Shown: positions 1 to 64,000, counted from the first letter of the stretch. The stretch is DNA of 64,000 nt from Candidatus Latescibacterota bacterium (GCA_965222605.1 OZ244960.1:5120001-5184000), one strand, 5' to 3'. Program-made: numbers and translations. The notes: a model not told the origin generated them from the sequence alone.

Positions 1-2
1 CT

Positions 3-1472
3 CAGGCGGGGTGCTTTATTTCAAGCCCGGGTGCGTGGTGGGTCGATTTCCCCGAATTGAGGGACGATTTCTACAGATACACCGGTGCCGACAACTACGA
101 CGGTCCGGCCGAATACGCTGACCTGAAGCTCAGCTACCATTACGACGGGGACGCGCCTTCTACTTTGTGGAATGACGTTGGTGGACCCTACGTTTCGGCG
201 CGTCACCATTCACTGTTCAAAGGCACGGCGCGAATCGATGGAGAACTGACAGACTTCCAGTACTTTGGGTTTGCCCCTCTGGATTATACCCCACCCTTTA
301 CAAACGATTCGGAAAACTACGTTGCGCCAAAAGTCGCGGATCAGCCGGTGTCGGTAAAGTGGTGGGAAATCTTCAGCAGAAATAACTTCACATACCCGGA
401 TCCCAGTAATGATGGTGATGAGCAACTGTGGAATAAACTCGTCGAAGACCAGAGAATCCAATCCAATCCCACCGACATCGGTGATTACGCCCACAGTTAC
501 ACGTATGGACCATACGATATTGGTCCTGGTGAAAAAGTGAAAATCGTGGCGGTTTTTGCCGGGGGAACAGCTGCCGACGCCAAGGGTACGGGCATCATCG
601 AATGGGCGCAAACGGGCAATCAAGACGAGGTTTCTCTGGGCCGGGAGGCCCTCGTGGATCATGTGCGCCGTGCTCAATTCGCCTACGATAGCGGCTACGA
701 TCTGCCCGACCCGCCTCCGGATGTGCGATTTTCAGTGGGAAATAGCGAACGTGGGCAGGTTCTCCTCACATGGCCAGATAATGCCGATCGCGCGTTGGAT
801 CCTGACTATCGCGAGGCCGATGTAAGAGCCTACCGGGTCTATAGTTCAGGGACCAGGGAAGCGGGGCCTTACAAGTTGCTGAAAGAGATTCCCGTGGGGG
901 ATGCCGCTCATTTGAGTGGCGGCATCTATTCCTTCGAGGATGAGACTTCCGCTCCCGGCTTCAACTACTGGTACTCGGTTCGCACGGTCGATTCTGGGCA
1001 TTCATCCTGGACTAATAACAACGGTACCAAGACGCTTGCCGACCTGCCCGACAAGGTGCGGCAGAATGTTCAGAGTGGCATGGAAAGCGGGCATTCTTCG
1101 CCTGAGCAGCGGATGCAGGTCTTCACCAGTCCCAAGATCCCCGCAACTGCTAACAAAGACAATTTCGACGATGAAATCCTGGTTGTGCCCAATCCCTATC
1201 GGGATGATGGCACACACAGATATCCGGGATCCAGAAAGATTCGATTTACAAATATCCCCAGAAAGGCCCATATCAAGATCTATTCTCCATCTGGAGACCT
1301 GATCTGGACGATCAATCACGATTCGCCCCTGGGAGAGGCAGAATGGAATCAGGCGCCGCGATCCTTCGCGAGACCAGAGGTGCCATCGGGCATCTACTTC
1401 TACTCTGTGGAATCTCTTGTGGAATCTTCAAAAGGACAGATACGATTCGGTTCGTTTGTAATCATCAAATAG
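3..1472 (+). CDS. 5'-truncated secreted protein with FN3-like domain and C-terminal FlgD-Ig/T9SS-type sorting domain
   Basis: Frame is open from position 3 (QAGCFISSPGAWWVDFPELRDDF...). It has an FN3-like segment (PPPDV..VLLTWP..YRVY..F.D.....GFNYWYSVRTVD) and a CTD (VVPNPY..IRFTNIP..IKIYSPSGDLI..W...VPSGIYFYSVES..GSFVIIK). Confidence 0.8.
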   Translation, partial: QAGCFISSPGAWWVDFPELRDDFYRYTGADNYDGPAEYADLKLSYHYDGDAPSTLWNDVGGPYVSARHHSLFKGTARIDGELTDFQYFGFAPLDYTPPFTNDSENYVAPKVADQPVSVKWWEIFSRNNFTYPDPSNDGDEQLWNKLVEDQRIQSNPTDIGDYAHSYTYGPYDIGPGEKVKIVAVFAGGTAADAKGTGIIEWAQTGNQDEVSLGREALVDHVRRAQFAYDSGYDLPDPPPDVRFSVGNSERGQVLLTWPDNADRALDPDYREADVRAYRVYSSGTREAGPYKLLKEIPVGDAAHLSGGIYSFEDETSAPGFNYWYSVRTVDSGHSSWTNNNGTKTLADLPDKVRQNVQSGMESGHSSPEQRMQVFTSPKIPATANKDNFDDEILVVPNPYRDDGTHRYPGSRKIRFTNIPRKAHIKIYSPSGDLIWTINHDSPLGEAEWNQAPRSFARPEVPSGIYFYSVESLVESSKGQIRFGSFVIIK

Positions 1473-1488
1473 TCTAAGGAGCTTTGCT

Positions 1489-2475
1489 ATGATGACCAGG
1501 ATATACGCATCAATCTGCGCATTCGCGATTGCTATTTCGCTCCAATCTCCCGCCTATGGGCAGTTTATAGAGATCGAGGACGAGGACATTTACTCCTCAA
1601 CCGCTGCTTCGCGAATTGGGCTCACGGGGTTCGGGTTTTTGAAGATTTCACAAGGCGCGCGGTCTGCGGGAATGGGGGATGCGTACACGGCCATATCCAA
1701 CGATATCAATGCGGCATTCAAGAACCCTGCCGGTCTGACCCATATGAAACGGATCGAGTACGTGTTCTCTTACAACCGGTGGTTGGTAAACAGCACGGTT
1801 GCCTCCGGCGCTGTTGCGGCGAATACGCCGTATGGCGTGGTGGGCGTCACCTTTATAGGTTTCTACCCTGAGAAGAGCAAGGAAACCACCATACTCCAGC
1901 CGCTCGGAACGGGGGAGATGGTGAATGCTGGGGATGTCGCCATCGGATTTCTTTACGCGAAGAAAATGACCGATAAGCTCTCTTTCGGCGTTCACGGTCG
2001 CTGGATTCAGGAAACCCTGCACGACAAGAATATTGCCAGTTATGATGTCTCTCTCGGCACGCTATTCTACACGGGATTTGGCTCCAGCAGGTTGGCGATG
2101 ACATTGCAGAATTTCGGCAAAGACATAACGCCAGAAGCGGTCACTTTCGCCACGCCAATGGTCTTCAATATCGCCGCTGCTATGGAGGTTTATGGAAAGG
2201 CGGAAGACCCCACCTATCTCACAGCCGCAGTCGATTTCAGCTATGCCACTGATTTTGGTGAGCGGCTACATTTTGGCGGTGAGTTCTGGGTCGCAAGAGT
2301 ACTCGTGCTTCGAGCCGGATACAAGACCAATTACGACATCGAGAGTTATTCACTTGGTGCCGGTGTTCGCGTGAACTATTCGGATGGTAGGCAGGTCTCT
2401 GTCGATTTTGCCTATTCGGCGATTGACGGTGGCTTCGATGCTCCGCTGCGCGTGTCTCTGAGCGGGAGTTTTTAG
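1489..2475 (+). CDS. PorV/PorQ-family (FadL-like) outer-membrane beta-barrel protein
   Basis: AAGGAG RBS, signal peptide, FLKISQGARSAGMGDAYTA..D......NPAGL motif, alternating beta strands and a terminal Phe (SLSGSF). Confidence 0.85.
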   Translation: MMTRIYASICAFAIAISLQSPAYGQFIEIEDEDIYSSTAASRIGLTGFGFLKISQGARSAGMGDAYTAISNDINAAFKNPAGLTHMKRIEYVFSYNRWLVNSTVASGAVAANTPYGVVGVTFIGFYPEKSKETTILQPLGTGEMVNAGDVAIGFLYAKKMTDKLSFGVHGRWIQETLHDKNIASYDVSLGTLFYTGFGSSRLAMTLQNFGKDITPEAVTFATPMVFNIAAAMEVYGKAEDPTYLTAAVDFSYATDFGERLHFGGEFWVARVLVLRAGYKTNYDIESYSLGAGVRVNYSDGRQVSVDFAYSAIDGGFDAPLRVSLSGSF

Positions 2476-2536
2476 ACCGAGCAAATCAGGAGAAGGGCCT
2501 GCGAAGAACTCCTTTCAAAGGATTGCGAGGAGATAT

Positions 2537-4525
2537 TTGTCCTCTCTGCAAGATCCCATCGTTAGCCATCCAGTGCCTTCCGCCGCAGAGGAGCGGGGAA
2601 TCACGTTGCGTTCGTTTCTGATTGGGTTGGGTGTGGTCTGTCTGGTCAACCTGTGGGTCACGTGGTCGGATTTAATGATCCATTCCTCAGCCTGGAATCT
2701 GAGCCACTTCCCCATAGTGAATTTCATTCCGTTTGTCATCCTCACAGTCTTATCATCGGTTTCAAACAGGTTGTTTGGTTCGCGCTGGTCTTTTTCATCT
2801 GCCGAACTCGCCACCATTCTGGCCATGGGGCTGGTGGGCAGCGTCGTGCCGACCAACGGATTTATGGGATATGTGATCGGCATTTTGGCCATGCCGTATT
2901 ACCTGGCCACCCCCGAGAATGGTTGGGCGCTCTATTTTCACCCCCACCTTGCCGACTGGATGGCGCCGCGAAATGAAAACGACGCCGTGCGCTACTTTTT
3001 CGAAGGCCTACCCAAAGGTGCGCACATCCCCTGGGAAACCTGGGCAAGCCCGCTTTTCTGGTGGCTCACATTTGCAGCGTCGATCACGCTGATCTCGGCC
3101 TGCACGGTTGTCATTTTGCGCAAGCAATGGACGGAGAACGAACGGCTCGATTATCCCATCATCAGCGTAGGCATCGACATGGCGCTGCGCTCGAATCCCC
3201 GGAACTGGCTGCCGGAATACATGAAAGGCAAGCTGTTCTGGGGTGGTTTTTCGGTCGCCTGCGGAATCGTTTGTTGGAATATTCCCAGTTACTTCGTACC
3301 CGGCCTGCCCGAATTCCCTCTACTTTATAGGTGGTTTACGCTGGCCGCTGGTTTTCCCACAATTGATTTTCATATCAGTTTTTTTGCACTGGCTTTTGCA
3401 TTTTTTGCCAGGCTTGAAGCCCTGTTCAGCGTCTGGTTCTTCTTCCTGATTTTTCTAATCCAGAGCGCGGTATTCAACCGATTCGGATTCACCATCGGCA
3501 CCTCGGGAGATCCCTGGTCTTCCCACAACCCCGCTGTTGGCTGGCAAAGCTGGGGGTCTCTCTGCTTCATCGTGGCCTGGGGGATCTGGGTTGCTCGTCA
3601 TCATCTACGCGACGTGTTTTCCAAGGCCATCTGGGGGGCACCAGGTGAGGGCAGCACTGAAGAGATGATGTCTTACCGGATGGCTCTTACCGGCCTGATC
3701 AGCGGACTGGTTTATGCCATTGGATTTCTGTACTGTGCGGGCATGAGCTATACCATGGCCTTCGCGCTCTTGCTTTCCACGCTCATCGGCTACCTGGGTG
3801 TATCCCGCATCTTAGTGGAAACCGGGTTGCTCTACGTGGTCGTACCGGTAACGGGTCAGTCCTCCACCGTATATTTTCTGGGATCGCGTGGCCTGCCGGA
3901 ATCCTCGATGACAGCCATGGTATTCACCTACATCCTCGTCACGAGGGGCGCCGGTATGTTCATGCCTTCGCTGACCCATCTGGGCAAGCTCGCAGACCGG
4001 ATTCCCCAGATTCGAAAGCGTCTGATCTACGCGCTTGGTGCCTCAATCGCGAGCGGCGTTCTGGTTGCCGCCATTGTAACCCTGTACCTGGGTTACACGA
4101 AGGGGGCATACAACTTCAACGTATGGGTGTTGGGCGGGGGCGGCAGTCAGCGGCCTTTCATCGATACGCTGGTCAAGATGCAGTCGCCATTCACAACAGA
4201 CTGGTATCGCATCTTCTTTTTTTCATTCGGGGCGCTGGTCTCGGCCGTGCTGGTGGCTTTGCGCTACCGCTTTCCCTGGTGGCCCCTTTCTCCTATCGGA
4301 TTTCCTCTGGCCACTTCCTGGCCCATGCGCAGAGTCGGGTTCACCATCTTTCTGGCCTGGTTCATCAAGGCCACCATCATGAAACTGGGAGGTGCCGTGC
4401 TCTATCGCCGGTGCCAGCCCTTTGCAGTCGGGCTTCTGGTCGGTTGGGCAGCCGGAGTCGGCATCTCTTTCGTGGTTGACATCTTCTACTTTCCCGGCAA
4501 CGGACACGGGATTCACTCGTATTGA
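2537..4525 (+). CDS. Multi-pass membrane protein, DUF6785/DUF6784-type putative transporter (copy 1)
   Basis: 662 aa, many hydrophobic helices. Motifs G(I/L)TLRS, ELATI..M, PYY.ATPEN.W, LRKQW...ERL.YP, RI..ETG, RYRFPWWPL.PIGF, K.GG..LYRR.QP. TTG start is uncertain. Confidence 0.75.
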   Translation: MSSLQDPIVSHPVPSAAEERGITLRSFLIGLGVVCLVNLWVTWSDLMIHSSAWNLSHFPIVNFIPFVILTVLSSVSNRLFGSRWSFSSAELATILAMGLVGSVVPTNGFMGYVIGILAMPYYLATPENGWALYFHPHLADWMAPRNENDAVRYFFEGLPKGAHIPWETWASPLFWWLTFAASITLISACTVVILRKQWTENERLDYPIISVGIDMALRSNPRNWLPEYMKGKLFWGGFSVACGIVCWNIPSYFVPGLPEFPLLYRWFTLAAGFPTIDFHISFFALAFAFFARLEALFSVWFFFLIFLIQSAVFNRFGFTIGTSGDPWSSHNPAVGWQSWGSLCFIVAWGIWVARHHLRDVFSKAIWGAPGEGSTEEMMSYRMALTGLISGLVYAIGFLYCAGMSYTMAFALLLSTLIGYLGVSRILVETGLLYVVVPVTGQSSTVYFLGSRGLPESSMTAMVFTYILVTRGAGMFMPSLTHLGKLADRIPQIRKRLIYALGASIASGVLVAAIVTLYLGYTKGAYNFNVWVLGGGGSQRPFIDTLVKMQSPFTTDWYRIFFFSFGALVSAVLVALRYRFPWWPLSPIGFPLATSWPMRRVGFTIFLAWFIKATIMKLGGAVLYRRCQPFAVGLLVGWAAGVGISFVVDIFYFPGNGHGIHSY

Positions 4526-4537
4526 AAGAGAGGCATT

Positions 4538-5905
4538 ATGGCAAATTCAATAGAAATCGGTATCGCGCGTGCCGACATCACCCCTGCGGTGGGCATACCC
4601 ATGGTCGGTTTTGCTGGACGAGGATCTTCGACGCGTGTAAACGACCCGTTGTACGCTACGGCCATGGCTGTTTCCTGTGCGGGGGAGCAAGCCGTATTGA
4701 TCGCTTTGGATCTCCTTCAGTTTAAGGCGGAAACGGTTGCCGAGTTTCGCGCACTCATCCAGGCCGCATCGGGAATCTCCGCTGATCGGATTATCCTGGC
4801 ATGCAGCCACACCCATTACGGGCCTGATATCGATCGCGCAGGTAAGCAAACCTCATCGCCGGGACCGGGTCCAGCCGAAGCCTCTGAGTTGGTCGATGCC
4901 TATCGGATTCATCTCGGATTCAAACTGGCGGGTCTGGTACAGGAGGCACAGCAAAATTTGAAGCCAGCGCGAATGGGTATCGGCTGGGGCAGTTCCGACA
5001 TCGGTATTAACCGCAGGGAGAAGACCCCTGATGGGCGGATTATTCTCGGCAACAACTACGACGGGCCTGTTGACCGCGAGGTCGGCATTGCGCGGATTGA
5101 AGATACAGAGGGAAATCCCATCGCTTGTCTGGTCAATTTTGCGACGCATCCCGTTGCACAGACTTCTCAGCAACGCGCCATTTCCGCCGGGTTTCCCGGA
5201 AAGATGGCCCGCGTGGTAGAGAATCTCACTGGCGCGTATTGTCTTTTTCTACAGGGGGCGGCAGGAAATATCAATCCATCTGCCGGATTCCGGATTCCAG
5301 ATCAGCGGCCCGAAGACCTCCACAAACCGTCGGACAGCCTGGGGATTCGACTGGGCTGCGAAGCGGTACGCGTGTGGGAAACCATCACAGTCGGCGAGTC
5401 CCAGGGCTTGAATATCGCTTCAAAAACCATAAGTCTGCCTCGCTACATGTACGGCGACTTAAAAAGCGCAAAACAGCTCGATGGGGAATTTGCTCATGAG
5501 TTGGAAACGAGAAATCTCTCAGAAGGGCAGCGATATTGGACAGAGCTGAGGCAAAGTCGGGTGCGGGAAGCGATTAGAAGCCATCAGACGGGGGTTCCTC
5601 TCGATCCCGTTGAGGCGGAATTGCAGACATGGCGAATCGGCGATCTCGCCTTTGTGACTGCACCGGCGGAGATTTTTACTGAAAATGGCACGCTTGTGAA
5701 AAATCAATCTTCGTTCGATCACACTTTCTTCGTGGGCTATGCCAATGGCTCCATTGGGTATGTACCTACCGTGGATGCCTACCCCGAGGGGGGGTACGAA
5801 GTCACCCACGCCTGCCAGGTTGACCCCGAGGCGGGCGGTATGATCAACGAGAATTGCCTGGCACTGCTCCGGCAGCATAGCGAAGGAGATTTATATGGCA
5901 AATAG
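4538..5905 (+). CDS. Neutral/alkaline ceramidase-like Zn amidohydrolase (copy 1)
   Basis: G.ARADITP, DPLYA, SHTHYGP, INRR, GPVD, NFATHP, FLQGAAGNINP, PAEIF, GYANG..GY.P...Y..GGYE. Confidence 0.8.
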   Translation: MANSIEIGIARADITPAVGIPMVGFAGRGSSTRVNDPLYATAMAVSCAGEQAVLIALDLLQFKAETVAEFRALIQAASGISADRIILACSHTHYGPDIDRAGKQTSSPGPGPAEASELVDAYRIHLGFKLAGLVQEAQQNLKPARMGIGWGSSDIGINRREKTPDGRIILGNNYDGPVDREVGIARIEDTEGNPIACLVNFATHPVAQTSQQRAISAGFPGKMARVVENLTGAYCLFLQGAAGNINPSAGFRIPDQRPEDLHKPSDSLGIRLGCEAVRVWETITVGESQGLNIASKTISLPRYMYGDLKSAKQLDGEFAHELETRNLSEGQRYWTELRQSRVREAIRSHQTGVPLDPVEAELQTWRIGDLAFVTAPAEIFTENGTLVKNQSSFDHTFFVGYANGSIGYVPTVDAYPEGGYEVTHACQVDPEAGGMINENCLALLRQHSEGDLYGK

Positions 5906-7367
5906 ACCCAATATCCTGGTGATCATGTCCGATCAGCACAGCAAATTCCACATCGGATGTTATGGCGATGAAGTGGTTCGAACCCCGCATATGGACCGGC
6001 TTGCCGCCGAAGGCATACGGTTCAACAACGCCTATTGTGCAGCGCCGCTTTGCGTACCCAGCCGGATGGCTTTTATGACATCCAGAACGCCCACCGCGAA
6101 TCGCGTCTGGACAAATAGTCACATCCTCTCTTCCGCCATTCCCACCTGGGCACATGGCATGGGCGCAGCCGGCTATGAAACTGCTCTGATCGGCCGGATG
6201 CACTTTATTGGATCGGATCAGCGGCACGGATTCGAACGACGGCCGATCGGCGAACACGGCGCGCACCATCCGGGGGCACGCCGGAAAGGCGCCCCTCTAT
6301 TCCGCAAGATGCCCCTGGGAGTATCTGGGCAGAGCCGCGTAAGTGTAGAATACGCCGGATACGGGTTGTGTACCTATCAGGCCTATGATGACATGGTCGT
6401 TGCTTCTGCCCTCGATTATCTGGATGAAAAGGCTCAAGATAGGGGGGATCGCCCGTTTGCCGCCGTGGCTGGTTTTGTTTTGCCACACTGCCCTTATATC
6501 GCGGCCACAAAGGAACTTTTTGAATATTATTACGACCGGGTAGATGTTCCACAGCCAACGCCTGAAGAGGCACAGAGAGCACCTGCGGCCATTCGCAAGC
6601 TGAAACGCCTGCGCGATCTGGATCATCCGCTTCCCGAAGAACGCATTCGCGTGGCCCGGGCAGCCTATTTTGCCATGTGTGAGTATTTTGACAGCATCGT
6701 CGGCCAGATGCTCCAGAAGCTGGATGAGACGGGGCTGGCCGAAAACACGCTGGTCATCTACTGCTCTGACCACGGCGAAATGGCCGGAGAACACGGACTG
6801 TGGTCCAAAAGCAATTACTACGAAGCCTCTGTTTCCGTGCCCCTCATTGCCCGTTTGCCCGGGGTCATCCCAATGGGTGGAATCAGCGATAGCATCTGCA
6901 ACCTCATGGATATTGGACCGACCCTGATCGAGATGGCTGGCGCTACTCCCATGCCTGCTACCGATGGACGTTCGCTGTGGCCCCAGATGTGCGGAGAGAA
7001 CGATCCGAACTGGGTCGATGAAACCTTCAGCGAACATCTCTGGGAAGCCAACGAAGTGCCTTCGAGAATGATTCGAAGCGGTCCGTGGAAGCTTTACAAG
7101 TACAACGAACCCACCCCTCCAGCGCTCTTTAACCTGAAAGAAGACCCCGGAGAACTCAATGACCTGGGTCTGGACACGCGGCACCAGGATGTCCGAGAGA
7201 AGCTCTTGAAACGCCTCTACGAAGATTGGGATCCCGCAGGTATTATCAATGAAACAGCTATTCTGGACCGGGATTATCGTGTCATTTCGGCATGGGGCCA
7301 GGCCGTCCAGCCCATACACGAAGACACTGTAGCCGTGCCGGATGTGGAAGATATAGAACTTCGATAG
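5895..7367 (+). CDS. Cys-type formylglycine-dependent sulfatase (S1, choline-sulfatase-like)
   Basis: PNILVIMSDQH, TPHMDRLA, CVPSR catalytic motif, G(R)MHF, PH.PY, SDHGEMAGEHGLW.K. Start overlaps the upstream stop. Confidence 0.9.
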   Translation: MANRPNILVIMSDQHSKFHIGCYGDEVVRTPHMDRLAAEGIRFNNAYCAAPLCVPSRMAFMTSRTPTANRVWTNSHILSSAIPTWAHGMGAAGYETALIGRMHFIGSDQRHGFERRPIGEHGAHHPGARRKGAPLFRKMPLGVSGQSRVSVEYAGYGLCTYQAYDDMVVASALDYLDEKAQDRGDRPFAAVAGFVLPHCPYIAATKELFEYYYDRVDVPQPTPEEAQRAPAAIRKLKRLRDLDHPLPEERIRVARAAYFAMCEYFDSIVGQMLQKLDETGLAENTLVIYCSDHGEMAGEHGLWSKSNYYEASVSVPLIARLPGVIPMGGISDSICNLMDIGPTLIEMAGATPMPATDGRSLWPQMCGENDPNWVDETFSEHLWEANEVPSRMIRSGPWKLYKYNEPTPPALFNLKEDPGELNDLGLDTRHQDVREKLLKRLYEDWDPAGIINETAILDRDYRVISAWGQAVQPIHEDTVAVPDVEDIELR

Positions 7368-7395
7368 ATGGTGAATTCAAATTAAGTGTGATCAC

Positions 7396-9384
7396 GTGTC
7401 CCAACCATTAGAAACTCGACGCGACCGACAAGATCAGGTGCCCGACTCTTCTCGATATAGGGGGTTGACCCTTCGCTCGGTACTCATTGGGCTTTGCGTT
7501 GCTGGTCTGGCCAACTTCTGGGTGACCTGGTCCGACTACGTCATACATTCCTCGACATGGAACCTGAGCCATTTTCCGATGGTCAACTTCATCCTCTTTC
7601 TATTGTTGACCGTCTTTTCCGCTGTGGCCGGACGAGTGCTTGGCCCCCGGTTTGCGCTTGCACCTTCGGAATTGGCAACAATAATGAGCATGGGGCTGGT
7701 CGGCAGCGTCGTGCCCACCAACGGATTTATCGGATATGTTCTCGGCATTCTGGCGACGCCGTATTATCTGGCGACGCCGGAAAACGGATGGGGAATCTAT
7801 TACCATCCCTACATTCCCGATTGGATGGTGCCATCGAACTCGGGTGAATCCATGCGGTATCTCTTTGAGGGGTTGCCCGGTGGCCTGCAGATTCCATGGC
7901 AGGTCTGGATTGGTCCTCTTCTCTGGTGGCTGAGTTTTGCCGGGGGTATTGCCCTGGTCTCGGCCTGTACTGTCGTATGCTTGAGAAAACAATGGACTGA
8001 TTACGAACGCCTCGATTATCCCATCATCGGGGTGGGAACCGATATGGCAATGAGGTCGCGGGCTGTGGGTTGGTTGCCGGAATATATGCACGGCCGCATT
8101 TTCTGGGGTGGATTCGCGGTTTCTTGCGGCATCGTTTGCTGGAATATTCCAGGCTACTTCATGCCCGGTATACCTGCTTTCCCGCTCTTGCCTCAGTGGT
8201 TCACCTTTGCAACCGGTTTTCCGACGATTGATTTCCACATCAGCTTTTTTGCCTTTGCCTTCGCCTTCTTCGTCAATCTCGAGGCCCTGTTCAGCGCCTG
8301 GTTCTTTTTCTTGCTGTTCATTTTACAAAGCGGCGTCTTCAACCGGTTTGGCTACACCATAGGCACTCGTGGTGATCCCTGGTCCTCTCTAAATCCTGCA
8401 GTGGGTTGGCAAAGCTGGGGGGCGATGTGTTTTATAGTCTTCTGGGGGCTCTGGGTTGGGCGAAATCACATCAAGCAAGTCTTCTACCAGGCCTTCTGTT
8501 CCGCCCGGGCTGGTCGTTCAGAAGAAATGATGTCCTACCGCATAGCTATTTTCGGGTTGGTCTTCGGTCTCGTCTATGTGATCGGCTTTCTGCACCATGC
8601 GGGAATGAGCTATAAGATGGCTGTTATCCTGATTTGCTGTACTCTCGTCGGATACCTTGGTGTTGCCCGTATCGTAGCCGAGACAGGCCTTCTTTATGTC
8701 GTCGTACCGGTGACGGGCCAGTCGGCTACCATATACCTTCTGGGGTCATATGGTATGCCTCCGGAAAGCATGACGTCCATGGTCTTCACCTATATGCTCG
8801 TTACCCGGGGCGCAGCTATGTTTATGCCCTCGTTCACGCAAATGGGCAAACTCGCGGATCGAATTCCCCAGATTCGACGAGGACTGATGCCGGCACTGGG
8901 TGGTGCAATCGTCGCCGGGGTCGTGATTTCCATTGTGGTTACCTTCTATCTGGGATACAGCCAGGGCGCCTACAACTTCAACACCTGGGTATTCGGTCTG
9001 GGAAGTCAGGTTCCCTTTATCGACACACTCACGAAAATCCGAACGCCCTTCTCCACGGACTGGAATCGCCTTTTTTTCTTTGGAATCGGAGTGGCTGTCT
9101 CTGCCTTGTTGACCTTTCTGCGTTACAGGTTTCCATGGTGGCCCCTTTCTCCGATCGGCTTTCCGCTTTCCACCTCCTGGCCAATGCGGAGGATCGGGTT
9201 CACAATTTTTCTGGCCTGGTTGGTAAAGGCGCTGGTTATGAAGATCGGAGGCGTTGTCCTCTACAGGCGATTTCAGCCCTTTGCACTGGGCCTGGTTGTC
9301 GGTTGGGCCGTCGGTGTGGGAATATCTTTTGTGGTAGATATCATCTGGTTTCCCGGTCAAGGACACAGGATTCACTGGTATTGA
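7396..9384 (+). CDS. Multi-pass membrane protein, DUF6785/DUF6784-type putative transporter (copy 2)
   Basis: 662 aa paralog of 2537..4525 with long identical stretches (MGLVGSVVPTNGF, FPTIDFHISFFA, ETGLLYVVVPVTGQS, RYRFPWWPLSPIGFPL). Confidence 0.75.
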   Translation: MSQPLETRRDRQDQVPDSSRYRGLTLRSVLIGLCVAGLANFWVTWSDYVIHSSTWNLSHFPMVNFILFLLLTVFSAVAGRVLGPRFALAPSELATIMSMGLVGSVVPTNGFIGYVLGILATPYYLATPENGWGIYYHPYIPDWMVPSNSGESMRYLFEGLPGGLQIPWQVWIGPLLWWLSFAGGIALVSACTVVCLRKQWTDYERLDYPIIGVGTDMAMRSRAVGWLPEYMHGRIFWGGFAVSCGIVCWNIPGYFMPGIPAFPLLPQWFTFATGFPTIDFHISFFAFAFAFFVNLEALFSAWFFFLLFILQSGVFNRFGYTIGTRGDPWSSLNPAVGWQSWGAMCFIVFWGLWVGRNHIKQVFYQAFCSARAGRSEEMMSYRIAIFGLVFGLVYVIGFLHHAGMSYKMAVILICCTLVGYLGVARIVAETGLLYVVVPVTGQSATIYLLGSYGMPPESMTSMVFTYMLVTRGAAMFMPSFTQMGKLADRIPQIRRGLMPALGGAIVAGVVISIVVTFYLGYSQGAYNFNTWVFGLGSQVPFIDTLTKIRTPFSTDWNRLFFFGIGVAVSALLTFLRYRFPWWPLSPIGFPLSTSWPMRRIGFTIFLAWLVKALVMKIGGVVLYRRFQPFALGLVVGWAVGVGISFVVDIIWFPGQGHRIHWY

Positions 9385-9484
9385 GAGAGGCTTTTTGTCG
9401 ATCTAATCTATTTGCACACTGTAGGCTACAGGATAGTAGATATTCAAAAACTGAACTTCGACTGATCTATTGGAGTGAGAATCT

Positions 9485-10954
9485 ATGAATCGCGTAACCG
9501 ATCCCCGCGGGGAATCTCTAAAACTGATCGTCCCTTCCCAGACAGCCATCGGACAGCCGTTTACAGTCACTTTGGTCGCTTTTCTTCCAAATGGCAGGAC
9601 CAACTGGCATTACGACGGCACCTTGCACTTTGAGGTACTCTCAGATCCCAAGGTGCAAGGCGCTGGGCAAGTCCATGCGATCCCGGTTGCGGGTGGTGCT
9701 TTTAAGCATACTATGCGCTTGCTGACCGCCGGGTTGCACCGCATCTCCGTAAGAGATGAAGAGCGGGAGATGATCGCTCTTTCAAATGCCATTGTGGCCT
9801 ATGAAGATGCTCCTGAGTTGAATCTTTACTGGGGTGATATCCATATTCACGCAGGCGAAAGAAATCGGCATCAGGAAATTTCCGATGCGTACGCTTCCAT
9901 CGACTACAACTACCATTTTGGACGGCATGTAGCGGGTCTGGATTTTATGGCGCTGTCCGACCATGACCATCTCGGGTCCTGGAGGCGTGGTATCATTCCG
10001 ATATGGAACCGGTTCAAGAAAGCTGCGGAATACTTTTATCGTCCGGGTGAATTCGTCACCCTCCTGGGTTGGGAATGGACAAATGGTATCCACTTATGTC
10101 CGGGACGCCCTCAATATGGGCAAAAATGCGTCTATTTCAGGGATGGTGATGGTCCAATCTTCAGCGCGTCTGATCCCGGCAGCGACACGCCCGAAAAGCT
10201 GTACGATCACCTTCGGGCGCATCGTTGTTTTGTAATACCCCATCACGTTTCGGCACCGATCAATTTCTACAATGATTGGGACCATCACGACCCCGGCATT
10301 GAGCGCCTGGTGGAAATCTACTCGGGCTGGGGATGTGGAGAGCGCTCCGCCGGTGATGGCAACGCCTACCCGATTCGACCTGATCGCGAAGGTGACATGA
10401 AAGGCCACCATGTGATAGATGCACTTGCGCGAGGGCATACACTCGGGTTTACTGCCGGGGGAGATACGCATGATGCGGCGCCGGGAATCGGACATACATT
10501 TAATGGCCTTACCGGGAGGTTTGAGAACCAGCGTTGGGGGGGATTCAAGAAGCGGTATCGCCCCGGACTCCAGGGCGTGTGGGCGGAGGATCTCACGCGC
10601 GAGTCCATCTTTGAATCTATTTATTCCCGCCGGTCATACGGAACAACAGGTGCTCGCATCATTGTGAACACAGAACTGAACGGTGCGCCGATGGGAACAG
10701 TATTTGCTCTTCAGCCAGCCCATCCCTTCACCTATCGCGCTCATGTGGTCGGCACCAACAGATTGAAGCAACTCGAAATCGTTCGGAACGGAGAAACCGT
10801 ATATGTGAAGCAACCGGATTCAGAAACTTGCGACATCGAATTCACCGACCCCTTTCCCATAGACGACCGAGCTTACTACTACCTTCGCGTCACCCAAGAA
10901 GACAGTCACATGGCCTGGGCGAGTCCCCATTTTCTCCCGGGAAAGGCGGGTTGA
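9485..10954 (+). CDS. PHP-fold metallohydrolase, DUF3604/CehA-McbA-like (copy 1)
   Basis: WGDIHIH, LDF.ALSDH, GWEWT, IPHH, LVEIYSGWG, GFTAGGDTH, TRESIFE....RR.YGTTG, YYYLRVTQED..MAWASP. Confidence 0.8.
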   Translation: MNRVTDPRGESLKLIVPSQTAIGQPFTVTLVAFLPNGRTNWHYDGTLHFEVLSDPKVQGAGQVHAIPVAGGAFKHTMRLLTAGLHRISVRDEEREMIALSNAIVAYEDAPELNLYWGDIHIHAGERNRHQEISDAYASIDYNYHFGRHVAGLDFMALSDHDHLGSWRRGIIPIWNRFKKAAEYFYRPGEFVTLLGWEWTNGIHLCPGRPQYGQKCVYFRDGDGPIFSASDPGSDTPEKLYDHLRAHRCFVIPHHVSAPINFYNDWDHHDPGIERLVEIYSGWGCGERSAGDGNAYPIRPDREGDMKGHHVIDALARGHTLGFTAGGDTHDAAPGIGHTFNGLTGRFENQRWGGFKKRYRPGLQGVWAEDLTRESIFESIYSRRSYGTTGARIIVNTELNGAPMGTVFALQPAHPFTYRAHVVGTNRLKQLEIVRNGETVYVKQPDSETCDIEFTDPFPIDDRAYYYLRVTQEDSHMAWASPHFLPGKAG

Positions 10955-10999
10955 TATTTTGCAAAATTGGATTTACAAATGTCATAAGGAGCCGTATCT

Positions 11000-12430
11000 A
11001 TGAACCTATCAGGTTTTTTTATCGTGGCCCCATCTGTGGTCGGAATTGACGAGCCGTTCGAGCTGAAGCTCAAGCTTCTCGGAGACGTCCGGGAGATCCC
11101 TCCCGAATGCTTCCCTCTCAACCAGACCGAACCTCAATTGAGCAGCCGGTACAACCTGTCTCCAAGGGGACTGGCCTTCAAGGACAACGTCCTGCCCGAA
11201 TTCGAGGGTTCGATTGACCTTTCCGGCGGTGACGGCTATGAGGGGCCGGCCACTTATACATTTGAAGGGGGCCGTCGGCCTATTGCCGCCATACCTGGAA
11301 TCCGCTATACTCGGGAAGGCTTCCACTATATTACCGTTACGGCCAACGGGAAGCAGGCCCGCAGCAATCCCATCCGCGTCTGTCAGGCCCCCCCGGCAGA
11401 ACGCCTCTTCTGGGGAGACACCCACGCCCACACGATCTTCAGCGACGCTATTCGTTCCCCCGAGGAAGTCTATGGCTTTGCCCGCGACGAAGGATTTCTG
11501 GACTTGTTTTCAATGACCGATCACGCCGAAGCCCTGACAGATCGGCAGTGGGACTACTTCGTCAGCGTCGCAAACGACTACTATGAACCGGGCCGGTTTG
11601 CCACACTCTTGGCGCTTGAGTGGACCAATTTCGAAGTTGGCCACAGAAACGTTTACTACCCGGGCGACTACGGTCCTATACTTCGCGCTACAGACCCGCC
11701 CTACCAGGACCTGGAAGGCCTCTATCGAGCCGCCAGAGAACACGGTGCCCTCCTCGTCCCGCACCATTCGGCCAACACCCAGATGGGCGTCAAATGGCAC
11801 GCGGGGCACGACCCCGAAATGGAGCGCCTTGTAGAAATTCACTCCGTGTGGGCATGCAGCGAAAGGGCCGAACACCAGGGCAACCCTTACCCCATCCGGG
11901 TTCAGGACGGTGAAACTGACGGCCAGCACGTCATCGATGCTCTGAACCTGGGCTACCGGTTCGGCATCATTGGTAGCGGAGACATCCACGATGGAAGACC
12001 CGGAGACGATCTTTCCCGCCTGCAAAACATGGTACAATCCCATCTCACCGCACGGCAGGGTATTATGGGATTCTGGGCGAAGGAACTTACCCGTGAATCC
12101 GCATTCAAAGCCATGTGGAACCGCCGCGTTTTTGGTACCATGAATGTCCGCGTGTACCTCCGCTTCGAAGTCTGTGGCGCTTTTATGGGATCCACCATCA
12201 GGCACGACGGCTCCCGTCAGATCCGTTTGGAAGCTGCCAGTGAGTCCCCCTTCACGCTTATTGAGATTGTGCGGAACGGCGAAACCGTCCAGAAGATTGA
12301 ACCCGGCGAATGCGAAATTCTCTGGGATACGCAAGACAAGGGTTCGGGCGGCACGGACTACTACTATGGCCGCCTCATGCGAGAAGACGGCCAGATGGCG
12401 TGGTCCAGCCCGGTGTGGGTCGAGCCCTGA
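11000..12430 (+). CDS. PHP-fold metallohydrolase, DUF3604/CehA-McbA-like (copy 2)
   Basis: WGDTHAHT..SD, LD.FSMTDH, LEWT...GHRN, VPHH, LVEIHSVW, G.IGSGDIH.G.PG, MAWSSPVWV. AGGAG RBS. Confidence 0.8.
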   Translation: MNLSGFFIVAPSVVGIDEPFELKLKLLGDVREIPPECFPLNQTEPQLSSRYNLSPRGLAFKDNVLPEFEGSIDLSGGDGYEGPATYTFEGGRRPIAAIPGIRYTREGFHYITVTANGKQARSNPIRVCQAPPAERLFWGDTHAHTIFSDAIRSPEEVYGFARDEGFLDLFSMTDHAEALTDRQWDYFVSVANDYYEPGRFATLLALEWTNFEVGHRNVYYPGDYGPILRATDPPYQDLEGLYRAAREHGALLVPHHSANTQMGVKWHAGHDPEMERLVEIHSVWACSERAEHQGNPYPIRVQDGETDGQHVIDALNLGYRFGIIGSGDIHDGRPGDDLSRLQNMVQSHLTARQGIMGFWAKELTRESAFKAMWNRRVFGTMNVRVYLRFEVCGAFMGSTIRHDGSRQIRLEAASESPFTLIEIVRNGETVQKIEPGECEILWDTQDKGSGGTDYYYGRLMREDGQMAWSSPVWVEP

Positions 12431-12481
12431 TTCGCTCTGTGCCGCATCTTGCCCAGTGGTTGTCAGACTGTGGAGAAAACT

Positions 12482-13978
12482 ATGGATAGAGTGATCATTG
12501 CAGAGTGCAAGCAGGAAGTCTCGACGTTTAATCCCGTGCCCAGCCAGTACGACGATTTTCGAATCGTGCGTGGGCCTGACATGCTCGATTTCCATCGCGG
12601 CGTCGGTCAAGAAGTCGGCGGTGCCCTGAGCGTTTTGGACCGGGAAGAATCGCTTCACCTCGTGCCCACATACGGAGCATGTGCAAACACGTCTGGAGGT
12701 GTGCTTTCAAAAGACGGATTTGACCGTTTGAGCGATGAGTTTCTCAAAAGTATCCGGGGTGTCGGTGAGGTGGATGGGGCTTATTTCTCGCTTCACGGTG
12801 CCATGCAGGCCGAGAATGAAAATGATCCCGAAGGCTACCTGTTGCAAGAAGCCCGCCGCATCCTCGATGACCAGATTCCGATTGTGGTATCCCTGGACCT
12901 GCACGGTATCCTCACTGATCGGATGCTCGAGCACTGTGACGCTGTCGTCACGTACCACACCTATCCGCATATCGACTTCGTCGAAACAGGAAAGCGCGCG
13001 GCCTCCCTGCTGATCAGAATGCTGGATGGAAACATCCGCCCCGTGACTGCAAGAGTCAAGATTCCGGCGCTGGTGCGTGGCGATGAAATGATTACCGAGA
13101 CCGGGGCAATTCGCGAATGTATTCAGTTGGCGAAGCGGATCGAAGCCAGCGAAGCGGGTCTTTCTGCTGGCGTGATGTGGGGAAACCCGTTCACCGATGT
13201 CCCGGAGCTTCGAACAAATAGTATCGTTGTCATGGATGGCGATGAAGCCGCCGCCACCCAATACGCGGTGGATCTGGCAAACCGGTTCTGGAAGCATCAC
13301 AAAAAGATGCAGGTGCCCCTGACCAGCCTTGAAGAAAGCGTCCGGCTCGCTGCCGAAGTCGATTCTGGAACCGTCGTCATGATGGATGCAGCCGACGCGA
13401 CCAGTTCTGGTGCATCGGGTGACAGCAACGCCATTGTGCGAGAACTGATGCGCCAAAAATATCCCGGGAGAGTCCTTGCTCCGGTCGTGGACCCCGCCGC
13501 CGCCCAGAAAGCTTTCGACGCGGGTATAGGCGCCACTATCCGCACCACCTTAGGCGGCGCATTCGACAGGGCCAGGTACGAACCGCTGGAAATAGAGGCC
13601 CGGGTCCACCTGCTTTCAGACGGCGTTTTTCGCAGCGAGTCCTTCGGCTGGCACTGGAATTCGGGAAATACCGCTGTCCTCAAGGCGGATAACCATACTC
13701 TTGTGGTCGGTACAAGGCCAGTCAGCCTGTTTGACCGATCGTGGTTTTACGCTCATGGACAGGATCCAAAGAAATTCGACCTGGTTGTCGTAAAGTCGCC
13801 TCATTGCGAGCCCCATATGTTTGCCGACTGGTGCGCGAAGTTGATCAATGTCGACGCCCCCGGAGCGACGAGCGCGAACTTACAGAGCCTCGGACATACG
13901 ATTTGTAATCGACCGATTTTTCCGCTGGATGATGTCGTGGAATTTCATCCGGCAGCGGATATATTTCGTCGGAATTAA
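12482..13978 (+). CDS. M81-family metallopeptidase (MlrC-like)
   Basis: QE.STFNP, SLHGAM...DPEG, SLDLHG, YHTYPHID, D.AD...GASGD, VVVKS..H, VDAPG, RPIFPLD. ATG at 12482 follows GGAG. Confidence 0.85.
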   Translation: MDRVIIAECKQEVSTFNPVPSQYDDFRIVRGPDMLDFHRGVGQEVGGALSVLDREESLHLVPTYGACANTSGGVLSKDGFDRLSDEFLKSIRGVGEVDGAYFSLHGAMQAENENDPEGYLLQEARRILDDQIPIVVSLDLHGILTDRMLEHCDAVVTYHTYPHIDFVETGKRAASLLIRMLDGNIRPVTARVKIPALVRGDEMITETGAIRECIQLAKRIEASEAGLSAGVMWGNPFTDVPELRTNSIVVMDGDEAAATQYAVDLANRFWKHHKKMQVPLTSLEESVRLAAEVDSGTVVMMDAADATSSGASGDSNAIVRELMRQKYPGRVLAPVVDPAAAQKAFDAGIGATIRTTLGGAFDRARYEPLEIEARVHLLSDGVFRSESFGWHWNSGNTAVLKADNHTLVVGTRPVSLFDRSWFYAHGQDPKKFDLVVVKSPHCEPHMFADWCAKLINVDAPGATSANLQSLGHTICNRPIFPLDDVVEFHPAADIFRRN

Positions 13979-14060
13979 ATAGGACATAGACATCACTAAC
14001 ACATATATTGGATCACCCTCGCTTCCATCAGGCATTGGAACTGACACAGAAAGGGCACCT

Positions 14061-15791
14061 ATGCTAAACGCCAACCAGATCGACCCCATCCGATTTGAAG
14101 TCATCCGAAATGCGCTGTCCGAAGCCACGGAAGAAATGGCGATTGCCCTGCGCCGCAGTGCTTACTCCACCAATATCAAAACCCGAGCCGACTTCTCCTG
14201 TGTCCTCTTTGATAGCCGGGTTCGAGTCGTCGCCCAGGCCTTCGCGCAGCCCGTCCACCTCGGCTCCCTGTCCTTACTTGTCCCCCGGATGGTGGAAGCA
14301 TACGGGGCTGAAAATCTGGGCCCCGGCGACGCCATCCTGGCCAACGATCCCTACCTGGGTGGTGTACACCTGAATGACATCACCCTCATTTCACCAGTGT
14401 ACCACAACAACACTTGCCTGGGGTATGTTGCCAACCTGGCTCACCATGTGGATGTAGGTGGAGGGTCCCCTGCGAGCATCGGTGCTTTCAGGGAAGTCTT
14501 CCAGGAGGGCGTAATCATACCGCCAGTCAAGCTCGTTGAGCGGGGCGAACTCGTCACCGATATCTTCAATCTCATCCTCGCGCAAATTCGTTCGAAACGC
14601 GAAATGGCAGGCGATCTGCGTGCCCAAATCGCAGCCAACAACACAGGTGTTCGCCGCTTATGTGCCCTCGCCGATCGCATAGGCGGCGACACGGTGTCGT
14701 TCTATATTCGTGAATTGATTGCCTACACGGAACGTCGCACGCGCGTGGAAATTAGAAATTTGCCGAATGGCGATTTTTCGGCCGATGGACAGGTGGATAA
14801 CGACGGTTTTACGGACCGGCCAGTACACCTTGCCGCACGAATCAGCATTCAGAATGATCAGATATTCTTCGATTTTACCGGCTCTGACGTTCAGCGTAGC
14901 GCTCCGGTGAATTCAACCGCGGCGATGACTTTTTCCGCCTGTGCCTATGTTCTCAAGTGCCTCATTGACCCGGATGTGCCAGTCAATGCGGGTTTCTATA
15001 ATACGGTTCAAATGGTCGCGCCCGAGGGAACGGTCGTCAACTGTTCTCCCCACGCACCGGTTGTAGGAGGCTGGGAGACTCAATTACGGCTAACAGATGT
15101 CATGCTAAGGGCCCTGGCCCCCGCATTTCCCGATCACATCCCAGCAGGTACCAAAGCCATGGTATGTCATGCGGGATTCGGCGGAATCATCGCCGGCACA
15201 GGCGAGTATTACTGCTTTTTGGAAACCCTGGGCGGTGGCTATGGTGGTCGTGCCGCGAGCGATGGGCCGGACGCCGTTCAGACTCATGGGCAGAACACCG
15301 AAAATGCACCCATTGAGGAAACAGAAATCAACTATCCGGTACGCATCGCGCGCTACGAACTGGTCGAAAACTCTGAAGGTCCTGGTAAATTCCGGGGCGG
15401 ATTGGGCCTCCGGCGTGACTATCTCTTCCCCGACGATGAAGCCTCCTTCACCATCCTCGCCGACCGCGACAGGAAGGGCCCCTGGGGCCTATTCGGCGGC
15501 AAACCTGGCCGCACTGCCAGTTATTTTCTCAACTCGAACGGAAAAACTGTCCGACTCGGTTCGAAAACCACCGTTCAGATCCAACCGGGAGACATTGTCA
15601 GCTATCGCACCTGCGGTGGCGGCGGCTACGGTCTGCCCGCAGAGCGGGATCCCGAACGCGTGTTGCGCGACGTTCGAAACGGTATGGTCAGCCGGGAGCG
15701 AGCAAGGGAGATCTACCGAACGGAGATCGATACGGAGACCTGGCGTGTGAACGATGGAGAAACGATGAGGTTGCGGAGCGAGACTACCTGA
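14061..15791 (+). CDS. hyuB: Hydantoinase B/oxoprolinase-family subunit (pair 1)
   Basis: DPI.FEVIRNAL....EEM...L.R.AYS, PVHLGS, NDPY.GG.HLND, HHVDVGG, EG..IPP.KL, DFTGS, GGG.G...DG, GPGKFRGG.G, GGGGYG.P.ER. Symbol is family-level only. Confidence 0.9.
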   Translation: MLNANQIDPIRFEVIRNALSEATEEMAIALRRSAYSTNIKTRADFSCVLFDSRVRVVAQAFAQPVHLGSLSLLVPRMVEAYGAENLGPGDAILANDPYLGGVHLNDITLISPVYHNNTCLGYVANLAHHVDVGGGSPASIGAFREVFQEGVIIPPVKLVERGELVTDIFNLILAQIRSKREMAGDLRAQIAANNTGVRRLCALADRIGGDTVSFYIRELIAYTERRTRVEIRNLPNGDFSADGQVDNDGFTDRPVHLAARISIQNDQIFFDFTGSDVQRSAPVNSTAAMTFSACAYVLKCLIDPDVPVNAGFYNTVQMVAPEGTVVNCSPHAPVVGGWETQLRLTDVMLRALAPAFPDHIPAGTKAMVCHAGFGGIIAGTGEYYCFLETLGGGYGGRAASDGPDAVQTHGQNTENAPIEETEINYPVRIARYELVENSEGPGKFRGGLGLRRDYLFPDDEASFTILADRDRKGPWGLFGGKPGRTASYFLNSNGKTVRLGSKTTVQIQPGDIVSYRTCGGGGYGLPAERDPERVLRDVRNGMVSRERAREIYRTEIDTETWRVNDGETMRLRSETT

Positions 15792-15816
15792 TCATCGGTT
15801 CTGAAGGAACATAAAA

Positions 15817-17904
15817 ATGGCGTACCGACTGGGCATTGACATTGGTGGAACATTCACAGATGCAACGCTCATTGATGAAGAAACTGGAGACGTCCGTGTC
15901 GGTAAGGTGTCGTCCACACCGCGGGACCCTTCCCTCGGATTTATGGAAGCCACCCGTCGAATTCTGGGCGAAGCAGAAATTGAACCGACTAAAGTGGGCT
16001 ATATCGTACACGGAACCACAGTGGTCACCAATGCAATTATCGAAGGCAAAACCGCTCGGACTGGTTTTATCACCACCGGTGGCTTCCGCGATCTGCTTGA
16101 AATCGCGCGCCAGATCCGTCCGTCGCTTTACGACCTGCAGTTTGAAAAGCCCCGTCCGCTGGTACCGCGCTACCTCTGCTTCGGTGTGCCGGAGCGTCTG
16201 GATGCGAGGGGAAAGATTCTCGAACCTCTCGATGAAAAAGCCGTCTCCGTCACGGCGAGCCAACTGCGCCGGGAGGGTGTGGAATCGATCGCGGTCTGTC
16301 TGCTTCACGCCTACGCCAATCCTGCCCACGAGCAGCAAGTCGGAGAGATCCTGAGAAGGGACTTTCCCGAAGCGATGGTGTCGCTGTCTTCGGAAGTATC
16401 ACCGGAATTCCGGGAGTATTTCCGGGCCAGTACCACCGTCATCAACGCCTGTATCCGGCCTGTTGTTGCGCGCTACCTGGAAAACATCCAGGCTCGGTTG
16501 CGAGAAGAAGGGTTAACGGCGCAACTTTTGGTGATGCAAAGCAGCGGAGGAGTTCTGACCTTTGGAGCGGCAGCTAAAAAACCGGTTTTTCTCGTCGAAT
16601 CAGGTCCCGCGGCCGGAGTGATCGCAGCTACCTATCTGGGCGATACACTGGGTCATCCCAACGTGATCTCTTTTGATATGGGAGGGACAACGGCCAAAGC
16701 GGGTCTCGTACAGGACGGTCGGCCCCAGGTGACCAAGGATTACGAGGTCGGGGCTACCGCTCAGGCGGGTGTAGGTGGGGCAAGAGGCGGGGGATATCCC
16801 ATCCGCACGCCCGTCATCGACCTGGTGGAAATCGGTGCCGGCGGGGGGTCGATCGCCTGGATAGATCCGGGTGGTGTGTTGCGGGTGGGGCCGCACAGCG
16901 CGGGAGCCGATCCCGGTCCGGTATGCTACGGAAAGGGCGGCGAAGAGCCCACGATCACCGATGCCAACCTGGTGTTGGGGCGCCTCAATCCGGATTATTT
17001 TTTGGGCGGTGAGATCGCACTGAACGCGGAAGCCGCTCGAAAGGCGATTCAGCAGAAATGCGCTGCTCCCCTGGGACTGGACCCCGTAGAAGCCGCCCAC
17101 GGGATTGTGGAAATCGCCAACGCGGCCATGGTCAACGCCCTCCGGCTGGTTTCTGTTCAGCGGGGATACGATCCGAGAGAATTCGTGTTGGTGGCCTTCG
17201 GCGGGGCCGGTCCGGTACATGCCTGCCGCCTGGCGGCAGAAATGGAGATTCCGACCATCCTGATTCCGATGAGTCCAGGAACCACTTCGGCGATGGGCTT
17301 GCTCGTGACAGATCTCAAGCACGACTACTCGACAACATTCATATGCCAGGTAGATAAGCTGGATCTCAAAGAGGTGGCGACAGCGTTCAGCAATATGGAA
17401 CAACAGGGGAGGGCGATACTGGAGGAAGAAGGAGTGCAGGACAAGGACAAGGACTTCCTCCGCCAGGTAGATATGCGCTATGTAGGCCAAAGCTATGAAC
17501 TGACCGTGCCGCTTTCTGGAACTGAATTCACACCAGCCGAGATTGAAACCTTGCTGGTCCACTTTCATCGGGAACACGACCGGGCCTACGGATACAGCGC
17601 CCCTGAAGAACCTGCGGAATTTGTCAATCTCCGCCTTTCAGCAATCGGCCGAATCGCAAAACCCCGGCTCCGCAGTCTCGATTCAAATTTGGACGCTCCG
17701 GCTCTCAAAACCAGCCGGCCCGTTTACTTTTCCGAACGCAACGGATTTGTGGATTGTCCGATTTACGACCGCTATACCCTCGCCTCGGGGAACATCGTGG
17801 ATGGCCCTGCGATCGTTGAAGAAATCGATTCCACGACCGTTATCCACCCCGGGTACCGAGGAGCCGTAGATACGTACGGGAACCTGATTTTGACCAGGGA
17901 ATGA
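15817..17904 (+). CDS. hyuA: Hydantoinase A/oxoprolinase-family ATP-binding subunit (pair 1)
   Basis: GIDIGGTFTD, HGTTV.TNA, ESGPAAG, FDMGGTTAK, EIGAGGGS, SAGADPGP.CY, FGGAGP.HA, DMRY.GQ..EL. Symbol is family-level only. Confidence 0.9.
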   Translation: MAYRLGIDIGGTFTDATLIDEETGDVRVGKVSSTPRDPSLGFMEATRRILGEAEIEPTKVGYIVHGTTVVTNAIIEGKTARTGFITTGGFRDLLEIARQIRPSLYDLQFEKPRPLVPRYLCFGVPERLDARGKILEPLDEKAVSVTASQLRREGVESIAVCLLHAYANPAHEQQVGEILRRDFPEAMVSLSSEVSPEFREYFRASTTVINACIRPVVARYLENIQARLREEGLTAQLLVMQSSGGVLTFGAAAKKPVFLVESGPAAGVIAATYLGDTLGHPNVISFDMGGTTAKAGLVQDGRPQVTKDYEVGATAQAGVGGARGGGYPIRTPVIDLVEIGAGGGSIAWIDPGGVLRVGPHSAGADPGPVCYGKGGEEPTITDANLVLGRLNPDYFLGGEIALNAEAARKAIQQKCAAPLGLDPVEAAHGIVEIANAAMVNALRLVSVQRGYDPREFVLVAFGGAGPVHACRLAAEMEIPTILIPMSPGTTSAMGLLVTDLKHDYSTTFICQVDKLDLKEVATAFSNMEQQGRAILEEEGVQDKDKDFLRQVDMRYVGQSYELTVPLSGTEFTPAEIETLLVHFHREHDRAYGYSAPEEPAEFVNLRLSAIGRIAKPRLRSLDSNLDAPALKTSRPVYFSERNGFVDCPIYDRYTLASGNIVDGPAIVEEIDSTTVIHPGYRGAVDTYGNLILTRE

Positions 17905-17968
17905 CCCGGACGCCTCCGGGACAATGCTCAGGGCACAGGGGAGAGCGAGACTTCTGGAATACACTGAT

Positions 17969-19897
17969 ATGGCAGAGGAGCAAAGGGTGCCTCATACTGA
18001 AGCTGAATACGGAATCGTCCTGTCGAAAAACGTCATGGTCTCCATGCGGGACGGTACTCGTCTGGCCACAGATATTTACCGTCCGGCACGCAATGGAGAT
18101 CCATTGCCGGGGCCCTTTCCCACAATTCTGTGTCGCACTCCGTATGACAAATCCGATGCACGCTATGCAGAAATAGGAGACTTTTTTGCGCCACACGGGT
18201 ATGTGACCGTGCTCCAGGACCTGCGAGGCCGATATCGTTCCGAAGGTTTGGGTCAGTACTTCCATGTTGCCAACATCAACGACGGCCTGGACGGCTATGA
18301 CACAGTAGAATGGATCGCTGCCCAGCCATGGTCAAACAAACGCGTGGGGGCTGTTGGCAGTTCTTTCGCAGCCCTGGTGCAGACACGAATGGCGTTTCAC
18401 CGTCCGCCGCATCTCACCGCCATCTGGCCAGACGTAACACCCATCAACAGCTATCACCACCAGGCACGAGAAGGCGGGGCCATGCAGATGCACATGTTCT
18501 GGGCGCTTTTCCTCCATGCTCAGGACGCACAGGAAATCCAGAATGACCCTGAAGCGCAGGACGCTGTTTGGAATGATCTCCAGCGGATTCGCGAGCTTCT
18601 CGTTTCAACACCGTTTCAGCCCGGTCAAACTGCTCTATCCGCAGTTCCCAACCTCGAAAAAACGCTTTTTGACTACTATCATCGGGGGGAGTACGATAGT
18701 TTCTGGGAGCGGGAATACAACGATTTCGAGCGAAATTTCGAACGCCACGCAGACATTCCCGGCACCTATTCAAGCGGCTGGTACGACCCGTACGCGGTAG
18801 CCATCACGGCCTATTTTGCCGCAATGGCCGAACAAAACTCTTCGCCGCAACGACTGGTGATGGGCCCCTGGAATCACGTGGGGATGAGAGGAGATTCTTC
18901 TTTTACGGGAGATGTAGATTTTGGGTCTGACAGTGTTTGGGGTGTAAGCCGCTACTTCGAAGAGCAACGCCGGTTTTTTGACGCATGGCTAAGAGACATG
19001 CCTTCAGGAAAGGAAGACGACCCACCTGTGAGTATATTTGTGATGGGCGGAGGGACAGGTCGCAAAACAGACGAGGGGAAATACCATCACGGAGGTAGAT
19101 GGCGCCGTGAGTGGGAGTGGCCACTGGCCCGTACTCGTACCATCCAGTACCACTTTCATTCGCAAGGCTTACTGAGTACGGATGAGCCTGATGAGGAAAG
19201 CCCTCCCCTGTCCTTCACCTACGATCCCGCCAATCCGGTACCTACGATTGGAGGCAGTCTGTGCGGTATTATGGAACTCCCGAAGGATGATGGAGACCTG
19301 GACCAGATGTGGAGCCGGTTTCTCTCTCCGGTCACGCGACTGCGCAACATCGTTATTCCTGGGCCGGCCCATCAAAAGGAATCTGCCGACGTATTTGGCG
19401 CGAATCCCCCCTACCAGCTTTTGGCGGATCGGCCAGATGTGCTGGTCTTTCAGACCTCTCCTCTGGAGGAGGATCTGGAAGTAACCGGATCCGTCATCGT
19501 CACATTGTGGATTTCTTCCTCGGCTCCCGATACCGATTTCACCGCGAAGCTCATTGACCTTGCGCCGGCCAACGATGACTATCCGGGCGGATATGCAATG
19601 AACCTCGTGGATTCCGTGATTCGCACGCGGTATCGAAATAGCTGGGAACAGGAAGAACTCATGGAACCTGGTGAAGTCTATCGGGTTCAGATTCCTCTGC
19701 CCCCAACCAGTAATTTGTTTCAGGCCGGGCATCGGATTCGGATCGACATATCCAGTAGCAATTTCCCTCGCCTGGACCTGAATCCCAATACGGGCGAACC
19801 GATGGGAAGGCATACACACACGGTACCCGCGCGCAACACGGTATATATGGACAAGCATCGGCCGTCGGGCGTGCTTCTGCCGACGATCCCCGTCTAA
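17969..19897 (+). CDS. CocE/NonD-family serine hydrolase (copy 1)
   Basis: MRDG.RLATDIYRP, RTPYDK, QDLRGRY.SEG, DGYDTVEW, GSSF nucleophile elbow, GWYD, GPWNH, SS.PDTDF, GHRIR.DISSSNFP. An alternative ATG lies at 17924. Confidence 0.9.
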   Translation: MAEEQRVPHTEAEYGIVLSKNVMVSMRDGTRLATDIYRPARNGDPLPGPFPTILCRTPYDKSDARYAEIGDFFAPHGYVTVLQDLRGRYRSEGLGQYFHVANINDGLDGYDTVEWIAAQPWSNKRVGAVGSSFAALVQTRMAFHRPPHLTAIWPDVTPINSYHHQAREGGAMQMHMFWALFLHAQDAQEIQNDPEAQDAVWNDLQRIRELLVSTPFQPGQTALSAVPNLEKTLFDYYHRGEYDSFWEREYNDFERNFERHADIPGTYSSGWYDPYAVAITAYFAAMAEQNSSPQRLVMGPWNHVGMRGDSSFTGDVDFGSDSVWGVSRYFEEQRRFFDAWLRDMPSGKEDDPPVSIFVMGGGTGRKTDEGKYHHGGRWRREWEWPLARTRTIQYHFHSQGLLSTDEPDEESPPLSFTYDPANPVPTIGGSLCGIMELPKDDGDLDQMWSRFLSPVTRLRNIVIPGPAHQKESADVFGANPPYQLLADRPDVLVFQTSPLEEDLEVTGSVIVTLWISSSAPDTDFTAKLIDLAPANDDYPGGYAMNLVDSVIRTRYRNSWEQEELMEPGEVYRVQIPLPPTSNLFQAGHRIRIDISSSNFPRLDLNPNTGEPMGRHTHTVPARNTVYMDKHRPSGVLLPTIPV

Positions 19898-19917
19898 GCA
19901 TTCATTGGAGAGAACAC

Positions 19918-21219
19918 ATGGAAACTCGATTGCAGGCCGGATTTGCACGAACGGATATTACCCCAGATCTGGGATGCCTGCTGATGGGCTACCCGGATCC
20001 AGACCGCAGAGCCGAATCCGTACGCGACCGACTCTACGCGAATGCGCTCTACCTGGAACAAAACAGCGTGAGAGCCGTTATCCTCAGCCTGGATGTGAGC
20101 CTTGTAGATGATGTCGAAGTCGAGTCCATTCGTCGGGGAATCCTCGATCGCACAGGCATCCCTTCAGATCATATCACTGTCTGTGCTATCCAGACTCACA
20201 GCGGACCCTGCACCCTTGAGTGCTGGGGATGGTGCGAAAAGGACAAACCTTATATCGAAAGGCTCGTCGAGAGAAGTATTGAAGCCGCCGTCACAGCTGC
20301 TCAATCTCCCATACCTGTAACTGTGGGCATCGGCACAACGCAGAGTGACGTGGGAGTCAACCGTCGAGTGGTCCTTGAAAACCACGAGGTTGCTCTGGGT
20401 GTCAATCCCTGGGGGCCTTACGATCCCGAGATGACCCTTTTGCGATTTGAAGGGAAGGATGGGCCGCTTGTCTCATTGATCCACTACGGCGCGCATCCAA
20501 CCGTTTTCTCCAGTGCCAACAGGGCAGTGTCCCGCGATTGGCCGGGTGTCATGATCGACCGGGTGGAACACCTCACGGGTGCTCCGGTTTTCTTTGTCAA
20601 CGGTGCCGTCGGTGATATCGCCCCCCGCACTAATAGTCTCCGCGCCGTCGGAGATGGCGAAATGGCACTCATGGAAGTCGGTTTGCGAGCCGGAATGGAT
20701 GCGATGCGTGCGTACCGGTCCATCAAGACGTTCCAGGACCTGCCGTTGTCCATCATTAACGGGGACATCACGATGCCCTACCGGTCGCTGCCGCCACTGG
20801 AAGAAGCCGAGCGGGAGTTCGCCTTGACTAAATCCGAAAAGGATGAGCCAGGGAGGGGCATGTGCGAGTACAAACACTGGGAAGCCGTTATCCATGCCCA
20901 CAAAACCGAACCGTTACCTGGCAAAACCTACCGGCAGGTGATCACCTCTCTCGGACCGATCGCATTTGTCCCTTTCCCTGGCGAGCCATTCGCAGAAATC
21001 GTACTTCGATTGCGCCAGTACAGTCCCTTTCAATATACGCTTTGCGCCAGTACTTCGTGTGGCAGCTATGGCTATTTCGTCACGCGGGATTCGCTGCACC
21101 GCGGTGGGTACGAAGTCTGGGTGGCCAAAGCCTTCGGCGCATACATCCTGGCGGAGAACATCGACGATGTTCTGGTCGAAGAAAATCTGGCTCTCCTGCG
21201 CAATCTGCATGACCTGTAG
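19918..21219 (+). CDS. Neutral/alkaline ceramidase-like amidohydrolase (copy 2)
   Basis: AGFARTDITP, D.LYA, QTHSGP, VNRR, GPYDP, YGAHP, S.DWPG, NGA.GD, PGEPF, GGYE. Confidence 0.8.
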   Translation: METRLQAGFARTDITPDLGCLLMGYPDPDRRAESVRDRLYANALYLEQNSVRAVILSLDVSLVDDVEVESIRRGILDRTGIPSDHITVCAIQTHSGPCTLECWGWCEKDKPYIERLVERSIEAAVTAAQSPIPVTVGIGTTQSDVGVNRRVVLENHEVALGVNPWGPYDPEMTLLRFEGKDGPLVSLIHYGAHPTVFSSANRAVSRDWPGVMIDRVEHLTGAPVFFVNGAVGDIAPRTNSLRAVGDGEMALMEVGLRAGMDAMRAYRSIKTFQDLPLSIINGDITMPYRSLPPLEEAEREFALTKSEKDEPGRGMCEYKHWEAVIHAHKTEPLPGKTYRQVITSLGPIAFVPFPGEPFAEIVLRLRQYSPFQYTLCASTSCGSYGYFVTRDSLHRGGYEVWVAKAFGAYILAENIDDVLVEENLALLRNLHDL

Positions 21220-21297
21220 GCCATCACATTCAGGTTTCACCCATGGATATCCTCCAGGAGAATCAACTTCCGGGCTGTTGACTCTTCGCCTTAGAGG

Positions 21298-22854
21298 TCA
21301 ACCCCTGCGTTCGGCGGCTGAGCCAAAGCCGCCGCCGCCGGCCTCGCGCATCGAAATCCGATCACCGGGTGACAGCTCGACACGCGATTTGGGGTCGACC
21401 GGTTGACCATTGACTTCGTACCGGCGAAGTGCCCCGTCGTCGCCGCCTTGTAGCCCCTTGGCTGCAAATTCGGTTCGCTGACCCATTAGGGCGATCTCGA
21501 GGAGATGGCCGGTGTCATTACGAAAGACCACTTCCTGGCCGTCGCCGCCGCGCCACTTCCCGTCGCCGCCTGTGTCGGGTAGGATCTCACGCTTTTCGAT
21601 GGTGATGGACGTGCGGTTTTCCCAGACCTCCGTGGGGACCACAGTCATGTTGGACGGCGCCGGTGTGACGGCGCGGCCATCCTGCCCCAGCATGGCACCG
21701 AGCCCGCCGGCGAGAAAGAAGAGTGAGGAGATTTCCTCGCCGTCACGGTGACGTCCCTGGACGCTGAAGACATTCATCATGGCGGCGTCGGCTTGGACAC
21801 GGTCCGGCAGGGCCGGCGCCATGGCACCCATCAAGAGCGGGACAACGAAGTGACCCACCGAATGTCGCCCACCGGTCGCCCACGGCGGTTGCGCATTGAG
21901 GATGCAATGATCGGGTGCCGAGATATCGATCGGCCGTGCCGCGCCGGCATTGTTCGGCAGATTGGGGATCGTCAGACACTTGATCACGTAGTTGGCCTGG
22001 GCGCGGGTGTAACAGAACGGCACGTTAATTGAGGCCCGCACAGGGCCTTCAGTGCCGGTGAAATCTATGGCGACATGACTGCCGTCTACTCTGACGTTGG
22101 CGGCCAGTTGAATTGGCCGGCCCGGCCCCTCAATTACAATGGCATTGGCATAAGAGCCGTCAGGGATCTCGGCGATGCGTTCGCACATTGCGGCCTTGGC
22201 GTGATCGTTGATGGCGTCGGAGAGTGTTTCGAGCTCATCGAGACCGTACTCGTCCATGAACTCCAGCAAGGCCCGCCCGCCGACTTCGTTACAAGCGACG
22301 TTCGCCATCAAATCGCCAATCGTCTGTTCCGGAACGCGGACGTTGGTGCGAACAATATCGAGGAGGAGTTCATTCAGCTGCCCACCGTCGCTTAGCTTGC
22401 ACACGGGAAGGCGCAGGCCCTCGTGGTACACCTCCGTGCAGTCAGACGCCATGCCTTTGCCGCCGATATCCGGCAGATGCGTGACACTCATGGTGAACCC
22501 TGTCAGGCGATCGCCACGAAATACCGGACGCATGACATTGATGTCGAATAAGTGACCGGTGCCCATCCATGGATCGTTGGTGGCGATGACATCGCCGGGT
22601 TTCAACGTGTTGGCCGGAAACGCACGCAGCATGTGAGCGATGGTCTGTGGTGCCGTTCCGGTGAAGGACGGCACCGAGTAGCTGCCCTGCGCCACGAGGT
22701 GTGCCCTGGCGTCAAAGATCATACATGACAGGTCGTAGCCCTCTCGAACATTCATGGAGAACGATGTGCGGACGAGCGACAGGACGAGTTCGTCGGCAAT
22801 CGAGACCAGGCGGTCCCATAAGATCTTGAGACTGACGGGATCGTACTGGGTCAT
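21298..22854 (-). CDS. hyuB: Hydantoinase B/oxoprolinase-family subunit (pair 2)
   Basis: DPV.L.I.W.RL.SI.DE, RTSFS..VRE..D.S, NDPW.GTGH..D, HLPDIGG, EGLRLP, DFTGT, GGDGKWRGG, GGGGFG. Start overlaps the hyuA stop (ATGA). Confidence 0.9.
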   Translation of the reverse strand: MTQYDPVSLKILWDRLVSIADELVLSLVRTSFSMNVREGYDLSCMIFDARAHLVAQGSYSVPSFTGTAPQTIAHMLRAFPANTLKPGDVIATNDPWMGTGHLFDINVMRPVFRGDRLTGFTMSVTHLPDIGGKGMASDCTEVYHEGLRLPVCKLSDGGQLNELLLDIVRTNVRVPEQTIGDLMANVACNEVGGRALLEFMDEYGLDELETLSDAINDHAKAAMCERIAEIPDGSYANAIVIEGPGRPIQLAANVRVDGSHVAIDFTGTEGPVRASINVPFCYTRAQANYVIKCLTIPNLPNNAGAARPIDISAPDHCILNAQPPWATGGRHSVGHFVVPLLMGAMAPALPDRVQADAAMMNVFSVQGRHRDGEEISSLFFLAGGLGAMLGQDGRAVTPAPSNMTVVPTEVWENRTSITIEKREILPDTGGDGKWRGGDGQEVVFRNDTGHLLEIALMGQRTEFAAKGLQGGDDGALRRYEVNGQPVDPKSRVELSPGDRISMREAGGGGFGSAAERRG

Positions 22855-24941
22855 GACGTCTCTCCGCTCGGTGCCAATGTCGCAATCAAGTTGCCTATGT
22901 CATCAACTTCGATCGTGTCGCCAACGCTCAGGACGGTTGTTGCCTCATTCTCTTGGATGAGGGCAGGACCCGTTATGCGCTGCCCTTGGTCCAGGGCGTA
23001 ACGATCGTAGATAGGACAATTGGCAAGTCCCGTTGCGTCGTCGCAGAAGATACTGGCCTCACCAACCTGTTCTTGTGAGGTCAGAGCGCCGCTGAATGGG
23101 CGATAGCGATCTGCGAATTCCGGCTTAGGTCCGCTCGCCTCCACTTTCCAATTGACGATCTCAATTCCGGTATCGATTGGCGTGGCGGCAAAAATCTTGG
23201 CATAGGTTTCGCGAAAGAGATCGGCGATGCCATTGCGGTCAATGCCCGGCGGAAGCGGCACTTCAACCTCGTGGCCCTGGCCGCAATACCGCATGTCAAG
23301 CCGCCTGTCAATTTGAATCTGCGCGTCGTCAATGCCGGCCTCTGCAAGGAGGCAACGTGCTTGGCGTTCAACCAGATTGAATCCGGCGTCGAGGCCATCT
23401 GCATCCAATTCTTCGAGATTGACCCGCCCAGAGCGCAAGGTTGCATAGGAGATCGGAGTCATCAAGAGTCCAATCGCCGACATCACGCCAGCACCGACGG
23501 GGAAAACCACCTTTGGGATTCGCAGCTTTCGAGCAATACGAATGGCGTGTGCCGGACCGGATCCGCCAAACGCGATCATTGTGCAGCGGCGGTAGTCGAA
23601 GCCGATTTCCGCAGCATGGGTGCGGAATGCCCGCGCGACGTCCTCGTTGATGACCTCATGAACACCCCAGGCGGCTCGGATCGTGTCGACCCGAAGTGGT
23701 TCGGTGACATTCCGGTCAATTGCATGATGTGCGGCTTCGCTGTCCAGGATCATATTCCCACCAAGAAATGCCTCTGGAACCAGATAGCCGAGGGTCAGGT
23801 TGGCATCCGTCAACGTTGCGTTGTCGCCGCCCTGGCTATAACAGGCTGGACCGGGCTCCGCGCCGGCGCTCTTGGGTCCAACGGCCAAAAGATTGCGTTC
23901 GTCGACATTGGCGATCGACCCGCCACCGGCACCAATCTCAATCATGTCGATCACTGGGATACGGAGTGGGAGACCGCTGCCTTGCTTGAAGTCATGCTCT
24001 CGCGCCACCTCGAACTCGTAGCGGCGCAGGGGGCGGCCATTGCGGATTAGGGCGCCCTTTGCCGTCGTCCCGCCCATGTCAAATGCCAGTAGATTGGGTT
24101 CGCCAATTCGCTGTCCCAAATTGGCCGCCATGAGGGCGCCGGCGGCCGGCCCCGACTCGATAAGCCGCACCGGATAGCGCCGCGCGATTTCAGGCGTGAC
24201 CATGCCGCCAGACGATGTCATCACCAGAAAACGACCATCAAATCCCATGGTGGACAGTCCGGTCTCCAGGCGTTCGAGATAGCGATCGGTCAGCGGGCGC
24301 ACATACGCGTTGATCGTGGTTGTCGACCAGCGTTCATATTCCCGCATGAAGGGCAGTACGTCGGACGAGGTGCTGACCTGCAAGTCGGGGAATGCCTTCG
24401 CGACAGTATCTCGGGCCTGGTTTTCGTGATCCGGATTGGCATAGGCATGCAAGAAACAGATGGCCAGAGCCTCTATCCCATGCGCAGAAACCAGGTGTGC
24501 GACGGCCGCTTGGACCTCTTTTTCATTCAAGGGTGTCTCAACCTGCCCATCAAATAGGATGCGTTCCGAAAGCTCGGCGCGCAGATCCCGTGGGACGACT
24601 GGCTCTGCAAAACCCAGTCGCAGGTCGAACAAATCGTAGCGACGCTCCATGGCGATATCCAGGACATCGCGGAAGCCCCTGGTGACCAACATGCCAGTCG
24701 TCGCGCCGCGGCGTTCGATGACGGCATTCGTGACGAGCGTCGTGCCGTGTGACAGGACGGTGACGTCGGAGATATCGACGCTGGTTCGGCTGAGTAGTGC
24801 TGCAATTCCGGTCAGAACGCTGAGCGATGGATCGGACGGTGTGGTCAATTGCTTGTGTGTTGAGAGTTCGCCGGAGTCGTTATCCACCAGTGCGAAATCG
24901 GTAAAGGTGCCGCCGATATCGACGCCAAGCCTATGGGCCAT
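22851..24941 (-). CDS. hyuA: Hydantoinase A/oxoprolinase-family ATP-binding subunit (pair 2)
   Basis: GVDIGGTFTD, HGTTLVTNA, ESGPAAG, FDMGGTTAK, EIGAGGGS, SAGAEPGPACY, DMRY.GQGHE. An alternative GTG start lies at 24953. Confidence 0.9.
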   Translation of the reverse strand: MAHRLGVDIGGTFTDFALVDNDSGELSTHKQLTTPSDPSLSVLTGIAALLSRTSVDISDVTVLSHGTTLVTNAVIERRGATTGMLVTRGFRDVLDIAMERRYDLFDLRLGFAEPVVPRDLRAELSERILFDGQVETPLNEKEVQAAVAHLVSAHGIEALAICFLHAYANPDHENQARDTVAKAFPDLQVSTSSDVLPFMREYERWSTTTINAYVRPLTDRYLERLETGLSTMGFDGRFLVMTSSGGMVTPEIARRYPVRLIESGPAAGALMAANLGQRIGEPNLLAFDMGGTTAKGALIRNGRPLRRYEFEVAREHDFKQGSGLPLRIPVIDMIEIGAGGGSIANVDERNLLAVGPKSAGAEPGPACYSQGGDNATLTDANLTLGYLVPEAFLGGNMILDSEAAHHAIDRNVTEPLRVDTIRAAWGVHEVINEDVARAFRTHAAEIGFDYRRCTMIAFGGSGPAHAIRIARKLRIPKVVFPVGAGVMSAIGLLMTPISYATLRSGRVNLEELDADGLDAGFNLVERQARCLLAEAGIDDAQIQIDRRLDMRYCGQGHEVEVPLPPGIDRNGIADLFRETYAKIFAATPIDTGIEIVNWKVEASGPKPEFADRYRPFSGALTSQEQVGEASIFCDDATGLANCPIYDRYALDQGQRITGPALIQENEATTVLSVGDTIEVDDIGNLIATLAPSGETS

Positions 24942-26010
24942 GGGATGCTCCACTGAGAACTGAGTGAAACGCCCTCAGTGTGATCTCAACGGCGTTCTCA
25001 GTGATTTCGTGGTGGGTCACAAGACGCACGTCATCGCCGAACGGCAAAACCAGCACGCCCTCACGTTCAAGCGCGGCGGCAAGGGTTTCGGGGCGCATTG
25101 TGTCTGGACGTGCGAGCACGATGTTCGACTCCACCTGGGACTTGTCAATACTAAGAGTTGGCTGGGAAGACAGACCATTTGCCAGTTGTCGCGCAGTGGT
25201 GTGATCTATGTGCAGTCGTTCGATCATCGTCTCGAGCGCAACGATACCTGCCGCGGCAACAATGCCGGCCGGTCGCCAACCGCCGCCGAACATTTGTCTG
25301 ATGCGCACCGCCTCGGCGATGAACCCATCGGGTCCGGCAAGGATCGCGCCGAGTGGCGCACCAAGTCCTTTGTTGAGATTGAAGGAAACGGTATCGCATG
25401 TCATGGCGATGTCACGCGCCGGGATTCCTAAGGCGACGGCTGCATTGAAGATCCGCGCGCCGTCAAGGTGCACCGGTACCTCCTGACTGCTGGCGATGTC
25501 GTAAATAGCTGTCATGTGTGCCGTGGGCACGACACGACCTCCAGAACGCACGTGCGTGTTTTCCTGGGCGACTGCGGCGGGGCGCGGGTGCTGTGCATCG
25601 CTGTGTCGGAGGGAATCACGCAAAGCGTCGAGGTCAAGCGCACCGGCCTGGGCCGGGATCATCTTCGGCATGGCACCGGACAGCGCGGCGGTGGCGGCCG
25701 ACTCCGATGTCACCACGTGGGCGTAGGCTTCCGTTACGAACAACTCACCGGGCCTGCAATGAATATGTAGCGCAATTTGGTTGGCCATCGTGCAAGTCGG
25801 CACAAAAAGAGCGTCGTCCTTTCCGATGACCTCCGCCGCGCGATTTTCGAGGTCGGCAACGATCGTGTCTTCGCGTAGCCCGAAGCCGCAGGGTTGCCTC
25901 GCAGCACGCAGCATCGCTTCAACCATGGCCGGAGTTGGTCGGGCAACAAAGTCCGATCTGAGATCGACGACCTGAGCTGCACCGCCGTCAGCAATGTTCT
26001 CGCACATCAT
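24931..26010 (-). CDS. ltaE: Low-specificity L-threonine aldolase family, PLP-dependent
   Basis: VDLRSD, TMANQIA, AH...E, ENTH...GG, HLDGARIFNA, KGLGAP.G (PLP Lys), GGG.R.AG, VRLVTH. Confidence 0.88.
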   Translation of the reverse strand: MMCENIADGGAAQVVDLRSDFVARPTPAMVEAMLRAARQPCGFGLREDTIVADLENRAAEVIGKDDALFVPTCTMANQIALHIHCRPGELFVTEAYAHVVTSESAATAALSGAMPKMIPAQAGALDLDALRDSLRHSDAQHPRPAAVAQENTHVRSGGRVVPTAHMTAIYDIASSQEVPVHLDGARIFNAAVALGIPARDIAMTCDTVSFNLNKGLGAPLGAILAGPDGFIAEAVRIRQMFGGGWRPAGIVAAAGIVALETMIERLHIDHTTARQLANGLSSQPTLSIDKSQVESNIVLARPDTMRPETLAAALEREGVLVLPFGDDVRLVTHHEITENAVEITLRAFHSVLSGASHGP

Positions 26011-26126
26011 GTTCCTATCACCACCTGATGGCCATGGGCGTCACGGCGAAGTTTGTGAATTATTCAGGCTAGCTTCGTCGTCCATGGCACCAGCCTTGAA
26101 ATGCTTGCATAAACCCGCACAATCCT

Positions 26127-27548
26127 TTAGGTCCCAATCTCGGCGAGCAACCTAACCGCCTCCTCCACGATCTTCTCCAGACACCCCGGCTCCACCTTCG
26201 CCCACTTCGCCGGCTTGGTACGAATCTCATGCCCGCCCCGCGGGTAACTGTGACGCGGGGCGATGTAGCCGGCAAAGTCGGTTGTGTTGTGAGCGACGAA
26301 AGTATAGGGGAAGGGCGACCGGACTTTGATCTCCAGTTGGCCTTCGACGAAGGGCTCGCCGGGGAGTCCGACGAGGGCGATGTCGCCGATGCGCATGACT
26401 TGAATCTCATATGCGAGCTCTGGGGAGCGCTCGCGCTCAAGCTCCACGCTCATCAGCATGGCCGCATCCATCCAATCGGCGTTCACGCGGTGAGGCGTCC
26501 CATCTTCATCCCAGCGCGGCTCGGGGTGCTCGGCGAGGAGCTTCTTGGCGGCTGCGCGGTCGGCGGGATCGGCCTTCTTTAAGGGGAGCGGGACGAACTT
26601 CACTCGTGCGTCCAGCGTGGCCTCTTCTTCGAAGGTGAGTGCACTGAGGATGTGCCGTGAGGTCTCGGCCAGCGCGCGCCCCATTCGCCGGTGGTCCGGG
26701 ACGAAATCGGCGTGGAAGGCGGGCCACGGGTTTATGTTGCCGCAGCAACCGTTGAGCACCAGGGGAACGCACGTTTCACCGCATTCCTCCTGCATCCCGG
26801 CGCACCAAACGCCCGGCCAGTCCGGCGAGACGGTGTAGTGCTGCGTGGCGAACACGTTGACCGGATGGCACGTGAAGTGAAGGAGCATAGCGCTCATCTT
26901 CATTTTCTCATCGCGCAGACACACCATCCCCACCTCGGGGTCCGTCGGACCTTCGAGGAAGGCGATGTCCGTGGGCCCCAGCGGCCTGGACGCCCTGGAG
27001 AACTGTCCCGGCATCACTATGCCCCCATCGCGGGTTACTCCCCTCCGGTTAAAGGCCAGATCATCACGGACCGCCCGGCACGCGCCGAGTTGGACCGGAT
27101 GCAAGGCTTTGTCCGCGGCTTCAACGCACGAAAGGATTTTGCCGACGGCGTACTCGCAGTACTCAGATTGGGAGCCGCGGAGGTACTCTAGTTCAGGCGG
27201 AATGTTGGGCAGCGCCTCGTCGATGATAAAGTTGCCGAGGGGCGGCGTGGAATGGGATTGCGGAAGATGTACCATGATGTCGTCGGGCGCGATTCCACAG
27301 CGGAGCTCAATGCCCTGGCGAATCTTCTGCGTCCACGGAAGCGTGACGATTTCCAGGTCCGGTTGGACGATACAGAGTTTCCGTGTGCGGGATTCCAGGA
27401 CGAGAGCCCGGGCGTATAGCGGTTCAGCCATCGTGCGCGCATCGCGTAACACGCCCCACGTGCCGCCCAAGTGTGTGCCTGCGTTCGGCGTTATGTCAAT
27501 CAGCGCGCCGCCGGCCCGGAGGACATTGGGTCGGTCGGATGTAGTCAT
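26127..27548 (-). CDS. Neutral/alkaline ceramidase-like amidohydrolase (copy 3)
   Basis: DITP..G..L.G, EPLYARA, QSHSTP, FNRR, GPTDPEV, HFTCHP, SPDWPG, NGCCGNINP, LPGEPF, GY......GGHE. Confidence 0.8.
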   Translation of the reverse strand: MTTSDRPNVLRAGGALIDITPNAGTHLGGTWGVLRDARTMAEPLYARALVLESRTRKLCIVQPDLEIVTLPWTQKIRQGIELRCGIAPDDIMVHLPQSHSTPPLGNFIIDEALPNIPPELEYLRGSQSEYCEYAVGKILSCVEAADKALHPVQLGACRAVRDDLAFNRRGVTRDGGIVMPGQFSRASRPLGPTDIAFLEGPTDPEVGMVCLRDEKMKMSAMLLHFTCHPVNVFATQHYTVSPDWPGVWCAGMQEECGETCVPLVLNGCCGNINPWPAFHADFVPDHRRMGRALAETSRHILSALTFEEEATLDARVKFVPLPLKKADPADRAAAKKLLAEHPEPRWDEDGTPHRVNADWMDAAMLMSVELERERSPELAYEIQVMRIGDIALVGLPGEPFVEGQLEIKVRSPFPYTFVAHNTTDFAGYIAPRHSYPRGGHEIRTKPAKWAKVEPGCLEKIVEEAVRLLAEIGT

Positions 27549-27674
27549 AACGTCTCCTTCTAAAACAAAAGAATCTGTCGGCTGATCAATGAGAAATTCT
27601 GCACGAACGATTCTCGCTGCATACAGTGCAAACGATGTCGCTGGACACTATCTTCGAGAAGCATGTGTTTTCTA

Positions 27675-30620
27675 CTAACCGGACAACGCAAGGTTGCCCA
27701 CTATCTTCCGGAATCGGTTTGCTGCCTCCTGTATGGTCTCTTCGGTACCGCCGAACATGAGCCTCACATGGTCTCCGGACCCGTACGGTCCGCCGGGCTC
27801 GACAGCGACGCCGTATTCTGAAAGCAGCGCTTCGGCAAATTCCGCGCTGGGAAGGCCGAGTCCGCGTACGTTCAGAAATAGAAATGGCGCTCCTGCCGGG
27901 ACGGCAAAGGAAATCCCCGGTGCCTGGTCCAGGCCCTCTATCATCAGGTCACGGTACTGCTGATACCGCCTGGCAATCTCGTGCACCCAGTCCTGCGGTC
28001 CCTCCAATGCCGCCTGCGCTGCCCGCTGGGCGATATGGCTGCAGGTGAGCACATTCCACTCAAGCACCTTCCGGCAAGCAGCTATCAGGTCCGAGGGCCC
28101 GACAATATACCCCAGCCGCCACGGCTGCATCGCATAGCTCTTGGTAAAACTGCACAATGTCAGCAGCCGGTCCCGGATCTCTGGAATGGAGGCCGCCCTC
28201 AAGTGCTTTCGCCCGTCATAGACCATCTTGTCGTAGCACTCGTCAGAGAGAATCAAGAGATTGTGCCTGAGGGCCAGCTCCGCGATCGCCTCGAGATCTC
28301 TCTTTGACGCCACATATCCTGTCGGATTGCCGGGCGAATTCAGGATCACCATGCGGGTTCTTGACGAACAGGCCGCTTCCACGGCCTCGAGGTCCCAGCG
28401 CCAGTTCTGTTCCTGGTGAGTCGGCACGCAGACCGCGACGGCTCCGGCGAGGTGAAGCGGGCCTCCAAATTGAAATCCCGGACTGAACATCAGAACCTCA
28501 TCGCCCGGCGCGAGCAGCGCCAGAAACGCGATGCTCATGGCATGCATGGCGCCGTGCGTAATCAGGATCTCCGTATCCGGTTCCGGTCGGATCCCGTCAT
28601 CGGTTTCCCATCTTGCCGCGATGGCTTTCCGAAGTTCGGGGAAGCCGTTGGAAGGGGCCATCGCATTCTCGCCTATGGCCTTTTCGGCGGCGGCCAGGAC
28701 ATGTTCCGGCGGCGGCCAGGCGGGCGAACCCTTAAGCGACAGGACTTCGCTTCCCGCGACCTGGAACGAGGTGACGCGGTCTGCCATTTCCTTCGAGCTG
28801 ACCCTGCCGGCCAGGGCCGCCCGACTCGGTATCCTGGAAAGGTCTTCTGCAGAGAGATCCGCCGATGCCCTATCTTCATGTTCGCCTGCTGCCAGCATCC
28901 TCTGCCGGGTCGCGGCTGTTGCCTCTTCATCCATACTCAGTGTTAGGGGGTCGATCAGCACACCATAAACTTCCCTGGCCTGCTCGAGGCTGACCTTGTC
29001 ATTCCGTACATCTTCCAGGACCATTTGAGGATTCCGTTCCACAGGCGTGCCCCAGCCGCCGCCGCCTGCCTGAAGATGGCGCAGGATCTCTCCTTTCCTT
29101 AACACGATCGCTTCGCTTGGAAGCACAGGAAGAAGTGACTGGTGCGGTCCAGAATAGAGAGTATTGCAGGTTGGAGACCCGGAAAGGCCGCCCTGCAGCC
29201 CGTACGGTCGATGCGCCCGTCGGTCCGAACGCATGCTCAAAACGGCTTCCTCCGCGAGGATCCTGTATTCTCTCATGAGTGCCAACCCGCCCCGGTATTT
29301 TCCCGGTCCGCCGGAATCCATGACCAGGCCGTACTGCAATATCTCAATGGGGTGACGTGCTTCGATGAGTTCGACGGGCTGGTTGGATTGATTGGCGCCG
29401 GGATTGGGAACGCCTTCGGCGCCGTCGCGATCCGGCCGACCGCCTGAACAGCCGAGAACGGATTCTGTAAAGACAAATGGCTCGCCTTCGTGATAACCGC
29501 CAATCGAGGGAAACGTTGCGCCGCCCTCCCCTGCCGCCGGCACACGGTCCGGAACGGCCCTGGCCAGCGCGCCCAGAAGGGTGTCCAGCATCCGAAAGCC
29601 CGTAATCCCGCGGGTTGAGCAGGCGGCAGGCAGGACGGGGTTCATAATCGTACCCTCCGGTGCGAGAACCCGGATGGGCCGCATATAACCCTCATTGTTG
29701 GGGATATCACGCCCTCCCAGACATCGGAAAGCAAGGTAGGATGCTGAGAGAGTCATCGGGAAGGGCGCATTAATGCCGCCTTTCACCTGCGGCGCGCTCC
29801 CGCTCCAGTCCACGACTGCCTCCTCACCGGCAATCGTGATGGTCACCTGAAACCGGATCGGTTCCGGTTCGCTGCCCAGACCGTCGATGAAATCCGTGAA
29901 CTCATAGCTGCCGTCTGGGATGGCCTGAATCTCTTCCCGCATCATGCGTTCGGAGAGTTCGAGAAGTTGGTTGAGATAATGCCCCAGCGAATCCGATCCA
30001 TATTTTTCCAGAAGCTGCATATAGGCCTGTTCAGCCTGGCGGCAGGCAGCGAGCTGGGCGCGCATATCGCCCGCGACTTCCACAGGTACCCTGACATTTT
30101 TTTCTATAAATCTGAATACCGTATCATTGGGTGTTCCCCGGTCGTAAAGTTTGACGAGTGGAATGCGGAGACCTTCCTGGTAGATCTCGGTGGAGAACGA
30201 CGTATTGCTCCCGGGTGCGATCCCACCAACGTCCGCATGGTGGACTAGGGCAACTGCAAAGCCCTCCAGTACGCCAGCATAAAATATGGGCAGGGTGAGA
30301 TAGATATCCGGCAGATGCATGCCGCCGGCACCGTAAGGGTCATTGGTAATAAACACGTCGTCCGCATGTATTCTGTCTTCATATGCCCGGGTGAGTTCTG
30401 CCATGGCCACGGGAAACGAGCCGAGATGCAGCGCGGTCGTGAGACCCTGGGCGATCATTCTGCCTTTTGCGTCAAACAGCGCGGTGGAATAGTCCATGGA
30501 ATCTCGCACCACTGATGAATAGGCACTGCGCATCAGCACAAGCGCCATTGTATCAGCGATCATTTCCAGGGCGTTGCGAATGACTTCAAGAGTTACAGGG
30601 TCTGTCTTGTTCATGTCCAC
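27675..30620 (-). CDS. Fusion of hydantoinase B/oxoprolinase subunit (pair 3) and C-terminal class I/II PLP aminotransferase
   Basis: Residues ~1-580 carry full HyuB motifs (DPVTLEVIRNAL, HLGS, NDPY..GGMHLPD, HHADVGG, GGGGWG.P.ER, A.EVYGV). Residues ~600-981 carry aminotransferase motifs (G.PELR.AIA, NSPGNPTG, SDECY, SFTKSYAM..WRLGY, PG..YG...HVRL). Confidence 0.88.
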   Translation of the reverse strand: MDMNKTDPVTLEVIRNALEMIADTMALVLMRSAYSSVVRDSMDYSTALFDAKGRMIAQGLTTALHLGSFPVAMAELTRAYEDRIHADDVFITNDPYGAGGMHLPDIYLTLPIFYAGVLEGFAVALVHHADVGGIAPGSNTSFSTEIYQEGLRIPLVKLYDRGTPNDTVFRFIEKNVRVPVEVAGDMRAQLAACRQAEQAYMQLLEKYGSDSLGHYLNQLLELSERMMREEIQAIPDGSYEFTDFIDGLGSEPEPIRFQVTITIAGEEAVVDWSGSAPQVKGGINAPFPMTLSASYLAFRCLGGRDIPNNEGYMRPIRVLAPEGTIMNPVLPAACSTRGITGFRMLDTLLGALARAVPDRVPAAGEGGATFPSIGGYHEGEPFVFTESVLGCSGGRPDRDGAEGVPNPGANQSNQPVELIEARHPIEILQYGLVMDSGGPGKYRGGLALMREYRILAEEAVLSMRSDRRAHRPYGLQGGLSGSPTCNTLYSGPHQSLLPVLPSEAIVLRKGEILRHLQAGGGGWGTPVERNPQMVLEDVRNDKVSLEQAREVYGVLIDPLTLSMDEEATAATRQRMLAAGEHEDRASADLSAEDLSRIPSRAALAGRVSSKEMADRVTSFQVAGSEVLSLKGSPAWPPPEHVLAAAEKAIGENAMAPSNGFPELRKAIAARWETDDGIRPEPDTEILITHGAMHAMSIAFLALLAPGDEVLMFSPGFQFGGPLHLAGAVAVCVPTHQEQNWRWDLEAVEAACSSRTRMVILNSPGNPTGYVASKRDLEAIAELALRHNLLILSDECYDKMVYDGRKHLRAASIPEIRDRLLTLCSFTKSYAMQPWRLGYIVGPSDLIAACRKVLEWNVLTCSHIAQRAAQAALEGPQDWVHEIARRYQQYRDLMIEGLDQAPGISFAVPAGAPFLFLNVRGLGLPSAEFAEALLSEYGVAVEPGGPYGSGDHVRLMFGGTEETIQEAANRFRKIVGNLALSG

Positions 30621-30635
30621 TCTCTCACACCGTGG

Positions 30636-32744
30636 TCAGGCATGTCGAAGAATGATGTTCTGGAACTCGTCCATAGATGCCTGCCAACCTGGCGGCACGA
30701 CGGTGGTCGAGTCCAATTCTTCGATGATCAAGGGTCCTCCGGTGGGCGCGGCACGGAGGGATTGCCGTGAACAAACCGCGGTTTCCAGGTCACCGTCGGC
30801 CGGCCCGAAAAAGGCTGTTCTGCAGCCGTTTGGTACGACGTTCTCTTCCCGGTGATCCGCACGGAACAGGTCCCGCGGCTCATCCGCTCCAAACTCCCGA
30901 ATGACGCTCGAGACAATCCTGAGGTTGACCAGTTCGATGGGGTCATGGTTTGCCCGGTGGCCGTAGGTCGTGAGGTGCTCCTGCTCGAATACCTCCGCCA
31001 ATGTCGTTAGTTCCCCGGGTCCAAGCGGAACGCCGGGTGCAGGCACGGTCAGCTCGGTGGCCTGGTTGACATAGCGCAAATCGGCAAGCCGCCGTACTCG
31101 AATCTGTTCGGGGCGATATCCTTCGGCAACGAGCGTCTCCACCGTCTGCGACTCGAGTTCGCTATAGAGCCGGTTCAAGTCTTCGGGCCTGACCTCTTCC
31201 AGTCTGCGACACCAGGTTCGGACGGATTCATGCTCGGGTTCGGACACAAGCAGCCCGAAGGCACTGAACAGGCCGGGATGCGGCGGAATAATAACTTCTC
31301 GCATGCCCAGGGCCTGTGCGAGGGTTGTGGCTACGAGGGGCCCGCACCCACCGAATGCCAACAGGGCGGCCTCACGCGGATCTCTTCCGCGATACGTAGA
31401 AACGGACTTCACGGCCCGGATCATGGTCGCACAGGCCAGTGTAAAAGCCCCATAGGCGGCCTTCATCAGGCATTGTTGCATCGGTCTGGCCACTTTCTTC
31501 TCGAATATCCTCCTCGCTTGCGCTGTCGCCAGTTTCATCTTCCCGCCAAGCAGAGCATCGGGACTGAGATAGCCGAGCAGGACGGCGGCGTCCGTGAAGG
31601 TCGGCTCCTCGCCTCCAAGCCCGTAGCAGACGGGCCCGGGGTCTGCGCCGGCACTTTCCGGCCCGACCCGGAGCCGGCCGTGACGGTCAACCGAAACGAT
31701 ACTCCCGCCGCCCGCTCCGATCTCCGCGATATCGATGACCGGCAGCTTGAGCGCATATCCTGCGCCTTTGACAAGGCGGCTGCTCAGGTTGATACCGGCG
31801 CCGACTTCATATTCGGAAGTCCGCGCAACGGTTCCGTTCTCAACTATGGCGGTCTTGGCGGTTGTGCCGCCCATGTCCAGGGTAATCACATTTGTGTAGC
31901 CTGCTTTGCCGGCCATCCAGGCTGCGGCCATCACCCCGGCCGCCGGTCCGGATTCAATCAGGTGGGCGGGCTTCTTCTGCGCCGAGTCGGCTGTCATCAC
32001 CCCACCCCCTGAATGCAGAACCTCCAGCGGCGCGCGAATGCCCATCGACTGGAGTTGTTCGCTCAGGGAATTCAGATATCGCTGCATGACCGGCCCGAGG
32101 TAGGCATTAATCACTGTCGTGCTCGTACGCTCATATTCGCGGATTTCAGGAAGGACCTCGCAGGAGGTGGTGACAAATATATCGGGAAGCGACTCCCGGG
32201 CTGCAGCGACCGTCCGGAGTTCGTGCTCCGGGTTGGCGTAGGAATGGAGCAGACAGATCGCCAGTGCTTCGATCTCCTGCTGCTGCACGGTGTTCAGGAC
32301 ATTTTCCAGGGACACCTGCTGGAGAGGTTCCCGCACCCGGCCGCGAGCGTCCATTCGTTCATCCAATTCGAATCGCAGGTGGCGTGGAACAAGAGGACTG
32401 GGCGGGTTGTAAAAAAGGTTGTAAAGCTCGGGGATCCGAATCCGTCGCATCTCGAGAACGTCTCGAAATCCCTTTGTCGTGATCAGGGCCGTCCGGGCTC
32501 CCTTGCCTTCCAGGATCGCATTTGTGGCGACAGTCGTGGCATGTGCGATTCTCTCAATGGAGACCTCTGAAATCCGGCGATCTTCAATCAATCCGCGAAG
32601 CCCCTGAATGATACCCCGGGCGTAGTCCTCCGGCGTGGAAAGGACCTTCCGGACAGCGAGCGAACCGTCACTGCCCAAGACAGCAATGTCGGTAAATGTT
32701 CCGCCGATATCGATGCCGATGTGAGATGATGTCGGTGATATCAA
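30636..32744 (-). CDS. hyuA: Hydantoinase A/oxoprolinase-family ATP-binding subunit (pair 3)
   Basis: GIDIGGTFTD, HATTVATNA, EYERTSTT..NAY, ESGPAAG, DMGGTTAK, EIGAGGGS, SAGADPGP.CY. Confidence 0.9.
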   Translation of the reverse strand: MISPTSSHIGIDIGGTFTDIAVLGSDGSLAVRKVLSTPEDYARGIIQGLRGLIEDRRISEVSIERIAHATTVATNAILEGKGARTALITTKGFRDVLEMRRIRIPELYNLFYNPPSPLVPRHLRFELDERMDARGRVREPLQQVSLENVLNTVQQQEIEALAICLLHSYANPEHELRTVAAARESLPDIFVTTSCEVLPEIREYERTSTTVINAYLGPVMQRYLNSLSEQLQSMGIRAPLEVLHSGGGVMTADSAQKKPAHLIESGPAAGVMAAAWMAGKAGYTNVITLDMGGTTAKTAIVENGTVARTSEYEVGAGINLSSRLVKGAGYALKLPVIDIAEIGAGGGSIVSVDRHGRLRVGPESAGADPGPVCYGLGGEEPTFTDAAVLLGYLSPDALLGGKMKLATAQARRIFEKKVARPMQQCLMKAAYGAFTLACATMIRAVKSVSTYRGRDPREAALLAFGGCGPLVATTLAQALGMREVIIPPHPGLFSAFGLLVSEPEHESVRTWCRRLEEVRPEDLNRLYSELESQTVETLVAEGYRPEQIRVRRLADLRYVNQATELTVPAPGVPLGPGELTTLAEVFEQEHLTTYGHRANHDPIELVNLRIVSSVIREFGADEPRDLFRADHREENVVPNGCRTAFFGPADGDLETAVCSRQSLRAAPTGGPLIIEELDSTTVVPPGWQASMDEFQNIILRHA

Positions 32745-32824
32745 TTTCAGCCTCCCGATGCGGGCTCAGCTATCTTGATAGAATGGCATTTCTTCAGGCG
32801 TTAGCATGAACTTTGCTCTTTCAT

Positions 32825-34570
32825 TCAACCCTCATCGACGACCGGCAGCACGACATGCGACGGGTACTGAGCCGTATGCAGCACGGTCTGTTGGGCCGTC
32901 TGCATCCTGGTGCCGGTCGCCACATCTTCCCCGGTGTTCAAATTGCGGCTGAAGCGCGGGAAGTTGCTGCTGCTGATATCGAGCCGCAAGCGGTGCCCGG
33001 CCAAAAACGCATGGCACGCCGGACAGAGTTCGATCTTGAATTCGTCGACCTCGCCAGGCTCCAAAAGTTCCGTCTCAGTCAAGCTTTTGCGATAGCGCCC
33101 CCGCAGTATGCCCTCGCAGAGTACCAGCGAACGCCCTTCCCGATCGACATCGGTCAACCGCGCCGTAAAGTCCGTGTCCAGCGCGGACGATGCCGCATAG
33201 AGCACCACCTGAACTGGACCGATGACGATGAGATTCTCGGCCAATACAGGCGAAGTATAGACCAGCACATCGGCGCGAGCTTCAATCGACCGCTGGTCGA
33301 CCGGACCGGCCAGGAGCGGATCTTCGGCGTTCTGGCTCATCATCTGCACCGACAGGTTTCCGCCGCGGGTCGGCACCGGATCCTGCGGGTCGTACGCAAA
33401 GCGGTCGGCTGGCTCATTTCCGGGCGGCTTTTGGTCCAGGCCGCCGTCGTCGGGATCGGACTGCGCCCGGCCGTTGCTATGCATATAGTACGGCTCGGTG
33501 CGCGTGCCCGGTAGCGGCCACTGGTCGGCGCAACGCCAGCGATTGACCCCCGTCACAAAGATCCGGATCGGCTGTTCGTCAGCCATCGCACCCTCGATCC
33601 CCCTGAGTTGCCAGTCGAAAAAGCGTTGCTCTTCCTTGCGGATATCCAAAAGCGACTCCGGGCCAAAATTCATATCGCCCATCCGCGTGCTATCCGGCAC
33701 TTCGTGCGTCCACGGACCGACCAGGATCCGTTGCTGGGTGCGCGCTTGCGGCGTAGCACCGTGTTGGCTCATCCCGTTGAAGCCGCGGAAACCGGCCGCC
33801 GCATAGGGATCGAAAAAACCGCACTGTTGGAAAGTAGGTACGGTTATCTGGTGATAGCGGCCCATCGTGTTGCAGCGCTCCCAGTAAGCGTCGTAGGTCG
33901 GGTGCTCCAGCCACTCGCGCCAATAGGGCACCTTGCGTCCAATAGCCCATTCGTCGAGTTCGATCAGTGGCAGGTAGCTCCAGAAGGCGCGGTTCTGAAA
34001 GATCTTGGCCGCCTGGCTTCCGACGACCGTGGCCAAATTGGTCTCCCAAATAACCGCCGCCCCCAGCGAGAGCATCAGTTGAAACGCCCCGCCCACGTAA
34101 TGGCAGTCGCTGAAGAAATCGTCGCAGACGACGTGCGGGGCCATACATGTCAGGTGTGGGCTTTGCAACGGTGCCATCAACCACTGGGTCAGCGCCCCGT
34201 AACTGCGGCCCCAGGTAGCGATCTTGCCGTTGCACCACGCCTGTGCAGCGACGCATTCCAAGGTGTCGTAACCATCCTCGATATCGCGAAAATAGGCGTG
34301 GAACACGCCTTCGGATTCAAAGCGCCCCCGACAGTCTTCGACCACGAATGCGTATCCGCGCTCCGCCCACCAGACCCCGAGTTCGATAAACACGTCGCGA
34401 CCGCTTTCATAGGGCGTTCGCGTCACAATGGTCGGAAAGGGACCTTGCGCATAGCGCGGCAGGTAGACGTCTGCCGAGAGCCGCACGCCATCGCGCATCG
34501 GCAACCGCAACCCGTGCAGGAGGCGAACCTCGTGCAAAGCAGAGTGGTTTTGCTCATGCGTTGCTGTCAT
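32825..34570 (-). CDS. CocE/NonD-family serine hydrolase (copy 2)
   Basis: MRDGVRLSADVY.P, RTPY, D.RGRFESEG, DGYDT, GRSY.A nucleophile elbow, GPWTH, YDP..PVPT.GG, DTDFTARL, GHRLRLDISSSNFP. GGAG RBS. Confidence 0.9.
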   Translation of the reverse strand: MTATHEQNHSALHEVRLLHGLRLPMRDGVRLSADVYLPRYAQGPFPTIVTRTPYESGRDVFIELGVWWAERGYAFVVEDCRGRFESEGVFHAYFRDIEDGYDTLECVAAQAWCNGKIATWGRSYGALTQWLMAPLQSPHLTCMAPHVVCDDFFSDCHYVGGAFQLMLSLGAAVIWETNLATVVGSQAAKIFQNRAFWSYLPLIELDEWAIGRKVPYWREWLEHPTYDAYWERCNTMGRYHQITVPTFQQCGFFDPYAAAGFRGFNGMSQHGATPQARTQQRILVGPWTHEVPDSTRMGDMNFGPESLLDIRKEEQRFFDWQLRGIEGAMADEQPIRIFVTGVNRWRCADQWPLPGTRTEPYYMHSNGRAQSDPDDGGLDQKPPGNEPADRFAYDPQDPVPTRGGNLSVQMMSQNAEDPLLAGPVDQRSIEARADVLVYTSPVLAENLIVIGPVQVVLYAASSALDTDFTARLTDVDREGRSLVLCEGILRGRYRKSLTETELLEPGEVDEFKIELCPACHAFLAGHRLRLDISSSNFPRFSRNLNTGEDVATGTRMQTAQQTVLHTAQYPSHVVLPVVDEG

Positions 34571-34649
34571 TAACTCGACTCCTTCGCGCCGTCAGTAATG
34601 TTCTCGGACATCATGTTCCTATCGGCCCTTACCCTTCAGGTGATTGTCT

Positions 34650-35434
34650 TCACCACCGGATGGACACGGGCGTCAGCAGCCCGGCGGCTTGGCGTTCCCG
34701 TAGGGCCGTCGCGGCTTTCCCTTCCAGGAAGAGCTCAGGCTGGTTCAAACCCAATAGGTTCGCCGCGCTACTCGTGACCTCTAACTCGATCTCGTTCGGC
34801 CCCGGCAGCACGAGATCCGTGATGTCGAACGTGTAGGGGCGCCAGAGGCGCGGTGCGAGACGATGCCCGTTGACAATCAGTGCTGCCACTGCGGCGACCT
34901 CCTCTGCATGAGCCCAGACGCGGCCCCCCAGTGGCGGCAACTCGCATCGCCAGCGGTACCGGGCCGTGCCTGTGTAGTTTGGAAAGCCCGCCTCAGCCCA
35001 TGACCCGGGGCTGAGGCGCCGTCGTGTCTTGACCAGGGCACAGGGCGCTCGGACTCGCCGTAGAAGCCGGCCAGGCAGTACGACACCTCATCAGTGAAGA
35101 GGCCGGCAATCGTCTTGCCCAGCTCTCCGGGGAAACGGCTGCGGTAGGCTTCATGAGTGAGCTCAATGAATGCCCGTACGGTCTCCGGGTCGGAAACATC
35201 GCCGTAGCCCTCTTGCCCCCAGCAGAAGGGCGACCACTGCGCAAAAGGGCACACCCCATTCTGTGGCGTCTCGTGGAAGACGGTCGCTTTGCCCGATTCG
35301 TCCACGCATTGCCATGCAGCGTGATCGTCCTGGGGTGGCACACCAAGGGGGGCGTTCCAGAACCACATGATGTGCGGACGGTAGGCGTCCCCAGGTGTGG
35401 CGAACTGCTTGATGAAGTCGTTGCTCAGAGGCAT
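34650..35434 (-). pseudogene. Internally deleted, frameshifted remnant of a large glycoside hydrolase (GH106/alpha-L-rhamnosidase-like)
   Basis: N-terminal F..P...YRP...WFWN, then D..DP..V..FI..THE.Y...F..ELGKTI.G.FTDE..PWS. Another frame gives GSW.EAGFPNYTGT.RY and V..LIVNG.....LWRPY.FDIT.....G.NEIELEVTSS.AN..GLL.PV. All of this fits in ~785 bp. Confidence 0.75.
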
Positions 35435-35444
35435 CTATCACCTC

Positions 35445-36842
35445 TCAGTCATTTTCGAATAATTCCGTCAGTATTGCCAACGTCGCTTCGACGATGCGCT
35501 CCAACGAGTCCGGCGCAAACTTGGCCCAGTAGGTGCAGTGGGCGTTGGTTTCGTGCCCTGGTCTTGCGCAGGCGTCGCTCGTGGGGAGGTAGCCGACGTA
35601 TTGCGTGGACATGTGAGCGATGAAGGTGAGCTTCGCAGGTGACCTGGTCTTAATCTCCAATTGACCTTCCACGAACGGCTCGCCGGGCAGAGAAATGATA
35701 GCCATGTCGCCGATGCGGAAGACCTGGATTTCATACATGAATTGCGGCTCACGATTGCGGCAAAGCTCGATGCTTTTCGTCGACGCGGCATGAAACCATG
35801 TGGGGTCCACTTCGCCGTTGTCTTGTAGTTTCAGCGTTGGGTGTTCGGCCAGAATGAGGTTGACCTGGTCTTGCCGATCGTCAGGAATATCGCGATACGC
35901 CAGAGGGATTTTTTCGAAACGCCAATCGATCGAATCAACGTCTGCAAAGTTCAGCGATTCGATGACGGCTTGTGTGGTGTCCGCCAATTCATTCCCCATG
36001 CGCACGTGGTCAGGCGTGAAGTTGGGCGTAAAGGCAGGCCATGGATTGACGTTGCCACAACATCCGTTGATGACCAGGGGCGAGCACATCAGACTGTTTT
36101 GGTCTTTGACTTTTGCGCTCCACGCGCCGGGCCAGTCGGCGCAGACGGTATTTTTTTCCCGAGCAAACACGTTGACCGGATGACAGGTAAAGTGCAGCAG
36201 CATCGCGGCTGTGTCACCCGCGGCCGATTGTGCGCACCACACACCCACCTGTGGGTCGGCAGGGCCTTCCAGGTAAACGATGTCCGTCGGCCCCAGAGGT
36301 TTGGCGTCGCTGGTGAAGGGCCACGGCATGCTGATATTGCCGCCGCGCATCACGCCACGCCGATTAAAGGCCAGGTCGTCGCGAACGGCATGCCCCCTGG
36401 CGACCTGCACTGGCGTTAACGCATCGTTCGCTTCCTGGATCGCGCGGGTTGCGCCAGCGACGGCCTGCTTCGTATACGCGGCTTCACTACCGGTGATGTG
36501 CTCCTGATCAGCTCTTAGGTCAAGCGGGAAATCCGGGTCGAGCATGAGGGCGCCGCAACTCGGCGCCGAGTGATTCTGCAACGAATGCACCATCACGGCG
36601 TGGGGTTCAAAGCCCAGCGCGACAGCGCTTTCTCGAATGGCCCGGGTGTAGGGCAAAGTAACCGCCAACGTGTCTAGCGTGATGATACACAATTTCGCGT
36701 CTTTGGCCTGGGCGACCATCACTTTGGCGTAAAGTGGATCGAGGATTTTTTGAGCAGGGCGGTGTTCTCCCATGCCGCTTCCGGCCAGGTGCGTGCCCAA
36801 AGGCGGTGTGATGTCGATGGCGGCTTGGCCTATTTGAAGCAT
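35445..36842 (-). CDS. Neutral/alkaline ceramidase-like amidohydrolase (copy 4)
   Basis: Start reassigned to ATG 36842 (MLQIGQAAIDITP); the upstream extension in the ORF track is AT-rich and not family-like. Motifs DPLYAK, QNHSAP, AVRDDLAFNRRGV, HFTCHPVNVFA, NGCCGN.NPWP, LPGEPFVEGQLEIK. Close paralog of copy 3. Confidence 0.8.
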   Translation of the reverse strand: MLQIGQAAIDITPPLGTHLAGSGMGEHRPAQKILDPLYAKVMVAQAKDAKLCIITLDTLAVTLPYTRAIRESAVALGFEPHAVMVHSLQNHSAPSCGALMLDPDFPLDLRADQEHITGSEAAYTKQAVAGATRAIQEANDALTPVQVARGHAVRDDLAFNRRGVMRGGNISMPWPFTSDAKPLGPTDIVYLEGPADPQVGVWCAQSAAGDTAAMLLHFTCHPVNVFAREKNTVCADWPGAWSAKVKDQNSLMCSPLVINGCCGNVNPWPAFTPNFTPDHVRMGNELADTTQAVIESLNFADVDSIDWRFEKIPLAYRDIPDDRQDQVNLILAEHPTLKLQDNGEVDPTWFHAASTKSIELCRNREPQFMYEIQVFRIGDMAIISLPGEPFVEGQLEIKTRSPAKLTFIAHMSTQYVGYLPTSDACARPGHETNAHCTYWAKFAPDSLERIVEATLAILTELFEND

Positions 36843-37098
36843 AGCACAACATCCTTGATGGGGGCGTATATCTTGACCGTGCGCGGGCTCTTGATGTGGT
36901 TTTGCCACAGAGGTCACGGGGAATGACCAGGTTTTTGGCTGAATCAGCTCAATATACTCTGTATTTATGGTGAGCAATACTGAAATCGAACTGGGTAAGG
37001 CAAGCGTTATTGTAATATTACAATAACTTAGAGTAATGGTAAAAGGAATGGGGATCAATGGGGGCTACAGGTAGCAACTCTAAGAGTGGCTGTGAAAT

Positions 37099-39249
37099 CT
37101 ATTTTGTAAGCAACATTTTGTGTACGAGCACATCTGAACCGGCTTGCAGGCGATACAAATATATGCCCGTACTTACCTCGCGCCCAATCTCGTTGCGTCC
37201 ATCCCATACCACGGTATAGTTCCCGACAGGTTGGAAATGCCGAACCAGCAACCTGATCTCCTGCCCTAATATATTGTAAATAGCCAGCCGCACATCTGTT
37301 GCCTCGCGTAAAGAATAGCGAATAGTAGTGGTCGGGTTAAACGGATTTGGATGATTCTGACCCAACGATGCTTTTGGGGGCTTTGCAGCGAGTTTGGTTG
37401 CACTTTCTATCTTGGACATTAGAACCATCTGACCACCTTGAATCAGACCTTCACTTTTGATAATGCCATCGTATATACTATGAGCCTGTATATTGGTAAT
37501 GAGTAGCCGCTCGCCGGGTTGTGTGTCAAACAAACCGGTTACATCAAGCACGCCCGAGGTTTCCCAATCTCCCAGATCGTCTGGATCGCTGTCGGTTTGC
37601 CCGGGTGGCAATACAGATCGATTCACAACGGCAATGCGCGTGAGTTGTCCATTGTTGGGATTCAATTCCCATATGGAAGCTTCGATATTGCTCACGCCAC
37701 CAAACGTATTATTTTTCGTTGAACGATCTTCGTTAATATAAATCATCCCGTTATCAGCCCAGTCCAAATTGTCGGGACTGCGTAACCCAAAGTCTGAATC
37801 CGAAAACTGACCTCCACCTGCATCGTCACCATCGTAGAGAATGTCAATTTTAGCAGACAGATTGGAAAAATCAATATCAATCAAGTATGTGGTGCCCCAG
37901 TCATCAGAGGCAAATAACTGACCGCGACCGGTTGAGGCCAACACGGCCTGTGTGCCATCTTCTGGATTGGTTGACACATCTTCTGGGCGCGAAAATTTGA
38001 ATGTACCAACACCATCGGCCAATGCATCCTGCATGGACTGTGTAGCAAAACCCAGTGCATCGTAACCCATTGTACTGGCTCGGCTGGCGTCATAATGGTC
38101 AATTTTTATAAACTTGCCCGTGCGACTTGTGCCCGTGCCATTCCACGCGTCGGGATCCCGATCGCCATTATCGGCTACCCAGACATATAACTCGCCATTG
38201 GCAAGACCATTGCGCTGGACAAACCCACCTGACATTTTTGTACCCATATACAAAATTAGAGGCGCTCCCGTGCGGTCATCGCCAGCCAGAACAGCAACCC
38301 GATCAGAACCAGTGTCCAATAGCGTCACATTCTCCCAGGCGGCTTTGCCCAGCCAGGGGAGCGCGTACAAAACGCCATTTTTCACATCTAAGGCATACTC
38401 TAAACCACCGCTGGAAACTTCCTCGCCCGTAAAATAAATATCATCCACCAGTCCGTATTCGCCAGACTGAAACAACGCACTGGAACACAAGCGGCGGAGC
38501 CCCAGACCACTATTGAGTTGGGAAGCGTTTCTGATTATCTGACCATTTGCGCCAATAATGGTATCATAGGCCAGGCCAGCTCCCATAAGCTGGCGGGTCA
38601 TTGAATTGATATCAAAATAACTCACGCGCGCACCGGCCAATCTCGCGCCGCTTTTGAGACTGTAGGCATAGCCAATAGCACCGTACAGTTCGTGATTTAC
38701 ATATACGCGCACCCGTCTATTGCCCATTTTGATTGCGCCGATGCCGTCCAATATTCCCGGTGGTATATATCCATTCACGGATTCACCCACGGTAAATAAC
38801 GGCATGATGTTCCAACCGTCTTGAGACGTCATCATTGCAGGTACAATTGCAGGTACAGAAGTATCTGTTGTTGTGAGGTTGATAAATCGCACATTCCCAC
38901 TCAAATCGATCTCATAAGTTATGAGTCTTCCAGGTGTGAGTGGAATGCTGGACCAGCGAGCAATGATTTCACCATCTGTCGAACGCACCCGTGCTTGATA
39001 CATCCCGTTTACGCTGCTGAGAGCATCCGCTATTACCGTCACCACGGCGTGGCCCCTGTCGTCTGTGGTAGCCTGCCACATGCTATAGTCGGGCGCCTGG
39101 CCGGCAATTGAGCGGGAAATTTCCACTGTCAGCCCGCTTATATTGCCATTATCCACAACATGCACTTCCACCAGTCCGACTGCCCGGGCAGGCAATGGGC
39201 ATAATGCGAGTGCGACAAACATCCACAGAAACACAAATCGTTTCCACAT
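37099..39249 (-). CDS. Secreted PhoX-like (DUF839) alkaline phosphatase with extra N-terminal domain and FlgD-Ig/T9SS-type CTD
   Basis: AAGGAG RBS, signal peptide. Motifs DGIGA, VNHE, LCS, TGEE, G...WEN, FSRPED, SPDNL, NED, WETSG, NIQAH. CTD LGQNHPNPFNPTTTIRYSL..IYNILGQEIR.L..WDGRN..G..VSTGIYLY..KMLLTK. Confidence 0.72.
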   Translation of the reverse strand: MWKRFVFLWMFVALALCPLPARAVGLVEVHVVDNGNISGLTVEISRSIAGQAPDYSMWQATTDDRGHAVVTVIADALSSVNGMYQARVRSTDGEIIARWSSIPLTPGRLITYEIDLSGNVRFINLTTTDTSVPAIVPAMMTSQDGWNIMPLFTVGESVNGYIPPGILDGIGAIKMGNRRVRVYVNHELYGAIGYAYSLKSGARLAGARVSYFDINSMTRQLMGAGLAYDTIIGANGQIIRNASQLNSGLGLRRLCSSALFQSGEYGLVDDIYFTGEEVSSGGLEYALDVKNGVLYALPWLGKAAWENVTLLDTGSDRVAVLAGDDRTGAPLILYMGTKMSGGFVQRNGLANGELYVWVADNGDRDPDAWNGTGTSRTGKFIKIDHYDASRASTMGYDALGFATQSMQDALADGVGTFKFSRPEDVSTNPEDGTQAVLASTGRGQLFASDDWGTTYLIDIDFSNLSAKIDILYDGDDAGGGQFSDSDFGLRSPDNLDWADNGMIYINEDRSTKNNTFGGVSNIEASIWELNPNNGQLTRIAVVNRSVLPPGQTDSDPDDLGDWETSGVLDVTGLFDTQPGERLLITNIQAHSIYDGIIKSEGLIQGGQMVLMSKIESATKLAAKPPKASLGQNHPNPFNPTTTIRYSLREATDVRLAIYNILGQEIRLLVRHFQPVGNYTVVWDGRNEIGREVSTGIYLYRLQAGSDVLVHKMLLTK

Positions 39250-39733
39250 TACAAAACTCCTTAAAAAAAGTGAACCATCCCCGCAGAGGTACTATTGCAT
39301 CGTGGCGTAAGTCATACGCCATATAGAAGTGAACAGCAAAACCTTCTGGATTGCGGCTTAAACCATGCCGCAATGACAATCGCAAGTAAGATTAATATGC
39401 ACAATCTTTTTTACCGAGATGCACTATGCACTTTGCGGTGCGTGACTGAACGGTCATTCGATTTTTTTTGTGCGAAGAGTATATTCGCTATCCGGTGGCA
39501 TCAGAATCCATTTTGGACTGCAACATATACTGTCAAGAATAGATAAAATTTGTAGGACCACATATAATAATATAATATTTGAGTTATATATAAAAATCGA
39601 TTTCCAAAGAGGGAATCAACCTTTGTACCGATCTTGTCCGTTGATTTTACGCGCCAAATAACCTATTTTCTTCGCACATTTTATACACGGAGATCCGATT
39701 CTAATAACGCGTAGTTGAGCGGTAACCATTTTT

Positions 39734-40570
39734 ATGCATTGGCTCTTTTTTTCTATTATACTCGATTTCGGTTTTGTTCAGCTTTTCAAGCTCGGACAAA
39801 GACGCGGCTATTACGCGCCAGTGGTTATTACTACCAACTACCTTGTTTTAGCTCTCGCAATCGCCGTTTATCTCCTCATTACCGATGCGTGGACATTTCC
39901 CGCACTTGCCCTTTACACGGGGTTGGGAGCTGGTACGGTTTTTATCAGTTCCATGTTGCTGATGAATCACGCGCTTACTCTCGCGCCTATTGGTTCTGTG
40001 GTTACGGCTTTCCGAATGTCCATTGTCGTGCCCATTGTGCTGGGCATTTATCTCTGGGGCGAATCCATGGCCCCAACGCAGTTTGTGGGGCTGCTTCTCG
40101 CGCTCAGTGCTCTGGCACTTATGACTTCTCATCCGGGCAGAACCGCGCATGTCAGAGGCATAAAAGCATTTGGTTTGCTCATCGCGGTTTGTCTCTGGCA
40201 AGGCGTAAGCCATACGTGTTTGCGGTCTGTTCACTACAATGGTCTCGATAGTGTCTTTTTGCACGTTCTGATGTTTATTGGTACGACTGCCGCACTGATG
40301 GGTAGTGTTGTCATCATTTTTAAAAAACACCGACCACAACGGCCTGCGGTTAAACTCGGCATTTTTATTGGTCTTTACAATGTTCTGGCACTTTGCGTCA
40401 TTATGACCGCATTAAGCAAGTTGCCGGGCACGCTTTTTTTTCCGACATTGGGATGTAGTGTTGTTGTGCTGGATAACCTCTTTGCCCATTTTTACTGGAA
40501 AGAACGCCTCGCCCGACCCGCTATTGCCGGTGTGGGTATCGCTGTTCTTGCCGTTCTTCTGGTTTTGTGA
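39734..40570 (+). CDS. EamA/DMT-family transporter
   Basis: 278 aa with ~10 hydrophobic helices in two repeats, each ending in ..WGE.. or ..WKERL. Confidence 0.8.
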   Translation: MHWLFFSIILDFGFVQLFKLGQRRGYYAPVVITTNYLVLALAIAVYLLITDAWTFPALALYTGLGAGTVFISSMLLMNHALTLAPIGSVVTAFRMSIVVPIVLGIYLWGESMAPTQFVGLLLALSALALMTSHPGRTAHVRGIKAFGLLIAVCLWQGVSHTCLRSVHYNGLDSVFLHVLMFIGTTAALMGSVVIIFKKHRPQRPAVKLGIFIGLYNVLALCVIMTALSKLPGTLFFPTLGCSVVVLDNLFAHFYWKERLARPAIAGVGIAVLAVLLVL

Positions 40571-40582
40571 AAGGAATTCTCC

Positions 40583-41920
40583 ATGAGCCGACCAAATATT
40601 GTTTTTGTATTCGCCGATGACTGGGGTTGGGGCGATTTGAGTTGTTATGGACATCCTCATGCCAAGACGCCAAATCTGGATCGCCTCGCCGCACAGGGGA
40701 CCCTTTTCTCTCAGTTCTACGTTTGCTCTGGGGTTTGTTCCCCAAGCCGCGCCGCTGTTATGACCGGGCGTTTTCCAGCGCACTGGGGCATACACGGGCA
40801 TTTTGCGCAGAACGAGCAAAACGCGGCACGGGGTATGCCCAATTTTCTCGATCCCGATGCGGTTACAGTCACTGGTCTGTTACAACAAAGCGGGTACGCA
40901 GTGGGGCACTTTGGCAAGTGGCATCTCGGTAGCGGCGCAGGCGCACCTGGTCCTTATGATTACGGTATTGACGAGTCCAAGATCAATGTGGGCAATGGTC
41001 CATTGCTCGATTTTACCGATTTGCAGACTGGCGAGGGCCGCAGCCGCTCTACGGAGGTGATTATTGATGAAACCATTGGTTTTATTGAGCGCAACAAAAA
41101 CGAGCCTTTTTTTGTTCAGGCATGGCTCAATGATACCCATGCGATTCTCGATCCCACAGAAGAACAGATGGAACCCTACAAGCAATTCACGGCGAATGGC
41201 CTGGAAGATAAACACAAGGGCGCGTTGCGGATTTACTACTCGGTTGTCACAAATGCAGACCGCCATATTGGCCGGCTGATGGATAAACTCGACGAATTGA
41301 ATTTGAGCGATAATACCATTGTCATTTTTTCTGCGGACAACGGTCCCGAAGATATCCATATTCGCAATGCTACGCACAGCGGCGTCGGTTCTTCCGGCCC
41401 TTTCCGCGGTCGCAAACGCAGCCTCTACGAAGGCGGGGTGCGTACGCCTTTTATTATTCGCTGGCCCAATGGCGTTTCTGCCGGGCGCATTGATAATGAT
41501 ACGCCGCTTTGCGCGGTCGATTTTTTGCCCACTTTTTGCAATCTGGCTGGCGTTGATATCGATGGTCTGGTGCTCAATGGGGAAGACATGACCGATGCTC
41601 TGCGCGGTCGCAGTATTGAAAGAAAAAAACCGCTCCTGTGGGAATGGCGGTTCAATATTGCCGGTCACTGTTTGCACAAAAGTCCCATGCTTTCCATTCG
41701 AGAAGGCGATTGGAAATTGCTTTTAAATCCCGACCGCAGCCGCGTCGAACTCTTCAATATTCCACGAGATCCGATGGAACTCAACAATCGCGCAGAATAT
41801 ATGCCAGAGCGCGTCGCGCAAATGGCTGATCGGGTGCTCGCCTGGCAAGATACCCTGCCCGAAGGTCCAATTGATGACAATGCGGGATCCAATGCGTATC
41901 CCTGGCCCGGTACGTTTTAG
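40583..41920 (+). CDS. Cys-type formylglycine-dependent sulfatase (arylsulfatase A-like)
   Basis: AAGGA RBS. RPNIVFVFADDWGWGD, TPNLDRLA..G, CSPSRAAVMTG, GKWHLG, DNGP, G.K.SLYEGGVR.P. Confidence 0.92.
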   Translation: MSRPNIVFVFADDWGWGDLSCYGHPHAKTPNLDRLAAQGTLFSQFYVCSGVCSPSRAAVMTGRFPAHWGIHGHFAQNEQNAARGMPNFLDPDAVTVTGLLQQSGYAVGHFGKWHLGSGAGAPGPYDYGIDESKINVGNGPLLDFTDLQTGEGRSRSTEVIIDETIGFIERNKNEPFFVQAWLNDTHAILDPTEEQMEPYKQFTANGLEDKHKGALRIYYSVVTNADRHIGRLMDKLDELNLSDNTIVIFSADNGPEDIHIRNATHSGVGSSGPFRGRKRSLYEGGVRTPFIIRWPNGVSAGRIDNDTPLCAVDFLPTFCNLAGVDIDGLVLNGEDMTDALRGRSIERKKPLLWEWRFNIAGHCLHKSPMLSIREGDWKLLLNPDRSRVELFNIPRDPMELNNRAEYMPERVAQMADRVLAWQDTLPEGPIDDNAGSNAYPWPGTF

Positions 41921-41923
41921 AAT

Positions 41924-42325
41924 ATGGACGCACGTAAAACTGTACAGACCTATTTTGACGCGCTTACATCGAGAGATGCCCGGCGGTTAATTGCCCTTAT
42001 GTCTCGCGCGTCTTATTACGTCAAAATAGGTACAGATGAAAACGAATATATCCAGAGTGGGAAAAATATACCCGAATACTATCGTCACCATGTGGATAGT
42101 ACAGAGGATTTCACCATTACATGCGATTATCTCGATGTTCAAGAGCGCGAGGCAGTTGCATGGTTTTATACACGTCAGACCTGGGATCTCAAATGGCAGG
42201 GCCAGCGCGAAAAACTGTCTATGCGCTTGACGGGTGTTCTCGAAAAAGAAAAAGATCAGTGGAAATTTGTCCAGATCCACGCCTCACTCGGCGTACCTGA
42301 ATCAGGAGATATGCACGATGGATGA
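41924..42325 (+). CDS. SnoaL-like/NTF2-fold protein
   Basis: 133 aa. YFDAL...D, IGTD..E, VAW, RLTGVLEKE...WKFVQIHAS. Confidence 0.8.
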   Translation: MDARKTVQTYFDALTSRDARRLIALMSRASYYVKIGTDENEYIQSGKNIPEYYRHHVDSTEDFTITCDYLDVQEREAVAWFYTRQTWDLKWQGQREKLSMRLTGVLEKEKDQWKFVQIHASLGVPESGDMHDG

Positions 42326-43550
42326 ACTTGCCATTAACGGTGGCGCAAAGGCCAAAACTGTTCCGTACAATCAACCGAATAAATACACCGATGAAGAACG
42401 CGAATTGTTGCTCGAGGTTCTCGATTCGGGTAAACTGATGGGACCAGGTGGGAAAGTTGCAGATTTTGAAGCTGAAATATGTCGCGCATTCGATGTCAAA
42501 CACGCGATTATGGTGACATCTGGCACGGTTGCACTGCAAACGGCTCTTGCCGCGCTCGGAGTTTCTGAAGGCGATGAGGTTATTACCACGCCTATGACAG
42601 ATTTTGGCACGACTGCGGCTATACTCGCGCTGCATGCTATCCCGGTTTTTTCTGATATTGATCTGTCAACCCGCTTGCTCGATCCGCAAAAGGTGCGCGA
42701 GAAAATTACCGATAAGACCAGAGCTATTATTACCGTCCACATGGCCGGTATGCCGTGTGAGATGGATGCGTTTCTGGATATCAGCGAAGAGACCGGGATT
42801 AAAATTCTCGAGGATTGCGCGCAGGCACACGGCGCGACTTATCGCGGTCAATTTGTCGGTGCGATTGGACACGCTGCAGGATTTTCCATGAATGAGTCCA
42901 AGCAAATTTCCACTGGCGATGGTGGTTTTGTCACGACCAATGACGATGAGACCGCTGAAATCGCCCGCCTTTTCCGAGATAAAACTTATTTGCGCGACCA
43001 GAAACTCGAACGCGGTGTGCAACCCATTCCTTTCTTTGGCACTAATTTGCGCCCAACCTGCTTGCAAGCCGCTATCGCTATTGCCCAACTTCACAAGCTC
43101 GAATATCTCGTTGCCCGCCGCGACCAGATTGTTCGGCGATACTATGCCGAACTCGGCGACCTGCCCTATCTCGATTTTCCGAAGATAGCTGATAACGTCC
43201 ACCCTTCGTGGTGGCCGCTTGCCATTCGCTATACGGGCAGCGCGCCAACGCGGGATGAACTCGTCGATGTTTTTCGCGCCGAGGGCATTTCCATAAATAC
43301 CAGTATGTCTGCAGTTAAAAATATCCTCCGCACGGAAGTTATCCAGAAACGCAAGTACTATCCTTTAACGGACGATATTCCGACATTCTGGCAAAATACT
43401 GCGTACAATCCCGACGACTGTCCCAATGTCGATACCCTGCAAGCCACTTGCCTGCGCCTTCCCGTGAATGAACGCTATACCGACGAGGATATCGATCAAA
43501 CGATCGCGGCGGTGAAGAAGGTTTGGGCGCACTATTTTTACGCAATATAG
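42318..43550 (+). CDS. DegT/DnrJ/EryC1/StrS-family PLP aminotransferase
   Basis: Start at ATG 42318 (MDELAINGG). FE..., SGT.AL..AL.ALG...GDEVI, IPVF.DID, VHMAG.PC.MD, EDCAQAHGA, FSMNESKQI.TGDGG (PLP Lys). Confidence 0.88.
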   Translation: MDELAINGGAKAKTVPYNQPNKYTDEERELLLEVLDSGKLMGPGGKVADFEAEICRAFDVKHAIMVTSGTVALQTALAALGVSEGDEVITTPMTDFGTTAAILALHAIPVFSDIDLSTRLLDPQKVREKITDKTRAIITVHMAGMPCEMDAFLDISEETGIKILEDCAQAHGATYRGQFVGAIGHAAGFSMNESKQISTGDGGFVTTNDDETAEIARLFRDKTYLRDQKLERGVQPIPFFGTNLRPTCLQAAIAIAQLHKLEYLVARRDQIVRRYYAELGDLPYLDFPKIADNVHPSWWPLAIRYTGSAPTRDELVDVFRAEGISINTSMSAVKNILRTEVIQKRKYYPLTDDIPTFWQNTAYNPDDCPNVDTLQATCLRLPVNERYTDEDIDQTIAAVKKVWAHYFYAI

Positions 43551-43634
43551 CGCGCGTTGTTTGTTGTCTTGACCAATTATCCGAAACTGAGTAAATTGCC
43601 CGTCACAAATCTACAACAACTGGTAAAGCTAACC

Positions 43635-44456
43635 ATGACCTTAGATATCGAATCCGGTATTCGTCGCCCCAAAATTGACATGCACTGCCATGTCTGGCTT
43701 ATGGATGGGTGGGAGCAGTCCGCTGATCAGCTCGTCGCTTCGGGCGATATGCTCGGTATTACCGAATACTGGTGTTCTTCCATTATCCAGCAGGGCATTC
43801 TGGCACCTGTTGAGGATGTGCCCCCTCACAACGATACTATTTTGAGCGCGATGGCGCGCCATCCCAAACGCATTCGCGGCTGGTGCTTTGTTATTCCCGG
43901 TCATTTTCAAGACGCCATAGACGAGGCTGAGCGCTGTCTTGACGCGGGCATGATTGGCATTAAGCTCTACAATCAGTACCGAATCAACGATCCGGTCTTA
44001 CACCCCATTCTCGAATTGGCGACCGAACGCCGCGTGCCCATTCTTCAGCACGCCGGATACCCCGTTCCGGAACATCGCGCAAGCCAGCCGCTCATTTCAC
44101 ACGGCATTCACTTTAGCGAAGCCAGTGAAAAATATCCCGATGCGATTCTCATTCACGCCCATATCGGAGGCGGAGGCGATTGGGAACACACGGTGCGCGA
44201 AATGCGCCAGGCGTCTCCCAATGTTTATATCGATGTGTCGGGTAGCAATCTGGACGATGGGCAGGTCGAATACGCGGTTTCAGAACTCGGCGTCGAGCGC
44301 GTGCTTTTTGGCACTGATGGCACGATGGCTGGCTCGGTGGGCAAAGTTCTCGATGCAGACCTCACCGAAGACGAACGCGAACACATTTTTTGGACCAATG
44401 CCGAGCGCATTCTCGCGCAACAGGGGGCTGCGCCCACAGAACCCCGCACCTCTTAA
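43635..44456 (+). CDS. Amidohydrolase-2 family TIM-barrel metallohydrolase
   Basis: IDMHCH, G.IGIKL, VPILQHAG, IHAHIGGG, NVYIDVSG, G.ERVLFGTD. Start reassigned to ATG 43635. Confidence 0.85.
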   Translation: MTLDIESGIRRPKIDMHCHVWLMDGWEQSADQLVASGDMLGITEYWCSSIIQQGILAPVEDVPPHNDTILSAMARHPKRIRGWCFVIPGHFQDAIDEAERCLDAGMIGIKLYNQYRINDPVLHPILELATERRVPILQHAGYPVPEHRASQPLISHGIHFSEASEKYPDAILIHAHIGGGGDWEHTVREMRQASPNVYIDVSGSNLDDGQVEYAVSELGVERVLFGTDGTMAGSVGKVLDADLTEDEREHIFWTNAERILAQQGAAPTEPRTS

Positions 44457-44473
44457 AGAAAGAATACAACCAG

Positions 44474-45271
44474 ATGCTTATAGATGTAAATGCCTGGCTC
44501 GGCACATGGCCTTTCCGATCCCTGCGCGACAATACGCCCGATGCGCTCATCACACGCCTCGACCGCTCGGGTATTGACAAAGCTGTTGTCTCTTATATCG
44601 AAGCCGCATTTCACAGGCATCCGCAATCGGCGAATGAACGGCTCGCCCGCGATGTTGAACCGCATGGCGATCGCCTTATTCCAGTTGGTACAATTAATCC
44701 CCTGTCGCCGCATTGGGAAGATGACCTGACATCCTGTATTGATCTCGGTATGAGAGGGATTCGCCTTTTTCCGCAATACCACAATTACCAGACCGATGGT
44801 GCTGAAAGTCGAAGCGTCGTTCAAGCCTGCGCTCAGTGCAATCTTCCGGTTTTTATACCACATAGACTCGAAGATGTTCGCCAGCATCACTGGATGGATC
44901 CGGGGCAGAGTCTTGACCTGACACAACTCGCCAATCTGATCGCGGCTGTACCCAGTGCAGCGATTATCATTCCCAATGCCCGTCCGCTTGCGCGGTCACC
45001 ACTCTGGATGCGAGAGGACCTGCGCGATTTGAACTGGTATTTCGATCTTTCATTGGCCGAAATTCACTATGGTCTGCACAAAAGTACCAATGCGATGAAG
45101 GATCTGGGATATTTGATTGAAGAAGGCGGTGCGAATCATATTCTCTTTGGTACGCATTTGCCCTTCTCTTATGCTGGTCCGGCTCTTGTCAAACTCGCCA
45201 CCCTGCCCGTTGATAAAGAAACGCTCGAAGATATCAAATACCGCACGGCCGCCAAACTTCTGAATTTTTAG
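44474..45271 (+). CDS. Amidohydrolase-2 family protein with degenerate metal motif
   Basis: IDVNAWLG.WPFR, G.RGIRLFP.YH.Y, LPVFI, FDLS, ILFGTHLP. Start at ATG 44474. Confidence 0.78.
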   Translation: MLIDVNAWLGTWPFRSLRDNTPDALITRLDRSGIDKAVVSYIEAAFHRHPQSANERLARDVEPHGDRLIPVGTINPLSPHWEDDLTSCIDLGMRGIRLFPQYHNYQTDGAESRSVVQACAQCNLPVFIPHRLEDVRQHHWMDPGQSLDLTQLANLIAAVPSAAIIIPNARPLARSPLWMREDLRDLNWYFDLSLAEIHYGLHKSTNAMKDLGYLIEEGGANHILFGTHLPFSYAGPALVKLATLPVDKETLEDIKYRTAAKLLNF

Positions 45272-45312
45272 ACGTTTTTTAAGATTTTCTACCAGCCTAA
45301 ACCGTCAAAAAC

Positions 45313-45358
45313 TGCTCAAACCAAATGCCCCTGTTTCTACCAATGAAACAGGGCATTT
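45313..45358. terminator. Bidirectional terminator-like hairpin (copy 1 of a ~46-bp direct repeat)
   Basis: AAATGCCC(C)TGTTTC-loop-GAAACAGGGCATTT between convergent genes. Confidence 0.65.
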
Positions 45359-45408
45359 ACTGTGTGGTGCAAAATCCACAATATTTGATAAGACCTCAAG
45401 CTCACTCT

Positions 45409-46071
45409 TCAGTTATCTACGTATTCAGCACACACCAATTGATTTAAAAAAAAGAAATCCAAATGCGCTGCCTGTAAGAGTGTTTCAAGAAGCTGATAAC
45501 CCATAATTGGAAAAGGAAATAACATAAAACGTCTATCATCAATAATTCTAAAACCAGAACTAACTAAAAGTGCCTGCATTTCTTTTAGGCTCAAGATCTG
45601 ATATATGATTGATCCCGAGAAATGACCAAATAGTAAACCCAGTTTAATTCCCAACGGAGTTGGATCAATTATTATTAATTTGCCATGAGGTTTGAGCACT
45701 CGTCGGCACTCATCAATATGGCACTGTAGATTTGACAGATGTTTAATCACTGCTGTAGAAAAAATAATATCGACGCTATTTGAAAGCAGGGGTAAAATTT
45801 CACCCGTGGCCTGAATCAGGTTTAGAATCCTCTCTTTAGCAATTTTCAGGCGATCATATCTCGTGTCAATACCTATTCCCATTTGAATAACACTGTGATC
45901 TAATATAGTTCTCAACACCTGGCCATCCGCAGTTCCAACATCAACAATTATAGCTTGTTTTGCAACATCAAGAGATTTAATCTGCTGAACCATCATCTCA
46001 GATCTTCTGTAAAGTCCAAATTTGTGAATAGTACTGGTTTGTCTTTTGCGAAGGTAGTTTTCCGTTTTCAT
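45409..46071 (-). CDS. Class I SAM-dependent methyltransferase (AT-rich)
   Basis: IVDVGTADG, GID, LPL..NSVDII, HL, RRVLKPHG.LII. Clearly AT-richer than its flanks. Confidence 0.85.
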   Translation of the reverse strand: MKTENYLRKRQTSTIHKFGLYRRSEMMVQQIKSLDVAKQAIIVDVGTADGQVLRTILDHSVIQMGIGIDTRYDRLKIAKERILNLIQATGEILPLLSNSVDIIFSTAVIKHLSNLQCHIDECRRVLKPHGKLIIIDPTPLGIKLGLLFGHFSGSIIYQILSLKEMQALLVSSGFRIIDDRRFMLFPFPIMGYQLLETLLQAAHLDFFFLNQLVCAEYVDN

Positions 46072-46179
46072 TTTTTTATGCTAAGGATTTTCTCCTTAGG
46101 ATCCTTTCTCCGAACAAGATAAAGTGTCCACTAAAACGGTTTAAATCTACCAATTTGCTGCTCAGCAGATCGATACACA

Positions 46180-46226
46180 TGCTCAAACCAAATGCCCCCA
46201 TTTCTACCAGTGAAACAGGGGCGTTT
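46180..46226. repeat. Second copy of the TGCTCAAACCAAATGCCCC...GAAACAGGG hairpin repeat
   Basis: TGCTCAAACCAAATGCCCCCATTTCTACCAGTGAAACAGGGGCGTTT versus TGCTCAAACCAAATGCCCCTGTTTCTACCAATGAAACAGGGCATTT at 45313-45358. Confidence 0.8.
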
Positions 46227-46250
46227 GAATTGGTTTTTATGGTGGTTTAA

Positions 46251-47861
46251 TTACACTTCTCGACACGGCTTTCGCACAATGACGAGGTTGAGGGTGAGAT
46301 CTTGAAGGGCGTCTCGGAAGACGCTACGCATCTGGTCGTCGGTATCTTGTTCATGGACTTCGCGGACTCGTGACGCTCCGCATGCAAGGGCGAGGTCGCG
46401 CATGGTGACTTGCGGTCCGGCTTCGCCATCTATTTGAACGCCCTGATCGGGTGTGGTTTGTCCACCAGTGGTAAGCGAGCCGCCATTGTCGAGTACCATA
46501 ACAATGGGCGTCGCACCTGTGGCGCGCGCATGGACGAGGGCATTGATGCCGCCGTGATAAAAGGCAGAGTCGCCACAGATCGCAATGGTGCGTTCGGCAA
46601 TATCCGTTTTGCTCAGGCCACAGGCTACGCCAATAGCGGATCCCATTGAAAGTTTGGTGTCGAGCATGGGAGCGGCCATTACCACGCATCCCGGATCGGC
46701 AGATATAAAGGGATTTTGACCGAGGGCATTGGCTTCTTCGCGGAGTGCAGAAAGGATTTCTGTGAAGGGGCAACCGGCGCAGTGGTTTTTGCGAAAGGGT
46801 TTTTCGCTTTCCCAATTTTCTTCGGTGTAGCGCGTGGTTGGCGAGAAACCCGGAAGATAGCTATCGAGTGCGTTTTGTATATGCCAGCGGAAGAGTTCCC
46901 CCACACTGGTGAGATGTCCCGTGCGTTTGCCCAGAATTGACGGGGTAAAACCGGCGTCGTAACCAATGGCTTTGATGGCGTCTTCAACATAGGGATCGAC
47001 TTCTTCAACGACGAGTACTTCGCTACACTTTGCGAGAAAGTCTGCGATGAGTTTTTGCGGGAGGGGATACAGGGCACTGAGTTTGAGGATGGAGAGGTCA
47101 GATGTGTCTGCCCCTTCAAGCGCGTCGAGGAGTTTGGTATGTACCATGCCACAAGCGATGATGCCTTTTTGTCCATCGCCAACTATGTGATTGAAGGGCA
47201 GGTCGCTAAATTGTGCGGTGGCGCGTGCGATTTTTTCGTGTAATTCTGTGTGGTTGCCTTCGGTTGTGCGAAGTGCGGATATCCAACTCATTGGTTCGCG
47301 GTCGGGTTCGCGGGTGGGGTGTTGCGCTGCGGGACGGAAGTCTGAGAGGACCTGCGTGCTGACGCTGTAACTTCTGGTCAGGCGCAAAATCACGATGGAT
47401 TGCAGGCTTTCTGAGTATTCAAAAGCCCATTTTATCATGTCGCGGCCTTCTTCTGGCGTGGCGGGTTCGAGCATTGGAAGTTCGGCCAGGGGACCAAGGG
47501 TGCGTGTATCTTGTTCGTTTTGCGATCCCCAGGCGCCGGGATCATCGCCCATGACAATGACAAGTCCGGCGTGTACACCGGTCATGTTGAGCACCATCAG
47601 GGTATCGAGCGCGACGTTCATGCCCACGCTTTTGAGACATACGAGCGCGCGCTTGCCGCCTTGTGATGCACCAGCAGCCATATCCAGGGCAATGCGTTCA
47701 TTGATACACCATTCGGCGTGATGCCCGTGGTCTTTGGCCATTTCGGCCATGGCGTTAAAAGTATTTGTGCCGGGTGAGCCGGGATACCCGGTTACAACGC
47801 CGACGCCCGCTTCTACCGCACCCCATGCCAGGGCGCGTTCTCCGTCAATGGTATGGGTCAT
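46251..47861 (-). CDS. iorA: Indolepyruvate:ferredoxin oxidoreductase alpha-subunit-like TPP enzyme
   Basis: G..A.A.GA.EAGV...TGYPGSP.T, NE..A...A.GAS..G.R....KSVG.NVA.D, DDPG...SQNEQD.R, CAGCP, D.GC, MG.AIG, GDS.F.H.G, LDN...TTGGQ. Ends at KPCREV with no ferredoxin domain. Confidence 0.82.
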   Translation of the reverse strand: MTHTIDGERALAWGAVEAGVGVVTGYPGSPGTNTFNAMAEMAKDHGHHAEWCINERIALDMAAGASQGGKRALVCLKSVGMNVALDTLMVLNMTGVHAGLVIVMGDDPGAWGSQNEQDTRTLGPLAELPMLEPATPEEGRDMIKWAFEYSESLQSIVILRLTRSYSVSTQVLSDFRPAAQHPTREPDREPMSWISALRTTEGNHTELHEKIARATAQFSDLPFNHIVGDGQKGIIACGMVHTKLLDALEGADTSDLSILKLSALYPLPQKLIADFLAKCSEVLVVEEVDPYVEDAIKAIGYDAGFTPSILGKRTGHLTSVGELFRWHIQNALDSYLPGFSPTTRYTEENWESEKPFRKNHCAGCPFTEILSALREEANALGQNPFISADPGCVVMAAPMLDTKLSMGSAIGVACGLSKTDIAERTIAICGDSAFYHGGINALVHARATGATPIVMVLDNGGSLTTGGQTTPDQGVQIDGEAGPQVTMRDLALACGASRVREVHEQDTDDQMRSVFRDALQDLTLNLVIVRKPCREV

Positions 47862-47903
47862 TGTTATACTCCTGAATAAAAAGATCGGGTGATAGCAGTG
47901 GAA

Positions 47904-47934
47904 ATAGTAAAACGCGCGAGGACATATTTGTCAA
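47904..47934 (-). promoter_or_regulatory. Possible sigma70 promoter for iorA
   Basis: Minus strand TTGACA-19 nt-TACTAT about 45 nt upstream of the AGGAG/ATG. The spacing is non-optimal. Confidence 0.35.
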
Positions 47935-47967
47935 GAGCAGAAGGAATTGTGTGGCGATGGGGTAAAA

Positions 47968-49346
47968 TCAAATAAAGCCAATCATCTGCCAATATAACAG
48001 GGTCAGTGGAAGTAACACGATGAGCGTCAGCAGAGAAATCAGCGACATCACGAGTGCGAATTGTCCCATTCGGGCATAGCGAAAACTGTATGCGACAATA
48101 AATGGCGCGCCCTGATAGGGGATGAAAACCACGCCTGTGCCGATTGCCAGACTGAGGGCGATGGGTAGGGGCGATAGACCGAGTTGAGGACCGAGGTCGA
48201 GCAGGAAGGGAGCGAGTACGCCACCAACCGCAGCGGTGTCCATCAAGAAATCAAATGGCACAGCCAGACAAGCTATAAGGGCGAGTTGGGCAATGGGAGT
48301 TTCAACTGTTTGGAGATGGTGTATGAATACGGACGCGAGGGCGCGGTTGAGGCCAGATTGTTCGAGGGCGTGACCAATGGCAAAGACCGCGGAGATGAAT
48401 ATGAGAAGGGGAAAATTGACTTTTTTTATGGTGTCAAAAGGCAAGGGTCCCCAGCCGGGTAGATAGCAGAGGAGGACGAGGGCAAGGCCGATATAGACCG
48501 GGTGTATGCCGTGTATAACATCGGTTGTCCACAGGAGAACACCTGCGATGAGAATACCGAGTATTTTTTTTTCGGGACCGGTCATGTGGGCGGGAACATC
48601 GGCGATAGCGGAATGGCCCGAGAGATCGAGTTCCCGCGAGGGGCGAAATAGCAAACGGATAAGGCCGTAGAGCAGGCCAACGCGCAGGAGGCCAATGATG
48701 GGAAAGAGATAATAGGCCCATTCGCTCCAGTAGATTGTGATATCGCGCGATTCCAGAACGCCGAGAATGACCAGATTGGGCACGCTGGCCGTTAGTATGC
48801 CCGTGCCGCTGTAATACGTGGCGCAGGTTAGTGAGAGAACGAGACCAGCACTGACTTTTGAGTTAGGGGCTTCGCCGAGGGTTTTGAGCAGAGATACGAC
48901 CATCGGCATCAAAATGAGGATGCGCACGACGCCAGAGGGGATCAACAGCGCCATTGTGAGGCCCAGGATGTGCAGGCCAAAGACGAGTTGCCGATACCCA
49001 CTCAGGCGACCGAGTACGCTTTGGGCCATTCGCGCCCCCAGCGGTGTTTCGGTAATGCCCAGGCTCAATGCCATTCCGGCAAAGACGAGCCAGACAGCTT
49101 TGCCAGAGAAGCCCTGAAAAGTGGTTTCAAAGGAGAGGATTTCGAGAAGCGGAAAGAGTGTGAGAATGAAGATGGCGGTGTAGGAAATAGGGATGGGTTC
49201 AAAGGTCCAGAAAATAACGGTGAGCGCGGTGAGGCCAAGTGCCATGCGGGCAGATATGCCAAGGTCACTGGGGAAGATGAGAATAAACAGTGCCGCGCGG
49301 GGCCGAGGATGAGGCCAATGGTTTGGGAACGGGTCATATCAGTCAT
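47968..49346 (-). pseudogene. SLC13/DASS-family anion permease with a frameshift near the N-terminus (pseudogene or assembly indel)
   Basis: The 425-aa body has DASS motifs (FWTFEPIP, GFS...VWLVFAG, IPS..VR, G.GILTASVPN, PYQ.AP). The N-terminus MTRSQTIGLILGPA is in another frame and joins ALFILIFPSDLGISARMALG at ~49295. Confidence 0.75.
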
Positions 49347-49475
49347 TTATTTTTTTGGTGTGTATGCAAGATAAGAGGACATGAGGTGATGGACAAATGA
49401 ATTGTAGCCATACGAGTTCGATATTGATTATAAGCAAAAAATCGCGTAATTTAGCGCGAAGAAAGGAGACAAAAG

Positions 49476-50645
49476 ATGAATTTTAGAGGCAAATTGGTTG
49501 ATACGTCACATGTCGTAACCGTACAAACAGATGGTGAGCAGATCGCGGCTATTCATCGCGGGGTGGCGGGAGATGCGATTGGTGGAGACGATGTGTGGAT
49601 CGCGCCGGCGATTTTTGATGTGCAGGTCAATGGTGTGGGTGGGATCAACTACAAAGCCAAGAATTTGACAGTGGAGAAAATCGTGGAGACGGCGGCGTGG
49701 ATGCACAGGAAGGGTACGGGTTTGTGGTGCCCTACGGTGACGACTTCGTCTGAGGAAGATGCGGTTCACGGTCTGGCGCTGTTGGCAAAGGCATGCGAGG
49801 AATCAGAAGTTGCGCGTGCGTCTTTTGTCGGGTTTCACGTTGAGGGACCTTATATCGCATCTGAAGATGGCCCACGCGGGGCGCACCCCCTGGAACATGT
49901 GCGCGATCCAGACTGGGATGAATTTCAGCGGTATCAGGAAGCGGCTGGTGGGCGCATTGCGATTTTTACGCTTGCGCCCGAGCGAGACGGTGCATTGGAA
50001 TTTATTGAGAAGGTGGCTGCAACGGGTGTTATTGTTTCAATTGGTCATTCGGGCGCGAGTCCCGAGCGCATCCAGGAGGCGGTTGTCGCCGGTGCCCAAA
50101 TGTCAACCCATCTGGGCAATGGCGCGCATGCCGAGTTGCCGCGCCATCCCAATTATATATGGGAACAACTCGCGGCAGATGCGTTGTGGGCAGGGATTAT
50201 TCCCGACGGATTTCACCTGCCACCTGCGGTGTTGAAGAGTTTTTATCGCGCAAAAGGCAAAGAACGTCTATGTTTGGTGAGTGATGTGGCATCTATCGCT
50301 GGCCTGTCGCCGGGTATTTACGGCAGCGAAAGCGGGTTGGGGCAGAGCGAGTTGCACGCCAATGGCAAAATTTCACTGGCGGGAACGCCTTATCTGGCGG
50401 GTGCGGGTTTGTTTTTGGACAGTGGCATTCCCAATGCCGTGCGGTTTACAGACGCTTCGCTATCCGATGCTATTGAAATGACATCGATCAACCCGGCGCG
50501 TTTGTTGGGGATAGAAGACCGCGTGGGGTCTGTGGATGTCGGCAAAGAGGCGAGTCTATCTCTATTCCGCTGGGAAGAAGGGCAGGAGAAATTGGACTTG
50601 GTGGCAACGGTGGTGCGCGGGCAGGTCGTTTATCAGGCTGCATAA
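49476..50645 (+). CDS. nagA: N-acetylglucosamine-6-phosphate deacetylase-like amidohydrolase
   Basis: AAGGAG RBS. AP..FD.QVNG..G, PT.TTS, GFHVEGPYI...G..GAH, TLAPE, SIGHS, THLGNG, DGFHLP, VSD, NPARLLG. Confidence 0.82.
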   Translation: MNFRGKLVDTSHVVTVQTDGEQIAAIHRGVAGDAIGGDDVWIAPAIFDVQVNGVGGINYKAKNLTVEKIVETAAWMHRKGTGLWCPTVTTSSEEDAVHGLALLAKACEESEVARASFVGFHVEGPYIASEDGPRGAHPLEHVRDPDWDEFQRYQEAAGGRIAIFTLAPERDGALEFIEKVAATGVIVSIGHSGASPERIQEAVVAGAQMSTHLGNGAHAELPRHPNYIWEQLAADALWAGIIPDGFHLPPAVLKSFYRAKGKERLCLVSDVASIAGLSPGIYGSESGLGQSELHANGKISLAGTPYLAGAGLFLDSGIPNAVRFTDASLSDAIEMTSINPARLLGIEDRVGSVDVGKEASLSLFRWEEGQEKLDLVATVVRGQVVYQAA

Positions 50646-50656
50646 AGGAATTCTAT

Positions 50657-51505
50657 ATGGCTAAAAAAAAGGTTGTTGTAACAGGTGCATCGGGCTATGT
50701 GTCAGGGCGGATGTTGCTGGCATTGCGCGAGAGATACGATTTGACATTGTTGGATGTGAAGACGACCAACCGCGAGGGTGAAGAAGTTGAAGGCGTGCAA
50801 GTTGTGGATTTAGAAAATCCGGATCGTGATGCGTATCGCGCCCATTTTCAAGGTGCCGATGCTGTGGTACACAGCGGGTTTAAGGGGACTGTAGATTGGC
50901 ATCATACGGATTATTGGAAGGAATCCGATAATATTCGGATGTGTTACAATGTGTATCAAACATGTGTTGAAGAAGGTGTGAAACGCATTGTGGTGATGAG
51001 TTCAAATCACGCATGCGATTTTTACGAGCGGTTGATCTGGTCTGACCGATTGGATTTTGCCACGACTGCTATGCTGCCTCTGTCTGACAATTTTTATGGT
51101 TGGGCAAAGTCGTCGTACGAGCATCTGGCTTTTGTGTTTGCAACGGGCAATGCTACCAATGGCAAGCGGCTGGAGAGTGTTCACATTCGCATTGGCGCGC
51201 CCCGAGATACCATTATGGAAGGGCAGACGGCGAATGATTTGAAGCAATTGCACCGCGAATTGGGCGCGTATTTGAGTGCGCGGGATTTGTCGCAATTGGT
51301 GATCAAAAGTATCGAGGCAGAGAATATTGAAGATGAAAATGGGGTGCCGTTTCAGGTGTTTTTTGGCATCAGCGGGAATACGCACCGGTTCTGGAATATC
51401 GACAATGCAAGGCGCGTTGTGGGATATGCGCCAGAGGATGATAGTCAGATCCGATTTGCGGAGGAGATTGCAGAGATTATTCGAGAAGTACAAAAAAAGC
51501 AATAA
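50657..51505 (+). CDS. NAD(P)-dependent epimerase/dehydratase family (uronate-dehydrogenase-like extended SDR)
   Basis: VVVTGASGYV, DAVVH, SSNHA, YGWAK, IRIG, LS.RD, S.N....W....A...GY.P.D. Confidence 0.8.
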   Translation: MAKKKVVVTGASGYVSGRMLLALRERYDLTLLDVKTTNREGEEVEGVQVVDLENPDRDAYRAHFQGADAVVHSGFKGTVDWHHTDYWKESDNIRMCYNVYQTCVEEGVKRIVVMSSNHACDFYERLIWSDRLDFATTAMLPLSDNFYGWAKSSYEHLAFVFATGNATNGKRLESVHIRIGAPRDTIMEGQTANDLKQLHRELGAYLSARDLSQLVIKSIEAENIEDENGVPFQVFFGISGNTHRFWNIDNARRVVGYAPEDDSQIRFAEEIAEIIREVQKKQ

Positions 51506-51517
51506 TGGGTTTTGAAT

Positions 51518-52642
51518 ATGAAAATTACGGGATTTGAGACGATTCCCATTCGGGGTCGGGCGATGGTTTTGAAGATGTTTACGGATGAGGGATTGGTGGG
51601 GTATGGCGAGCCGATGAATTACGAGCATTGGCGCGTGGTGGCTCAGGCGGTAGATGATATGGCCGAGTACCTGGTGGGCAAAGATCCGCTGAATATCGAA
51701 GACCACTGGCAGGCGATGTATCGCTCGAGTTATAGCCGGAGTATGCCGGTGTTGGTCGGTGCGCTGAGTGGGATTGAGATGGCGATGTGGGATGTGTTTG
51801 GCAAAATGGTTGGGCTGCCGGTCTGGAAACTGTTGGGTGGAAAAGTTCGCGATCGCATTCGCGTTTACACAGGTACGGGCGGGACAACGCCAGAAGAATG
51901 TGCGGAGAATGCAAGCCAAAAGGTGGCAGAAGGCTTTCGCGCTGTGAAGATGGGGGCTTCGCCGCGTCCTGTGAGATTTGTCGATACGCCAGAGACAATA
52001 GATTTTATGGTTTCGCGCGTTGCTGCGGTGCGCGAAGCTGTGGGCGATACGGTCGATATTGCCGTGGATTTGCATCGGCGGTTGAGTCCGACGATGGCCG
52101 CCATTTTGGTGAAGGAGTTAGAGCCGCTGCGTCCTTTGTTTGCGGAGGAGCCGTGTCATCCGGAAAACAACGAGGCGTTGTTGGCGCTGTCTCGGGGCAC
52201 AACCGTGCCTATTGCCACGGGCGAACGGCATTTGACGCGCTGGGGATTCCGCGAACTCATAGAGCGAGAAATGTGCGCGATTTTGCAACCCGATATTCGC
52301 CATTGCGGGGGCATGTTGGAATTAAAAAAGATCGCGGGGATGGCAGAGATACACAATATGGCGATTGCACCGCACAATGCCGCCGGACCTGTGGGGGTGG
52401 CAGCGTCGGTGCATGTGATGGCAACGATTCCAAATCTGTTGATTTGTGAGGGCGGGCATAACCGCGGTGAAGGTTTGTTTAAGACGCCTCTGATTTTTCG
52501 AGATGGTTTTATTGAATTGCCAACGGAGCCGGGTTTGGGTGTGGATATGGACGATGATGCGCTCGAGGCATTGCGCGATGAATCTTATCGCCTGCGCGGG
52601 ATGTTCTGGCATGAAGATGACGGATCTTTTGCGGATTATTAA
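51518..52642 (+). CDS. dgoD: Galactonate dehydratase-like mandelate racemase/enolase superfamily enzyme
   Basis: MKIT..ET, TDEG.VG.GE, LSGIE.A.WD..GK..G.PV..LLGGKVRD.I.VY, AVK, D.H.R, EEP, TGER, LQPD..H.GG, APHN, PGLGV..D, DGS.AD. Substrate is not certain. Confidence 0.75.
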   Translation: MKITGFETIPIRGRAMVLKMFTDEGLVGYGEPMNYEHWRVVAQAVDDMAEYLVGKDPLNIEDHWQAMYRSSYSRSMPVLVGALSGIEMAMWDVFGKMVGLPVWKLLGGKVRDRIRVYTGTGGTTPEECAENASQKVAEGFRAVKMGASPRPVRFVDTPETIDFMVSRVAAVREAVGDTVDIAVDLHRRLSPTMAAILVKELEPLRPLFAEEPCHPENNEALLALSRGTTVPIATGERHLTRWGFRELIEREMCAILQPDIRHCGGMLELKKIAGMAEIHNMAIAPHNAAGPVGVAASVHVMATIPNLLICEGGHNRGEGLFKTPLIFRDGFIELPTEPGLGVDMDDDALEALRDESYRLRGMFWHEDDGSFADY

Positions 52643-52646
52643 AAAA

Positions 52647-53843
52647 ATGCGTTTGATAAACCTTATGGTTCTATTGCTATTTGCAAGCAGTTATGTGGAG
52701 GCGATAGAGAGAGATGTGTTGGCAGTCCGACGGGAATACAACGATGTGTCCGCTGCCATAGATAGTCTCGTGCGAATGATGCAGGTGGCAGATGCCGAGG
52801 TGTTGAAGAAGCTGCCCGATGCGCGTTCCGAGCGCGTGTTGCCCGAGGGGATGACGGCTGTGATGATTTTTTGGGCGGATGACGAAGCGCGGGTTTGGCT
52901 CAATGATTTTCCCGTGGGCGAGACCCGGTTGACGCCTGTAGAAGTGACCGTGCCAGATTTGTATTTTCAAGGGCAAAATCGCCTGCGCGTGCGGTGTTGG
53001 GATACAGATCGGGTGGAGAGTGGTTTTTTGGGGGGATTATACTTGAAAGATCGCGCGGGTAGGTTGTACCCCATTGTGGTTTCCAATGGGACATGGGAGA
53101 CCACAGGAGGACGAGTGACGGAAATTACTTATGCCCATCCAATGCCGGATATTCCCGGCGCACAACCAATTTGGGGTGTGCGTATGTTTGGGTTTGTAGA
53201 TATGGCTATCACATTTGATCGGGGTACAATTGAACGCGCGCTTGCAAAAAGCGCATCCGCAATATCAATGGCTGCGCGGCAACAGGCGATGGATTATCAT
53301 ACCTTTGCCCAACAGATTGCTGTTTTGCAGGCTCGACGAGAAAAATTAAGAGCAGACTTAGCGCGTCAGGGCGATCTCAATGTGCCGCGTTACAATCGGG
53401 AACGCGCCCGTTCTACATCGCTGACACTGGGAAAAGCCGCGCCTTTGACCGAAAAGGTGTCGGCACCGGTGGCAAAAAATGTGCGGTCCTGGTCGGAGAA
53501 GTTACCGGCGGTGCAGCAGCAGTTGATTTATCCAGATCGCCGCGCGTTAAAAGGAGAAGGTGCCGCAACTGCGACCACGGGTGATGTGGTTCCCACTGCG
53601 AGTGACCGCGGCAGCCGAGAGCAGGCGTATCGCCCTCCTGAAGAACGCGGTGGGATGAAAAATAAAATGAAGGATAAGGGGGCCAATGCCCAGGTGCAGC
53701 CGCAGGGGATGAGACGCGGTGGTGCGGGTGGGCAGTCAAATCAGGCCACGCGATTGGGATTGTTGTTGCCAACGCTGCTATTGGGAATTTATGTGTTATA
53801 TGTGGCCATACGCTGGCAATCGTTAATGGGAGAAAGTGATTGA
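52647..53843 (+). CDS. Hypothetical exported protein: signal peptide, beta-sandwich-like domain, coiled coil, low-complexity linker and C-terminal TM helix
   Basis: Start reassigned to ATG 52647 (MRLINLMVLLLFASSYVEA). Segment ADD...VWLN..N.L.V...SG..G.L..VSNGTW..PIW. C-terminal LGLLLPTLLLGIYVLYVAIRW. Confidence 0.6.
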   Translation: MRLINLMVLLLFASSYVEAIERDVLAVRREYNDVSAAIDSLVRMMQVADAEVLKKLPDARSERVLPEGMTAVMIFWADDEARVWLNDFPVGETRLTPVEVTVPDLYFQGQNRLRVRCWDTDRVESGFLGGLYLKDRAGRLYPIVVSNGTWETTGGRVTEITYAHPMPDIPGAQPIWGVRMFGFVDMAITFDRGTIERALAKSASAISMAARQQAMDYHTFAQQIAVLQARREKLRADLARQGDLNVPRYNRERARSTSLTLGKAAPLTEKVSAPVAKNVRSWSEKLPAVQQQLIYPDRRALKGEGAATATTGDVVPTASDRGSREQAYRPPEERGGMKNKMKDKGANAQVQPQGMRRGGAGGQSNQATRLGLLLPTLLLGIYVLYVAIRWQSLMGESD

Positions 53844-54601
53844 TGTACGGATTACACTGGTCTGAATCGTTGTCGTTGGTTCTTTTTTGGGTGGTGTGTG
53901 CTATAGCAGGTGCATTGATTTTAATGCAACGCTTAAGTGTTATTTGTCGTTACGAAAAACAATTTGGCCTGCTCGAGTCCAATTGGCTTGGTGCGATAAT
54001 AGGTGGATTGGGCGGTGCTGGCATGGCGGGTATTGGCATTTATTTTTATTTTTTTGCACCAGCAGCTTCGGGTTGGGTTGAGTGGACAGGGCGTTCGGCT
54101 TATGTGCTCGTTTTGGGCAGTTCGGCAGCGCATCTGGTCACGTTTATTCATTTTTGGCGGCGATTGGGTGCAGAAGGTGCGGAAACAGGTAATTTGACCG
54201 CATTGCGCCAGGAGCAGGTGGATAAATTTCGCCAGAGCCGCGAGAATTATGCGGACTTAAAAGCGCGCGATGACGAGGCCGTAGATGAGTTACTCGCTGT
54301 GTTTGGCGAGCGGTTGTTGTCCGGGCAGCGCGCTTTGATTCGCGTTCCATTTTATGGGTATTTGGGTACTGTGTGCGGTATTTTGCTGATGGCCGAAGAA
54401 CTGACCCGACTGGATGAAGCGACCGAGACATTTAAGGTGTTGCGCGATATGGCAGGTGGATTGGTGCTGGCATTTCAGACAACACTCGTCGCCCTGCTGG
54501 CCTATCTGCCGCTTCGAAAGGGCTATGATATGTTGCTGAATCGCATGTCTGATCTGGAACGCAAATGGTTGGATATGCGCGAAGGGGAGAAAAGAGGGTG
54601 A
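53843..54601 (+). CDS. MotA/TolQ/ExbB proton-channel family protein
   Basis: VPFYGYLGTVCGI and GGLVLAFQTTLVAL match the P..G.LGTV.G and A..TT helices of the family. There are extra N-terminal TM helices. Confidence 0.75.
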   Translation: MYGLHWSESLSLVLFWVVCAIAGALILMQRLSVICRYEKQFGLLESNWLGAIIGGLGGAGMAGIGIYFYFFAPAASGWVEWTGRSAYVLVLGSSAAHLVTFIHFWRRLGAEGAETGNLTALRQEQVDKFRQSRENYADLKARDDEAVDELLAVFGERLLSGQRALIRVPFYGYLGTVCGILLMAEELTRLDEATETFKVLRDMAGGLVLAFQTTLVALLAYLPLRKGYDMLLNRMSDLERKWLDMREGEKRG

Positions 54602-55020
54602 GGCGACGTTTCTTACAGCGCGCAGTATCCGAAGCCGAAGCGCACGACGTGAGCAAAGAGTTATTCCTGGGCATTATGATGTTGATGCTGTGCCTGGGGA
54701 TTATGATTTTGAATGTGTCGCAGCCCGTGTGGCGCGTTTACCACCACGATCCCGAACCAGGAGATGTGGTGATTTTATATACTTCCAGAGGTCTGGCGTT
54801 TTCAGAAGATGGGCGATCTGCAAAGCGCAGTTTGGGATCGGGCGAGTTTCGCAAAACAGTAAATGATCTGGTTGCAGAACCCGACCGGAATTTGCATCTG
54901 TTTCTGAAGGGTGGCAGCCGAGAGCGTATGGTTAATGACGCGGCTTATGCAGATTCTCTTTTGTCTGTTGGCACAGCGGGCCAAAAGGTGCGTCCCGCCG
55001 TATTTGTGCATCTGTGGTAA
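54598..55020 (+). CDS. Small single-TM protein, putative ExbD/TolR-like partner
   Basis: GTG start overlaps the upstream stop (GTGA). Basic N-terminus RRR, acidic DVSKE before one TM helix, then a ~95-aa soluble domain. Confidence 0.5.
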   Translation: MRRRFLQRAVSEAEAHDVSKELFLGIMMLMLCLGIMILNVSQPVWRVYHHDPEPGDVVILYTSRGLAFSEDGRSAKRSLGSGEFRKTVNDLVAEPDRNLHLFLKGGSRERMVNDAAYADSLLSVGTAGQKVRPAVFVHLW

Positions 55021-55047
55021 ATCGTAAAATTTCAATATTCCTAAATC

Positions 55048-55080
55048 AAAAACCCGGTGATCTCACCGGATTTTTTTATT
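55048..55080. terminator. Rho-independent terminator, bidirectional
   Basis: AAAAAC-CCGGTGA-TC-TCACCGG-ATTTTTTT. Confidence 0.7.
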
Positions 55081-55628
55081 TTCTTCCTCTCGTACCTCTT
55101 TGTACTTCTGCATAAAGTATTCAAAAGAGGTATTCTTACTCGACGCCGTTTCTCGATCAAATAACTTCATAATCTCTTGCATAAAATCTATTCTTGAGTC
55201 GAATCTCTCTGACATCATAAGGTCAAACTGTTCTTTTGAAATACGGTCTGTATTGTTGTAGCTTCGTCGTATTTTGATTTGACGGCGAGAATCATCATTT
55301 AGCCCTGCGAGATACCAGCTTTCTATTTCTCGACATATGACACGACCAAAATTCGATCCTCTGATAGCTTCTTAAACTGGGATTTAATCTGCTCTTTCCT
55401 GGCTGTCACACAGGGGGAATCGTCCATGTCCGCAATAAAAATGTAATCGGCATGCGGTATAGAATTGATACCATTTAGGAAACCATTTATCTTTTTTAAT
55501 TTTTGCTGACTATACTCCCAATGCTGAACATAATCATAAATATGTTCATATATGGGTCTGATTAAGCGATCAAAGAATCGCTCATCGTCGGGTCCTTCCA
55601 GAAGAATAAAGAGCCTTCGGTAAGCCAA
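55063..55628 (-). pseudogene. TOPRIM-like (DUF4435/DUF4276-type) partner of the ABC ATPase, split by a frameshift
   Basis: TTG start 1 nt after the ATPase stop. LFILLEGPDDERFF, IFIADMD. After a frameshift at ~55341 the protein continues VICREIESWYLAGL...TDRISKE.F...SFEYFMQK to TGA at 55063. Confidence 0.72.
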
Positions 55629-55629
55629 T

Positions 55630-56898
55630 CTATACCCCCAATAGATTCTGAACAAATAAATCGTCAATGCCCATTTCATTTTCCAAGAAAATCTTGATTT
55701 CATCACTATCTGCTGGCTTTGTTATCTTGGAAAATCCTTCATCATATCTCGCTATGAATAGGATACTTTCTAAATCTGCCTGTTTAACCATTTCTGGATT
55801 ATGAGTTGTTGCCAGTATCTGTCTATTTTTTGCTGCCTCTCTGAACATATCCATCACTCTTGAGATTAAGTAAGGATGGACATTTCTTTCGGGTTCTTCT
55901 ATAATAACTGCCTGTTTCTGTTGGAAGTAGAGCGCGATGATTAAAGCTATAATATTGACGGTGCCATCAGAAATCAAAGAGGCTGGTAGCCCTTCCTTTT
56001 CAGCATACTTTTCATGTAGCCTGAAGAATATGGATTTGTCCACTACCTTTTCCACATTTATATCGTGAATGAATGGCAGGATATCCCGAAATAAATTGAG
56101 AAATCTTCGTCTATCTTCTTTCTCCCCCATAATATTGTTAAGCACTATGGCGAGATTGCTACCATCCGTCGCCAATTCTGACAGACCTGTAATGGGTACA
56201 GGTTTCTTAGATAATTTGGGATCAAAGTCATAGATACCGATATTTCTAAATCCATCCAAAGCCGATTGTAGGTACACACCAACAACTGGTGACTCTATCA
56301 AGAGTGTTTTTTCATTATACGAAGGCGTTTCCCTGAAAATTGGCATACCGTCCAAGAATGAAGGTATATCTATATCGGGATTATTTGAGGCTATCCTTAG
56401 TGTGCCATCAAGATTGGAAAATTTGATGCTAAATTTTCTGGAATCAGGCATTGGTTCTGACTTCACACCCGGAATTTCGAGTTTTTCTTCATACTCAATG
56501 GAACAGATCACTGTTATTTTGTCTTGATCAATAGTGTATCCAATTTTTCTTGTATGAAATTTTAAAGAAAATTTATAGTCTATTTTATAAATTTTAAATG
56601 AGCGAGATTCTCGATGGCGTCCAGGCCAAAAACCCTCGGATTCACCCTGCATAACTACGCGAAACGAAAAGGGTTGGGACTGTGCGATCTTTATATTTCG
56701 TAGATACTCTACCCCGCCCTGAAGCGAAATTGCATTTTCCAATCCGTGATTAACAATATCTCTCAAAAATTGAAAGGCTTGAACGAGATTAGATTTTCCC
56801 GAGGCATTCGCTCCAACCAGTAAGTTGAAGTCGTTCAAGTGAATAGATAGGTTATCGAAACTCTTAAAGTTTGATATTTCAATTTTTGTAATTTTCAT
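55630..56898 (-). CDS. AAA_21/ABC-type ATPase (defence/toxin-antitoxin associated)
   Basis: I.ISNFKSF, Walker A GANASGKSN, DGSNLA.VL, signature SDGT, Walker B IEEPERNVHP, QILATTHNP. AT-rich. Confidence 0.88.
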   Translation of the reverse strand: MKITKIEISNFKSFDNLSIHLNDFNLLVGANASGKSNLVQAFQFLRDIVNHGLENAISLQGGVEYLRNIKIAQSQPFSFRVVMQGESEGFWPGRHRESRSFKIYKIDYKFSLKFHTRKIGYTIDQDKITVICSIEYEEKLEIPGVKSEPMPDSRKFSIKFSNLDGTLRIASNNPDIDIPSFLDGMPIFRETPSYNEKTLLIESPVVGVYLQSALDGFRNIGIYDFDPKLSKKPVPITGLSELATDGSNLAIVLNNIMGEKEDRRRFLNLFRDILPFIHDINVEKVVDKSIFFRLHEKYAEKEGLPASLISDGTVNIIALIIALYFQQKQAVIIEEPERNVHPYLISRVMDMFREAAKNRQILATTHNPEMVKQADLESILFIARYDEGFSKITKPADSDEIKIFLENEMGIDDLFVQNLLGV

Positions 56899-56991
56899 AT
56901 TCGCAGCCTTGGAAGAATAGGCTTAATCTCTTTTACCGCACGGCCTTGTCCCTATCCCTAAAAAAGATTCCCACAGCGATATTTCGTTGGC

Positions 56992-57762
56992 CTATTGAAC
57001 ACAGCTTTTGAGGGTGCGGGCGAATAAGTCGAGAACCGCATCCCATGATTTTTCGGCGGCGTCTTCGTTGTAGTGCGTTAAACGCTGGGGAAAGAAATAT
57101 CCGTGCAATGCGCCGTGCATAAAATCAATGCGATGTGGGACGTCACAGCGGGTGAGTTCGGTTTTGTAGAGTTGTAAGTGTTCTTCGGTCGCGCCAGCAT
57201 CCTGGTCTGCCCAGCCAAAGTAGCCTTCGGCTTTGAGTTTTGGAATGGCGAGGTGGGGCGAGTCTGAGGCATCGGTGACGAGTTTGCCCCCGTGAATGGA
57301 GGCAAAGGCGAAAACCTGGTCAGGATACGCCGCTGCTGCAAAGAGGGCGTGGCGACCGCCCATGCATGTGCCGATAGAGCCGACCCGTTGGGCATCGGCT
57401 TGAGGGTCTTCTTTGTCGAGGTGACGAAGCAGTGCGCCCGTGTCGCTGGTGACCATGGCATTGGTGGTGCTGGTATTGAGATTCATCGGGTGCAGGGGAT
57501 CTGTGTTTTCGAGATCGAGATCGCCGCTCATGAATTTTTCGGGGGCGTAGGACGGATCGCCCATGCGGTAAAATAGGGAAGGGAGTACGGTGTAATAACC
57601 CGCGCGAGCAAAACGACGGCACATGTTTTTCAGTTCGTCGCGAATGCCAAATATGTCAAAGTAGAAGATGACAGCGGGATGCGGTTCTTCGCCTTCTGGA
57701 TGAAAGACATAGGTGGGCATTGTTCCGTCTGAAGTCGCAACTTCAATGGTTTTTTCGATCAT
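56992..57762 (-). CDS. Dienelactone hydrolase family protein
   Basis: DG.MP.Y...P....HPAVI...D.FG.R, G.CMGG nucleophile, AS.HG, GA.HG, Y...AAE.SW. Confidence 0.88.
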   Translation of the reverse strand: MIEKTIEVATSDGTMPTYVFHPEGEEPHPAVIFYFDIFGIRDELKNMCRRFARAGYYTVLPSLFYRMGDPSYAPEKFMSGDLDLENTDPLHPMNLNTSTTNAMVTSDTGALLRHLDKEDPQADAQRVGSIGTCMGGRHALFAAAAYPDQVFAFASIHGGKLVTDASDSPHLAIPKLKAEGYFGWADQDAGATEEHLQLYKTELTRCDVPHRIDFMHGALHGYFFPQRLTHYNEDAAEKSWDAVLDLFARTLKSCVQ

Positions 57763-57846
57763 TGATTTGCCCTTTTAAGAAAATTACTGTATAGCAAAAA
57801 CTTACAACGTTTATTTTTTTAATGTTCTTGCCCCATCAGGCGTAGT

Positions 57847-58010
57847 TACTTACTGACGTTACGCATAGGCACACTATAATGCGCCTGTCATTCTAAGCGG
57901 AGCGTAGCGGAGTCGAAGAATCTATTACTTCAGGGGTAAAAGATGCTTCGTCAGCCTATCGGCTTCCTCAGCATGACAGAAACGCGAGACATGCGTAACA
58001 TCAGTTACTT
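57847..58010. mobile_element. MITE-like element of ~154 bp with 15-bp terminal inverted repeats, 5-bp flanking direct repeat and internal palindromic hairpin
   Basis: ACTGACGTTACGCAT (57852-57866) and ATGCGTAACATCAGT (57991-58005) are 14/15 complementary. TACTT lies on both sides. Internal CTGTCATTCTAAG..CGAAGAATCT pairs with AGATGCTTCG..CTCAGCATGACAG. Confidence 0.7.
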
Positions 58011-58130
58011 AGAAAATCAGAGCTATTTCCTATGTGCGAGATGGTCTTGCGAGCATATTCAAGACATAAAATAAAAGTTTGACCCATATTTTGAAAGAGT
58101 AATCTTGCCCTTTTTCAAATTCCAATCTGT

Positions 58131-58174
58131 CAAACAACAGCCGGATTCTCTAAGTGAGAACCCGGCTGTTTTGT
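58131..58174 (-). terminator. Rho-independent terminator
   Basis: AACAGCCGGATTCTC-loop-GAGAACCCGGCTGTT just downstream of the 58198 stop. Confidence 0.7.
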
Positions 58175-58197
58175 CGGTGAAGAAAACCTGAATCTGA

Positions 58198-60839
58198 TTA
58201 CTTCAAGATCAACATCTTGCGCGTGTTCGTAAATTCACCTGCGGTGATCTGGTAAAAATAAACTCCACTGGACACCAAACGCCCAAAGTCGTCCCTGCTG
58301 TTCCACACCACGCGGTAGCGGCCTGCGGGTTTGAACGCATTGACAAGCGTGCGAATCTCCTGACCCAACACATTGTATATCACAAGTTTGACCTGTTCAC
58401 TTTGAGGTAGGGAATAGGAGATAATTGTTTCCGGATTGAAGGGATTTGGCGCGTTCTGAGATAACGAAAATACCAAGGGCGTATCTTCTGTTTTCAAAAC
58501 AGTGGGTTTTGAGCTACTCGTGCCACCACTGGACACAGACGTATATTCCGCAGTGCCACCATATCTGCCCATGTTGATTGTTGAACTATCAGCCTCTGTC
58601 ATGGTTGGATCACCCGCATTGATTAAAGGTGAGCTTGTCTGAAGGTGATAATCGTAGTTCAGGCTGTCGGTATGCGCGACAAATTTTGGATCAACAGAAA
58701 CATTGCCTATATTCCCACTGGTGGTTGGCATGGCGGTATATACACCCTGAAAATCAGCCCTGATGCCGGTGCTCCAAACACATCACAATATTGAAGTGTT
58801 AAGGTTGGAGAGCTAAGGTGTGTCCCCGCTGTGTAAATACCTACAGTATTAAAAGCGACAATGGTGTTTTTAAACTTTAGGGAGAGCGTGTCTCCGTCCG
58901 CAGCGGTAAATCCTATCCCCTGTAAATTATCTGCAATAGTGGCATTACGCATTTCTACATACCCCGGCCCATACAGAGTCGCGCTTATACCCTTTCGATT
59001 GTAATACAGACCAATATTTGTCAGTGCTAATCGAGCTACGCTAACTCCTTCGTGTACTTTCATCCCAAAGTGGTTTGCAGACAAATCTGTTTCAGAAATG
59101 GTTGTTTTGCCTCGATAAGAAGTCACTTCGACACCGACTTCGGCATCGCTAATGACACAATTTTGGAGGGTCAATGTACCGCCCTCGTTGCGAATGCCAC
59201 CCCAATCGTCTTTGCTGGGGTTATAAAGGATGGGATCGTAGTCGGTTATTTCTCCGGTTTCTTCGTCCTTAATCTTAATTGCGCCCTCCCAACCCTCTCC
59301 GCTGGGATCAGTGCCATCAGCCCTGAATGATGACCGAAAAATAATGGGATTCTGGATATTGCCGCTTGCATTCAAAGTGCCACCATTTTGAATAACTATT
59401 TCAGACCTAATTGTGTCCAAACCCGACTCGTAAATATCCGTATCCGGGCGAAAGTTAATCACCGTCCCTTCTTTGATGGTCAAGGTCACACCATTTGGGA
59501 TAATTACATCGCCAATGAGATAAATCTCGCCACTCCAGGTTGTGGTTTTTGGCACAGTGTGTCCAGTTAAGGGTGTGCCAGTTGCAGATAGTATATTGGC
59601 AATGAACTCACGCTCCCACTTATTGTGCTTATTCGTCGTAGCATTATACCCCCAATCCCCTTCATGCCCTGTTTCCCATAAACGTGCGGGATATTTCTGC
59701 CCATCCTCCCAGGGAATGGGATCCGTGGGAGGATCACCAGACTTGTCCAAGGTGAAGTGTAAATTTTCAATCACTTCACCCTCCCTGTCAGGGTGAGGAA
59801 TCGTTGCACGATAAAACGACTGATAATATCCAACGGGATAATTGCCACCAAAATGCGATGATCCTTCTTCACTCAATGCTTTGAAATGTCTCGCCAATGT
59901 TCGAAAATCGTTCCAGTAAAGATGGTACACATTTCGATATGGTATGCTGCCAGCGATGTGGTATTGGATGACGACTGGTTTTCCATTTGTAAGGCCTTTG
60001 AGATCTTTAATATGCCCTGCACTTCCCCAAATATGGAGATCCGCAAGATTTGGGACCCAGATGTTATCTCCAGTTGTTGGGTGCTGGGTCGTAGAGATTG
60101 TTTGTGTCTCCACTCCCATTGTGGCGACATCTATCGGATAATCGCCTGATGTCAAAGCATTCCAATCGCACCCAAACTCCTCATAAGTCGGATTGCCGTC
60201 TCCTTTTGCACTAAAAACCCAGAGTTTTGGATATGAACCGACGATATCCAATGAATCGCATACTTCACGGATCGTGCGCTGATAATTTTTCAGGATTAAT
60301 GTCATTGTATCTGTCAAGGCATTAACCCGCTTTGTTTTAGAAGCCGCCAGATCATTGGGATCATCGGGGTACCTGTGTTTATAATACTCTTCGTTATATT
60401 CGAGATTAAAATGGAAGGCAGATATATCAAGGCTGTGCGTACCGAGCCAATTTGCCAACGAGTCTCGAAATGCGGACAGTGCAATGTCCATTGTATCGCC
60501 AGGCCAGGGTGCTATTCCACCCTCAGGCGGAGGTCGATCATCTGGAACGACAGTACCCCCTAATCCAATCATCAGTTTAAGATTGAGAGTGTTTCTAACA
60601 TATTTCATGTCAGATGCTGGTTCAGCACTCGATATACGGATCACCTCAAATCCAGTCTGCGATGCGGTGCGATTTTTTGCCCATTGATTTCCAAGAAAAA
60701 AGATACGATCACCCGGACCGATCTCTGTCACCGCTTCAACAGAAGAAATAGCATTTATCCCAAGAACTACACTAACTATAAGTACTCTGCACAAAAGATG
60801 AAACATCTCCAAAATAGGTTTCGGCCTGTTACAACGCAT
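58198..60839 (-). pseudogene. Large secreted protein (unknown N-terminal domain, right-handed beta-helix, FlgD-Ig/T9SS-type CTD) split by a 1-nt frameshift
   Basis: AGGAG/ATG at 60839 and a signal peptide. TTTWSG.IY..GDV.IP.GVTLTI..GT, G....PI.F.S, WGGI beta-helix motifs. At ~58759 the frame shifts (YCDVFGAPASG|ADFQGVYTAMPTT) into DPKFV..DYHLQ.SSPLINAGDP..NMG.YGG and LSQNAPNPFNP..RKMLILK. Confidence 0.75.
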
Positions 60840-60887
60840 TCTGTTCTCCTTCTTAAGTTTTAATGATTGTTCTTTCAATGCCTTTTT

Positions 60888-61667
60888 TCACGGTTGCGAG
60901 ACTTTTGGCCCTTCACGCAATATTCGCACGCCCAATTGTGGACTGCGCGCAGGGGTACCAGCAGGGACAAACCCTATAGAGCTTGCATGCCACGCTGACG
61001 TATCATAACTGCCGCCTTTTATATAACGTGTTGGATTTATTCGAGACCCGAGCCCGCTCTGTGTCCACTCCCACACATTGCCATATATATCATAAAATCC
61101 CCAGGGATTGGGCAGTTTAGTACCGACTATTTGCGCGCTATCTACAGCTTTGCCCCACCAGGCGTAGTCACTCAGAGAATCAGAGCTACTTCCAAAGAAA
61201 TAGGTTGTTATTGCACCTGCTCGACTGGCATATTCCCATTCGTCTAAGGTTGGTAAGCGGTAGATGCCGTCATCCTTAAGGTCTGTCAACTTTTTTGCGA
61301 AATCTCGTGCCTCAGGCCAGGAAATATTGTAGGCAGGATAAACCGGTTCCGTGAAACCAGTCTCCTCTCTTTGGGGCCAATGTGAAGTGTGCATAACTTG
61401 CTCCCACTGTTGCTGCGTGAGTTCATACTTCCCAAGATAATAGCCTTTGGGAATTTCCATTATCCTAAGGCCTCTAATAGTGTCCGGTTCAACCCATATA
61501 AAGGCCATTCTTACCCCACCCGGCAGGTCAATGATCAGGTCACTGGTCCTCGGTTTGGGGATGGATTCTGGCTCTGGTTCTGTTATCGGTTCTGGCTCAG
61601 GTCCTGTACTATTACCACCACAACTCAGGATGCAAAATGCAAGCAGAATGCACAAAGAGCGGTTCAT
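60888..61667 (-). CDS. Lipoprotein with FGE-sulfatase (C-type-lectin-fold) domain, non-catalytic type
   Basis: Lipobox ILSC, PE-rich linker, GKYE.TQ.QW..VM, P..N.SW..A..F, YRLPT..EWEYA.RAG, PNPWG.YD..GNVWEW, GGS, G.R. The FGE catalytic Cys residues are absent. Confidence 0.85.
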   Translation of the reverse strand: MNRSLCILLAFCILSCGGNSTGPEPEPITEPEPESIPKPRTSDLIIDLPGGVRMAFIWVEPDTIRGLRIMEIPKGYYLGKYELTQQQWEQVMHTSHWPQREETGFTEPVYPAYNISWPEARDFAKKLTDLKDDGIYRLPTLDEWEYASRAGAITTYFFGSSSDSLSDYAWWGKAVDSAQIVGTKLPNPWGFYDIYGNVWEWTQSGLGSRINPTRYIKGGSYDTSAWHASSIGFVPAGTPARSPQLGVRILREGPKVSQP

Positions 61668-61682
61668 GGCAACCTCCGCTAT

Positions 61683-62447
61683 TTAGCGGCTTGTCACATC
61701 GGTTTTCAACCCATTGACCAATCCGCGAAAGTCGCTCACCAACCAACTGTCTCCTACACGAAGCATTTGCAGGGTGAGTGAGCCTGGTGAGCGATTTTTG
61801 TAAGGACGACTCAACCGCGTGGCCTGTCCCACAATGTCATACTTCCATTGCGCTGTAACCGTGGCTGTCTGGCCGTGATACTGTATGCTTCCCAACTCAA
61901 TTACGATACGCACATCCTGGGGTAAGCCCACAAACATGCTCAGAAAGGTCTTGCGAATCTCTCGACGCTCCGCCTCTGTATAATCTTGCTCAGCCGTTGT
62001 GGTCACTGCGTGCCCTTCACTGAAGAATATGGAGCGGCGATCAATGCGCTGGTTGAGGATATGAGCGGTAGAGTCCGATTCAGTCGCTCCAATGGATGGG
62101 GTATCGTCTGTGGTTATACCGCTAGGAACAGATCCTGGATCCATAGGCGTCGCTGTACTGTCAGTGGTTGAACCCACTGGTCCGGGCACTGTGCGGTAGC
62201 TATCTTCGTCAATTGGTCCCGTCAATGCTCCCAACTCGAAATTTCTGAATTGTTTGACAAATATTTTTGCAGTATGCCAGATCAGTCCTTCGTCGTAAAT
62301 CTGTTGGGGTGACTTCTCGCTATTGGGAAATTGTTCCGCGATCTGGGCAATTGCCTTTGCGCGAAAAGATTGTTGTGCCTCGGCGGCATGGCTCAGCACA
62401 ATTAATCCCAGAATGGGTATCGTCCATTGTTTCAAAAATCGTTTCAT
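61683..62447 (-). CDS. Hypothetical exported protein (possible NTF2-like C-terminus)
   Basis: AAGGAG RBS, signal peptide ending AEA, S/T/D/P-rich linker, C-terminal TATVT...LQMLRVGDSWLVSD. Confidence 0.65.
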   Translation of the reverse strand: MKRFLKQWTIPILGLIVLSHAAEAQQSFRAKAIAQIAEQFPNSEKSPQQIYDEGLIWHTAKIFVKQFRNFELGALTGPIDEDSYRTVPGPVGSTTDSTATPMDPGSVPSGITTDDTPSIGATESDSTAHILNQRIDRRSIFFSEGHAVTTTAEQDYTEAERREIRKTFLSMFVGLPQDVRIVIELGSIQYHGQTATVTAQWKYDIVGQATRLSRPYKNRSPGSLTLQMLRVGDSWLVSDFRGLVNGLKTDVTSR

Positions 62448-62809
62448 CTAATCTCCTTGTTTGGGTTGTCCGTGTCAAAAAGTATTTATCCTGAATCTGC
62501 TATAGACCTGTCTTCGTCCCCTCAAAGCACAGACAGATCATATCTATCACTCCATTGATAAAAGTCAGCTTGTGTCATGTTGTCGTTGTCATGTTGTCCT
62601 CCTTCAGAGTAAAGGCATATTTCCTTGAGAAGTTGAATGTGAGTGTGGCACGAAGTTCTGTTTTTCAGACATTTGCTTGCATTTCTATTTTCCATTTTCA
62701 CCCATACATGATTATCATCTATCCTTATAGTTTAAATAAATTATAGAAGTCTAATTCATCGTTTAGGAAATAGGCTACATTATTTACTTCTCTTTGTCGA
62801 GAACTTCTT

Positions 62810-62847
62810 TTCACACAATTCACACAATTCACATAATTCACACAATT
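62810..62847. repeat. 9-bp tandem repeat x4 (TTCACACAA)
   Basis: ttcacacaa ttcacacaa ttcacataa ttcacacaa tt. Confidence 0.85.
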
Positions 62848-63089
62848 GAGGGACGCGATGAGATAGATGAGGCCCTTGGTCAATGGGATTTCCACGTTGC
62901 AAGATGCGTGCGTAAAATTGTTTTATAGTGCAAAATGCGTGCCTGAAATCGTTTCCAAATAAAAAAAACACTTGAAGATGCTCAAGTGCTTGAAAAACAA
63001 AGAGATAAATTTAGATAATTATTTGTGTTGTAAATGCTTATTCAAACAAAAATATATATAAATGGTTGATTTATATAAATATAAATAAA

Positions 63090-63133
63090 GTGTAAACAAA
63101 TGGATACACCTGTGTAAACAGATGGATACACAT
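63090..63133. repeat. 22-bp tandem repeat x2, each with GTGTA-N10-TACAC dyad
   Basis: GTGTAAACAAATGGATACACCT GTGTAAACAGATGGATACACAT. Confidence 0.8.
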
Positions 63134-63350
63134 GTTCAATGCCTATCTCAAACCTATTGTCCGTATCTGACGAGTTGAAGAGAATTATTAGCTGGGATGA
63201 TTTGTTCTCTGGGATAGGATTTCAGAGAGGCCAAAAGAGATGAGAAATCCTCTGCACTCATTAATATTACGATACCGCGAAAGTCTGTCACCAATCAATC
63301 GTCGTTTAACCGCAACATTCGTGGTATGATATCTGAGTAGGGCTTATACA

Positions 63351-63389
63351 AAAAGCCGCGAGAATACGCACTCGCGGCTTTTATTTTTT
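63351..63389. terminator. Rho-independent terminator
   Basis: AAAAGCCGCGAG-loop-CTCGCGGCTTTT-ATTTTTT, downstream of the HEPN gene. Confidence 0.75.
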
Positions 63390-63473
63390 ATGGCTACTGG
63401 ATCAACTTGAGATGATTACACCTACTGGAGGTCCCGTAAAAAAAGATATGGAAGGACGGGGCATAAAAGAAAG

Positions 63474-63893
63474 CTATCTACCTCTGATTTTGCGTTCATA
63501 CTCTCTGATCCCATTGGCAACAGTCGATCCCTGACAGTGCTGATCCAGCAAGTCAACTATGTTGCGTGTTCGGCGTATCCAAAATATCACAGTGTCTTTG
63601 TTTTCTGGCCTTGGATCGCGCATTCGATAATCTGCTGTGATTCTCAGACTGTGAAGGCGTTCCAAATTTTTTCCAGCGGTCTCAATATCTGAGTTCCCAC
63701 TGTTGCTTAGATATCGAGCCACTTCGCCATGATTCAGATTTTCCCAGGCCTGGTTCAGCTTTGCCAGATGTTCAAGCCCTGTATTAAATGCCGCATAATA
63801 GGCACGACTGATAGCCGTTCTCAAGTCCGCTGCTGTTGCCGAAGTCTTATTTGCCAATTCATTGGCTATGGTAAGAAAGTCCCTCGGATCCAT
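63474..63893 (-). CDS. HEPN domain-containing protein (putative toxin)
   Basis: DFL..A..L, RTAISRAYYAAF, H, L..L...R..ADY, typical of this HEPN class. Confidence 0.82.
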   Translation of the reverse strand: MDPRDFLTIANELANKTSATAADLRTAISRAYYAAFNTGLEHLAKLNQAWENLNHGEVARYLSNSGNSDIETAGKNLERLHSLRITADYRMRDPRPENKDTVIFWIRRTRNIVDLLDQHCQGSTVANGIREYERKIRGR

Positions 63894-63896
63894 AAT

Positions 63897-63998
63897 TTAT
63901 GATACAATATCGAATAGGATTGTAACAAGCCCCTCTTTGTCTCTTGGCGCAATTGCTATCCATTTTCGAATGAATATTTCGTCTTCTTCAAGGATTTG
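63897..63998 (-). CDS. C-terminal fragment of a gene directly upstream of HEPN (putative antitoxin or partner), truncated by the window end
   Basis: Open frame ...QILEEDEIFIRKWIAIAPRDKEGLVTILFDIVS-TAA ends 3 nt before the HEPN ATG. Confidence 0.5.
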   Translation of the reverse strand, partial: QILEEDEIFIRKWIAIAPRDKEGLVTILFDIVS

Positions 63999-64000
63999 CT

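What the first reader, a model, noticed from the sequence alone, without database searches (positions are those of the whole stretch)
1..36842. 37-kb convergent catabolic island specialised in C-N/amide/lactam cleavage: a PUL-like locus for non-sugar substrates
Seen: two co-directional arms converge at 21219/21298 and repeat the same toolkit: three HyuA/HyuB pairs, four ceramidase-like amidases, two CocE/NonD, two DUF3604-like PHP hydrolases, MlrC, a sulfatase, two PLP enzymes and two transporters. No intact glycoside hydrolase and no regulator is present. Established: HyuA/B-family enzymes (5-oxoprolinase, N-methylhydantoinase, caprolactamase) open cyclic amides using ATP; M81/MlrC cleaves unusual peptide bonds; CocE/NonD and ceramidase folds hydrolyse esters and amides. 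Inference: this is an uptake-plus-disassembly line for complex nitrogenous small molecules (modified peptides, alkaloids, N-acyl or sulfated compounds), organised like a polysaccharide utilisation locus but aimed at amide chemistry. The substrate cannot be read from sequence.
Basis: partly seen in the sequence, partly recalled or inferred. Interest (0 to 1): 0.8.

Follow-up and report, generated by a model that had tools for sequence, protein, structure and literature searches.

The report
Amide-cleaving gene cluster behind an uptake module
An uncultured Latescibacterota bacterium packs about twenty cytoplasmic amide-, lactam- and ester-cleaving enzymes into two converging gene arrays, one of which hangs behind a recurring outer-membrane-plus-permease uptake module that has not been described, so it looks like a nutrient-utilisation locus for nitrogen-rich small molecules whose substrate is still unknown.

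Summary
Pfam, NCBIfam and BLAST confirm three HyuA/HyuB pairs, four mutually paralogous ceramidase-like amidases, two CocE/NonD, two DUF3604/CehA-type hydrolases, one M81/MlrC-like peptidase, a choline-sulfatase-like sulfatase, two PLP enzymes and two DUF6785 membrane proteins. The arms converge at 21219/21298.

The organism is a Candidatus Latescibacterota. In four related assemblies it is preceded by an OM barrel, a SusC-like TonB-dependent receptor, a ~750-aa secreted protein (g01) and a PorV/PorQ-family barrel.

That module lies upstream of DUF6785 in 14 of 35 dereplicated DUF6785 groups. PorV/PorQ-like, g01 and OM-barrel genes never lie downstream; the receptor does in 4 loci. A cultured Rhodothermus plasmid carries the same receptor, g01-like protein and PorV/PorQ order.

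"PUL-like" is therefore apt for the + arm. The enzyme set itself does not recur: 0 of 72 other DUF6785 loci hold HyuA/B, and 0 of 6 plasmid contexts hold a second family. All enzymes look cytoplasmic. The - arm has no transporter, a higher GC content and gene remnants.

The substrate is unknown.

The parts
3..1472 (+). g01: C-terminal 489 aa of a ~752-aa secreted protein. It has an unknown N-terminal domain, an FN3-like domain and a T9SS-CTD-like C-terminus. Its 5' part lies outside the window.
   Evidence: Full length with a signal peptide in L003 6679-8937. No Pfam family; weak CHU_C (E 8e-4) and PorZ C-terminus (E 5e-6) matches. FN3-like match to PDB 3mpc, E 0.0015. Family size: 830 representatives at E<=1e-30.
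1489..2475 (+). g02: PorV/PorQ-family outer-membrane beta-barrel, proposed to be the cognate anchor of g01.
   Evidence: NF033709 143 bits against cut-off 90. PDB PorV 6h3i E 0.0067. Signal peptide visible.
2537..4525 (+). DUF6785/DUF6784 polytopic membrane protein a, the proposed inner-membrane permease.
   Evidence: Pfam 350 and 80 bits. 14 hydrophobic segments. Context census.
4538..5905 (+). Ceramidase-like metallo-amidase CERa: catalytic N-terminal domain only, no signal peptide.
   Evidence: PF04734 44.4 bits. PDB 2zws neutral ceramidase E 5e-9, with the HxH, His, Glu and Tyr positions aligned. Alignment A2.
5895..7367 (+). Cys-type sulfatase, choline-sulfatase-like, no signal peptide.
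   Evidence: Pfam Sulfatase 162 bits. TIGR03417 343 bits, below cut-off 433. Best PDB matches are choline sulfatases: 6fny 1e-68, against 1e-41 or weaker for chains named as carbohydrate sulfatases. CVPSR motif visible.
7396..9384 (+). DUF6785/DUF6784 membrane protein b, 69% identical to a.
9485..10954 (+). DUF3604/CehA-McbA-type PHP metallohydrolase a. Present or absent among close relatives.
   Evidence: Present in the window and L003. The segment 9391-10986 is missing in L001, L002 and L004.
11000..12430 (+). DUF3604/CehA-McbA-type PHP metallohydrolase b.
   Evidence: NF038032 96.9 bits against cut-off 80. 36% identical to a.
12449..13978 (+). M81 / MlrC-like metallopeptidase.
   Evidence: PF07364 273 bits and MlrC_C 145 bits. 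Microcystinase model 163 bits against 999, so not that enzyme. PDB 3iuu 1e-55, 7ylq 1e-44.
14061..15791 (+). HyuB1 (hydantoinase B/oxoprolinase).
   Evidence: PF02538 585 bits.
15817..17904 (+). HyuA1 (hydantoinase A/oxoprolinase).
   Evidence: Three Pfam domains. Best PDB matches: N-methylhydantoinase 7hk5 1e-156, 6yra 1e-134.
17924..19897 (+). CocE/NonD family hydrolase 1.
   Evidence: TIGR00976 370 bits.
19918..21219 (+). Ceramidase-like amidase CERb, the last gene of the + arm.
   Evidence: PF04734 46.5 bits. Paralogy.
21298..22854 (-). HyuB2, the last gene of the - arm.
   Evidence: PF02538 478 bits.
22851..24953 (-). HyuA2. It overlaps HyuB2 by 4 nt and the aldolase gene by 23 nt.
24931..26010 (-). 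PLP-dependent threonine-aldolase-like enzyme (GntG family).
   Evidence: PF01212 272 bits. NF041359 324 bits against cut-off 230.
26127..27548 (-). Ceramidase-like amidase CERc.
   Evidence: Pfam 20.3 bits, below cut-off. BLASTP to CERa 1e-32 and to CERd 1e-147.
27675..30620 (-). HyuB3 fused to a class I/II aminotransferase (981 aa).
   Evidence: PF02538 residues 7-526 plus PF00155 residues 637-970 in one ORF. The same architecture appears in only 2 other clusters: P0121 at 96% and P0122 at 50% identity.
30636..32744 (-). HyuA3.
32825..34570 (-). CocE/NonD family hydrolase 2.
   Evidence: TIGR00976 428 bits.
34587..34623 (-). 37-nt copy, 95% identical, of the ribosome-binding region and first codons of the aldolase gene. 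A rearrangement scar.
   Evidence: the repeat finder family D2, partner at 25983-26019.
34650..35434 (-). Two out-of-frame remnants of a GH2-like jelly-roll gene (pseudogene).
   Evidence: ORFs 34877-35434 and 34650-35087. Glyco_hydro_2_N2 E 0.0017, 18.9 bits, below cut-off 27. No family for the first piece.
35445..36842 (-). Ceramidase-like amidase CERd, the first gene of the - arm. The start is taken at the internal Met.
   Evidence: Pfam 23.4 bits, below cut-off. 46% identical to CERc.

Best explanation
The region is a genuine, lineage-specific catabolic gene cluster of a Candidatus Latescibacterota bacterium. It is built from two units.

Unit 1 is the + arm. It is the downstream enzyme cargo of a 17-gene co-directional array that begins about 4.6 kb before the window. 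The order is: small OM barrel, SusC-like TonB-dependent receptor, secreted g01 protein, PorV/PorQ-family barrel, DUF6785 permease, enzymes, second DUF6785, more enzymes.

Proposed mechanism:
1. g01 is exported by the type IX system and is held on its neighbouring PorV/PorQ-like barrel at the cell surface. There it captures a substrate for the TonB-dependent receptor.
2. DUF6785 carries the substrate across the inner membrane.
3. Cytoplasmic enzymes then take it apart. A choline-sulfatase-like enzyme removes sulfate esters. Zn-amidases of the ceramidase fold, CehA-type PHP hydrolases, an M81 peptidase and CocE/NonD hydrolases cut amide, carbamate and ester bonds. ATP-dependent HyuA/HyuB open cyclic amides.

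Unit 2 is the - arm. It adds two more HyuA/HyuB pairs with PLP enzymes that would process the amino acids released by ring opening: a fused aminotransferase and a threonine-aldolase-like enzyme. It has no transporter of its own and was probably acquired or assembled separately.

Shown: gene content, order, paralogy, conservation of the + arm in four assemblies, and recurrence and directionality of the uptake module.

Inferred: surface anchoring of g01, transport by DUF6785, all catalytic activities, and the nitrogen-rich small-molecule nature of the substrate.
For: - Families and tight packing.
- Organism and synteny: L003 is 96.8% identical over 14.5 kb. L001, L002 and L004 are 92-94% identical with the same gene order from g01 to HyuA1 and intact reading frames.
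- Upstream OM barrel and a 1017-aa receptor with CarboxypepD_reg and Plug domains, in L001-L004.
- Module census: 14 of 35 DUF6785 groups, dereplicated at >=70% identity, have g01 and/or a PorV/PorQ-like gene upstream on the same strand.
- Directionality: upstream of DUF6785, PorV/PorQ-like occurs in 34 loci, g01 in 25, the receptor in 20 and the OM barrel in 14. Downstream the numbers are 0, 0, 4 and 0.
- Same order in Rhodothermus marinus pRMAR01: TonB-dependent receptor, g01-like protein, PorV/PorQ-family protein. The receptor matches at E 5e-62 and the barrel at E 6e-22.
- Cognate PorV-like barrels retain CTD proteins, as in PorZ/PorQ and type B CTD with PorP/SprF: PMC10202324 (passages) and PMC9143113 (abstract).
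- Enzymes look cytoplasmic. Catalytic domains start at residues 1-16 in most enzymes, at 27-43 in the two CocE/NonD proteins and after an N-terminal region of over 100 aa in the two DUF3604 proteins. No N-terminal signal peptide is visible in any of them, and the six enzymes scanned have no hydrophobic segment.
- The sulfatase is nearest to choline sulfatases.
- HyuA1 is nearest to a solved N-methylhydantoinase and to 6yra.
- In the ceramidase-like proteins, His93, His204, Glu378 and Tyr408 are invariant in all four paralogues plus L072.
- The HyuB-aminotransferase fusion is conserved at 50% identity in another lineage.
- Other DUF6785 loci carry peptide and amino-compound enzymes: gamma-glutamyltranspeptidase with a class III aminotransferase flanking DUF6785 in L054 and L070, and M20, M14, creatininase and an Ntn acyltransferase-like protein elsewhere.
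Against: - DUF6785 has no detectable link to any known transporter family. Pfam at E<=10 gave only the DUF models. NCBIfam gave no transporter-family match for any of the 30 members, only four chance-level hits at E 0.035-0.57. PDB sequence and profile searches gave nothing. The only pointers to the OPT peptide-transporter family are one source's name for P0112 and Atlas feature scores of 0.77-0.79, which the tool itself rates as a lead only.
- The C-terminal sorting domain of g01 scores below every curated cut-off.
- The receptor matches the SusC/RagA model only over its N-terminus, 65.5 bits against 368.
- The enzyme set does not recur. HyuA/B are in 0 of 72 other DUF6785 loci, a ceramidase-like gene in 1, CocE in 2 and DUF3604 in 2. 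None of 6 plasmid contexts holds a second family.
- Ceramidase-like homologues in Nitratireductor and Haladaptatus plasmids lie among sugar ABC transporter, SIS, Gfo/Idh/MocA and heparinase genes.
- Three of the four ceramidase-like paralogues have Gln in place of the first His of the HxH motif.
- The - arm has GC 0.599, at or above the top of the 0.49-0.59 range of 4-kb windows from the same genome, and a tetranucleotide correlation of only 0.75 with the + arm. I could not check its adjacency to the + arm in any other assembly.
- There are no expression data. Promoter and terminator scans were no better than shuffles. No riboswitch was found.
Confidence: 0.55

Rival explanations
1. The region is a mosaic, not a pathway. 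Several unrelated small operons for different substrates have accreted next to each other in a genome rich in such paralogues. Each DUF6785 serves its own few downstream enzymes, the HyuA/HyuB pairs act on different lactams, and there is no common substrate or shared regulation.
For: - Paralogues are old, at 24-46% identity, apart from the DUF6785 pair.
- The set does not recur elsewhere.
- One gene, DUF3604a, comes and goes among close relatives.
- The - arm carries rearrangement scars and has a different composition.
- Cargo behind DUF6785 varies widely between loci.
Against: - The same four families (HyuA, HyuB, CocE, ceramidase-like) are found together in both arms.
- They are very rare in about 1.38 Mb of related sequence, so their concentration here is hard to explain without a functional link.
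- Gaps of -23 to 126 nt imply few transcription units.
Confidence: 0.25
2. The substrates are sugar-derived after all. They would be sulfated and N-acylated amino-sugar or glycosaminoglycan-like fragments. The ceramidase-like enzymes would act as N-deacylases and the sulfatase as a sugar or N-sulfatase.
For: - Ceramidase-like homologues lie next to SIS, amidohydrolase and sugar ABC genes in Nitratireductor, and next to Gfo/Idh/MocA and heparinase II/III genes in Haladaptatus.
- Other DUF6785 loci hold heparinase II/III, Gfo/Idh/MocA, xylose-isomerase-like and 3-keto-disaccharide-hydrolase-like genes.
- The sulfatase carries an SGSH_C domain.
- A galactonate-dehydratase-like gene lies upstream in L003.
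- A GH2-like remnant sits in the - arm.
Against: - There is no intact glycoside hydrolase, sugar kinase, isomerase or Gfo/Idh/MocA gene in 1-36842.
- The sulfatase is far closer to choline sulfatases than to chains named as carbohydrate sulfatases: 1e-68 against 1e-41 or weaker.
- Three HyuA/HyuB pairs, an M81 peptidase and two CocE/NonD hydrolases have no usual role in glycan catabolism (established knowledge, recalled).
Confidence: 0.12
3. The junction of the two arms, or of the - arm with what follows, is an assembly chimera. The 37-kb island would then not exist as one piece.
For: - GC steps from 0.552 to 0.599 to 0.483 at about 21.2 and 36.9 kb, and the tetranucleotide correlation of the - arm with the rest is lower.
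- No other assembly could be checked beyond window position ~14.5 kb, because the fetched loci end there.
Against: - The + arm is confirmed by four assemblies.
- A 96% identical copy of the fused HyuB-aminotransferase exists in another data set (P0121), so close relatives carry that - arm gene.
- Both junctions lie in ordinary short intergenic DNA with no run of N.
- The arms share four rare families.
Confidence: 0.05
4. The cluster is biosynthetic rather than catabolic. The GntC-like and GntG-like PLP enzymes and the ATP-dependent HyuA/HyuB would build an unusual amino-acid-derived metabolite.
For: The best NCBIfam names for the two PLP enzymes come from guanitoxin biosynthesis: GntG family above its cut-off, GntC-like at 288 bits, below 415.
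Against: - There is no NRPS, PKS, tailoring oxygenase or exporter.
- Hydrolases dominate.
- The + arm sits behind an uptake-type receptor module.
Confidence: 0.02

Closest known systems
Bacteroidota polysaccharide utilisation loci (SusC/SusD-type PULs)
   Same: A TonB-dependent receptor with the SusC-like CarboxypepD_reg plus Plug N-terminus heads the array. It is followed by a surface-protein gene and then a variable enzyme cargo. The same marker genes recur many times per genome with different cargos.
   Different: There is no SusD: g01 has no Pfam family. The surface protein appears to be a type IX substrate paired with its own PorV/PorQ-like barrel. A dedicated DUF6785 membrane protein belongs to the locus. 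The cargo here has no CAZymes and all of it looks cytoplasmic. No regulator lies in the window.
[quoted passage not shown]
   Same: A protein with a C-terminal sorting-type domain is encoded next to a PorV-like barrel, which is thought to retain it at the surface (PMC10202324 passages; PMC9143113 abstract). g02 passes the PorV/PorQ family cut-off.
   Different: Here the pair is embedded behind a TonB-dependent receptor in nutrient-type loci and is multi-copy. g02 fails the PorV and PorQ equivalog cut-offs, and the C-terminal domain of g01 is below cut-off. Binding was not tested.
ATP-dependent HyuA/HyuB enzymes (N-methylhydantoinase, 5-oxoprolinase, caprolactamase)
   Same: Full-length matches to both subunit families. 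The closest solved chains are an N-methylhydantoinase and 6yra. There is no gamma subunit as in acetone carboxylases (the gamma-subunit requirement is recalled).
   Different: All three pairs score far below the caprolactamase equivalog cut-offs, 175-614 bits against 1000. One HyuB is fused to a class I/II aminotransferase, an architecture seen in only 2 other protein clusters.
Neutral ceramidase (PDB 2zws, 4wgk)
   Same: Homology over the catalytic N-terminal domain, with conserved His, His, Glu and Tyr positions.
   Different: The proteins are 430-470 aa without the C-terminal domain and without a signal peptide. Three of the four have Gln at the first His of the HxH motif. Homologues elsewhere lie in sugar or peptide clusters, not lipid clusters.
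OPT (oligopeptide transporter) family
   Same: Similar size and many hydrophobic segments. One source names a homologue OPT/YSL. Atlas feature neighbours are called peptide or OPT transporters, at 0.77-0.79. Gamma-glutamyltranspeptidase lies next to DUF6785 in 2 loci.
   Different: No match to the OPT Pfam model or to any NCBIfam model. Membership is unproven.

Membership tests
SusC/SusD-type PUL | SusC/RagA-family TonB-dependent transporter at the head of the locus | tested here: inconclusive
   A 1017-aa protein with CarboxypepD_reg and Plug domains, seen in L003 3611-6664, outside the window. TIGR04056 scores 65.5 bits over the N-terminus only, against cut-off 368.
SusC/SusD-type PUL | Adjacent SusD-family lipoprotein | tested here: not met
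   The gene after the receptor (g01) has no SusD or any other Pfam family. 36 homologous clusters all lack Pfam domains.
SusC/SusD-type PUL | Carbohydrate-active enzymes as cargo | tested here: not met
   No GH, PL or CE family among the 23 genes scanned. Only a GH2-like remnant, below cut-off.
SusC/SusD-type PUL | Linked regulator (HTCS, SusR, ECF sigma/anti-sigma) | tested here: not met
   None in 1-36842. A sigma-54 activator and a receiver protein lie upstream in L002, but not in L003.
HyuA/HyuB hydantoinase/oxoprolinase | Hydantoinase_A (with N- and C-terminal domains) and Hydantoinase_B domains in adjacent genes | tested here: met
   Three pairs, each with all domains at full length, 279-585 bits for the main A and B domains.
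HyuA/HyuB hydantoinase/oxoprolinase | ATP-dependent opening of a cyclic amide | not testable with these tools
   Needs an enzyme assay.
Caprolactamase CapA/CapB (NCBIfam equivalogs) | Score above the equivalog cut-off | tested here: not met
   175-614 bits against cut-off 1000.
Neutral/alkaline ceramidase | N-terminal catalytic domain PF04734 above the gathering score | tested here: inconclusive
   2 of 4 above (44.4 and 46.5 bits against 32.1) and 2 of 4 below (20.3 and 23.4 bits). All four are paralogous.
Neutral/alkaline ceramidase | Zinc-site residues (His, His, Glu, Tyr; their roles are recalled from the published structures) | tested here: inconclusive
   The second His of HxH, a later His, a Glu and a Tyr are invariant. 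The first His is present only in CERa and is Gln in the other three.
Neutral/alkaline ceramidase | C-terminal domain and secretion signal | tested here: not met
   The proteins end after the catalytic domain (433-473 aa). No C-terminal Pfam domain and no signal peptide.
Microcystinase MlrC | NCBIfam NF041767 cut-off | tested here: not met
   163.5 bits against 999. It is a member of the wider M81 family.
CocE/NonD hydrolases | TIGR00976 above cut-off | tested here: met
   370 and 428 bits against 66.3.
Choline sulfatase | TIGR03417 equivalog cut-off; Cys-type CxPxR motif | tested here: inconclusive
   343 bits against 433. CVPSR is present. The nearest solved structures are choline sulfatases.
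OPT oligopeptide transporters | Match to the OPT profile | tested here: not met
   No OPT hit at E<=10 in Pfam for 5 family members. No OPT or other transporter hit in NCBIfam for 30 members.
Type IX secretion cargo with cognate PorV-like barrel | PorV/PorQ-family barrel encoded next to a protein with a C-terminal sorting domain | tested here: inconclusive
   The barrel is met: NF033709 143 bits against 90. The sorting domain of g01 is below cut-off: CHU_C 20 bits against 27, and PorZ C-terminus 25 bits. Atlas neighbours include a cluster with Por_Secre_tail in 17% of members.
Type IX secretion cargo with cognate PorV-like barrel | Physical binding of cargo to barrel | not testable with these tools

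The most novel reading that the evidence does not exclude
Latescibacterota, and on the evidence of one Rhodothermus plasmid other FCB lineages too, use an undescribed class of substrate-utilisation locus. In it the SusD role is taken by a type IX-secreted capture protein (the g01 family, at least 830 representative clusters) held on its own PorV/PorQ-like barrel beside a TonB-dependent receptor. Inner-membrane import is by the uncharacterised DUF6785 family. This window holds the variant of that system specialised in lactams, amides and sulfate esters: a nitrogen-compound utilisation locus rather than a polysaccharide one.
Probability: 0.3. Interest if true: 0.8.

Novelty: new variant of a known kind. 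Interest (0 to 1): 0.6.

Why it matters
Latescibacterota are widespread and uncultured, and their published genome readings stress polysaccharide degradation. The passages I read in PMC4454575 mention TonB only for vitamin B12 and iron.

If the module is what it looks like, three things follow:
- It gives a marker set for finding substrate-utilisation loci outside Bacteroidota: receptor, g01, PorV/PorQ-like barrel and DUF6785.
- It assigns a testable role to two large families with no known function, DUF6785 and g01.
- It points to uptake and ATP-driven ring opening of nitrogen-rich small molecules as a niche for this phylum.

The Rhodothermus marinus plasmid copy offers a cultured organism in which the outer-membrane triad can be tested genetically.

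Tried and rejected
No fold search could be made, and g01 was never folded.
- Complex prediction for g01 with g02 was unavailable.
- The listing of cluster members for ten genes, mostly of the - arm, was switched off.
- The Atlas could not read the window's own DUF6785. A stored homologue was used instead.
- PDB sequence and profile searches gave nothing for DUF6785, for DUF3604b or for the 185-aa remnant.
- DUF6785 has no relative in the plasmid collection.
- Promoter and terminator scans over 20-39.7 kb were no better than shuffles.
- Rfam and tRNA scans of the whole window found nothing.
- Strict sigma-54 promoter motifs: none in the window, 11 in the 76 loci. Some lie ahead of module genes, a lead only.
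- Flanking-repeat search of the - arm found no mobile-element ends.
- Plasmid contexts of CocE gave nucleobase and xanthine-dehydrogenase neighbourhoods in two haloarchaea. The third, from Microvirga, has no annotation, and none holds any other toolkit family.
- Literature: 0 papers for 'DUF6785', 0 for Latescibacterota with hydantoinase, 0 for Latescibacterota with type IX secretion. Judged from the search listing, none of the 12 papers listed for TonB-dependent + PorV + T9SS + nutrient uptake appeared to describe the triad.
- I rejected the idea that the two arms are a recent inverted duplication, because the paralogues are only 24-46% identical and differ in gene order.

Full report
**1.

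ORF listing with Pfam and NCBIfam scans gives 13 co-directional + genes ending at 21219. Nine - genes and one gene remnant run from 36842 down to 21298.

- Three HyuA/HyuB pairs are present.
- Four ceramidase-like genes are present. Two pass the Pfam cut-off and two do not, but all four hit each other by BLASTP at E 4e-24 to 1e-147.
- Also present are two CocE/NonD hydrolases, two DUF3604/CehA-McbA PHP hydrolases and one M81/MlrC-like peptidase.
- There is one Cys-type sulfatase and a threonine-aldolase-like PLP enzyme. A class I/II aminotransferase is fused to the third HyuB.
- Two 662-aa DUF6785+DUF6784 membrane proteins have 13-14 hydrophobic segments.

Gaps between genes are -23 to 126 nt. 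No regulator, riboswitch or tRNA lies in the region.

The only trace of a glycoside hydrolase is a pair of out-of-frame fragments at 34650-35434. One of them gives a sub-threshold match to the GH2 galactose-binding-like domain.

Paralogues are old, at 24-46% identity. The exception is the DUF6785 pair at 69%. The arms are therefore not a recent duplication.

**2. The clustering is more than chance, and the + arm is confirmed in other assemblies**

A scan of GTDB species genomes with a DUF6785 alignment returned 76 loci, nearly all from Candidatus Latescibacterota plus some Gemmatimonadota-labelled MAGs.

L003 (OZ253501.1) is 96.8% identical to the window over 14.5 kb. L001, L002 and L004 are 92-94% identical. 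All four keep the order g01, g02, DUF6785a, ceramidase-like, sulfatase, DUF6785b, DUF3604b, MlrC-like, HyuB1, HyuA1, with intact frames. One gene, DUF3604a (segment 9391-10986), is present only in the window and L003.

The other 72 loci total about 1.38 Mb. At BLASTP E<1e-8, HyuA and HyuB occur in 0 of them, ceramidase-like in 1, CocE in 2, DUF3604 in 2 and MlrC-like in 4. Those four MlrC loci share one locus arrangement and the gene is on the opposite strand. These loci were all chosen for holding DUF6785, so they are not a random sample. Even so, the concentration of these families in 36.8 kb is clearly not background.

**3.

The window starts inside a gene. In L001-L004 the array begins about 4.6 kb earlier. 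The order there is:

1. A 236-aa OM beta-barrel protein.
2. A 1017-aa TonB-dependent receptor with the CarboxypepD_reg plus Plug N-terminus typical of SusC/RagA proteins. The SusC/RagA model itself is matched only weakly, at 65.5 bits against 368.
3. The ~752-aa g01 protein, with a signal peptide.
4. The PorV/PorQ-family barrel g02, at 143 bits against cut-off 90.

From the OM barrel to the last + gene there are 17 co-directional genes over about 25.8 kb.

I clustered all ORFs of the 76 loci. This module recurs ahead of DUF6785 with varied genes in between:

- After dereplicating DUF6785 at >=70% identity, 14 of 35 groups have g01 and/or a PorV/PorQ-like gene upstream on the same strand. Several of the remaining groups have too little upstream sequence to judge.
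- The association is directional. Upstream of DUF6785, PorV/PorQ-like occurs in 34 loci, g01 in 25, the receptor in 20 and the OM barrel in 14. Downstream the counts are 0, 0, 4 and 0.
- The distance from the barrel gene to DUF6785 ranges from 24 nt to 9.4 kb. Enzymes are therefore inserted both before and after the permease gene.

**4. The module parts**

g01:
- It has no Pfam domain.
- A profile of 31 members matches only an FN3-like chain in the PDB.
- Its last ~100 residues give weak matches to type IX sorting domains.
- The family is large: 830 representatives at E<=1e-30 and 4474 at <=1e-10 among 1.84 billion.
- Atlas neighbours at 0.97-0.99 come from Gemmatimonadota, Ignavibacteriota and Bacteroidota.

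A tblastn of g01 against plasmids found one hit, in the cultured Rhodothermus marinus DSM 4252. NCBI's own annotation there reads: FG-GAP protein, TonB-dependent receptor, hypothetical protein, PorV/PorQ family protein, peptidoglycan-recognition protein, serine hydrolase. The receptor matches the Latescibacterota one at E 5e-62 and the barrel at E 6e-22.

Published work holds that PorZ keeps its sorting domain and stays bound to the PorQ barrel. It also holds that type B cargo binds PorP/SprF-like barrels (PMC10202324, passages; PMC9143113, abstract). By analogy I propose that g01 is a surface protein parked on g02 next to the receptor. That is an inference; the complex predictor was unavailable.

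DUF6785 has no link to a known transporter family by Pfam, NCBIfam or PDB searches. An OPT-like nature rests on one source name and on Atlas feature scores of 0.77-0.79, which are a lead only.

**5. The enzymes**

- Location: in most enzymes the catalytic domain starts within the first 16 residues. In the two CocE/NonD proteins it starts at residues 27-43, and in the two DUF3604 proteins after an N-terminal region of more than 100 aa. No N-terminal signal peptide is visible in any of them. The six enzymes scanned have no hydrophobic segment. I take them to be cytoplasmic; no signal-peptide predictor was run.
- Sulfatase: it carries CVPSR, and its nearest solved relatives are choline sulfatases (1e-68). 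Chains named as carbohydrate sulfatases start at 1e-41.
- HyuA1: it is nearest to a solved N-methylhydantoinase (1e-156) and to 6yra (1e-134). All pairs fall far below the caprolactamase equivalog cut-offs.
- Ceramidase-like proteins: they align with Pseudomonas neutral ceramidase over the catalytic domain only. A His, a later His, a Glu and a Tyr are invariant in all four. The first His of the HxH motif is kept only in CERa. That these are the zinc-site residues is recalled from the published structures, not tested here.
- HyuB-aminotransferase fusion: it is one continuous ORF. The same architecture appears in only two other clusters, one of them at 50% identity. The fusion is therefore real and rare.

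A class I aminotransferase acts on alpha-amino acids. The fusion therefore suggests that this HyuA/HyuB opens a lactam whose ring nitrogen is an alpha-amino group, as in 5-oxoproline. This is inference.

The aldolase gene overlaps HyuA2, and HyuA2 overlaps HyuB2. That implies coupled expression.

**6. The - arm**

- It has no transporter.
- Its GC is 0.599, against 0.552 for the + arm and 0.483 for the rest of the window. Four-kb windows from four loci of the same genome span 0.49-0.59.
- Its tetranucleotide correlation with the + arm is 0.75, whereas the + arm correlates at 0.82-0.91 with same-genome loci.
- It carries the GH2-like remnant.
- It carries a 37-nt, 95% identical copy of the ribosome-binding region and first codons of the aldolase gene, just upstream of CocE2.

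I read this as a separately acquired or reshuffled segment. A chimeric assembly cannot be excluded, because no fetched locus reaches beyond window position ~14.5 kb.

**7. Co-occurrence elsewhere**

Cargo in other DUF6785 loci is varied:
- FG-GAP/ASPIC proteins (78 copies in 30 loci).
- Gfo/Idh/MocA oxidoreductases, heparinase II/III-like and xylose-isomerase-like genes.
- FGE, PhyH, M20, M14, creatininase and an Ntn acyltransferase-like protein.
- Aminotransferases. In L054 and L070, a gamma-glutamyltranspeptidase and a class III aminotransferase flank DUF6785.

No classical GH family appeared among the representatives I scanned.

Ceramidase-like homologues on plasmids sit beside:
- SIS, amidohydrolase and sugar ABC genes in Nitratireductor;
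- Gfo/Idh/MocA and heparinase genes in Haladaptatus;
- a prolyl oligopeptidase in Agrobacterium.

CocE homologues in two haloarchaeal plasmids sit with nucleobase transporters and xanthine dehydrogenase. None of the six plasmid contexts holds a second family of the set.

The enzyme combination is therefore specific to this lineage. It is not a conserved system.

**8. Best explanation and rivals**

The best explanation, at confidence 0.55, is a TonB-receptor-headed utilisation locus whose cargo disassembles imported, nitrogen-rich, partly sulfated small molecules in the cytoplasm. A second, separately derived arm extends the lactam-opening and amino-acid-processing capacity.

| Rival | Confidence |
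|---|---|
| Mosaic of unrelated small operons | 0.25 |
| Sugar-derived N-acyl or sulfated substrates | 0.12 |
| Assembly chimera | 0.05 |
| Biosynthetic cluster | 0.02 |

**9. Comparison with what is known, and novelty**

The locus works like a PUL in layout. It fails PUL membership on three counts: no SusD, no CAZymes and no linked regulator.

I found no paper mentioning DUF6785. None links Latescibacterota with hydantoinases or with type IX secretion. Judged from the search listing, none of the 12 papers listed appeared to describe a receptor / CTD-protein / PorV-like triad. The passages I read in the 2015 Latescibacteria genome paper mention TonB only for vitamin B12 and iron.

I rate it a new variant of a known kind. 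The enzyme families themselves are ordinary.

**10. Left open**

- Cluster membership of the - arm proteins.
- Synteny of the - arm in relatives.
- Any census seeded on the enzymes.
- The metagenome and viral contig collections, which were closed.

Noticed in passing
window 27675-30620 (-): HyuB fused in frame to a class I/II aminotransferase (981 aa). Only two other protein clusters with this architecture were found, at 96% and 50% identity.
   Followed up: partly
window 9391-10986; L001, L002, L004: The DUF3604a gene is present in the window and L003 but cleanly absent from three relatives that are 92-94% identical. This is gene-content flux inside the locus.
   Followed up: partly
window 34587-34623 and 25983-26019: A 37-nt repeat, 95% identical, covering the ribosome-binding region and first codons of the threonine-aldolase-like gene. 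The second copy sits just upstream of CocE2, beside the GH2-like remnant at 34650-35434.
   Followed up: partly
L083 (Rhodothermus marinus DSM 4252 plasmid pRMAR01, locus 3401-15880): A cultured organism carries FG-GAP protein, TonB-dependent receptor, g01-like protein, PorV/PorQ-family barrel, peptidoglycan-recognition protein and serine hydrolase in one direction. This could serve as an experimental model for the triad.
   Followed up: partly
L054 8370-13203; L070 7260-13255: Gamma-glutamyltranspeptidase, DUF6785 and a class III aminotransferase in a row. This hints that this DUF6785 subgroup handles gamma-glutamyl compounds.
   Followed up: no
window 45409-46071 (-) and 55630-56898 (-): Two low-GC genes (0.365 and 0.374) in a ~0.5 GC background: a methyltransferase and an AAA_21/AAA_15 ATPase of the AbiEii/OLD-like kind. 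They are probably foreign insertions.
   Followed up: no
window ~46500-55000: GC skew stays strongly positive (0.13-0.39 in most 500-nt windows) across genes on both strands.
   Followed up: no
window 39734-41920 (+), 52503-55020 (+), 60888-61667 (-): Beyond the island lie an EamA transporter with a second signal-less sulfatase, an ExbB-type gene with small membrane-protein neighbours, and an FGE-type sulfatase-maturing enzyme. These are parts that TonB-dependent uptake and Cys-type sulfatases would need.
   Followed up: no
window 49476-50645 (+); L077 7850-8995: The window's Amidohydro_1 protein is 44% identical to the amidohydrolase that sits directly upstream of the ceramidase-like gene on a Nitratireductor plasmid.
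   Followed up: no
L001 1090, L002 2314, L061 16654, L063 18724, L073 19915, L074 19900: Strict sigma-54 promoter-like motifs (TGGCAC-N5-TTGC) lie 11-141 nt ahead of a small gene. In L001 and L002 that gene stands shortly upstream of the OM barrel and receptor; in L002 it is a receiver protein. In L061, L063 and L074 it directly precedes a TonB-dependent receptor gene. L002 also has a sigma-54 activator upstream. None is in the window.
   Followed up: no
L003 8954-9939: The PorV/PorQ-family gene of the nearest relative is split over two frames. This is a frameshift or an assembly error. It is intact in the window, L001, L002 and L004.
   Followed up: no
L009 17554-19842 and 29 other loci: FG-GAP/ASPIC-UnbV proteins, often with TPR repeats, are the commonest cargo of DUF6785 loci (78 copies in 30 loci). 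One also stands ahead of the Rhodothermus triad. Their role is unknown.
   Followed up: no
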